From Polaromonas sp. (lineage in GTDB: Bacteria > Pseudomonadota > Gammaproteobacteria > Burkholderiales > Burkholderiaceae_C): DNA of 50,145 bases. Position 1 is the first letter of the stretch, and the number at the start of each line of letters is the position of its first letter. Position numbers and translations under genes: made by a program. The notes beneath the pieces were generated by a model, which worked only from the letters and a program-made list of their open reading frames with translations, was not told the DNA's origin and ran no database searches. This document shows, piece by piece, positions 1 to 50,145 of this stretch. The stretch lies in assembly GCA_043769005.1 (NCBI GenBank), contig JAYVJV010000050.1:1-50145 (forward strand). The letters are read 5' to 3'.

Positions 1-72
1 GCACTGATTGCCCAGTCACATCGCTTGTGCATAATGAAGCCATCTTGTTGACCCCCGCAACTGCTCCCAAAG

Positions 73-104
73 AAAAAGCCGCCTTGGTCACAAGGCGGCT
101 TTTT
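73..104 (+). terminator. Rho-independent-type hairpin, possibly bidirectional
   Basis: AGCCGCCTTG (77-86), loop GTCA, CAAGGCGGCT (91-100). An A-run lies upstream and TTTT (101-104) downstream. Confidence 0.6.
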
Positions 105-144
105 CACTTCTGGAACCTTTAACTTTAGAGAGTCTCAAAGCACT

Positions 145-1830
145 ATGCCCCTGCCCCCCGCTCCGACCAAACGTGCCGCCCTGCTCTCCACCGACGCCCT
201 CGACGCGCCAGCACGCTCACCGTCAAAGGCTCGAAAAACTGAAACCTCTGGACCAGCCTGGAAATCGCCCGTATTGGAACTGCTTGACAGCCGCGCCGCT
301 GGTGGCGAGCATCCAGTCGCTTTCAAAGGGGAACCGCTTTCAAGCCCAGACAGGACGGTCATTGAAAGCTATAAAAAAGAGAGCAACCTGTTGCTGCAGT
401 CGGTCGTCAAACCGAAAAAATCCAAGCTTGCCGGGCCTTCCAAGCTGTTCGTGCTTGACACCAATGTCTTGATGCACGATCCGATGTGCCTGTTCCGCTT
501 TGAAGAGCACGACATCTTTTTGCCGATGATTGTGCTGGAAGAGCTCGACGGCCACAAAAAAGGCATGACCGAAGTAGCCCGCAACGCCCGCCAGGTCAGC
601 CGCACGCTGGACGCGCTGGCGGGCGCGCCCGGGGCAGACATGTCCAAGGGCCTCAAACTGGACGGCACGGGCCACCGCAGCGCGGGAGGCAGGCTGTTCT
701 TTCAAACCCAGCCCCTGGCCTACACCCTGCCCGCCAGCCTGCCCCAGGGTAAGGCTGATAACCAGATTTTGGGGGTGGTCAGCGCATTGGGCGAGGCTAA
801 GAAGCCGCAGGAAGTGGTGCTGGTATCCAAAGACATCAACATGCGCGTCAAGGCGCGTGCGCTGGGCCTGCCCACCGACGATTACCAAAACGACAAGGTG
901 CTGGAAGACGGCGACCTGCTCTACAGCGGCGCACTCGCCCTGCCCGCAGACTTTTGGGACAAGCACGGCAAAAAGGTCGAGAGCTGGCAGCAAGGCCTGC
1001 ACACCTTCTACCGCGTCACTGGCCCCCTGGTGCCCAGCCTGCTCATCAACCAGTTTGTCTACTTTGAAGCCCCTGGCGAGCCCACGCTGTACGCCCGCGT
1101 GACCGAGATTCGCGACAAAACTGCTGTGCTCAAAACCCTGAAAGACTACGCCCACGCCAAAAACGCCGTCTGGGGCGTGTGCACCCGCAACCGCGAACAA
1201 ACCTTCGCCATGAACCTGCTGATGGACCCGGATGTCGACCTGGTCACCCTGGCAGGCACAGCCGGTACAGGCAAAACACTCATGGCTCTGGCCTCCGGCC
1301 TCACGCAAGTGCTGGACGACCGCCGCTACAGCGAAATCATCATGACCCGCGCCACCGTGAGCGTGGGCGAAGACATCGGCTTTCTGCCCGGCACCGAAGA
1401 AGAAAAAATGGGCCCCTGGATGGGCGCGCTGGACGACAACCTGGAGTTTTTGGTGAAAAACGACGGCAACAGCGGTGGCGCAGGCGAGTGGGGCCGCGCG
1501 GCCACCAACGAGCTGATCCGATCAAAAATCAAGATCAAGAGCATGAACTTCATGCGCGGCCGCACCTTCATGAACAAGTACGTCATCATCGACGAGGCGC
1601 AAAACCTCACGCCCAAGCAGATGAAAACCTTGATTACCCGCGCAGGCCCCGGCACCAAAATCATCTGCATGGGCAACCTGGCGCAGATTGACACGCCCTA
1701 CCTGACCGAAGGCTCGTCCGGCATGACCTTTGCAGTCGACCGCTTCAAAGGCTGGCCGCATGGTGGGCATATCACCCTGGCCCGTGGCGAGCGCTCGCGG
1801 CTGGCGGATTTTGCGAGTGAAGTGCTATAA
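145..1830 (+). CDS. PhoH2-type protein: N-terminal PIN domain fused to a PhoH-like ATPase
   Basis: 561-aa ORF. PIN-like FVLDTNVLMHDP...LPMIVLEELD. PhoH Walker A GTAGTGKT and Walker B VIIDEAQN. The first ~100 aa are low-complexity, so the start is uncertain. Confidence 0.85.
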   Translation: MPLPPAPTKRAALLSTDALDAPARSPSKARKTETSGPAWKSPVLELLDSRAAGGEHPVAFKGEPLSSPDRTVIESYKKESNLLLQSVVKPKKSKLAGPSKLFVLDTNVLMHDPMCLFRFEEHDIFLPMIVLEELDGHKKGMTEVARNARQVSRTLDALAGAPGADMSKGLKLDGTGHRSAGGRLFFQTQPLAYTLPASLPQGKADNQILGVVSALGEAKKPQEVVLVSKDINMRVKARALGLPTDDYQNDKVLEDGDLLYSGALALPADFWDKHGKKVESWQQGLHTFYRVTGPLVPSLLINQFVYFEAPGEPTLYARVTEIRDKTAVLKTLKDYAHAKNAVWGVCTRNREQTFAMNLLMDPDVDLVTLAGTAGTGKTLMALASGLTQVLDDRRYSEIIMTRATVSVGEDIGFLPGTEEEKMGPWMGALDDNLEFLVKNDGNSGGAGEWGRAATNELIRSKIKIKSMNFMRGRTFMNKYVIIDEAQNLTPKQMKTLITRAGPGTKIICMGNLAQIDTPYLTEGSSGMTFAVDRFKGWPHGGHITLARGERSRLADFASEVL

Positions 1831-1956
1831 CAGTCTATCTTGAATGCGGGTGGGTCAATCACCAGCAGGCTGTGCCAAGCCGCAAGGGCATATCAAAGTC
1901 TATTTGTAGATCGCTACATGCGGCATAACACCAGGCATGCGAACGCAGCTAACAGG

Positions 1957-1989
1957 CTTCAAGCTTGGAACGGCCACCCAAGCTTGAAG
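1957..1989. promoter_or_regulatory. Perfect 12-bp inverted repeat 20 bp upstream of the ravA-like start
   Basis: CTTCAAGCTTGG (1957-1968), 9-nt loop, CCAAGCTTGAAG (1978-1989). No T-run follows. Could be an operator or an RNA hairpin. Confidence 0.4.
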
Positions 1990-2008
1990 TTACGTCAAAA
2001 TACAACGC

Positions 2009-3370
2009 ATGAACCCCCAACTCCTGCGTGACACCCTGGCCGATCTGGACCAGCATTTGCTTGAACGTGATGTGCCCGTGCGCCTGCTACTTTTGGGCGC
2101 ACTGGCCGGTGAGCATGTGCTGCTGGTGGGGCCTCCTGGTACGGCCAAGAGTGAGCTGGCTCGGCGCTTGCACCGGGTATTTACCGGAGCGAAGTATTTT
2201 GAGCGTCTGCTAACCCGCTTTTCGGTTCCCGAGGAGTTGTTTGGCCCACTCTCACTCAGTGCGCTCGAAGCAGACCGTTACGAACGCTTGACCGAGGGCT
2301 TTTTGCCTTGCGCACAAGTGGCGTTTTTGGACGAAGTGTTTAAAGCCAACTCGGCCATCTTGAACACACTGCTCACACTTTTAAATGAGCGCGAGTTTGA
2401 CAACGGCAATGGGCGGGTTAAGGTGCCCCTTATCAGCGTAGTGGCTGCCAGTAACGAAGTGCCTGAGGACGAGGCCTTACGCGCCTTTTACGACCGCTTT
2501 TTGCTGCGTGCGCCTCTCAGCCCCGTCAGCGAAGCCAGCTTCACCGCCCTGCTGGCCTTGCCTGCGCAGATGCCTGCTGTGCCTGCGCGCATCTCGGCAA
2601 CCGAGCGCGAACACTTGCAGCAGCAGGCCCCCAACGTGCTGCTGCCCGAAGCCGTGACCACTCTGCTGGTGCGAGCCCGTGCCTGGTGCTCCGCACAGAG
2701 TGTTGTGGTGTCTGACAGGCGCTGGCGCAAGCTGGTGGCCCTGCTCAAGGTGCAGGCCGCAAGCCGCGCTGCGCGGGCTGTGGATGCCTGGGACTTGTGG
2801 CTGCTACCCTTTGCACTGGCCGACAAACCAGAGCTGGGAGAACTTCTGGTGCAATGGTTTATGCACACCGTAGCGCAGGCACTGCCGCTAGATGCGCAGT
2901 GGCTGACTCGCGCAGTAGAGGCTTTTGAAAAGCAACTGGAGATTGAGCAGCGTATGCCATCCACCGACGATGAAGGCGCGGGCAAGCTGGCATTGGCACG
3001 CGCCATTGCCGGCGAGCGGGCTGACAGCGAGGACAGCATGCTGCGCATCGTCTCAGAGCGCACCAAACGCCGCTACAGCCAAGTGCATGTGGATGCCCGG
3101 CTGTCACAGGTGGCAGAGGCACTGGAGTGTGCACAGGCCACGCTAGCGGCAGTGCAGGCCGCTCAGCACACCGCGCTGGCCCATGGGCGAGCGCACCTGT
3201 GGCTGCCGCCCAGTTGGCTCGCGCGTATAGCCGCCGTACACCATGCCAACTACTTGCTGGCAACTCAATTGCACCAACGCTTGCTCGATATACAGCAAGG
3301 CTTTGCCGCCTTGCCAATAGAGCCCAGTGCCAGCGCAGAGTTGCCCGAGCCAATCGCTTTGGCCGCCTGA
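2009..3370 (+). CDS. ravA: RavA-like MoxR-family AAA+ ATPase
   Basis: Walker A GPPGTAKS and Walker B FLDEVFKA. TRFSVPEELFGPLS, ILNTLLTLLNEREF and VSDRRWRK closely track motifs I recall from E. coli RavA. The C-terminal half is divergent. Confidence 0.8.
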   Translation: MNPQLLRDTLADLDQHLLERDVPVRLLLLGALAGEHVLLVGPPGTAKSELARRLHRVFTGAKYFERLLTRFSVPEELFGPLSLSALEADRYERLTEGFLPCAQVAFLDEVFKANSAILNTLLTLLNEREFDNGNGRVKVPLISVVAASNEVPEDEALRAFYDRFLLRAPLSPVSEASFTALLALPAQMPAVPARISATEREHLQQQAPNVLLPEAVTTLLVRARAWCSAQSVVVSDRRWRKLVALLKVQAASRAARAVDAWDLWLLPFALADKPELGELLVQWFMHTVAQALPLDAQWLTRAVEAFEKQLEIEQRMPSTDDEGAGKLALARAIAGERADSEDSMLRIVSERTKRRYSQVHVDARLSQVAEALECAQATLAAVQAAQHTALAHGRAHLWLPPSWLARIAAVHHANYLLATQLHQRLLDIQQGFAALPIEPSASAELPEPIALAA

Positions 3371-3373
3371 GTT

Positions 3374-4993
3374 ATGTTGGCCGTGCCAGCCACGCCACAG
3401 GCCAGCCTGCTGTCCACCCCGGTGCAGCAGGCCAACGCGCCCTACCACCTGCTCGCAGACATGCAGCGCGCGCTGTGGCTGCCTGCCCTGGTGTGCAGCA
3501 GCGGCAACACAGCCCAGCGCCTGCGTGACCTGCCGCACTGGGAAGCGGCCTTGCTCGTCGGGCAGTTGCCAGACCGCTTACACGACTTTGGCGACGGTGC
3601 AGCTTGTCAAGCACTGCGGTCCGTCATCGCCGACATCGGTCTTTGCGAGCTGGCACAGGGTAGCCAAGCCATGGTTCAGCAAGTGCTGCGCACCTTGCTA
3701 TGGCACTTGGATCGCTTGATAGACCGCACGGTCGATGAGCCACGCGCAAAGGCCATCGAGCGCATGGTGGCAGACTTTAAAGCCGCCTGGAGCCTGGAGC
3801 GCCAAGGCTGGGAGGAAGTGCTGGCCCTGTTTAAGACTCTCGGTGAGCTGCCCAACCAGCGCTGGGATGAACTGCAAGGCCGCCTGAACAGCCGCGCTTG
3901 GGCCGAGGCCAAGCGTATTGGTGAGCTGCTAACGCATCTGAAAGAATTAAGCAGCTTCATCGAGCGCCTGGGCCGCACCAGCCGCCTTGACGATATGCCG
4001 CTCAGCGCCCAACCCCTGGCCAATGCGCAGGCACAGCGCCAGCTTGTCGCGGTACAGATCAGCACAACACTGAGCGATCAACCTGGCGAGGTGCAAGGCA
4101 TCAAACATTCAGCCGACCTGGCCCGCATGCTGGCCAGCGAGGCCATCATGGTGCGCCATCCACAGCTTCGCCGCCTTTGGCAGGCGCGCTTTGCGGAAGC
4201 GCAACTGCTCACCTACGAAAGCCAGGCTGTACTGACACAATTCCACCTGCAACCCGATGTTCAACGCCATAACGCCGCCACTGCGCAGCCTGCCCCGCTA
4301 GGCATGGGCCCCATCATCGTCTGCCTGGATACCTCGGGCTCAATGTGCGGCGCGCCCGAGAACGTAGCCAAGGCCTGTGTACTGCAGGCCCTGCGCATTG
4401 CAATGGCAGGAAAGCGAGCATGCCAACTACTGGCCTTTGGCGGTACGGGCGAGCTGTTGGAACAGACACTGAGCTTGACCCCCAGCGGCCTGAACCATTT
4501 GCTGGACGTGATGGGCCAAAGCTTTGACGGTGGCACCGATGTACAAACCCCGCTGGAGCGCTCCATAGAACTGGTGCAATTGCAGGCGATGGCCTCGGCC
4601 GATATCTTGATCGTCAGTGATGGTGAGTTTGGCGTTACCCCTGCCACGCTAGCGCTGCTGCAAGATTGCAAAACCCGGCTGGGTCTGCGAGTGCATAGTA
4701 TTTTGATTGGCGACCGCGAAACCATGGGCCTGCGCGAGGTCAGCGATCATATCCACTGGGTACGCGCCTGGCGGCGTTACTCTACCCACGCAGTCGATGC
4801 CTACGGTGACGGTTTTTCGCCCGTGCACAGCCGTAGCCTAACGGCAGAGTATTTTCCCAACGCCATGCGACGCGCGCCCGGCGATGACCCTGGCAGCACC
4901 GAAACTTCAAACTTCCTTACGCCAAGCGGGCACTTGGTAGCACCCGGACGTGCTACGCAAAAACCGGGGATTGACCCCATAAATCATGCGTGA
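3374..4993 (+). CDS. viaA: ViaA-like VWA-domain protein, partner of RavA
   Basis: Starts 4 nt after the ravA stop. C-terminal VWA with MIDAS-type CLDTSGSM, FDGGTD and ILIVSDGEF. About 60 extra aa follow the ViaA-like HIHWVRAWRRY end, and the last codons and stop lie in repeat A1. Confidence 0.8.
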   Translation: MLAVPATPQASLLSTPVQQANAPYHLLADMQRALWLPALVCSSGNTAQRLRDLPHWEAALLVGQLPDRLHDFGDGAACQALRSVIADIGLCELAQGSQAMVQQVLRTLLWHLDRLIDRTVDEPRAKAIERMVADFKAAWSLERQGWEEVLALFKTLGELPNQRWDELQGRLNSRAWAEAKRIGELLTHLKELSSFIERLGRTSRLDDMPLSAQPLANAQAQRQLVAVQISTTLSDQPGEVQGIKHSADLARMLASEAIMVRHPQLRRLWQARFAEAQLLTYESQAVLTQFHLQPDVQRHNAATAQPAPLGMGPIIVCLDTSGSMCGAPENVAKACVLQALRIAMAGKRACQLLAFGGTGELLEQTLSLTPSGLNHLLDVMGQSFDGGTDVQTPLERSIELVQLQAMASADILIVSDGEFGVTPATLALLQDCKTRLGLRVHSILIGDRETMGLREVSDHIHWVRAWRRYSTHAVDAYGDGFSPVHSRSLTAEYFPNAMRRAPGDDPGSTETSNFLTPSGHLVAPGRATQKPGIDPINHA

Positions 4994-5014
4994 GCAGCTA
5001 CTAAAATAATAGCT
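4965..5014 (-). repeat. Family A short dispersed repeat, copy A1 (reverse orientation)
   Basis: The reverse complement reads GCTATTATTTTAGTAGCTGCTCACGCATGATTTATGGGGTCAATCCCC and aligns with the other copies. Confidence 0.65.
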
Positions 5015-5015
5015 G

Positions 5016-5657
5016 TTAACGATGCAGTGTGACACCTGTTTTGGCCTGTAGGTCGGCCATTGTCACGCCCGGTGCCAGCTCAATCACCTTCAAACCCTGC
5101 TCGGTCACGTCCATCACGGCCAGGTCGGTGATGATGCGATCGACCACGCCGACGCCTGTGAGAGGCAGTGTGCATTGCGGCAAAATCTTCATGTCTTCGC
5201 TGCCGTCTTTCTTTTTGGCGACATGCTCCATGAGCACGATGACGCGCTTGACACCCGCTACCAAATCCATCGCGCCGCCCATGCCTTTGACCATTTTTCC
5301 GGGGATCATCCAGTTGGCCAGGTCGCCTTTTTCGCTGACCTGCATGGCACCCAAAATGCTCAGGTTGATCTTGCCGCCGCGAATCATTGCAAAGCTGTCA
5401 TGGCTGCCAAAGATGCTGCTGCCTTTGATGGTGGTTACCGTCTGCTTGCCTGCGTTAATCAGGTCGGCATCTACTGCGTCGTCGGTGGGGAAAGGGCCAA
5501 TGCCGAGCATGCCGTTTTCGGACTGCAGCCACACTTCTTTGTCTGCGGGGACAAAGTTGGCTACCAGGGTGGGGATGCCGATGCCCAGGTTGACGTAGAA
5601 ACCGTCTTCGAGTTCACGGGCCGCGCGGGCGGCCATTTGGTCTTGACTCCAGCTCAT
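5016..5657 (-). CDS. scoB: 3-oxoacid CoA-transferase subunit B
   Basis: 213 aa. [30 protein letters not shown]...SENG is typical of subunit B. Confidence 0.9.
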
Positions 5658-5733
5658 ATCAAATTCCTTTTTTAGTCAGTTGAGGACAGAGCAACAGGGC
5701 ACTGCGTACGGTCCGTTGGGCTGTCCCGCAAAG

Positions 5734-6435
5734 TTATTTTGCTTCGGTAATAGTTCGTTTTTCGATGCGTTTTTCGGGCATGGCGTTGAGCACGATGCGG
5801 TGCACATAGATGCCTGCCAGATGAATATCGTCGGGTAGCAGCTCGCCTACTTCAACGATTTTTTCTACTTCCACAATGCAGACCTTGCCTGCCATGGCCA
5901 CGGCCGGATTGAAGTTGCGGGCCGTCAGGTTAAAGCGCAGGTTGCCGCTTTTGTCGGCGATGGCGGCTTTGACAAACGACACGTCGGGAAGCAAGGCTCG
6001 CTCCATCACATAGGTCTCGCCATCAAACTCACGCAGCTCTTTGCCCTCGGCCACCATGGTGCCTACGCCGGTTTTGGTAAAAAACGCAGGAATGCCTGCA
6101 CCGCCCGCGCGCAGCTTCTCGGCCAGCGTACCCTGCGGGGTAAATTCCAGCTCCAGCTCTTTGGCCAGGTACTGGCGTTCAAACTCTTTGTTCTCACCCA
6201 CATAGGACGAGATCATTTTTTTAATCTGACGGGTTTGCAGCAGCTTGCCCAGGCCAAAGTCGTCCACCCCGGCGTTGTTGGAAATAGCCGTGAGGTTTTG
6301 CACCCCACTGTCTTTGATGGCATCTATCAAGGCCTCGGGGATGCCGCACAGGCCAAACCCGCCCACCGCAATGAGCTGGCCGTCTTTGAGCACGCCTTTA
6401 ATTGCCGAGGCCGCACTGGGATGTATCTTGTTCAC
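5734..6435 (-). CDS. scoA: 3-oxoacid CoA-transferase subunit A
   Basis: Family-typical N-terminus NKIHPSAASAIKG...GGFGLCGIPE. I prefer the GTG at 6435 because GGAGA lies 7 nt upstream. The ORF track's TTG start at 6462 has no Shine-Dalgarno sequence. Confidence 0.85.
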   Translation of the reverse strand: MNKIHPSAASAIKGVLKDGQLIAVGGFGLCGIPEALIDAIKDSGVQNLTAISNNAGVDDFGLGKLLQTRQIKKMISSYVGENKEFERQYLAKELELEFTPQGTLAEKLRAGGAGIPAFFTKTGVGTMVAEGKELREFDGETYVMERALLPDVSFVKAAIADKSGNLRFNLTARNFNPAVAMAGKVCIVEVEKIVEVGELLPDDIHLAGIYVHRIVLNAMPEKRIEKRTITEAK

Positions 6436-6563
6436 TTCATAATCTCCATGGTTCAATAGCAAGCGCCATTCTACTGACTCAGCTTCTGACTGAAATGGAC
6501 TGAGTGTGCGAATTTTTTATCACCCCTGTTTTGACACCCACTAAGGTTCGGAGATTTTGTTGT

Positions 6564-7226
6564 ATGCCCTGGATTGCTCGTGCTCGCTGGTTTGTGCTCT
6601 TGCTGGGCCTGCCCTTGCTGCTGGTCATCGCATGGGATAGCAGCCCCGCTGATCTGCGGGCAGCTCAGTGGTACGGTACGTCCCAGGGTTTTGCGCTGGA
6701 ACATAACTACTGGCTGTCGCACATTTTGCACACCCGTATACGCCAAACCGGGGTGTTGCTAGGTTTGGCCTGTATTGCGCTCATTTGGTGGCCCCTGGGG
6801 CCATTGCGCCGCACCACGCGGCGTGAACGGGTTTGGCTGGCCTGTATGGTGTGGCTGTGCGCGGCGGGCATTGCAGTACTCAAGTCTTTCAGTCACACCA
6901 GTTGCCCTAACGATCTACAAGTCTTTGGCGGATTGGCGCGCTATGTCTGGCACTTTAGCCTGGCCAGCGATGACGGCCCGGGGCGCTGCTTTCCCTCGGG
7001 CCATTCGTCCACATTTTTCAGTTTTTTACCCGTCTTTTGGCTGCTGCGCCGCTACCAGCCACAGGGGGCATGGTGGTTTTTGGCAGCGCTGTGCCTACTG
7101 GGTCTGTCCCTGTCCTGGGTACAGGTGATGCGCGGCGCGCACTACCCCAGCCACATTCTTTGGACCGCTTGGCTGTGTTGGACTGCCAGCACGCTGGCAG
7201 CCCCCCTGGCTGGGCCAGCCCGGTAA
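6564..7226 (+). CDS. PAP2-family membrane phosphatase
   Basis: Multi-pass membrane protein with PAP2 motifs FPSGHSS and RGAHYPSH. Start is either ATG 6564 (GGAG upstream) or 6504. Confidence 0.7.
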   Translation: MPWIARARWFVLLLGLPLLLVIAWDSSPADLRAAQWYGTSQGFALEHNYWLSHILHTRIRQTGVLLGLACIALIWWPLGPLRRTTRRERVWLACMVWLCAAGIAVLKSFSHTSCPNDLQVFGGLARYVWHFSLASDDGPGRCFPSGHSSTFFSFLPVFWLLRRYQPQGAWWFLAALCLLGLSLSWVQVMRGAHYPSHILWTAWLCWTASTLAAPLAGPAR

Positions 7227-7230
7227 ACCC

Positions 7231-7599
7231 TTATGCGTCCACCACCTCTGAGGCGGTGCGAAATGCGTCCACCGCCGCTGGAAAACCACAGTACACACTG
7301 GCATGCATAAAGATCTCTTGCAGCTCTTCTTTGGTCACGCCATTGTTCAACGCACCACGCACATGGATTTTCAGCTCATGCATGCGACCCAAGGCTACTA
7401 ACATAGAAACTGTAACGATGCTGCGGGTTTTCAGGCTGATGCCATCCCTTTGCCAAGTGTTACCCCAAGCATGGTTAATCACCAGATCTTGCAACGGACG
7501 GGTGAAATCGGTGGATTTTTTCATCGCAGCTTGCACATAGTCTGCACCCAACACGGCAGTGCGAGTGGCCAAACCCTTGTCATACACGGAATTACTCAT
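7231..7599 (-). CDS. Carboxymuconolactone decarboxylase (CMD/AhpD-like) family protein
   Basis: Typical gamma-CMD sequence WGNTWQRDGISLKTRSIVTV...HVRGALNNGVTKEELQEIFMH. ATG 7599 is preceded by AAGGAG. Confidence 0.8.
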   Translation of the reverse strand: MSNSVYDKGLATRTAVLGADYVQAAMKKSTDFTRPLQDLVINHAWGNTWQRDGISLKTRSIVTVSMLVALGRMHELKIHVRGALNNGVTKEELQEIFMHASVYCGFPAAVDAFRTASEVVDA

Positions 7600-7671
7600 C
7601 AAATTGCTCCTTGAAAGCACTGTGAAAACAGGGATCATCGCACGCAAACGTCATTTAGGTAAAATACATGG

Positions 7672-8532
7672 GTGCAAGCCTCCTCTATTTTGAACGCCGA
7701 CCTCCACTGCCACAGCGTAGTGTCTGACGGCACCCTGACCCCTGAAGCCCTCGCTGAACGCGCAAAAAAAAATGGCGTAGAGCTATGGGCACTGACCGAC
7801 CATGACGAGATCAGCGGCCAACACCGGGCCGCTGCAGCCGCCAAAGCGCAGAGTATGCACTATGTGACGGGCACCGAAATATCGGTCACTTTTGCCAATG
7901 AAACGGTGCATATCGTCGGCCTGGGCTTTGACCCCGCTAGCAGCTCCATGCAAGCGGGCCTGCTGGCCACACGCGGCGGGCGCAGCGAACGGGCGCAGGA
8001 GATGTCGGCGCAACTCGCCAAGGTAGGTATTTACGGTGCCTATGAGGGGGCACTGAAATACGTGGGCAACCCCGAGCTGATCTCACGCACCCATTTCGCC
8101 CGCCACCTGGTAGAAAGCGGCGTTTGCCAAGAGACGCATGAGGTGTTTCGCAAATACCTTACCGAAGGCAACCCAGGCTATGTGCCGCACCGCTGGGCCA
8201 GCCTGCGCGATGCTGTGCACTGGATTACTGACGCGGGCGGCGTGGCCGTGATCGCTCACCCGGGGCGCTACAAATTTACGCCCACCGAAGAGTACGCACT
8301 GTTTACCGAGTTCAAAGCCCACGGCGGCCGCGCCACCGAGGTGGTGACGGGCAGCCACACGGCGGCTGAGTTTGTGAAATACGCCGAAACCGCCAAAGAA
8401 TTTAACCTGGCTGCTTCGCGCGGCAGCGACTTTCATTGCCCGGTAGAAAGCCGCACCGACTTGGGCACCCTGCCCTTTTTGCCCGGCATGCTAACCCCAG
8501 TGTGGGATTTGCTGCACGACCGCATTCAGTAA
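7672..8532 (+). CDS. PHP-domain phosphoesterase (TrpH/YciV-like)
   Basis: N-terminal DLHCHSVVSDG, HPGRY and GSDFH metal-ligand motifs. GTG start, which is uncertain. Confidence 0.8.
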   Translation: MQASSILNADLHCHSVVSDGTLTPEALAERAKKNGVELWALTDHDEISGQHRAAAAAKAQSMHYVTGTEISVTFANETVHIVGLGFDPASSSMQAGLLATRGGRSERAQEMSAQLAKVGIYGAYEGALKYVGNPELISRTHFARHLVESGVCQETHEVFRKYLTEGNPGYVPHRWASLRDAVHWITDAGGVAVIAHPGRYKFTPTEEYALFTEFKAHGGRATEVVTGSHTAAEFVKYAETAKEFNLAASRGSDFHCPVESRTDLGTLPFLPGMLTPVWDLLHDRIQ

Positions 8533-8560
8533 TGCCCCACTGTACTTTTCTGCTCGCTTG

Positions 8561-9511
8561 ATGCACAGCCGCCACTTTCTTGCGGGCATCGCCCTGGCCA
8601 TTGCCTCCTCGGCCTGTTTTGCGGTACTGGACACCACCGTACAGTACCTCAGCGCCTTTGTGCCCCTGCTGATGGCGCTGTGGCTACGCTACACCTTTCA
8701 GGCCACGGCGGCTGCGGCCTGGCTGCTGCCCACGCGCGGCCTGCGCATGTTGCACACCGAGCATCCCAAATTTCAAATCTCACGCGGCTTGTTGCTGCTG
8801 GTCAGCACCGGCCTGGCCTTTGCCAGCCTCAAGGTCATGCCGGTCAGCGAATTTACCGCGATAGTGATGATCACGCCTCTGGTCATCACGTTGATTTCAG
8901 CCGCGTTTTTTAAGCAGCATGTCGGTGTCCTGCGTTGGCTGCTCATCGTCGGGGGCTTTGTGGGCACCCTTATCATCATCCGCCCCAACCACCAGGGCTT
9001 TCAGGCCGCTTGGTTGTTGCCGTTGGGTTGTGTGGCTTCCAACACCGCGTTTCAGCTGCTCACCAGCAAGATGATGCGCACCGAAGACCCTCTAACCACC
9101 CAGTTTTACACCGGGGTAGTGGGCATGCTGATCGCCAGCCTGGCCATGCCTTTTGTGTTTGTCTGGCTAGACAACCCCAAGCTGTGGGCGTTGCTGCTCC
9201 TGATGGGTGTGGCCTCGTCGGCTGGACATTTCATGCTCATCAAGGCCTACCAAAAGGCCGCTACCGCTACCCTCATGCCCTATTTGTACGCGCAAATCGC
9301 TTTCGCCCTGCTGGGTGGTTGGCTGGTGTTTCGCTATGTGCCCGACGGCTGGTCCATGCTTGGCATGGCCTTGATTGGTGCCTGCGGCGCGCTCAGCGCC
9401 TGGTTGACGGTGCTTGAGAGCAAGACCAGCCCACATCCGTCCGACGCATCGCCCCACACACCAGCCCTCGCTGCGTCACCAGCGCCAGCAGCGGCGCAGC
9501 AGACCCGGTAG
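8561..9511 (+). CDS. EamA/DMT-family transporter
   Basis: About 10 predicted TM helices with a two-EamA-repeat architecture. Pro/Ala-rich C-terminal tail. Confidence 0.75.
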   Translation: MHSRHFLAGIALAIASSACFAVLDTTVQYLSAFVPLLMALWLRYTFQATAAAAWLLPTRGLRMLHTEHPKFQISRGLLLLVSTGLAFASLKVMPVSEFTAIVMITPLVITLISAAFFKQHVGVLRWLLIVGGFVGTLIIIRPNHQGFQAAWLLPLGCVASNTAFQLLTSKMMRTEDPLTTQFYTGVVGMLIASLAMPFVFVWLDNPKLWALLLLMGVASSAGHFMLIKAYQKAATATLMPYLYAQIAFALLGGWLVFRYVPDGWSMLGMALIGACGALSAWLTVLESKTSPHPSDASPHTPALAASPAPAAAQQTR

Positions 9512-9515
9512 GGCC

Positions 9516-10139
9516 ATGGCACAGCTATTTCAAGTCCACCCCGACAACCCGCAGCCGCGTTTACTCAAACAAGCCGTCGCCCTGCTGGGGCAAGGCGGCA
9601 TCGTGGCGGTGCCGACCGATTCGAGCTACGCCCTGGCCTGCCACCTGGACGACAAAGCCGCTGCCGACACCCTGCGCCGCATTCGCGGCGTAGACGACAA
9701 ACACCACCTCACCCTGCTGTGCCGCGACCTCAAAGAGCTGGCCACCTATGCGCGGGTAGACAACCACCAGTTTCGCCTGATCAAAGCGGGAACACCGGGG
9801 CCGTATACCTTCATACTGGAAGCCACCAAAGAGGTGCCGCGCCGCCTGAGCCACCCCAAACGCCTGACCATCGGCCTGCGCGTGCCTGGCCACCATACCT
9901 TGCAGGCGCTATTGGCACTGCATGGTGCGCCTTTGCTGGCAGCCACTTTGATCGCACCGGGTGAGACCGAGCCATTCAACGACTGCGAGGCCATCCGCGA
10001 GCGCTTTGAGCACCAGATAGCCGCCATCATCGACGCAGGGGCCTGCGCCAGCGAGCCCACCACGGTGGTAGATTTAACCGATAGCGAACCCGTGATAGTT
10101 CGCCTGGGTCGCGGCGACCCGGCAAAGCTGGGCCTGTAG
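9516..10139 (+). CDS. Sua5/YciO/YrdC/TsaC-family (threonylcarbamoyl-AMP synthase-like) protein
   Basis: LLGQGGIVAVPTDSSYALAC, DDKHHLTLLCRD and GPYTFIL. I chose the internal ATG 9516 to avoid overlap with the transporter. Confidence 0.8.
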   Translation: MAQLFQVHPDNPQPRLLKQAVALLGQGGIVAVPTDSSYALACHLDDKAAADTLRRIRGVDDKHHLTLLCRDLKELATYARVDNHQFRLIKAGTPGPYTFILEATKEVPRRLSHPKRLTIGLRVPGHHTLQALLALHGAPLLAATLIAPGETEPFNDCEAIRERFEHQIAAIIDAGACASEPTTVVDLTDSEPVIVRLGRGDPAKLGL

Positions 10140-10236
10140 CGCAGCTTGGCGCGCCGAGCTGTGCGGTGCAAAAAAACCGCTATCAAAAAGCCAAAATCTT
10201 TTGTAGCAAGACAGCCGAGTCTGAGACAATCAGACT

Positions 10237-10905
10237 ATGGACATTTCCAACCTGATTCAAACCGTACTCATTTACGCCCTGCCCGTGATCTTTGCCATCA
10301 CGGTTCACGAGGCGGCCCACGGCTACGCGGCCCGGCACTTTGGCGACAACACGGCCTATTCGCTCGGGCGCATCACACTCAATCCGCTCAAGCATATTGA
10401 CCCGGTGGGCACCATCGCCATGCCTTTGCTGCTGTACTTTGCAACGGCGGGTACGTTTTTGTTTGGCTACGCTAAGCCCGTGCCAGTACGTTTTGGCAAC
10501 CTGCGCAATCCCAAGCGCGACATGGTGTGGGTGGCATTGGCGGGTCCCGCCGTCAACCTGCTGCAAGCCTTGATTTGGGGGGTGCTGCTGTATCTGGTGA
10601 TGGGTGTGCAGCTCAATGAACGCTTTTTTATTGAGATGTGCAAAGCGGGCATGTTGGTCAATGTGGTGATGTTTGTGTTTAACCTGTTCCCGCTGCCGCC
10701 CTTGGACGGAGGCCGCATTCTGGTGGGCTTGCTGCCCTACCGCCAGGCCGAGCTGGTTTCGCGCATAGAGCCCTATGGATTTTTTGTGGTGATGGGGCTG
10801 GTGATCGCGGGTGTGCTGGGCAGCATCTGGATGCGCCCCCTGATGAACCTGACCTACGGGTTCATTGACCTGGTGCTGACCCCCTTGGGCTTTTTGGTGA
10901 AGTAG
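10237..10905 (+). CDS. Site-2 protease (peptidase M50) family membrane protein
   Basis: HEAAHGYAA zinc motif, multiple TM helices, and FNLFPLPPLDGG. Confidence 0.85.
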   Translation: MDISNLIQTVLIYALPVIFAITVHEAAHGYAARHFGDNTAYSLGRITLNPLKHIDPVGTIAMPLLLYFATAGTFLFGYAKPVPVRFGNLRNPKRDMVWVALAGPAVNLLQALIWGVLLYLVMGVQLNERFFIEMCKAGMLVNVVMFVFNLFPLPPLDGGRILVGLLPYRQAELVSRIEPYGFFVVMGLVIAGVLGSIWMRPLMNLTYGFIDLVLTPLGFLVK

Positions 10906-10906
10906 T

Positions 10907-12112
10907 ATGAGCGACGAGAAAAAACGCGTTTTATCTGGCATGCGCCCCACGGGCGCACTGCACCTGGGCCACTACCATGGCGCGCTGAAAAACTGGGTGC
11001 GTTTGCAGTCCGAGATGGAGTGCTTTTTCTTCGTGGCCGACTGGCACGCCCTCACCACCCATTACGACAACCGCGAGATCATCGAGCAAAACGTCTATGA
11101 AATGGTGATCGACTGGCTGGCCGCCGGGCTCGACCCTAACCAATGCACCATCTTTTTGCAAAGCCGCATGCCCGAACATGCCGAGCTGTTTACCCTGCTG
11201 GCCATGGGCACACCGCTGAGCTGGCTGGAGCGCGTGCCCACCTACAAAGACCAGCAAATCCAGCTCAAAGACAAAGACCTGTCTACCTATGGCTTTTTAG
11301 GTTACCCACTGCTGCAAGCGGCCGATATTTTGATGTACCGCGCGCACTTCGTGCCCGTAGGTGAAGACCAGGCCAGCCATGTGGAGCTGACGCGCGAGAC
11401 CGCACGCCGCTTTAACGACCTGTATGGCCGCCGGAACAACGATGCAGAGCGCGTCACCGCGCTGCTAGCCACCTGGCCCAAGGAAGATGCGCGCTACTTG
11501 AGTAGCATGGCCAAAAAACGCAAGGAACTGGGCGACGAGTCCATGCTGCAAAAACTACCCGGTTTTTTGGCCAAGTTTCCAGATTTAAGCGCCGACCAGC
11601 ACGCCCTGCTGACCTCGTTTGTGAGCGGCAAAGGCAAGGCCGTACTGGTAGAGCCGCAGGTGCTGCTGACCAACGCCAGCAAGCTGCCCGGCCTGGATGG
11701 CCGCAAAATGAGCAAAAGCTACGGCAACGGCATTGCTATGCGCGAAGAAGCCACCAGCATCGAGAAAAAAATCCGTGAAATGCCCACCGACCCAGCCCGC
11801 GTCAAACGCACCGACAAAGGCGACCCCGCCAAGTGCCCGGTGTGGCAGTTTCACCTGGTGTACTCCGACGATGTCCGCAAGCAATGGGTCACCGAGGGCT
11901 GCACTACTGCTGGCATCGGCTGCATTGAGTGCAAAAAGACCATCAGCGACTCGATACTGCAAGAGCAGCAGCCTATGCTTGCGCGGGCAAAACCTTACGT
12001 AGATAATCCAAAGGTTGTACGGGAAATTGTGGACGCAGGCTGCGCCCGCGCCAAGCGTTTTGCACAAGAAACGATGTATCATGTCAGAGAGGCAGTCGGC
12101 GTGAACTATTAG
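10907..12112 (+). CDS. trpS: Tryptophan--tRNA ligase (long betaproteobacterial form)
   Basis: Class I HIGH-type motif GALHLGHYHG and KMSKS present. Confidence 0.9.
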   Translation: MSDEKKRVLSGMRPTGALHLGHYHGALKNWVRLQSEMECFFFVADWHALTTHYDNREIIEQNVYEMVIDWLAAGLDPNQCTIFLQSRMPEHAELFTLLAMGTPLSWLERVPTYKDQQIQLKDKDLSTYGFLGYPLLQAADILMYRAHFVPVGEDQASHVELTRETARRFNDLYGRRNNDAERVTALLATWPKEDARYLSSMAKKRKELGDESMLQKLPGFLAKFPDLSADQHALLTSFVSGKGKAVLVEPQVLLTNASKLPGLDGRKMSKSYGNGIAMREEATSIEKKIREMPTDPARVKRTDKGDPAKCPVWQFHLVYSDDVRKQWVTEGCTTAGIGCIECKKTISDSILQEQQPMLARAKPYVDNPKVVREIVDAGCARAKRFAQETMYHVREAVGVNY

Positions 12113-12199
12113 ACATAAATGCATAAAATATTACAAAATATACTAATGCTTTCATTGCCACACTGAACCTTACGTTTCGCTCTAACTTTAAAAACAATC

Positions 12200-12787
12200 A
12201 TGTTAATTTTTGTTGTCGACGATCATCCCCTCATGCGCGAAGCCGTTGTGATGCTGTTTCGGCGTATCAAGTCAGCCTGTACCATCATAGAAATGGATCG
12301 TGTAGGTGCTATTGCGCAAAACGTTGTCACGCATGGCAACCCTGAACTGATCTGTCTTGACCTGAAACTGCCCGATACCCATGGCGTATCAGGTGTGCGC
12401 GAGGTGCGTGCGGCTTTTCCCACCACGCCTATCGTGGTTTTATCAGCTTCTCCAGCCAGTGACTACGAAGACCTAGCGTTAGAGGCTGGTGCTGATCTGT
12501 ACCTGGAAAAATCTGCCGGAGCAACCCATCTTTCACAATCATTGCGTGCTTTGGTTACGCCCGAAAGTGATTTTGGCGAAGGACCCGCTGAGACAGAAAA
12601 GCTCTCCAAACGCCAAAAGCAGCTACTCAAACTGCTAGACGATGGCCTGTCCAACCGCGATATCGCCGAGCAACTGGGCATCAGCGAGCACACCGTCAAG
12701 GTACACCTGTGGCGCTTGTTCCGACGCCTGGATGTCAAAAGCCGTACCCAGGCCACCTTTTGGGCGCGCAGCCACGGTATTGTTTAA
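12200..12787 (+). CDS. LuxR/NarL-family response regulator
   Basis: Receiver domain (VVDDHPL...LDLKLPD) plus a C-terminal LuxR helix-turn-helix (LSKRQKQLL...ISEHTVKVHL). Lies in a low-GC segment. Confidence 0.85.
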   Translation: MLIFVVDDHPLMREAVVMLFRRIKSACTIIEMDRVGAIAQNVVTHGNPELICLDLKLPDTHGVSGVREVRAAFPTTPIVVLSASPASDYEDLALEAGADLYLEKSAGATHLSQSLRALVTPESDFGEGPAETEKLSKRQKQLLKLLDDGLSNRDIAEQLGISEHTVKVHLWRLFRRLDVKSRTQATFWARSHGIV

Positions 12788-12807
12788 TCTGTACCCGCAA
12801 GTGCAGG

Positions 12808-14238
12808 CTACTTCGGTACACTTTGGATATCTGACAACAGCAATTCCAACCTCATGCGTGTGCCTACCCCTAGGCGCGACCGCAAGCTGACCCGATGGCC
12901 CAGTACATCCGCCAGGCGTTGCACAATAGCTAACCCCAAGCCAAAACCATCCTCAGTGCCCTGATGGTGTGACGCTTTATAAAACTCCTGAAACACATTG
13001 GTATGGTGTTCTGGAGCAATGCCCTGGCCGGTATCCCACACTTCGATCCATAAGCGGTCAGATCGAATTCTGGTGCTGAGTAACACGCCACCCCTATCGG
13101 TATAGCGGATGGCATTGGCCAGCAAATTAGCCACAATACGGCGGATGAGCAAGGCATCTGTCCACACATACGCAGCAGTAATGCGCTGCCTGAACTCCAA
13201 TCGTTTGCCCGTGGCGGCGGGATTGAATTGCACAGACATGTCATTGATCAATTGGCACACGGCGATCGATTCGAACTTGGGTTGCACGGTACCCGCCTGT
13301 ATTTTGGCAAAATCAAACAGGCTATTAAATAGCGAATTGACAGAATCTGTTGCAGCTAAAATTTTGGGTATTACTTCACTGGCCAGTGCAGGCTCACCAC
13401 GCAACCAGTCAGCATAAAAGGCCAGCGCACTGACCGGTTGGCGTAAATCGTGCGCCGCATTGGCCAACATGCGGTCTTTAATTTTGACAGCGTAGAGCGC
13501 CAGCTCCGTTTTTTCACGCAAGTTGGTAATCAACTGCTCATTGTCGTATTGCAAAGCATAACCATGGCGCTGTACCGCATGCAGACGGGAACCCGCGATA
13601 CGCAATAAACCCCAAAAAATCGCAATGAGTAACAAGATGGCAGCGTCATGCAAATTCGAGGAATTGGAAAAATAACCATACAAAACCGCCGTAAAAAACA
13701 TCCCATAACAGACGTCAATATGGGATTGAAAAATATCCAGGCGCGCAGAAAACAGTATCATCGAAAAGGCCCCAATGCCTAACAGTATGAGCATGCAAAT
13801 GAACTGATTTTCTAACGGCACCTTGCCGTAGTAGATAAAGACCAAAGCTCCCCACAAAAAAGCATTCCCAATCCAATACCAACGCGCGATACGAAAAAAC
13901 TCCAACAAAGGCTGGGGCGCTACAGCCATTTTTCGTGATCGGTATTGATCGATAGCGGATTGACGCAGCACTGTCGCAATCACGATTAAAGTCACCCACG
14001 AGGCCAATAATGCGGTTGGCACATGGCTATAGAGCATGCCCACCACAACAGCTATAGCAATCAACAAACCCCAAACACCCGATTGGGAATTGGCGATAAA
14101 AGTGCGCGTCAGCCGCTCTTCAATCCAAATGCGTTTTTCATCGCTTTCAGCCTCTTTTTGAGCTGACAGTCCTCGGCGCACTGCCGCATCGGGCATAAAA
14201 CTGGAGTCAAATTCTGGCGTACGGGATGGGCTTGACAT
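12808..14238 (-). CDS. Multi-pass membrane sensor histidine kinase
   Basis: About 6-7 N-terminal TM helices. H-box AHDLRQPVSAL, N-box LLANAIRYT, G1 VWDTGQGI, G2 GLGLAIV. Low GC. Confidence 0.85.
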   Translation of the reverse strand: MSSPSRTPEFDSSFMPDAAVRRGLSAQKEAESDEKRIWIEERLTRTFIANSQSGVWGLLIAIAVVVGMLYSHVPTALLASWVTLIVIATVLRQSAIDQYRSRKMAVAPQPLLEFFRIARWYWIGNAFLWGALVFIYYGKVPLENQFICMLILLGIGAFSMILFSARLDIFQSHIDVCYGMFFTAVLYGYFSNSSNLHDAAILLLIAIFWGLLRIAGSRLHAVQRHGYALQYDNEQLITNLREKTELALYAVKIKDRMLANAAHDLRQPVSALAFYADWLRGEPALASEVIPKILAATDSVNSLFNSLFDFAKIQAGTVQPKFESIAVCQLINDMSVQFNPAATGKRLEFRQRITAAYVWTDALLIRRIVANLLANAIRYTDRGGVLLSTRIRSDRLWIEVWDTGQGIAPEHHTNVFQEFYKASHHQGTEDGFGLGLAIVQRLADVLGHRVSLRSRLGVGTRMRLELLLSDIQSVPK

Positions 14239-14371
14239 ACCAAGAGTCTAACGCCTGGAGTCCAGGCCAGGGGAAGCATAAGGACAGGAGTATCCGACGT
14301 TCACAGAGTCACCGGGATAAGGTCGTTGCAAATAATCCGATACCCCTGCTGACTTTTTTTCGACACCAAAG

Positions 14372-14406
14372 AAAAAACCTTACGATATATTTTTAATAGC
14401 GTAAGG
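14372..14406 (-). terminator. Hairpin plus T-run downstream of tRNA-Ser
   Basis: On the minus strand: CCTTACG, 15-nt loop, CGTAAGG, then TTTTTTC. Confidence 0.55.
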
Positions 14407-14414
14407 CTTCGGTC

Positions 14415-14504
<90 letters not shown>

Positions 14505-14587
14505 GTGATGCTTCGTTTTGTCGAAGCACGTATTTTAGCAGGCTAGCGGGCTGAGTCGGCTCCATGTGCCCGGCCAGCGGTCGATTT

Positions 14588-15970
<1,383 letters not shown>

Positions 15971-15990
15971 CTAAGGGTATATCAACCCAC

Positions 15991-17925
15991 TCACACCTGC
16001 TCTTTGACCGCCGCTGGGGACGGATTCACAGCCACGGGCGCACTGCCCAAGCCACCGTCACCACCGGCTGGCGGCACACGGGGTGTCCAGTCTTTGGGCG
16101 CGCTGGGTGGGCGGCCAGCCATGATGTCATCGAGCTGGCTCATGTCGATGGTTTCCCATTCGAGCAGGGCCTTTGCCATGGCATGCATTTTGTCGCTGTT
16201 GTCTTCGATCAGCTTGCGGGCTTGGGCGTACTGGGTGTCAATAATTTTACGCACCTCTACGTCTACCATTTGCATGGTGTGCTCGCTCATGCTGGTGGTT
16301 TTGGTGACGCTGCGGCCCAAAAAGACTTCGCCTTCGTTCTCGGCGTAGACCATGGGGCCGAGCGCGTCGGTCATGCCATAGCGCATGACCATGTCGCGGG
16401 CCAAGCTAGTGGCGCGCTCAAAGTCGTTGCTTGCCCCGGTGGTCATTTGCTTCATGAACACTTCTTCGGCAATGCGGCCACCAAAGAGCATGGCAATCTG
16501 GTTGAGCATGAACTCTTTGTCGTAGCTGTAGCGGTCTTGCGCGGGCAGGCTCATGGTCACGCCCAGGGCGCGGCCACGGGGGATGATGGTGACCTTGTGC
16601 ACTGGGTCGCACTTGGGCAGCAGGCGACCTATCAGGGCGTGGCCACTCTCATGGTAGGCGGTGTTACGGCGCTCTTCTTCGGGCATGACCATGCTTTTAC
16701 GCTCGGGGCCCATCAAAATTTTGTCTTTGGCTTTTTCAAAGTCTTGCATCTCCACCACGCGTGCGTTGCGGCGGGCGGCCATCAGGGCGGCTTCGTTGCA
16801 CAGGTTGGCCAGGTCGGCACCGCTCATGCCGGGTGTGCCACGGGCGATCACGTTGGGGCTCACGTCTTGGCCCAGCGGCACTTTACGCATGTGCACACCC
16901 AAGATCTGCTCACGGCCACGGATGTCGGGCAGCGTCACATACACCTGGCGGTCAAAACGGCCTGGGCGCAAAAGGGCGGCATCCAAAATGTCGGGGCGAT
17001 TGGTAGCGGCGACGACGATCACGCCGACATTGGTTTCAAAGCCGTCCATCTCCACCAGCATTTGGTTGAGTGTTTGCTCGCGTTCGTCATTGCCACCGCC
17101 CAGGCCTGCGCCGCGTTGGCGGCCTACTGCGTCAATTTCGTCAATGAAGATGATGCAAGGTGCATTCTTTTTGGCGTTATCAAACATGTCGCGCACGCGC
17201 GACGCACCCACGCCGACAAACATTTCTACAAAGTCTGAGCCGCTGATGCTGAAGAATGGCACCTTGGCCTCGCCAGCAATCGACTTGGCCAACAGCGTTT
17301 TACCCGTACCGGGTGGGCCGACCAGCAGCAGACCGCGCGGTATGCGCCCGCCCAGCTTTTGGAACTTGGCTGGGTCTTTCAAAAAGTCCACCACTTCTTT
17401 CACTTCTTCTTTGGCCTCGTCGCAGCCTGCTACGTCGGCAAAGGTGACGGTGTTGGTGTTTTCGTCCAGCAAGCGCGCCTTGGACTTGCCGAAGCTGAAT
17501 GCCCCGCCCTTGCCGCCGCCTTGCATTTGACGCATGAAGTACACCCACACGCCAATCAGCAACAGCATGGGGCCCCAGCTGATGAGGATGGTGGTGAGCA
17601 AAGAGGCCTCTTCGCGTGCCTTCACATCAAACTTCACACCGTTGTTAATCAGGTCGCCCACCAGGCCGCGATCGAGGTAGGTGGCATTGGTGCGCACCTT
17701 GGTGTCATCTTGCTTGAGCGCGGAAATCTCGGTGCCGCCCTGCCCTTCGGCAATGGTGACCTGCTTGATTTGTTTGGAGCGCACCATGTCCAGAAACTCA
17801 GAGTAACCGACAAAGCCAGATTGCCCCGCCCCACCCTTGGTCTCAAACTGCTTGAACACGGTGAATAGCACCAGTGCAATGACGAGCCATACCGCGACTT
17901 TAGAAAACCATTGGTTATTGTTCAA
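15991..17925 (-). CDS. ftsH: ATP-dependent zinc metalloprotease FtsH
   Basis: Two N-terminal TM helices, Walker A GPPGTGKT, second region of homology, and zinc motif HESGHAL. TTG start with GGAG 8 nt upstream. Confidence 0.95.
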
Positions 17926-18040
17926 AACAAACGCTCCATGGGCAAAATGCCCTCTGTAGATTCAGATGTGCCCCATTTTAGGCTTTTCAAGACCATGTTT
18001 CCGGGATTATCTAGGTAACTAGTTGGTTCAAAGGGCTATA

Positions 18041-18565
18041 TCAAACCTTCCACTTCTCCATCAGTTTGTCGGGCGTGAGGTTGTCGTAGCCTTCAAAGGG
18101 CTGGTGAATCCATGGGTTAGTGGGCAAAAAATCTACCGAATAGTCGGCCACGAAGGCAGATACGCCTTTGGTCCAGATCACCGCTGTGCGCAGCTCGGTG
18201 ATGGGTTTGTAGTTATCGCGCAGCATATCTACCACGGCTTTCAGGGTGTGGCCCGTGTCGGCCAGGTCGTCCACCAGCAGCACTTTGCCAGCGATCTCGC
18301 CCTTGGGGGTGGTGATGTAACGGGCGATGTCCAGGTTGCCTTGCACCGTGCCGGCTTCGGCGCGGTACGAGCTGGTGGACATGATGGCCAGGGGCTTGTT
18401 GAAGATGCGCGAGAGGATGTCACCGGGGCGCATGCCACCGCGTGCCAGGCACAGGATGGTGTCAAACTGCCAGCCGGACTGGTGCACTTTGATGGCCAGT
18501 TTTTCGGTCAGGTTGTGGTATTCGTCGTAACTGACGTAGAGGTGTTTGCCGTCTTCGGTGAGCAT
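18041..18565 (-). CDS. Phosphoribosyltransferase-family protein (purine PRTase-like)
   Basis: PRPP-binding motif VLLVDDLADTGHT. 174 aa. Confidence 0.7.
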   Translation of the reverse strand: MLTEDGKHLYVSYDEYHNLTEKLAIKVHQSGWQFDTILCLARGGMRPGDILSRIFNKPLAIMSTSSYRAEAGTVQGNLDIARYITTPKGEIAGKVLLVDDLADTGHTLKAVVDMLRDNYKPITELRTAVIWTKGVSAFVADYSVDFLPTNPWIHQPFEGYDNLTPDKLMEKWKV

Positions 18566-18626
18566 GTAGGGGCCTTAGATTGAAATGATTGGAAGATAAT
18601 TGGACGAAAAAGTGGAAGAACAAGTT

Positions 18627-18680
18627 GCTATAAAAAAATGAGCTGCTTACACTATATTTTAAAGGGCTGCAGCCCTATTT
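18627..18680 (+). repeat. Family A short dispersed repeat, copy A2 (intergenic)
   Basis: GCTATAAAAAAATGAGCTGCTTACACTATATTTTAAAGGGCTGCAGCCCTATTT. By hand count, 37 of the first 48 positions match copy A5. Confidence 0.8.
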
Positions 18681-18690
18681 GACCATCAAA

Positions 18691-20082
<1,392 letters not shown>

Positions 20083-21255
20083 TTAAATGGCTTGCACGAC
20101 CCACTGCCCGGCGGCTTCCACCAGGGCGCGGTCACAGGTAAATTCTTGTACTTCGTGCTCGTGGCCGGGCAGTACGCACACCACGGTCTCGCCGCGTGCA
20201 CGCAGGCCTTGCACTGCCGCGCGCAGGGCAGCGCCCTCGCCCCACGGTGCGCGGATAGCGGCCTTGAGCGGCCTGGCAGGCAGTACACCCACCAGTTCCT
20301 TCACGTCCAGGCTAAAGCCCACCGCCGGGCGGTTGCGGCCAAACACCGAGCCCACCTCGTCGTAGCGGCCCCCGCGCACCAATGCGTCGGCCAGCTTGTG
20401 ATGGGCACCAGGGGTGTACACGGCAAAGCGCACACCCGTGTAGTAGGCGTAACCGCGCGAGTCGGCCAAATCAAAACTGACCTTTACCTGCGGCTGGGCA
20501 GCCTGCACACGGCCTGCCAGTTGCTTCAAATTTGATAGCTGCTTACGCATGTTTTCATTGGGCTGGAAGGCTTTTTCTGCCTTTACCAGCACCGTCTCGT
20601 CACCATACAGCTGCACCAGCGTGGCCAGGCCGTTGCGGCTGGCTGCGGGAAAGCTGGCGGTCAGCTCTGCCAGCGTGGCAGCATCTTTGGCCGCCAGCGC
20701 AGCGTGCACGGCATCTAGCTGGGCTGGGCTGGCCTGCACGCCAGCGAGCAGGCTGCGCACCAAGCGTGCATCGGCCAGATCGACGGTAATGTCTTTCACA
20801 CCTGCGCTGTGCAGACAGTCAATGGCCAGCAGCAGCACTTCCAGGTCAGCCTCAGTGCCTGCGTGGCCAAACATTTCTGCACCAAACTGCAAGGGCTCGC
20901 GCGTGGCGTGCGGCCTGGCAGGCGCGGTGTGCAGCACCGGGCCGCAGTAGCACAGGCGGGCCACGCCGCTGCGGTTGAGCAAGTGTGCATCTATGCGCGC
21001 CACCTGGGGCGTGGTGTCAGCGCGCAGGCCCATGGTGCGGCCCGAAAGCTGGTCTACCAGCTTGAAGGTTTGCAAGTCCAGCGCCTCGCCGGTGCCAGTG
21101 AGCAGGGATTCGAGATATTCCAGTTGCGGCGGCATCACCAGCTCGTAGCCGTAGCTGCGGGCGGTGTCTAGCAACTGGCGGCGCAGTTCTTCGATGTGCC
21201 GCGCCTCAGAGGGCAAAACATCGGCAATATGGTCGGGCAGTACCCAGGCGGACAT
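20083..21255 (-). CDS. hisZ: ATP phosphoribosyltransferase regulatory subunit
   Basis: Class II aaRS-like paralogue. The N-terminus [16 protein letters not shown] is typical of HisZ. Start set at ATG 21255. Confidence 0.85.
20521..20571 (+). repeat. Family A short dispersed repeat, copy A3 (inside hisZ)
   Basis: TTGCTTCAAATTTGATAGCTGCTTACGCATGTTTTCATTGGGCTGGAAGGC. Read on the minus strand as [16 protein letters not shown]. Confidence 0.7.
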
Positions 21256-21381
21256 GGAGGGTGGGCGCTGGGGAAAGCGCAAGGACGGTTAAAGGGTTTA
21301 TTTTACCGGGCTTCAGACTCGGAAATGAATTTTCCTGACGGCTTTTTGCTCCGCTGTGCGGTTTGCCTGACAATCACGGCT

Positions 21382-30955: not shown

Positions 30956-31752
30956 CAGCGTTGCCCTGTAGTGCTGGCCGCCTGGCCTGGGCTATTGGCG
31001 CTTTTTTTGCCCAGCTCTTCGCGGCCTGCCCTGTCCCAACTGCCCGATGCGCGCAACACGCGGTCCAGGTCGCGCTTGGCTTTGCCTGCGTCGATGTTGG
31101 GGGGGAAGCGCAGCATCCAGTTGCCTGCGGGGTCCACCAAATACAGGTGGTCTGTCAGCTTGTGGCCTTTAGCTGGCTCCAACCACTGCGAGACTACAGA
31201 AGAGCTGACACGCAAGGCGTAGGCATCCACATTGGCGGCCTGTACCTGGGGCAGCAAGGCGGGTGCAATGGGAGCTTCGTCGGTGATCAGCCAAATGCGG
31301 TCGAGGCGGTCTTTTTCGCGGCCCAGGCTCTCGCGCAACTGGCGCTGCGTGTACACCTGCTTTTCGCAGGCCGCATCGCAGGCCCCGCCCGACACGCTGA
31401 CCAGCAGCCACTGCCCTTTGAGCGCGCGCAAACTGCTGGTAACACCGTCTGGGGCCGTAACAATAGCATCGGGCAGTGCGCGCATGGGCTGGATCAGCTC
31501 GCCATAATTGCGCCGTCCCTCGGGCCGCACCACGTAAAAAGTAAGGTAGGAGGCGATAACGGGCGCGGCGCACATCAGCAGTACGGCCAGCATTTTCCAG
31601 CGGCCCGACAGCTTGCGCTGGCGCACCTGTGCACCGGGCTCGGGCAAGGCGTGCACTGTCATCGTCAAGGGGCTGTCCCCGTGTACGGCAGGCATAGCTT
31701 GCGCGGCATCAGGCCTTGCGGCGGCGGTGGGAGATGAGTTGAAACCAGACAT
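30955..31752 (-). CDS. Membrane-anchored thioredoxin-fold-like protein of the cox assembly cluster
   Basis: One TM helix, then VSGGACDAACEKQ. This position between SURF1 and ctaA is typical of Burkholderiales. The start may be ATG 31695, which would avoid the 44-nt overlap with SURF1. Confidence 0.6.
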   Translation of the reverse strand: MSGFNSSPTAAARPDAAQAMPAVHGDSPLTMTVHALPEPGAQVRQRKLSGRWKMLAVLLMCAAPVIASYLTFYVVRPEGRRNYGELIQPMRALPDAIVTAPDGVTSSLRALKGQWLLVSVSGGACDAACEKQVYTQRQLRESLGREKDRLDRIWLITDEAPIAPALLPQVQAANVDAYALRVSSSVVSQWLEPAKGHKLTDHLYLVDPAGNWMLRFPPNIDAGKAKRDLDRVLRASGSWDRAGREELGKKSANSPGQAASTTGQR

Positions 31753-32638
31753 ACAAAACCATTATCAGGCCGCAAAGGGCAAACCATTGAAAAGCATAAC
31801 CGTAATGTTTGGCTACGCCAGCATCGACTGCGGGCCAGTCGCGCAGCAGGCCATCGCTATCGGGGCCACTGCTCGGCTCGTTACGCTGCTGACTGCCACG
31901 CTCGTAAACTTGACCACTGGGCACTGTTTGCAAGAGCGCCACGCTGTGCCACTGCACAGGCCGTCCCAAGTCTACGTGGGGTAGATTTTGCCAAATACGC
32001 GATGCCCCTGCTGCCAAGGGTGCACTGGCGCTGCGCTGCGCATCGCCCAGTTCATATACCCGCGAGACCGACTCCACCACCCTGCCCTGCACCGCCACCG
32101 TGCCCACCGGGGTAGCCACCACGGGCAAGCGGCTACGCTCCAGTGGGTCACGCGCCACCCAGCCACGCTGCACCCACACCACGCTGGGTGCAGCCGGCGC
32201 AGCCTGTCCAGGCGCAGGCTCTAGCTGCAAGGGGGTCACCACGAAAAAGCCGGGCTTACCCGCCATATAGCGGTTATCTAAAAATACCGTATGCGCCGCC
32301 AGCCAGGTGCCGCGCAACTGGGCCCGTCGGTACACCAAGGTCTGTGCAGAGTCGTCTGGAATGGCTTGTGAAAGCGCTTCATTGGCTTGCCCATTTACCT
32401 GCCCATCTGCTTCTTTTTTAATAGCTGCTTGCGCTATGTTTATAAGGGCTGGGAGTCTATTTCGCTCTTCTATCTGCGCTGCAAGCTGCTCTTTGGTACT
32501 GGCACGCTGCAATTGCCATGCACCCAGGCTGGCTGCTGCGCCCATCGCCAAAAGCGTTAGCACCCCCAGCACACAACCGGCCTTGCGTTGGGTGTGCCGT
32601 GCGGTCTTTGGATCCTGAGTGGGCGCGGCGGGCAACAT
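31709..32638 (-). CDS. SURF1-family cytochrome oxidase biogenesis protein
   Basis: N-terminal TM helix plus WQLQR, YRRAQLRGTW, C-terminal KHYGYAFQWF and a TM helix. Start trimmed to ATG 32638. Confidence 0.8.
   Translation of the reverse strand: MLPAAPTQDPKTARHTQRKAGCVLGVLTLLAMGAAASLGAWQLQRASTKEQLAAQIEERNRLPALINIAQAAIKKEADGQVNGQANEALSQAIPDDSAQTLVYRRAQLRGTWLAAHTVFLDNRYMAGKPGFFVVTPLQLEPAPGQAAPAAPSVVWVQRGWVARDPLERSRLPVVATPVGTVAVQGRVVESVSRVYELGDAQRSASAPLAAGASRIWQNLPHVDLGRPVQWHSVALLQTVPSGQVYERGSQQRNEPSSGPDSDGLLRDWPAVDAGVAKHYGYAFQWFALCGLIMVLYVWFQLISHRRRKA
32415..32465 (+). repeat. Family A short dispersed repeat, copy A7 (inside SURF1)
   Basis: TTTTTTAATAGCTGCTTGCGCTATGTTTATAAGGGCTGGGAGTCTATTTCGC. 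Read on the minus strand as LPALINIAQAAIKKE. Confidence 0.75.
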
Positions 32639-32656
32639 CACGGGATAATCGGGCTT

Positions 32657-32920
32657 ATGCAATTTCTCATCGCCATCGCTTTTATCGCCATACTCGCCAG
32701 CCTGGCAGCGGCACTTTTCTTTATGGTGCGAGGCGGTGGCAAGCCGGACGAGGCCGGCCAAACCAGCACCGACCCTGCGACCAACCATGCCAAACGCAAC
32801 AAGGCTATGGCGCGTGCTCTGGCCCTGCGGGTGGGCGTGTCGGTGGTATTGTTCATTTGCGTGCTCTTGGCCTGGAAGCTGGGCTACATTGCCCCCACAG
32901 GCATTCCTGCCGGAAAATAA
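32657..32920 (+). CDS. Twin transmembrane helix small protein (DUF2909-like)
   Basis: 87 aa, with two hydrophobic helices separated by a charged loop. Opposite-strand position between SURF1 and ctaE. Confidence 0.7.
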   Translation: MQFLIAIAFIAILASLAAALFFMVRGGGKPDEAGQTSTDPATNHAKRNKAMARALALRVGVSVVLFICVLLAWKLGYIAPTGIPAGK

Positions 32921-32944
32921 AAAAGCCGCTAAGCGGCTTTTTTA
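32919..32944. terminator. Bidirectional hairpin terminator
   Basis: AAAAAAGCCGC-TAA-GCGGCTTTTTT between convergent genes. Confidence 0.7.
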
Positions 32945-32962
32945 TCGCGTGGCGCATGAGGT

Positions 32963-33844
32963 TTACAGCCAGTAAACCAGGATGTACAGGCCCAGCCACA
33001 CGACATCCACAAAGTGCCAGTACCAAGCGGCACCTTCAAAGCCAAAATGCTTTTCTGGGGTGAAGTGGCCTTTTTGCAAACGCAGGGTAATAAACAGCAG
33101 CATCAACATGCCCACAAACACATGGAAACCGTGGAAGCCGGTAAGCATGAAGAAAGTGGAGCCAAAAATGCCCGACGTGAGCTTGAGGTTCAAATCAGAA
33201 TACGCATGGTAGTACTCATAGCCTTGCACGATCAAGAAAACAATACCCAGCAACACGGTGAGCCACATGTACAAGATTGTCTTGCTGCGGTTGCCAGCTA
33301 GCAGCGCATGGTGTGCAATGGTGATAGTGACACCCGAGGTCAGCAGCAAGCCAGTGTTGATCGTAGGCAGTGGCCAGGGGCCCATAGTGGTAAACGGCTC
33401 TACGATGCCCGCAGGCGACGTGGTGGCACCTGCCACTACACTGGGCCACACGCCTTTGAAGTTGGGCCAGAGCAGCGCGTTTTCCAGGCTGCCCAGCTCG
33501 GGCACCGAGTGCATCCGGGCAAACCACAGCGCCGCAAAAAACGCACCGAAGAACATGACCTCGGAGAAAATAAACCAACTCATGCTCCAGCGGAAAGACA
33601 AGTCAATCTTGTGGCCATAAAGGCCCGACTGGCTCTCGGAGATGGCCTGTTTGAACCAGAAAAACAAAGTGCCCAGCCAAATGGCCATGCCGACTGCCAG
33701 CGAGTAAGCGCCCCAGTCCGAGCCGTTGATCCAAAAGCCTGCGCCCAGGATCACAAAAAACAACCCAAACGACGCACTGACCGGGAAACCCGATGGTGCT
33801 GGCACAAAGTAATGCGGCGTGGTGCCCGGTGCTACTGAACTCAT
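32963..33844 (-). CDS. ctaE: Cytochrome c oxidase subunit III
   Basis: 7-TM protein with C-terminal FGFEGAAWYWHFVDVVWL. Confidence 0.93.
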   Translation of the reverse strand: MSSVAPGTTPHYFVPAPSGFPVSASFGLFFVILGAGFWINGSDWGAYSLAVGMAIWLGTLFFWFKQAISESQSGLYGHKIDLSFRWSMSWFIFSEVMFFGAFFAALWFARMHSVPELGSLENALLWPNFKGVWPSVVAGATTSPAGIVEPFTTMGPWPLPTINTGLLLTSGVTITIAHHALLAGNRSKTILYMWLTVLLGIVFLIVQGYEYYHAYSDLNLKLTSGIFGSTFFMLTGFHGFHVFVGMLMLLFITLRLQKGHFTPEKHFGFEGAAWYWHFVDVVWLGLYILVYWL

Positions 33845-33909
33845 GTAAATTGACTCCTACTCTCAATCATTTTAAAAACTGTTTTGCTTTGGGATGGTTT
33901 GAGGCATAT

Positions 33910-34104
33910 TTATTTTGCCGCTACCACTGCCCATCGCACGAAAAATACCAAAGCGAAAACTAACAAACCTGCCCCGGCGAGGCCGACCACAAATAGGTGT
34001 ATAGGGTTGATTTTTTGTGTCTCCACATCAAACTCTTTGCCACTGCGCAGCCCAACAAACGACCAGGCCACGGTTTTAACCGTATGCAACCAATTGGCAC
34101 TCAT
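33910..34104 (-). CDS. DUF2970-family small membrane protein
   Basis: 64 aa, AWSFVGLRS...INP plus a TM helix. ATGA overlap with ctaG. Confidence 0.7.
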   Translation of the reverse strand: MSANWLHTVKTVAWSFVGLRSGKEFDVETQKINPIHLFVVGLAGAGLLVFALVFFVRWAVVAAK

Positions 34105-34730
34105 ACAGGTGCCTTTGGCAGAGCCAGCGCAGAAGGCTGCACTACGGCAGGCAATACCGCCGCCGTAGTTGCAACTGGCGCGGGTGGTGTTTTACCGCCC
34201 ACTTCAAAGAAGGTATAAGACAGCGTAATGGTCGTCACGTCTTTGGACAGCTTGGGGTCGATGATGAAGGCCACGGGCCAGGATTTTTTCTCGCCTGGCT
34301 CCAGTGTGTACTGATTAAAGCAAAAACACTCGAGCTTGTTAAAGTGGGCCGAGGCCTGCTTGGGCGCGTAGCTGGGAATTGCCTGTGCGGCCATGCGGCG
34401 GTTTTGGATGTTTTGAAACTCGTACATCACCGTGGCCAGCTCGCCGGGGTGTACCTGGATGGAGCGCTGGGCGGGCTTGAAGTCCCAGGGACCGCGTGAA
34501 TTGGCATCGAACTCGATGGTGATGGTGCGGGTTTTGTCGACCTGGGTGTTGGCCAGCGACTTGGCCTTGACACCGGTGATGTCTCGCTCGCCCAAGGCCA
34601 AAATGTTGATGCCTGTCATCTTGCAAATGGCTTTGTAGATGGGGACCAACGCATAGCCAAAAGCGAACATGCCCAGCGTGACGATGGCCAGCTTACCCAC
34701 CATTTTGATGTTGTCGGTTTTGAGTGCCAT
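34101..34730 (-). CDS. ctaG: Cytochrome c oxidase assembly protein CtaG/Cox11
   Basis: N-terminal TM helix, CFCF copper motif, and the typical FEVHPGE-like core. Confidence 0.9.
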   Translation of the reverse strand: MALKTDNIKMVGKLAIVTLGMFAFGYALVPIYKAICKMTGINILALGERDITGVKAKSLANTQVDKTRTITIEFDANSRGPWDFKPAQRSIQVHPGELATVMYEFQNIQNRRMAAQAIPSYAPKQASAHFNKLECFCFNQYTLEPGEKKSWPVAFIIDPKLSKDVTTITLSYTFFEVGGKTPPAPVATTAAVLPAVVQPSALALPKAPV

Positions 34731-34745
34731 GACAGTGCGGCGCGT

Positions 34746-34943
34746 TTACTTGGCGGCAGGCGCAGCAGGCGCTGGCGTGGCCGGTGCGGCCAGCACGGCG
34801 GCGCTGCCCGTCATACGGGCAGGCGGCTTGGCTGCGCCAAAAAACGTCAGGCGCACCATGAAACCAACGAAGAAAATCAACGCGATCGAGCCCAGGATCA
34901 GGCCCAAGCGCAGATTGTTTTTCTTTTGTTCCGGTGTGAGCAT
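34746..34943 (-). CDS. Cytochrome oxidase small assembly protein-like
   Basis: 65 aa, N-terminal LTPEQKKNNLRLGLILGSIALIFFVGF plus an Ala/Pro-rich tail. Lies between ctaD and ctaG. Confidence 0.55.
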   Translation of the reverse strand: MLTPEQKKNNLRLGLILGSIALIFFVGFMVRLTFFGAAKPPARMTGSAAVLAAPATPAPAAPAAK

Positions 34944-34974
34944 GGACGGTCTCTATAACCAATGGTGGTGCAGC

Positions 34975-36624
34975 TTAGTGCGCCAAAATCTTGGTGGCAT
35001 CGCGGTTGAGCTTGGGCGGAGTTTCAAAGGTGTGGAAGGGGGCTGGCGAGGGTACTTCCCACTCCAGGCCTTCAGCGCCTTTGCCATCCGGGTCTTGCCA
35101 GGGGTTTTGTTTGGCTGGCTCGCCCTTGCCCATCATGGTCGGCAGGACGATGAAGAAGAAGAAGTACACCTGTGCAAAACCGAAAGCAAAAGCGCCGACC
35201 GATGCAATCCAGTTGAAGTCGGCAAACTGCATGGGGTAGTCTGCGTAGCGTCGCGGCATACCTGCCAGACCCAGAAAGTGCATGGGGAAGAAGGTGACGT
35301 TAAACGCAATCAGGCTCCACCAGAAGTGAATCTTGCCACGTGTTTCGTTGTACATCACGCCCGTCCACTTGGGGGCCCAATAGTAGTAACCTGCGAACAG
35401 CGCATACAGGGAACCTGCCACCAGTACATAGTGGAAGTGCGCCACCACGTAGTAAGTGTCTTGCACCTGGGTGTCAATCGGTGCCACCGACAGAATCAAG
35501 CCGGTGAAGCCGCCCATGGTGAACACGAAGATGAAGCCTACGGCAAACAGCATGGGGGTTTCAAAGGTCATCTCGCCCTTCCACATGGTGGCGATCCAGT
35601 TAAAAATTTTCACGCCGGTAGGTACGGCAATCAGCATGGTGGCGTACATGAAGAACAACTGGCCAGTCACCGGCATGCCGGTGGTGAACATGTGGTGCGC
35701 CCACACAATGAAGGACAAAATAGCGATGGACGACGTAGCGTAGACCATTGAAGCGTAGCCAAACAGCTTTTTGCGGGCGAATGCGGGAATGATCTGGCTG
35801 ACGATGCCGAAGGCGGGCAAAATCATGATGTAGACCTCGGGGTGACCGAAGAACCAGAAGATGTGCTGGAACATCACCGGGTCGCCGCCGCCTGCGGGGT
35901 TAAAAAAGCTGGTGCCAAAGTGGCGGTCGGTCAGCGTCATGGTGATGGCACCAGCGAGCACGGGCATGACCGCGATCAGCAGGTAAGCGGTGATGAGCCA
36001 GGTCCAGCAGAACATCGGCATCTTCATCAGGGTCATGCCAGGGGCGCGCATATTCAAAATGGTGACGATGATGTTGATCGAACCCATAATGGAGCTGGCA
36101 CCCAGAATATGCAGGGCAAAAATACCGCTGTCCATGCCGGGGCCCATTTGCAGAGACAGGGGCGCGTACAGCGTCCAGCCGCCAGCAGGCGCGCCACCGG
36201 GCAGAAAGAAGCTACTGACCACCATCAAAGCGGCGGGAATCATCAGCCAGAAGCTGAAGTTGTTCATGCGTGCAAAGGCCATGTCGGCCGCGCCGATTTG
36301 CAGCGGAATCATCCAGTTGGCAAAGCCCACAAAGGCCGGCATGATGGCGCCAAACACCATGATGATGCCGTGCATGGTGGTGAATTGGTTGAACAGTTCG
36401 GGGTTGACGAACTGCAGGCCGGGCTGGAACAACTCGGCGCGGATGGCCAAGGCCAACACACCGCCGATCATCAGCATGGCAAAAGCAAACAGCAGGTACA
36501 GGGTGCCGATGTCTTTGTGGTTGGTGGCGTAGACCCAGCGCTTCCATCCTGTGGGGGCGTGGTCGTGGTGATCGTCGTGGGCATGCTCGCCTGCGTGGCC
36601 GTGGTTGTCTAGTACTGCGCTCAT
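34975..36624 (-). CDS. ctaD: Cytochrome c oxidase subunit I
   Basis: 12-TM heme-copper oxidase with WFFGHPEVY and HHMF motifs. Confidence 0.96.
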   Translation of the reverse strand: MSAVLDNHGHAGEHAHDDHHDHAPTGWKRWVYATNHKDIGTLYLLFAFAMLMIGGVLALAIRAELFQPGLQFVNPELFNQFTTMHGIIMVFGAIMPAFVGFANWMIPLQIGAADMAFARMNNFSFWLMIPAALMVVSSFFLPGGAPAGGWTLYAPLSLQMGPGMDSGIFALHILGASSIMGSINIIVTILNMRAPGMTLMKMPMFCWTWLITAYLLIAVMPVLAGAITMTLTDRHFGTSFFNPAGGGDPVMFQHIFWFFGHPEVYIMILPAFGIVSQIIPAFARKKLFGYASMVYATSSIAILSFIVWAHHMFTTGMPVTGQLFFMYATMLIAVPTGVKIFNWIATMWKGEMTFETPMLFAVGFIFVFTMGGFTGLILSVAPIDTQVQDTYYVVAHFHYVLVAGSLYALFAGYYYWAPKWTGVMYNETRGKIHFWWSLIAFNVTFFPMHFLGLAGMPRRYADYPMQFADFNWIASVGAFAFGFAQVYFFFFIVLPTMMGKGEPAKQNPWQDPDGKGAEGLEWEVPSPAPFHTFETPPKLNRDATKILAH

Positions 36625-36672
36625 AGTGTGGTGTCCTGCTTGATCTTTAGAGAGATGAAGGTGTTTCAGTGT

Positions 36673-37878
36673 TTATTTGCGTGCAGACTTGATGTCAGCG
36701 GGTTGCACGATTTGACCGGTTTTGTTAGACCAGTTGTTCTTGGTGTAGGTAATCACCGCTGCAATTTCAGTGTCGGAGAGCTGCTTCCAGGCAGGCATGG
36801 CTCCGTTGGCTTGACCGTTTAGCATGATGCCGATCTGCTTGGCCTTATCGGCATCTAGCACCACCGCTGCGCCGTCCAGCGCTTTGATGGGGCCAGCGCC
36901 CTTGCCCGTAGCCTGGTGGCAAGCCGCGCAGTTGGCAGCGTAGACTTTTTCGCCACGCTTGCTGATGTCGTCCAGCGTCCACACCTTGCCTGGATCATCG
37001 GCTTTGGCGGCAAGTTTTTTCTTCTCGCCATCGACCCATTTGCTGTAGTCTTCGGCGCTCACCACTTTGACGTGGATGGGCATGTAGGCATGCTCTTTAC
37101 CGCACAGCTCTTGGCACTGGCCGTGGTAGTCGCCGATTTTCTCGGCGCGGAACCAGGTGTCGCGCACAAAACCGGGAATCGCGTCTTGCTTGATGCCGAA
37201 AGACGGCACCGCAAAGGCGTGGATCACGTCGTTGGCTGTGGTGATGATGCGGATTTTTTTATCCACTGGCACCACCATCGGGTTGTCGACTTTGAACAAA
37301 TAGTCGTCTGGTACGACGGTGCCTTTGGGCAGGCCACTGTTGGACAGCTCGCGGTGGGTGTTGTCTAGCGTAGAAATAAAGCCGATGCCTTCGCCCTCGC
37401 CCTTGATGTAGTCGTAGCCCCATTTCCACTGGTAACCGGTGGCTTTAATGGTCAGGTCGGCATTGGTGCTGTCTTTTTGCGCCACCAGCACTTTGGTAGC
37501 AGGCAAGGCCATGCCAATCACGATCAGGAAAGGCACAATCGTCCAGCCAATTTCTACCCACAGCGGCTCGGCCAACTCCTGGGCCTTGTGACCTACCGAT
37601 TTACGGTGCTTCCAGATAGAGTAAAACATCACGCCAAACACGGCCAGGAAGATGACGATACAAATGATCATCATGAACCAGTGCAGCCAATGCTGCTCGG
37701 CGGCTATTTTGGTAACGGGGGGTGGCAAATTGAGCTGCCAGCGCGATGGGCCGCCAGGCAAATCATTGATAGCAAATGCCGCACCGCTGAATGCCATGCC
37801 GGTGGCCAAACCCAAATTTTGTAGCAATTTTTTAAGCAGCATATGCAACGTGCTGGGGATGCTTTTCACCTTATTCAC
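36673..37878 (-). CDS. ctaC: Cytochrome c oxidase subunit II with a fused C-terminal cytochrome c domain
   Basis: CuA site HAFAVPSFG...CQELCGKEHAYMP and C-terminal CAACH. Start is either GTG 37878 or ATG 37842. Confidence 0.93.
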   Translation of the reverse strand: MNKVKSIPSTLHMLLKKLLQNLGLATGMAFSGAAFAINDLPGGPSRWQLNLPPPVTKIAAEQHWLHWFMMIICIVIFLAVFGVMFYSIWKHRKSVGHKAQELAEPLWVEIGWTIVPFLIVIGMALPATKVLVAQKDSTNADLTIKATGYQWKWGYDYIKGEGEGIGFISTLDNTHRELSNSGLPKGTVVPDDYLFKVDNPMVVPVDKKIRIITTANDVIHAFAVPSFGIKQDAIPGFVRDTWFRAEKIGDYHGQCQELCGKEHAYMPIHVKVVSAEDYSKWVDGEKKKLAAKADDPGKVWTLDDISKRGEKVYAANCAACHQATGKGAGPIKALDGAAVVLDADKAKQIGIMLNGQANGAMPAWKQLSDTEIAAVITYTKNNWSNKTGQIVQPADIKSARK

Positions 37879-37942
37879 TTTTAGTTTGCCTCAAATCAAC
37901 GTCAATAAAAATTCTTCACCTCGGGCGCTGCGCTCTGTCACT

Positions 37943-38419
37943 CTAGGCCGCGCGCAACGCCATCCGTATCTCTTTGGCCAGCACCCTGCGCAACTCAGGG
38001 CGAATATGCCGCCCGATATGTACGCTTTGGCCCTGGCCTGACAGCTCGATCAACGACCTGTCGTCCCTGTGGGGCTCTACCCTTACCCATTCGCGGTTGA
38101 ACTCGGCGCGCAGCAGTTTGCCTGCGCTGGTTTGCTCTACCACCAACTGGTTTCCGTGCAAAACTATCTGCTCACCATCAGCCGCGTGGCGGGCATAGAC
38201 CATAAAGGCCACACCCACCATCGTCAACTCTGCCCACGCAAATGGCATCACCATTGTTGCACCCACCAGCCAAAAGCCCCCGGCGATCCCCAGGGAGACC
38301 GTGCACACAGAAACATACAGCCAGCCCAACTGCGCAGGCGTTGCTGAACAGTTGCGCAGCAGCTTCCAGTGAATTTGCTGGTCAGAGACCGTAGCGAGCC
38401 GAAAACCAAAATCTGGCAT
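37943..38419 (-). CDS. DUF2244-family membrane protein
   Basis: WKLLRNCSATPAQ, two TM helices, and EWVRVEP. Typical position upstream of ctaC. Confidence 0.7.
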   Translation of the reverse strand: MPDFGFRLATVSDQQIHWKLLRNCSATPAQLGWLYVSVCTVSLGIAGGFWLVGATMVMPFAWAELTMVGVAFMVYARHAADGEQIVLHGNQLVVEQTSAGKLLRAEFNREWVRVEPHRDDRSLIELSGQGQSVHIGRHIRPELRRVLAKEIRMALRAA

Positions 38420-38532
38420 GGACAGCTTTTAAGAGCGTGGGAACATACCCAATAGTCTTGCAACTATATATTGTAGCGCGGGTTGACCCTAGGTTTGCCC
38501 ACCCATGCCCCTAACTTTTAGCAGCTTATCCG

Positions 38533-39450
38533 TCACTTAGGCATGGGCCTGCCTTGGGCCAGCAGGGCGCGCATGTCTTGCATCGACACCGACGACTCCG
38601 AGCTGACTTTAATGCGGGGACTGGGCTTGAATGCGTGGCCATAAATAATTTCAAACGTCAGCTGGATGCTGCCGCCCTCACTGGCAACGCCCATTTGCTC
38701 CTGCATCGCAGCCTCTAGCCGCGCCCGGTAGCCGCGCCCCCGCAGACCGGCAAAGCGCTGCGGATGCAGATTGCGACCCAGGCCGCGCAGCTCTTGCAGG
38801 GCGCGCTGTGGACTGGCAAAGCTGAGCACGATGCGTTCCATATCCATCACTGGCTCGGCAAAGCCCGACTGCACCAGCATGTCGCCCCAGTCGTGCATGT
38901 CGGTAAAGCTGTGGCTGCACGGGCCCCAGCCCAGCGCAAGGTAGAGCTTTTGCAGCTCGCGCACGGTGTCTGGCCCCAGGCAAGAGAACATCAAAAAACC
39001 ATCCACCGCCAGCGCCCGCTGCCATTGCCCGATCAGCGCTAAGGGGTCAGCCTGGCTATGCAGCAACATGTTAGCCCACACTAGTTGCACTGCGCCGTCT
39101 GTGGGCGGCCCTGAGTGCGTTGCACCAGCGTGCCAACGGGCTGGATTCCACCACGGTTTAGCTACTGATTTAATAGCTGCTTGCGCAATATTTAATTGGC
39201 TTTCCACCATATAACATGCTGAATTTGCGTATTGCGCAGCGACTTTTTGATGGGTTTGCATGCCGCCTTGCAGCGGAGCCCAATGCGCCCATGCCGCAGG
39301 CGCTTTTTTAATCCACTGCAAGCGCTCTTGCATGCGGCTGCCCACCTCTTCGTGCAGCCAGGGTGCCTGCAAATGGCTGCTACGCTCGCGCACGCGCTCC
39401 CAGTGCGCTGCGGCCAGGGGATCGATGGTGGGGGGGCGATGGTCTGCCAT
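38533..39450 (-). CDS. BioC-like methyltransferase-fold protein with a degenerate SAM motif
   Basis: Class I methyltransferase-like core (VQLVWANMLLH...ALAVDGFLMFSCLGPDT). The Gly-rich motif I is replaced by WAHWAPLQGG. Start trimmed to ATG 39450, divergent from comF. Confidence 0.6.
   Translation of the reverse strand: MADHRPPTIDPLAAAHWERVRERSSHLQAPWLHEEVGSRMQERLQWIKKAPAAWAHWAPLQGGMQTHQKVAAQYANSACYMVESQLNIAQAAIKSVAKPWWNPARWHAGATHSGPPTDGAVQLVWANMLLHSQADPLALIGQWQRALAVDGFLMFSCLGPDTVRELQKLYLALGWGPCSHSFTDMHDWGDMLVQSGFAEPVMDMERIVLSFASPQRALQELRGLGRNLHPQRFAGLRGRGYRARLEAAMQEQMGVASEGGSIQLTFEIIYGHAFKPSPRIKVSSESSVSMQDMRALLAQGRPMPK
39161..39215 (+). repeat. Family A short dispersed repeat, copy A8 (inside the BioC-like gene)
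   Basis: GCTACTGATTTAATAGCTGCTTGCGCAATATTTAATTGGC... The 28-nt core matches copy A7 at 24 positions by hand count. Read as ESQLNIAQAAIKSVA. Confidence 0.75.
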
Positions 39451-39613
39451 AGTGTGCGGCGTGAGGGGTAGCGTTAAAGGGTGGTGTAGTGCAATCAAAG
39501 GCATTAAAGGGCAGCTGCCGTGCTGCGCAGTATATGGGTTGATACTTGCTTGCCCTGCCGCTGTGGTCTTCAATTTATCATCGGCTATTGAATTTTTTTC
39601 TTTTCTGCAACCC

Positions 39614-40408
39614 ATGTTTTCTAAACTGCTAGCGCGCACCCGTAGGGCACTGCCAAGCCAGTGCGCGGTGTGCCACGCCTGGGCGCACGAGCGCGTGTGC
39701 CCAGACTGTGTGCAACGCTTTACACCCATTACGCAGCGCTGCACAGGCTGCGCATTGCCGCTGGCAGGCACTGCTACGCATTGCGGTGCCTGTGTGCAGC
39801 ACCCAAGCGCACTGGACACATGCCTAGCCGCTGTGGACTATGCCTATCCTTGGGATGGGTTGCTGGCTAGGCTCAAATTTGCCAGCAGCGCGGGTACCAA
39901 CCCCGACCCAGCCTTGGCCCGCACACTCGCGGTCATCATGGGTCAGCAGCCTGCTATGCAACTGGCGCTCCAGCAGGCCGACTGGGTACTGCCCATCCCC
40001 CTTGCCCTGCCAAGGTTGCGTCAGCGTGGTTTTAACCAGGCGTTGGAAATTACCAAGCACCTGCTGCATCCACAGGCCGGGCTACCCGCTTACCGTGCGC
40101 GACTGCAAGCGCAGGTTTTGCTGCGCACCCGCGATACGCCCGCGCAAGTAAACTTGAATCGCGAGCAACGCCTGCGTAATATGCTGCACGCTTTTGCACT
40201 GGAGCCGTCTTTGGCGTTGCGGATGCAAGGCGCGCGCATTGTGCTGGTAGACGATGTCACCACCACCACCGCCACCCTGTCTGCGGCAGCAAGCGTGCTG
40301 CGCGCCGCAGGGGCCCAGCACATCGTGGGAATGGTATTTGCCCGCACCCCCTTGTCTGCCCTTGAAGTACCCGATGCGCAGTTACGGCACACCGCTACTA
40401 CTGTTTAG
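39614..40408 (+). CDS. comF: ComF-family phosphoribosyltransferase-domain protein
   Basis: N-terminal CxxC...CxxC zinc-finger-like segment (CAVCHAW..CPDC...CTGC..CGAC) and C-terminal PRTase motif IVLVDDVTTT. Confidence 0.8.
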   Translation: MFSKLLARTRRALPSQCAVCHAWAHERVCPDCVQRFTPITQRCTGCALPLAGTATHCGACVQHPSALDTCLAAVDYAYPWDGLLARLKFASSAGTNPDPALARTLAVIMGQQPAMQLALQQADWVLPIPLALPRLRQRGFNQALEITKHLLHPQAGLPAYRARLQAQVLLRTRDTPAQVNLNREQRLRNMLHAFALEPSLALRMQGARIVLVDDVTTTTATLSAAASVLRAAGAQHIVGMVFARTPLSALEVPDAQLRHTATTV

Positions 40409-40470
40409 CAGATGCCAGCTATAATAGAGAGCTTTGCTGACATCATCCTCAAACCACTAGGAACCAAAAT

Positions 40471-40770
40471 ATGGCATCTACCAAGCCCAAGAAAAAGAAC
40501 CCGCGCCTGGCGTCGGGCCGCAAACGCGTTCGCCAGGACGTGAAAATCAACGCAGCCAATACCTCGCTGCGCTCCAAATACCGCACTGCGGTGAAGAACG
40601 TGGAAAAAGCTGTTGTCGCTGGCGACAAGGCTAAGGCTACCGAACTCTTTGCCAAGGCGCAAGCCATTGTGGACACCGTTGCCGACAAAGGCATCTTCCA
40701 CAAAAACAAGGCCGCTCGCGATAAGAGCCGCCTGTCTGCCAAGGTGAAAGCCTTGGCTCTGGCGAAATAA
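40471..40770 (+). CDS. rpsT: 30S ribosomal protein S20
   Basis: 99 aa, basic. [22 protein letters not shown]...[16 protein letters not shown]. Confidence 0.93.
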
Positions 40771-40862
40771 ACCGCCACCAACCCAAGCCCTGGCGGGAGT
40801 GACATAGCTTCACACTGCCAGCCGTTTGATCCGGGTGCGCTGATCAGCAAAGAAAAGAAGTT

Positions 40863-40888
40863 AAAACGCCGTCGCAAGACGGCGTTTT
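40863..40888 (+). terminator. Rho-independent terminator of rpsT
   Basis: AAAACGCCGTC-GCAA-GACGGCGTTTT. Confidence 0.8.
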
Positions 40889-41055
40889 GCTTGGGTAAAA
40901 GGCAAATTAAAGGACGAAATCATCCCGGCAAACAATAAGTGTTCGATGTTGTACACTTATGTGTTTAACTTCGGCTAATGCAGCTTTTTAGCGTTAATTA
41001 CTGAGAACGCTAGGGCGCTGATTTGCGCGTGCACACATCCCTTGAGTTCCTCCCT

Positions 41056-42075
41056 ATGATCATCAACTTGCCATGGAGTCGACAGCAAATTGTTGTCCTG
41101 GCTTCGTTAACTCAAATCAACAAGCTTTACCAGTTGCTTGGGGAGAAGGCTGCTGTACAAATTCATATGAGTACGGCCGCCCTCAAGGAACAGGCCAGCC
41201 ATCATGGTGGGCGCATTTTTCCCAGCGCCAGTCATCAGGTGCTCGCGGTATTTGGCAGCCCACGCAAGGCGCTGGACTGGATCGAACAGATACCCACCGA
41301 TCTGCTCGCCCTGCAGGCCAGCCTTGAAAGAACACCCTTTGCGCCCACCGTCGTTGTAGCCTTTGATTGCGCTGATACCAATGAAATTGAAGGCGATCTA
41401 CATTCGACAGCCCTACCTCGCCTGGAACGCCTATTGTGGGGACGCAGTGACGAAATCGTATTTTTAGACAGCGTCATCCCCGTCCTGCCCGATGAGCTCA
41501 AAGGCCGCGTGACGCGTGTTCCCGCACCCCAAGAGCTGGGAGCCGCTTGGCGTGTAGGTATCAAAGAAGCCTCCATCATGTCCTCAGCCATGGCGACCCA
41601 GCCCCGGCGGGCTGACCCGGCCAATGCCACCACCTCCAACATGACCGCCAGCACCACCATTGCACGTCATATTTTGCGTCTGGAGATGCTGGACAGAAAA
41701 ATTGAGCTCGATGGCCATGACCAACCGCTGATTGTGGGCCGCAATGTGACCGACGGCATGTCTATTCCCGACCCCCGCGTGTCCCGTGTCCACGCACGCA
41801 TTGAACCGCGCGGCGATCATTTTGCGGTGATTGACCTGTCCAGTAACGGCACCTGGGTGCAGTTTAACAATCAGCCTGCATCTGTAGAGTTACGCCAGCA
41901 GGAATGCCTGCTGCGTGGCAATGGCGTACTGAGCTTTGGTGCCGAACCGAACGATTTTTCAGCCCCCACAGTCGGTTTTTCTGTAGCAGTCTCCACGGGC
42001 TCGGGCAATACGGCCTTCAGCACCTTAGGACTGGACAGTATGGTCACGCGCCAAGCCGGTTTACCCAATTCTTAA
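41056..42075 (+). CDS. FHA-domain protein with a degenerate class III cyclase-like N-terminal domain
   Basis: C-terminal FHA domain (LIVGRN...RVSRVHARIE...FAVIDLSSNGTWV). The N-terminal ~170 aa show a cyclase-homology-like pattern (GGRIF...HQVLAVFGSPRKAL) without the metal-binding Asp pair. Confidence 0.65.
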   Translation: MIINLPWSRQQIVVLASLTQINKLYQLLGEKAAVQIHMSTAALKEQASHHGGRIFPSASHQVLAVFGSPRKALDWIEQIPTDLLALQASLERTPFAPTVVVAFDCADTNEIEGDLHSTALPRLERLLWGRSDEIVFLDSVIPVLPDELKGRVTRVPAPQELGAAWRVGIKEASIMSSAMATQPRRADPANATTSNMTASTTIARHILRLEMLDRKIELDGHDQPLIVGRNVTDGMSIPDPRVSRVHARIEPRGDHFAVIDLSSNGTWVQFNNQPASVELRQQECLLRGNGVLSFGAEPNDFSAPTVGFSVAVSTGSGNTAFSTLGLDSMVTRQAGLPNS

Positions 42076-42377
42076 TCCTTGAGCAAGCAGGCCTCCACCA
42101 CATGGAGTTCGTTGTCTCGCGCAAAATTCATCACAAAATCCCAGGCCATGGGCTCGGCATCACGCAGATCGTGGTGTACCACAACGCATTTCAAATCTCC
42201 CACATTGGTGGGCAGACACCATTGCGAGTAGCTTAAATGCGATCCCGGTACCGCACCACCCGGGCGAAACTGGCTCATCACACCGCACAAACGTTCAGAC
42301 CAGTCGCTGGGGCGAAAGGTTTTGCCATCTTTGGTGATGCCTTGGATAAAGACTTGTTTGGAGCTGAGGGTCGCCAT
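42072..42377 (-). CDS. DUF3579-family protein
   Basis: KDGKTFRPSDWSERLCG...SYSQWC, about 100 aa. Start at ATG 42377. Confidence 0.65.
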   Translation of the reverse strand: MATLSSKQVFIQGITKDGKTFRPSDWSERLCGVMSQFRPGGAVPGSHLSYSQWCLPTNVGDLKCVVVHHDLRDAEPMAWDFVMNFARDNELHVVEACLLKD

Positions 42378-42635
42378 AGTGTTCTGGACATAGGCAGGCA
42401 CCAGGATCGCCAGGACTGCATTGCGCAAGTATTCTATCTTATATAAGACTTAATCACTGGTTAACCCTTGCTCGATATTTAGACTGTATCTAAACGACCG
42501 CGCATCACTGCCATGCAAAAGCATCGAGAACAAGGCGATCCACAGGCATGCGCAGCGCCTAAAATCAGCTTGTATCGGCTCCAACCAAAGATTGGGCTGT
42601 TTTGTTTTAACGCTCTTGTATTTGGACTCTTCATT

Positions 42636-43841
42636 ATGACCTCTCCCGCTGTCGCCGCCTCCGTCCAACCCCATGTGATGAACACCTATGGCCGTGTGCC
42701 CATCACGCTGTCGCACGGCCAGGGCTGCCGCGTGTGGGACGTGAATGGCAAGTCCTACCTGGACGCACTGGGCGGCATTGCCGTCAACACCCTGGGCCAC
42801 AACCACGCAAAACTGGTGCCCGCGCTGCAAGACCAGATCAGCAAAATCATCCACTCCAGCAACTACTACTACTGCCCCAACGCCGAAAAGTTGGCGGCCA
42901 AACTGGTGGAGTTCAGTGGCATGACGAATGTATTTTTTTGCTCCACGGGCCTGGAGGCCAACGAGGCGGCGCTCAAGCTGGCGCGTAAGTTTGGCCACGA
43001 CAAGGGCATTGAGCGCCCCGAGATTGTGGTGTACGACAAAGCCTTCCATGGCCGCAGCATCGCCACTCTCTCAGCCACTGGCAACGAGAAAATTCAAAAA
43101 GGCTTTGGCCCCTTGGTGGGCGGCTTCATCCGCGTGCCAGTCAACAACATGGAGGCGCTCAAAAAGGCCACCGAGGGCAATAACAACGTGGTGGCCGTTT
43201 TCTTTGAAGCCATCCAGGGCGAAGGCGGGGTAAACCCCTTCCACATGGACTACCTGCGTGATGTGCGCAAGCTGTGCGACGAGCGCGACTGGCTGCTGAT
43301 GATTGACGAGGTGCAATGCGGCATGGGCCGCACCGGCAAGTGGTTTGCCCACCAGTGGGCGGGCATCAAACCCGATGTGATGCCGCTGGCCAAGGGCCTG
43401 GGCTCAGGCGTGCCCATTGGCGCGGTAGTGGCAGGCCCCAAGGCCGCGAACATTTTTGCCCCCGGCAACCACGGCACCACCTTCGGCGGCAACCCCCTGG
43501 CCATGCGCGCTGGGGTGGAGACCATCCGCATCATGGAAGAAGACGACTTGCTGGAAAACGCTTTTTTGGTAGGCGGCTACTTCAAAGCCGCGCTGAAGCG
43601 CGAGCTGGCAGGTGTGGCTGGCATCAAAGAAATTCGCGGCAGCGGCCTGATGCTAGGCGTAGAGCTTGCCAAGCCCTGCTCTGCCTTGGTAGGCCGCGCA
43701 GCCGAAGCTGGCCTGCTCATCAGCGTGACCTCCGACACCGTGGTGCGTATGGTGCCACCGCTGATATTGACCCAAGCCGAAGTGGATGAAATGGTGGGTA
43801 TATTGGTGCCTTTGATCAAGGCTATATTGCTGGAAGCCTAA
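42636..43841 (+). CDS. argD: Acetylornithine aminotransferase (class III PLP aminotransferase)
   Basis: VMNTYGRVP..., SGLEANEAALKLAR, DEVQCGMGRTGK (PLP-Lys region) and TFGGNPLA. Start at ATG 42636. Confidence 0.88.
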   Translation: MTSPAVAASVQPHVMNTYGRVPITLSHGQGCRVWDVNGKSYLDALGGIAVNTLGHNHAKLVPALQDQISKIIHSSNYYYCPNAEKLAAKLVEFSGMTNVFFCSTGLEANEAALKLARKFGHDKGIERPEIVVYDKAFHGRSIATLSATGNEKIQKGFGPLVGGFIRVPVNNMEALKKATEGNNNVVAVFFEAIQGEGGVNPFHMDYLRDVRKLCDERDWLLMIDEVQCGMGRTGKWFAHQWAGIKPDVMPLAKGLGSGVPIGAVVAGPKAANIFAPGNHGTTFGGNPLAMRAGVETIRIMEEDDLLENAFLVGGYFKAALKRELAGVAGIKEIRGSGLMLGVELAKPCSALVGRAAEAGLLISVTSDTVVRMVPPLILTQAEVDEMVGILVPLIKAILLEA

Positions 43842-43857
43842 AACTGGGGGAAATACA

Positions 43858-44090
43858 TTTTTTGAACGCAGAGGGCGCGAAGATTTCGCAGAGAGCGCAG
43901 AAAAGAAATACAAAAATAAAACCAAAAAATTTTAAAAAAGCTTGTTCCTAGTTGAGCTGTTTTATTTTTTCTTTTTTTATTTCTATCTCTATTTTTATTT
44001 TTTGCTTTCTATTTTTGTCTTCTTTTGTCTCTTTTTCTTTCCCCTTTCTGCGTTCTCTGCGAAATCTTCGCGCCCTCTGCGTTCAAAAAA
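43858..44090. mobile_element. Family B MITE-like long palindromic element, copy B2
   Basis: Terminal inverted repeats TTTTTTGAACGCAGAGGGCGCGAAGATTTCGCAGAGAGCGCAG and CTGCGTTCTCTGCGAAATCTTCGCGCCCTCTGCGTTCAAAAAA. The interior is AT-rich and polypyrimidine. An extra solo end, CGCGTTCAAAAACTC, lies at 44121-44135. Confidence 0.75.
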
Positions 44091-44167
44091 CTCTTCTCTC
44101 TTCCCATTAGGCACTCCCCCCGCGTTCAAAAACTCTTCGGTATTCCCCTGCGAATAACCAAACACCT

Positions 44168-45100
44168 ATGAAACACTACCTCCAGTTCAACGACCTTACC
44201 GCCGACGAATACCAGCATGTTTTCGCCCGTGCCACCGAGATCAAGCGCAAGTTCAAGGCGTATGAAAAATACCACCCGCTGGCCGACCGCACGCTGGCGA
44301 TGATTTTTGAGAAGGCCTCTACCCGTACCCGCGTGAGCTTTGAGGCTGGCATGTACCAGCTGGGCGGCAGCGTGGTGCACCTCACCACCGAGGGCAGCCA
44401 GCTGGGCCGCGCCGAGCCCATTGAAGACAGCGCCAAGGTGATTAGCCGCATGGTGGACATCGTGATGATCCGCACCTTTGAGCAAACCAAGATCGAGGCC
44501 TTTGCCGCGCACAGCCGCGTGCCCGTCATCAACGGCCTGACCAACGAGTTTCACCCCTGCCAGATCCTGGCCGACATCTTCACCTTTGAAGAGCAGCGCG
44601 GCTCCATCAAAGGCAAAACCGTGGCCTGGGTGGGCGATGGCAACAACATGGCCAACACCTGGCTGCAAGCTGCCGCCATCCTGGGATTCAAGGTCAACGT
44701 GAGCACTCCGCGCGGCTACGAGATAGACCCCAAATTATTAGGCAATTTAGGCTTAAGCCCAATAAAGAGTAGCGCAAGCAGCTACCAATTTTATAGCAAT
44801 CCAATGGATGCCTGCAAGCATGCCCACCTGGTCACCACCGATGTCTGGACCAGCATGGGCTTTGAGGCCGAGAATGCCGTGCGCAAGCTGGCCTTTAACG
44901 ACTGGTGTGTAGACCAGGAGATGATGCGCGCCGCCCAGCCAGATGCCCTGTTCATGCACTGCCTGCCCGCGCATCGCGGTGAAGAAGTTGAGGCTGCGGT
45001 CATCGACGGCCCGCAGTCGGTGGTGTGGGACGAGGCGGAAAACCGCATGCATGTGCAAAAGGCGTTGATGGAGTATTTGCTGCTGGGCAAGGTGCCATAG
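44168..45100 (+). CDS. argF: Ornithine carbamoyltransferase
   Basis: STRTR carbamoyl-phosphate motif, HPCQ, DVWTSMG and HCLPAHRGEE. Confidence 0.95.
   Translation: MKHYLQFNDLTADEYQHVFARATEIKRKFKAYEKYHPLADRTLAMIFEKASTRTRVSFEAGMYQLGGSVVHLTTEGSQLGRAEPIEDSAKVISRMVDIVMIRTFEQTKIEAFAAHSRVPVINGLTNEFHPCQILADIFTFEEQRGSIKGKTVAWVGDGNNMANTWLQAAAILGFKVNVSTPRGYEIDPKLLGNLGLSPIKSSASSYQFYSNPMDACKHAHLVTTDVWTSMGFEAENAVRKLAFNDWCVDQEMMRAAQPDALFMHCLPAHRGEEVEAAVIDGPQSVVWDEAENRMHVQKALMEYLLLGKVP
44741..44797 (-). repeat. Family A short dispersed repeat, copy A9 (inside argF)
   Basis: The reverse complement reads GCTATAAAATTGGTAGCTGCTTGCGCTACTCTTTATTGGGCTTAAGCCTAAATTGCC. Read on the plus strand as GNLGLSPIKSSASSYQFYS. 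Confidence 0.75.
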
Positions 45101-45254
45101 CCCGCGCAAAAGCTATCGCACGTTCGCCACGCGAATTGCAACCCACATTGCAAACTGGCCAGCCGTGTTGAAAAATGCTTGCGGTACAGTGCATGCACCA
45201 TAAATTACTGTAAAGTGATCTATCTCTTCATCAACCCACCCAGAAAGCCAAACC

Positions 45255-45563
45255 ATGAAAGTTACCGCCCTCTGTCTTTGCGTTTTTGCTGCGTGCACGT
45301 TCGCATCAGTTGTTCACGCCGCCCCGCAAGGCGAAAAAATGAAGGCCTGTAGCGCAACAGCCAAAGCCCAGGATCTCAAGGGCGATGCGCGCAAAGCACA
45401 CATGAAAACCTGCCTCAAGGGTACCCCCGAAGAGCAGGCCGCATCGGCTGCCAAAAAAGCCGAGAAAAAAACCAAGGTAACCGCCTGCAGGGCCAGTGCC
45501 AAAGAACAGGGCCTCACAGGAGCCGAGCGCAAAGCGCAGGTCAAAGCCTGCCTGAAAGCATAA
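45255..45563 (+). CDS. psiF: PsiF-repeat protein (phosphate starvation-inducible family)
   Basis: Signal peptide plus two PsiF-type repeats (KACSATAKAQDLKGDARKAHMKTCLK and TACRASAKEQGLTGAERKAQVKACLK). Confidence 0.8.
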   Translation: MKVTALCLCVFAACTFASVVHAAPQGEKMKACSATAKAQDLKGDARKAHMKTCLKGTPEEQAASAAKKAEKKTKVTACRASAKEQGLTGAERKAQVKACLKA

Positions 45564-45568
45564 AACCC

Positions 45569-47485
45569 ATGGCCAAAGACTTCAGCACCTTAGAGGACAG
45601 CAACCGCTCGCCCAATCCTGGCATTCACAGCGTCAGCCATCCCACGCGCCGCACGCTGTTGCAGGTGGGTGCTGGTGGCGCGGCCAGTGCCCTGCTGGCC
45701 CCGCTGTTGGCGGGCTGCGCCCAGCAAGCCCACGCGGTTCCGCGCATTGGTTTTAAAGGCATTCCCGCCAACCTCACCGACCGCCTGGTGGTGCCCGAAG
45801 GGTATGTAGCCAGCGCGCTGGCGCAGTGGGGCGAGCCCATTGGTGTGCCCGGCAACATGCCCGCCTTCAAAATAGATGCCAGCAACAGTGCGGCAGACCA
45901 AGCCGTGCAAATGGGCATGCACCACGACGGCCTGCATTTCTATGCCTTGCCCGGCACGCAGCGCGGCCTGCTGGTGATGAACCACGAGTATGTAGACGAC
46001 GGCCTGCTGCACAGCGATGGCCTGAAAACCTGGACCGCAGAGAAGGTCAAAAAATCCCAGGCCGCACACGGCATCAGCGTGATTGAGGTCATGCAAAAAG
46101 GCCAGCGCTGGGAGATGGTGCGCCCCTCCCCGCTAGCGCGCCGCATTACGGCAAATACGCCATTTGCAGTGCAAGGCCCGGCGGCGGGCCACGCCATGAT
46201 GCGCACGGCGGCCGACCCTGCTGGCCGCACGGTGCTGGGCACCATCAACAACTGCGCCTCGGGCAAAACGCCCTGGGGCACTTACCTGAGTGGTGAAGAA
46301 AACTTTCGCTTTTACTTTGGCGGGGTAGACCAGCCCGATGCCCACCAAAAACGCTGGGGCCTGGGCAAAACCGCCTTCTTTGGCTGGCCCGCACACGACG
46401 AACGCTTTAACGCCAGCAAGCACCCCAACGAATTCAACCGATTTGGCTGGGTGGTAGAAGTAGACCCGATGGACCCCACCAGCACCCCCATCAAGCGCAC
46501 CGCCCTGGGCCGCGCCGCGCACGAAGGCGCGTGGGTAGCCGTCACCAAAGACAAGCGCGCGGTGGTCTACAGCGGCGAAGACGCGCGCAACGAATACATC
46601 TATAAATTTGTCAGCAGGGGCAGCATCCAGAGCGCAGGCAATGGCCTGACGCAGGCTCAGGCCAACCGTGAGTTGCTAGACCACGGCACGCTGTACGTGG
46701 CCCGCTTTGATGCCAACGGCACGGGCGTGTGGCTGCCACTGCTGCACGGCCAAGGCCCCTTGACAGCCGCCAACGGCTTTGCCGATCAGGGTGAGGTGCT
46801 CATCAAAGCCCGCCAGGCCAGCGATGCGCTGGCCGCCACCCCCATGGACCGCCCCGAGTGGCTGGCGATTGACGAGAAAAACGGCTGGGTGTATTGCACC
46901 CTCACCAACAACAGCAGCCGGGGCACCAGCGGCAATTTGGCAGCAGACGCCGCCAACCCACGCGCCAATAATGTGATGGGCCACATCATCCGCTGGAAGG
47001 AGCAAGACGACTTTGATGGCACGCGTTTTGTGTGGAACCATCTGGTGCTGGCGGGCGACGCAGCGCAGGTGCGTCCCGAGGCCAAAGGCAACATCAAAGG
47101 TGACCTGTACGCCTGCCCGGATGGCCTGAGCTTTGACGCGCACGGCACGCTGTGGATTCAAACCGATATGCACGCCAGCCAGATGTACAAGGGCGAGCTG
47201 GTCAACCTGGGCAGCAACCAAATGCTGGCCTGCGACACGGCCACGGGCGAGACGCGCCGCTTTCTCACCGGCCCTGTGAACTGCGAGGTAACTGGCTGCG
47301 CCTGGACACCGGACGGACGCACCCTGTTCATCAACATCCAGCACCCCGGTGAAAGCGCCTCAGACCGCAGCGACCCTGCCGCACCCGCCAAGTTCTCCAA
47401 CTGGCCCGACTACGCACCCGGCGGCAGACCCCGCTCGTCTACGGTGGTGATTCGCAAGGTGGATGGGGGGGTGATTGGGACTTAG
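45569..47485 (+). CDS. phoX: PhoX-family (DUF839) secreted alkaline phosphatase
   Basis: Tat-type signal TRRTLLQVGAGGAA. Beta-propeller PhoX motifs NNCASGKTPWGTYLSGEEN and RPEW. Ends with the FINIQHPGE region. Confidence 0.85.
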   Translation: MAKDFSTLEDSNRSPNPGIHSVSHPTRRTLLQVGAGGAASALLAPLLAGCAQQAHAVPRIGFKGIPANLTDRLVVPEGYVASALAQWGEPIGVPGNMPAFKIDASNSAADQAVQMGMHHDGLHFYALPGTQRGLLVMNHEYVDDGLLHSDGLKTWTAEKVKKSQAAHGISVIEVMQKGQRWEMVRPSPLARRITANTPFAVQGPAAGHAMMRTAADPAGRTVLGTINNCASGKTPWGTYLSGEENFRFYFGGVDQPDAHQKRWGLGKTAFFGWPAHDERFNASKHPNEFNRFGWVVEVDPMDPTSTPIKRTALGRAAHEGAWVAVTKDKRAVVYSGEDARNEYIYKFVSRGSIQSAGNGLTQAQANRELLDHGTLYVARFDANGTGVWLPLLHGQGPLTAANGFADQGEVLIKARQASDALAATPMDRPEWLAIDEKNGWVYCTLTNNSSRGTSGNLAADAANPRANNVMGHIIRWKEQDDFDGTRFVWNHLVLAGDAAQVRPEAKGNIKGDLYACPDGLSFDAHGTLWIQTDMHASQMYKGELVNLGSNQMLACDTATGETRRFLTGPVNCEVTGCAWTPDGRTLFINIQHPGESASDRSDPAAPAKFSNWPDYAPGGRPRSSTVVIRKVDGGVIGT

Positions 47486-47588
47486 GTTTTGCCTTCGGTT
47501 GGTTTGTATGTTCCGATCGGTTGTATGCTTCGGAGGTTTTTTTGCGTTCAGATGGTTTGATGCCCCGGCACTTGGGGTGATTGGCTAC

Positions 47589-47635
47589 GCGGCTGTCCTC
47601 CGTGGCGGTCTATGATCGCCACGGAGGATAGCCGC
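47589..47635. repeat. Long GC-rich hairpin (19-bp stem, one mismatch)
   Basis: GCGGCTGTCCTCCGTGGCG, 9-nt loop, CGCCACGGAGGATAGCCGC. Lies between convergent phoX and ntrC, with no flanking T-run. Confidence 0.6.
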
Positions 47636-47658
47636 AGAGCCAAGTGCGCCGCTCGCCA

Positions 47659-47750
47659 GATCCCGTGATGAGCCAGAGACTAATCCCGCAATGATCCCGT
47701 GATACGCCAGACCAATCCCGTAAATGATCCGGTGATGCCTCGCCCACCAG
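47659..47750. repeat. About 2.7 tandem copies of a 33-34 bp unit
   Basis: GATCCCGTGATGAGCCAGAGACTAATCCCGCAAT, then GATCCCGTGATACGCCAGACCAATCCCGTAAAT, then GATCCGGTGATGCC... Lies immediately 3' of the ntrC stop. Confidence 0.6.
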
Positions 47751-47754
47751 CGCC

Positions 47755-49410
47755 CTACTCCAGCCCCAGCTCTGCAATTTTTCGCGTGATGGTGTTGCGG
47801 CCAATGCCCAGTTTTACCGCTGCTTCGATGCGCCGGCCTCGGGTGGTGGACAGGGCTGCCGCTATGAGCTGGCGCTCAAAGCGGGCGGTGAGCTGGTCCC
47901 ACACGTCGCCTTTGTCCTGCGCTAAAAGCTGAAGGGCTTCGGCGGTTAAGTCGGCTTCCCAGCCTGCGCTGGCGGTGGTGGCGTTGATCGGCGCGGACGG
48001 CTGGGCATCTAGCGGCGCGGCCTGCGTTGCCGTTACGCTTACACTTACGCTGGGTTGTGTATCTAATTGACCTGCAGGCCAATGAGAACTAGCGTAAGCA
48101 GCTTCTGTATTGATAGCGTCTTGAATACGCCGTGCAGCGCTGGGGGCATCGCTGGGTATATCAGCGAGTGCCGCCGCACCGGTTGCGCCGATTGCCAGTT
48201 CGGGCATCAATGCAATAGCTGCCACTGCACCCTGCCCTTGCAGCACCTCGGGCGGCAAATCCTTCACGTCAATCACCTGGCTGGGTGCCATCACCATCAG
48301 CCAGTGGCAGATGTTCTCTAGCTGGCGCACGTTGCCGGGAAAGGCAAACTGCGACAGCCTGGCCAGCGCGGCGGGCGAGATGCGTTTGGGCTCGCCGCCC
48401 AGTTGCTTGGCCGACTGCTGCAAAAAATGCCGGGTGAGCGCGGCGATGTCTTCGCGGCGCTCGCGCAGGGGCGGCAGGCGCAGGCGGATGACGTTGAGGC
48501 GGTGAAACAGGTCTTCCCTAAAGCCGCCCTCTTTCACGCGCTGCTCCAGGTTTTGGTGGGTGGCGGCAATCACCCGCACATTGGTTTTCACGGCGCTGTG
48601 GCCGCCGACGCGGTAGAAGCTGCCGTCGGACAGCACGCGCAGCAGGCGGGTTTGCAAATCAAACGGCATGTCGCCAATTTCATCTAAAAACAGCGTACCG
48701 CCGTCGGCCTGCTCAAAGCGGCCCCGGCGCATGGTTTGCGCGCCAGTGAATGCACCGCGCTCGTGGCCAAACAGCTCGCTCTCTAGCAAATCTTTGGGGA
48801 TAGCTGCGGTATTGATAGCTACAAACGGCCCGCTAGAGCGGGCACTATGCTTGTGCAAGGCCTTGGCCACCAGCTCTTTGCCGCTGCCCGACTCGCCGGT
48901 GATCATCACCGTCACGTTACTTTGGCTCAGGCGACCGATAGCACGAAACACGTCTTGCATGGCGGGGGCTTGGCCTAGCATCTCAGGGGCGCTGACAACC
49001 GCCTCGACCGCTACGTCCTCGCGCTGGCTCTCCTCTACGGCGCGTCGGATCAGCTCGGTGGCTCGTGCGATGTCAAATGGTTTGGGCAGGTATTCAAACG
49101 CGCCGCGTTGAAAAGCATTCACCGCGCTGTCCAGGTCGCTAAACGCCGTCATGATGATGATGGGCAGGCCGGGGTGCTTTTCTTTCACCTTGGTTAGCAA
49201 GTCGAGGCCTGAGCCGCCGGGCATGCGAATGTCGCTGACCAGTACCTGCGGTGGCAGGTTGTCGGCGTCGTTCTCGTCGGTGTTGTCCAGCGCAATAAGC
49301 AGGTCGCGCGGGTTGGTAAAGCTGCGGGTGGGCAGGTCTTCGCGCAGCAGGGCTTTCTCCAGCACGAAACGGATAGACTGGTCATCGTCTACGATCCAAA
49401 TAGGCTTCAT
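47755..49410 (-). CDS. ntrC: Sigma-54-dependent response regulator NtrC (NR-I)
   Basis: Receiver domain (IWIVDDDQSIRFVLEKAL...DIRMPG), AAA+ domain with GESGSGKE and GAFTGA, and a C-terminal Fis-type helix-turn-helix. Has an unusually long ~90-aa linker. Confidence 0.92.
   Translation of the reverse strand: MKPIWIVDDDQSIRFVLEKALLREDLPTRSFTNPRDLLIALDNTDENDADNLPPQVLVSDIRMPGGSGLDLLTKVKEKHPGLPIIIMTAFSDLDSAVNAFQRGAFEYLPKPFDIARATELIRRAVEESQREDVAVEAVVSAPEMLGQAPAMQDVFRAIGRLSQSNVTVMITGESGSGKELVAKALHKHSARSSGPFVAINTAAIPKDLLESELFGHERGAFTGAQTMRRGRFEQADGGTLFLDEIGDMPFDLQTRLLRVLSDGSFYRVGGHSAVKTNVRVIAATHQNLEQRVKEGGFREDLFHRLNVIRLRLPPLRERREDIAALTRHFLQQSAKQLGGEPKRISPAALARLSQFAFPGNVRQLENICHWLMVMAPSQVIDVKDLPPEVLQGQGAVAAIALMPELAIGATGAAALADIPSDAPSAARRIQDAINTEAAYASSHWPAGQLDTQPSVSVSVTATQAAPLDAQPSAPINATTASAGWEADLTAEALQLLAQDKGDVWDQLTARFERQLIAAALSTTRGRRIEAAVKLGIGRNTITRKIAELGLE
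48063..48118 (-). repeat. Family A short dispersed repeat, copy A10 (inside the ntrC linker)
   Basis: The reverse complement reads GCTATCAATACAGAAGCTGCTTACGCTAGTTCTCATTGGCCTGCAGGTCAATTAG, translated as AINTEAAYASSHWPAGQLD. Confidence 0.75.
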
Positions 49411-49473
49411 GCGGTGTGTCCTCGGGTCCTGACCATTTTGATCTTTATCTTGCTATTTATCTTGCGCTTAAAT

Positions 49474-50145
49474 TCATGGCAACGGAATCAAGATTTTGAA
49501 TTCCGTACGCCCGGGCTGGCTTTCGCATTCGATCAGTCCGTCGTGTTGTTGTACAAAGGTTTGCGCCAATGTCAGCCCCAGTCCCGAGCCGCCTTCCCTG
49601 CCCGATACGAGCGGGTAAAAAATGCGGTCTTTGATGTCATCCGGTATGCCCGGCCCGTTGTCTGTAATATGCAATTCCAGTGCCAATTTATAGCGCCGCT
49701 TACCGAATGTGACTTGACGGGCAATGCGGGTTTTAAAAGTGATCACAGCGTCGCCCTGCGCCATGCGTTCGCCCAGCACCTGCGCTGCGTTGTGCGCGAT
49801 GTTCAACACCACTTGAATCAACTGCTCTTTATCGCCCCGAAAATCAGGAATCGACGTGTCGTAGTCGCGCACTACGCGCAAGCCAGAACGCCCGGTGTCT
49901 TTGGGCCCGGCTTGAAATTCAGCCACGATCAGCGACCGCACGCGCTCGCACACCTCGTGAATATTCACATCGGCCACCACATGCGGTTTGCGGTGTGGGG
50001 CCAGCAAGCGGTCTACCAAGGTTTGCAGGCGGTCTGCTTCGTGGATGATGACTTGGGTGTATTCCCGCAGCTCTTTGCTGTCCAGTTCCAGCTGCAGCAG
50101 CTGCGCCGCACCGCGAATGCCGCCCAGCGGATTTTTAATTTCGTG
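49474..50145 (-). CDS. ntrB: Nitrogen regulation sensor kinase NtrB (partial; runs off the window)
   Basis: The reading frame stays open to the window edge. The last codons read HEIKNPLGGIRGAAQLL (NtrB H-box), and the N and G boxes lie downstream. Confidence 0.9.
   Translation of the reverse strand, partial: HEIKNPLGGIRGAAQLLQLELDSKELREYTQVIIHEADRLQTLVDRLLAPHRKPHVVADVNIHEVCERVRSLIVAEFQAGPKDTGRSGLRVVRDYDTSIPDFRGDKEQLIQVVLNIAHNAAQVLGERMAQGDAVITFKTRIARQVTFGKRRYKLALELHITDNGPGIPDDIKDRIFYPLVSGREGGSGLGLTLAQTFVQQHDGLIECESQPGRTEFKILIPLP

Follow-up and report, generated by a model that had tools for sequence, protein, structure and literature searches.

Family A, an AT-rich DNA motif of 57 nt with rigid spacing, is a real motif family, represented by ten full copies and one half copy in the window (the whole stretch of 50,145 nt analysed here), and it has apparently gone undescribed so far. 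Its consensus, TTGCTA-N9-TAGCTGCTTGCGC-N4-TTT..TGGGCTnnAGCC..ATTT, carries about 50 bits, concentrated in the blocks TTGCTA, TAGCTGCTTGCGC, TTT, TGGGCT..AGCC and ATTT, the spacing of which is fixed. Inside genes, comparison with orthologues suggests that the motif mostly overwrites existing codons and is not generally an inserted selfish cassette. The explanation that we favour, with a probability somewhat short of even, is that family A is an old recognition motif under active maintenance, spreading by short-patch replacement at native sites that look like it. A preliminary description had regarded in-gene repeats of this kind, likened to the Rickettsia palindromic elements (RPEs), as undescribed for Comamonadaceae-like genomes; the host is indeed of this type, and no published description of family A was found in a literature search. 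The copies in the window are as follows.

4960 to 5016, minus strand: copy overlapping the 3' end (~11 codons and the TGA stop) of a ViaA-like VWA gene (3374-4993, plus strand); 30 bits
18624 to 18680, plus strand: intergenic copy between purA (18691-20061, minus strand) and a phosphoribosyltransferase gene (18041-18565, minus strand); 36 bits
19432 to 19460, minus strand: half-length match in purA, left arm and core; 15 bits, E 6e-4 to 7e-4
20520 to 20576, plus strand: full copy in hisZ (20083-21255, minus strand), the motif being read on the opposite strand; overlay, length unchanged; 45 bits
23899 to 23955, plus strand: copy at the end of a sensor-kinase gene, the weakest full copy; 19 bits, E 3e-5
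25728 to 25784, plus strand: intergenic copy, 47 nt past the stop of gene 24818-25681 (plus strand); 46 bits, the best in the window
28726 to 28782, minus strand: copy in the SCO1/SenC gene (28183-28785, minus strand; Pfam SCO1-SenC); 37 bits
32406 to 32462, plus strand: copy in the hypervariable loop of SURF1 (31709-32638, minus strand), read as RNRLPALINIAQAAIKKEA; 35 bits
39158 to 39214, plus strand: copy in a BioC-like methyltransferase gene (38533-39450, minus strand), read as CYMVESQLNIAQAAIKSVA; 39 bits
44744 to 44800, minus strand: copy in argF (44168-45100, plus strand), read as NLGLSPIKSSASSYQFYSN; 41 bits
48064 to 48120, minus strand: copy in ntrC (47755-49410, minus strand), read as DAINTEAAYASSHWPAGQL; 40 bits

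In nhmmer searches, a profile made from the window copies themselves gave E values of 1e-9 to 1e-15 for the ten full copies, and an independent profile, for which 77 intergenic copies in other genomes were the sole source, recovered 10/10 at 19-46 bits (E 3e-5 to 1e-13), against a best score of 10 bits in 20 shuffles of the window. All ten copies reported earlier thus exist, although those given as 23914 and 32415 really start at 23899 and 32406, and their placement (interior to hisZ, SURF1, the BioC-like gene, argF and ntrC, at the N-terminus of SCO, and at the C-terminus and stop of the ViaA-like gene) is as claimed. Pairwise identity among the window copies is 0.39-0.74 (mean 0.59), with no pair above 74%. 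Across 210 hits of the family, the block-wise conservation pattern recurs and no indel is found within the motif, all copies aligning gap-free; 54 copies outside the selection by the search pattern give the same profile, again of about 50 bits. The GC content of the motif is 43-45%, and copies are never tandem. It is highly improbable that no real family exists and that the resemblance stems from AT-rich low-complexity composition or from a protein motif in common, e.g., A-Q-A-A helices. The motif core does encode the common Ala-Gln-Ala-Ala, and some weak interior matches (19-25 bits) fall on widely conserved peptides, e.g., NadB GANRLASNSL. However, intergenic and interior copies match one shared profile at all codon positions, and synonymous positions track the motif with all frames and both orientations in use, four different frames being occupied. 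Together with the separation from shuffles, the shared profile and the four frames refute this reading for the ten window copies; the similarity lies at the DNA level, as had been argued from the use of both orientations and more than one frame.

Family A is not a hairpin-forming mobile palindrome. No Watson-Crick stem covariation was detected among 207 copies and no subfamily correlations appeared (maximum mutual information, 0.18), neither target-site duplications nor terminal inverted repeats were found at the copies, and in folding 8/10 window copies did no better than shuffles, with predicted folds that differ from copy to copy. The alternative GCTAT/ATAGC/GCTAT hairpins and the palindrome at the 3' end that were proposed earlier therefore occur as sequences in some copies but are unsupported as structures, and the label 'palindromic' is likewise unsupported.

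In hisZ, orthologue alignment indicates that the repeat-encoded peptide is native. It is of equal length in 120 orthologues, with LSNLK(Q/W)LA kept, and the window HisZ (389 aa) aligns to that of Acinetobacter (8oy0, 390 aa) with gaps of 1-2 residues at most. The earlier view of this peptide as a lineage-specific insertion is thereby overturned, and RPE-like insertion is ruled out as a general account. The site scores 46-65 bits in the window and in the loci L111, L112 and L243, and -40 bits in L245, whose HisZ (85% identity) still has the motif-derived peptide ANK.M.K.L.NLKQLA; the DNA match is lost in this sampled contig, in which no family A copy was found, an absence that rests on its 7.2 kb, as that in the L244 lineage rests on 2.9 kb. 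In ~25 hisZ orthologues whose genomes have few copies or none, scores at the homologous site are -25 to +9 bits; even so, no other site in the gene scores higher, the gene background being -30 to -60 bits. This conserved patch, TCAAATTTGA, is a native proto-site that resembles the motif core, and conservation of its codons CTA TCA AAT TTG AAG extends to orthologues of 72% GC. Because lineages in which copies are scarce or absent have the proto-site too, even in 72%-GC genes, it probably predates family A. The series of hisZ scores (6, 20, 46 and 61-65 bits) could also mean gradual change.

The remaining coding copies of the window range from overlay to gain. In argF, codon comparison and 120 orthologues reveal a mixture of overlay, on the native strand SYQFYSN, and a gain of 4-8 residues: 11 of the 19 motif codons (SSASSYQFYSN) lie over a native strand region known from Acidovorax and Burkholderia OTC, the alignment with 4f2g has a 7-residue gap, and in a predicted structure that is poor overall (mean pLDDT 62.5) the motif segment forms a loop and then a strand. 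The sole sizeable gain among the window genes is that of SURF1, 13-25 codons relative to short-loop orthologues. LPAL.NIAQAAI is common to dozens of SURF1 orthologues and absent from the short-loop ones; by codon comparison the gain is 13 codons over L235, L236 has no copy, and ~6 codons overlay native (S)KLAAL. The SCO1/SenC copy encodes residues 2-20 of the lipoprotein signal peptide (MFAINKLAAYALFICSTALFVTLYGC), the length of which is unchanged among the close relatives compared (2 orthologues): L235 and L236 each encode a protein of 200 aa as well, with the copy at the equivalent place (34 and 49 bits). The methyltransferase has weak BioC similarity (75 bits against a cut-off of 185); the one orthologue aligned, from L109, is equal in length with a decayed AT-rich copy, and the equivalent sites of L235 and L236 score 40 and 19 bits. 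The ntrC copy lies in the linker joining the AAA+ lid and the HTH domain, where Pfam domains stop at residue 393 and resume at 510. As the first of two stretches of the NCBIfam ntrC profile (463 positions) covers residues 4-395 (profile 1-387) and Pfam HTH_8 spans 510-547, the linker would be roughly 80 residues longer.

At gene ends and in spacers, the ViaA-like copy sits in a convergent gap with gene 5016-5657 (minus strand), and since the match to the 487-position ViaA profile runs no further than position 470 (residue 460), this copy closes a ~60-residue C-terminal extension. The copy at 23899 takes in the stop and the five preceding codons of the sensor-kinase gene (21196-23913, plus strand) and ends 12 nt ahead of the response-regulator start at 23968, while that at 25728 follows a gene that is putatively folD-like, judging from its translation. 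The copy at 18624 has orthologous copies in L111, L112, L113, L105 and L039, with the flanking spacer diverged by indels. The purA half match may be a proto-site or chance.

Family A is restricted to Polaromonas/Rhodoferax-type Comamonadaceae of 56-59% GC. Its density in such genomes is about 1 per 2-10 kb, 39/45 copies lie in loci of 56-59% GC, and it is absent from 387 kb of relatives at a GC content of at least 64%; the viral contigs scanned have no genuine copies. With ORFs of the comparison loci called by a crude purpose-made gene caller, the 210 copies divide into 85 intergenic, 66 interior, 41 spanning ORF ends, 16 within ORFs near the start and 2 at the stop. The fraction inside coding sequences, a check that the preliminary description had proposed, is therefore about a third (interior share, 31%), and frame bias is strong, two frames accounting for 35/66 and 15/66 interior copies. 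Most copies lie in short gaps, at a median distance of 21 nt past the stop codon, and convergent gaps are enriched (39/127 vs 121/810). Copy positions are orthologous across species while flanking spacers diverge, and the conservation test on orthologous copy pairs is biased in that detection was required for both members.

RPEs are about 100-150 bp long and add a peptide that is absent from orthologues. If family A were a selfish element of this type, a small repeat would have been inserted in frame as a unit, since tolerated, and its peptides would be lineage-specific additions. There is a known precedent, as RPEs too are short dispersed repeats in frame within unrelated conserved genes and common to related species (PMC10969869); no linked transposase is known, the 57-nt unit makes 19 codons, and four frames are occupied. 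GlpK of a Polaromonas MAG (L053) has, relative to every solved GlpK, a clean 18-residue insertion that coincides with a copy and is a true RPE-like case among family members beyond the window; PutA has a copy at which its proline-dehydrogenase domain exceeds the profile length by 20 residues, and the SURF1 loop has grown as well. However, argF gains just part of the 19 residues, and hisZ, the SCO signal peptide, PurK, thiolase, AroE and an AMP-binding enzyme show no length gain, the peptide aligning to native residues. PurK, with a 55-bit copy, aligns ungapped to Burkholderia PurK and is, like thiolase, a pure overlay, and domain spans give overlay without length change for thiolase, AroE, the AMP-binding enzyme and KsgA. 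The hisZ proto-site is probably older than the family, a palindromic structure signal is absent, and motif blocks are conserved while flanks diverge. Family A further differs from RPEs in being a rigid 57 bp, in that most tested in-gene copies replace native codons with little or no length change, and in its host, which is free-living with a 58% GC genome, in contrast to the reduced, AT-rich genomes that host RPEs. In-frame insertion, as first proposed, is only partly supported: it fits GlpK but is not general, and as the explanation of the family it is quite unlikely.

It is also unlikely that family A is an uptake-signal-like motif of the USS (Pasteurellaceae) or DUS (Neisseriaceae) type, favoured by machinery that biases uptake or transmission and accruing by point mutation and biased fixation; if so, the motif would overlay codons in tolerant frames and lie after genes. 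Much of its behaviour fits: the spacing is rigid and gap-free, the core near-invariant and the flanks AT-rich, both orientations occur, native codons are overlaid (hisZ, PurK) with frame bias in ORFs, occurrence is clade-wide at positions common to several species, the viral contigs scanned and relatives outside the clade lack the motif, and the hisZ site has decayed in the one sampled lineage in which no family copy was found. Known uptake sequences are likewise 34-65% intragenic, with reading-frame biases in coding regions (PMC2817400). However, their cores are of 9-12 bp, and family A, at 57 bp and ~50 bits, is four to five times longer; it is also sparser than they are, some of its copies are true multi-codon gains, of which the GlpK insertion is impossible by point mutation, and a literature search turned up no record, for these genera, of competence or of uptake that is sequence-specific.

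Other repeat classes show partial likeness. REPs are by definition extragenic; they form GC-rich imperfect palindromes and have a link with RAYT transposases. Like REP/BIME/REPIN sequences, family A is short, abundant, located just past stop codons, enriched between convergent genes and partly conserved in position between species, but it is AT-rich, lacks stem covariation or a stable fold, and is often interior to ORFs. MITEs (Correia/NEMIS, ERIC and similar) resemble family A in being small, non-coding and dispersed and in lying at times within genes, as in-frame fusions (PMC10969869; PMC2759123), but for family A no terminal inverted repeats, target-site duplications, indels or subfamilies were found. 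The beta-proteobacterial repeat element BRE (Hot et al. 2011) occurs in Polaromonas, Rhodoferax, Acidovorax and Delftia, with some copies wholly inside coding sequences (PMC3110155). Host genera and partial location within coding sequences are thus common to both, but BRE measures about 90 bp, has a GC content of 69% and is often tandem, with variable-number repeat behaviour, in contrast to the short, AT-rich, never tandem family A.

[quoted passage not shown] It was described as a rare mutation mechanism, not as a route by which a repeat family spreads, and we infer its use for family A. In-ORF copies are usually laid over pre-existing codons at native proto-sites, another example being GCG-CAA-GCA-GCT (Ala-Gln-Ala-Ala), which resembles the motif core, and sometimes 4-25 codons are gained. 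New copies of a maintained recognition motif would arise when a short patch is replaced or inserted from a template, as in SPDIR or a gene-conversion patch: a strand templated by a copy already present would anneal at microhomology and be built in, and selection would retain only the events that the protein tolerates. About 50 bits over 57 bp far exceeds the usual need of a single recognition site, which counts against the recognition-motif reading and fits common descent of the copies better than independent origin. As no binding protein, uptake bias or phenotype is on record, the functional half of the favoured explanation is what we infer. Family A is best read as vertically inherited and lineage-restricted, its conserved blocks being maintained, once copies have arisen, since a putative lineage-specific trans-acting factor, perhaps a DNA-binding protein or a transmission bias, would read them.

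All ten family-A copies of the preliminary description are present in the window, and they align with one another gap-free over ~57 nt. A profile made from these ten recovers each of them, with E values of 1e-9 to 1e-15, and adds a half-length match in purA at 19432-19460. Because this test is circular, the profile was rebuilt exclusively from 77 intergenic copies of other genomes. The independent profile again finds all ten, with E values of 3e-5 to 1e-13 and scores of 19-46 bits, whereas the best match in 20 shuffled windows reaches 10 bits. An artefact, with no real family behind the matches, is regarded as exceedingly improbable.

Family-A copies in the window, with refined coordinates
4960-5016, minus strand, family-A copy
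18624-18680, plus strand, family-A copy
20520-20576, plus strand, family-A copy
23899-23955, plus strand, family-A copy
25728-25784, plus strand, family-A copy
28726-28782, minus strand, family-A copy
32406-32462, plus strand, family-A copy
39158-39214, plus strand, family-A copy
44744-44800, minus strand, family-A copy
48064-48120, minus strand, family-A copy

A 13.6-kb stretch (5017-18623) around a tRNA-Ser gene (anticodon CGA; 14417-14504, minus strand), the sole RNA gene found, is free of copies. Rfam at gathering thresholds returned nothing on the repeats of the window, only tRNA.

Family A is rigid in its anatomy. Among 210 copies (975 kb) there are no indels, and the blocks follow the order TTGCTA, nine AT-rich bases, TAGCTGCTTGCGC, four bases, TTT, TGGGCT-NN-AGCC and ATTT. 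Information rises to ~1.8-2 bits per position in the core TAGCTGCT..CGC, and both orientations are present. The ~50-bit profile over 57 bp was reproduced in a set of 54 copies drawn from the window and from protein-anchored loci; of these, 42 carry no match to the search pattern. The GC content of the element is ~43-45%, and that of the window 58%. At low-information positions, interior copies resemble intergenic ones in GC, and the flanks are AT-shifted too, so that this measure does not separate copy-paste from point mutation.

The repeat had been described as a palindromic element with alternative hairpins, a claim that the alignments do not bear out: covariation is absent, and no fold is shared or unusually stable. 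Across 207 copies, no column pair showed a Watson-Crick excess, and a covariation scan found no correlated columns that would mark subfamilies. Terminal inverted repeats are lacking, the consensus ends ATTGCTAT... and ...CCTATTT being non-complementary and without covariation, and the flanks of 206 copies gave no left/right identity diagonal of the kind left by a target-site duplication (maximum excess 0.10, scattered). When folding was compared with shuffles, eight of the ten window copies had z of -0.5 to +0.6, and the folds differed between copies. Because the window copies are only 39-74% identical to one another and structure signal is missing, the palindromic label is unsupported and there is no sign of recent transposition. 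Moreover, a periodogram of the conserved blocks had no 10-11-bp peak of helical phasing, tandem copies are absent from the window and the fetched loci, and no related autonomous insertion sequence with matching ends was seen in the inspected loci.

These properties set family A apart from several described repeats. Rickettsia palindromic elements (RPEs) are by description ~100-150 bp long, form a stable stem-loop palindrome and belong to another host taxon, whereas family A measures 57 bp and has no such palindrome. Identity with classical MITEs, which carry terminal inverted repeats and target-site duplications, was rejected, as family A has neither, nor indels. REP/REPIN sequences are extragenic, imperfect GC-rich palindromes with a conserved stem; 66 of the 210 family-A copies, in contrast, are ORF-interior, 59 more overlap or abut ORF ends, and the element is AT-rich, without covariation or stable fold. 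The two are alike in lying just downstream of genes and in their enrichment in convergent gaps. The beta-proteobacterial BRE (~75-91 bp, ~69% GC, often tandem; Hot et al., PMC3110155) are excluded by length, composition and arrangement, since family A is shorter, AT-rich and never tandem.

Two other structures were observed. A second repeat family, which looks MITE-like, occurs at 24593-24792 and 43858-44090 of the window, directly upstream of a folD-like gene and of argF, and at 9770-9966 of L109, an orthologous contig from outside the window's genome in which the argF-upstream copy is also found. Its two ~50-80 nt arms, 84-90% complementary (TTTTTTGAACGCAGAGGGCGCGAAG...), surround a ~100-nt AT-rich centre. 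Unrelated to family A, a near-perfect hairpin (47581-47643; 30-nt arms, 87% complementary, 3-nt loop) occupies the convergent gap that separates the ntrC 3' end from a gene whose end is at 47485.

A pattern scan with one genome per species yielded more than 107 stretches among the matches listed, whose hosts are overwhelmingly Polaromonas, Rhodoferax, Albidiferax, Curvibacter and other Comamonadaceae. In a second sample, 1.12 Mb of contigs picked via proteins and not via the motif, 39 of 45 copies are in loci of 56-59% GC, where density averages 1.1 per 10 kb and reaches 5 per 10 kb; the protein-chosen loci of at least 64% GC (387 kb) contain none. Phage origin or carriage was rejected, as 2.9 million viral contigs gave six pattern matches and no genuine one. 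A literature search found no prior description of family A, which appears to be previously undescribed, and nothing on competence or sequence-preferring uptake in this clade.

Placement relative to genes rests on ORFs from our own crude codon-usage caller, according to which 85 of the 210 copies are intergenic, 66 ORF-interior and 41 span an ORF end, the others being in an ORF near its start (16) or at its stop (2). Of the six frames, two predominate among interior copies (35/66 and 15/66); they read approximately N-x-P-x-A-Q-x-N-R-A-Q-A-A-x-E-x-I-A or A-I-x-x-x-A-A-x-A. Non-interior copies lie at a median of 21 nt past a stop and 20 nt ahead of the next start, and 31% of the classifiable ones occupy convergent gaps, compared with 15% of all gaps. 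Neither terminator function (no copy coincides with a terminator-like site) nor promoter function (only two weak, 9/12, promoter-like matches, dependent on window-specific bases) was retained. On two fetched contigs, L105 (~5140-5160) and L039 (~2205-2225), the left arm of the motif is GCTCCT, not GCTAT; the transcribed strand reads AGGAGC ~6 nt before the ATG of a phosphoribosyltransferase, so that the ribosome-binding site seems to come from the repeat here. On another, L092, a single PutA ORF (1-2703) contains three copies (residues 208, 537 and 843), each of a different frame/orientation class.

The preliminary description read the copies within genes as in-frame insertions of RPE type. 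A DNA-level family inside genes is indeed found, but most of it is not insertion. The hisZ peptide is no addition: 120 orthologues, with identities as low as 72%, match it in length and all carry LSNLK(Q/W)LA, and against Acinetobacter HisZ (389 vs 390 residues) the region has gaps of at most 1-2 residues. As the peptide is native-length in the orthologues and in Acinetobacter, hisZ answers to what the preliminary description itself had named as the mark of native sequence, namely the same peptide at the same position in distant taxa. In argF, SSASSYQFYSN, encoded by the second half of the copy, overlies a native strand region (ATAGSNQFFSD in Acidovorax, SAPFYQVFDD in Burkholderia OTC). The net lengthening amounts to four residues relative to the closest relatives and to seven to eight relative to outgroups. 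The predicted ArgF structure is poor (pLDDT 62) and is read for local secondary structure only; it gives the segment as a helix end, a low-confidence loop and the YQFY strand. The SURF1 copy lies in a hypervariable loop, where LPAL.NIAQAAI is common to dozens of orthologues and missing in short-loop ones. Relative to the short-loop contig L236, the loop is longer by 13 codons in L235, another fetched contig, and by 25 in the window, and ~six motif codons overlay native (S)KLAAL.

The length of the BioC-like gene is unchanged in L109, where the DNA of the site is a decayed, AT-rich copy, and L235 and L236 have copies at the same place, so that lengths are compared among copy-bearing orthologues only. 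SCO is 200 residues long in the window and in both L235 and L236, and its lipoprotein signal peptide is copy-encoded in all three, again a comparison of copy-bearing orthologues. In L235 (14424-14484) and L236 (14284-14341) a second copy follows right after the SCO stop, and the window has no such downstream copy. The ntrC copy is in a linker ~80 residues longer than the NtrC profile, and that of the ViaA-like gene forms the end of a C-terminal extension. In the region of 38533-39819 and 39260-40408, the longest local ORFs overlap on opposite strands and longest-ORF calls are misleading; the probable start of the BioC-like gene is at ~39450 (MADHRPP...), and that of the divergent 39260-40408 ORF lies further downstream.

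Genes outside the window extend this comparison. The best-scoring copy overall (55 bits) is in the PurK gene of a Polaromonas MAG, where the alignment with the Burkholderia protein has no gap (YALNMPLAQANRAQAATEFIAEHL against PAPAASDALVRDAQQAAARIADSL). Domain spans at the copies differ by -1 in a thiolase, +3 in AroE, +4 in KsgA and +1 in one FemAB-like protein, and by this measure these copies overlie native segments that are conserved. An AMP-binding enzyme (+11) has its copy on the conserved N-terminal helix, and this one likewise reads as an overlay. GlpK (glycerol kinase) of another MAG (L053), by contrast with every solved GlpK, has a clean 18-residue insertion exactly at the copy, and the proline-dehydrogenase domain of PutA is 20 residues longer than its profile where a copy sits. 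With overlays of the PurK and thiolase type and gains such as those of GlpK and PutA, the family spans RPE-like insertions, pure overlays and intermediates.

The hisZ site was followed in DNA from 114 contigs (110 from metagenomes plus the window, L111, L112 and L114). The homologous position scores 46-65 bits in close relatives of the window only. In ~25 further orthologues it scores -25 to +9 bits, still the top site of the gene (background -30 to -60), and the rare codons CTA TCA AAT TTG AAG are kept, even in a 72% GC gene. These codons form the palindrome TCAAATTTGA and match the left arm of the motif. Part of the motif thus had a likeness in the native gene, a proto-site, before any full copy arose there. 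Codon retention of this kind implies a putative nucleotide-level constraint inside hisZ, upstream of purA, which is probably older than family A. The rare codons are kept at synonymous positions at 20532-20556 of the window and in L114, L121, L133, L135, L169 and others, and the genome with the 72% GC gene, palindrome included, is without family-A copies. A proto-site is also present in argF, where native AGC-TAC-CAG stands against the core AGCAGCTA. Those of PurK and thiolase appear, by protein alignment only, to be native A-Q/A-x-A-A helices.

Species whose DNA is only 68-89% identical share copies at orthologous positions. In the purA-downstream spacer of six genomes, the motif blocks are kept and the rest has diverged with indels. 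Identity in 14 orthologous pairs is 67-100% at high-information positions, 33-92% at low-information positions and 64-89% in flanks, a comparison that is ascertainment-biased because both members had to be detected. Less biased is a ranking of hisZ orthologues according to their protein identity with the window.

The hisZ site in orthologues ranked by HisZ identity to the window
Window: identity 100%, 61 bits
L111: identity 94%, 65.5 bits
L112: identity 88%, 46 bits
L243: identity 87%, 46 bits
L245: identity 85%, -40 bits
L244: identity 84%, no score
L113: identity 80%, 20 bits
L114: identity 76%, 6 bits

L245 (52% GC) has no family-A copy in 7.2 kb, purA-downstream spacer included, and its HisZ peptide AQTTFAANKSMHKPLANLKQLA retains motif-derived residues. 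In lineages with the family the hisZ DNA match seems to persist, and in those without it to decay. This lineage dependence points to a lineage-specific trans-acting cause, and the evidence is suggestive, not conclusive, because the contigs are short.

The account we put forward, at slightly less than an even chance, joins short-patch templated replacement with retention by a motif-reading factor. A strand copied from an existing copy would anneal by microhomology at a look-alike native site and be built in, with a net length change from zero to a whole unit. Selection would retain only tolerated outcomes, and conserved blocks would then be kept through reading by some putative factor. We infer the copy-paste step from the pattern of overlays and gains, and the retention step from conservation and from decay that depends on lineage. 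A documented precedent for such templated replacement is short-patch double illegitimate recombination (bioRxiv 10.1101/2023.11.22.568220). Build-up by point mutation alone accounts for neither an 18-residue insertion nor 50 bits of shared information. A drive of the uptake-signal type (USS/DUS) would fit the rigid motif with its near-invariant core on both strands, at 1-5 copies per 10 kb in the clade, as well as the frame bias and the overlays in hisZ, PurK, thiolase and others; it is nevertheless unlikely, as GlpK, SURF1 and argF gain residues and the ~50 bits are spread over 57 bp, far beyond a short core of ~9-12 bp.

Selfish insertion of RPE type would explain the GlpK insertion in L053 and the partial gains in argF (+4 to +8) and SURF1 (+13 to +25), but it leaves overlays, proto-sites and maintenance unexplained, and as a general account it is quite unlikely. 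A further reading, possible though doubtful, is a genome-wide recognition or drive system in Polaromonas/Rhodoferax, in which a putative trans-acting factor reads the 57-bp, ~50-bit motif, the pressure rewrites codons and copies decay after the factor is lost. Such a factor might be a nucleoid or segregation protein, or DNA-uptake or transmission-bias machinery. The motif would be kept every few kilobases, strongly enough to rewrite coding sequence in place, including HisZ and PurK helices, a lipoprotein signal peptide and OTC/SURF1/GlpK loops.

Dispersed bacterial repeats are usually grouped into selfish insertions (REP, MITEs, RPEs) and in-place oligomers (uptake sequences, HIP1, Chi). Family A mixes both groups, being long and information-rich like an element and mostly overwriting native codons like an uptake sequence, and its copies appear to be kept only where the family persists as a whole. 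For annotation, its AT-rich patches should not be treated as insertions or assembly errors. If true, these readings would offer a tractable example of conserved proteins, a repeat-encoded signal peptide included, being reshaped by pressure at the DNA level. They would also suggest that short-patch templated replacement may play a part in nature, and give a way into finding a DNA-recognition system in bacteria that are abundant in fresh water and on glaciers.
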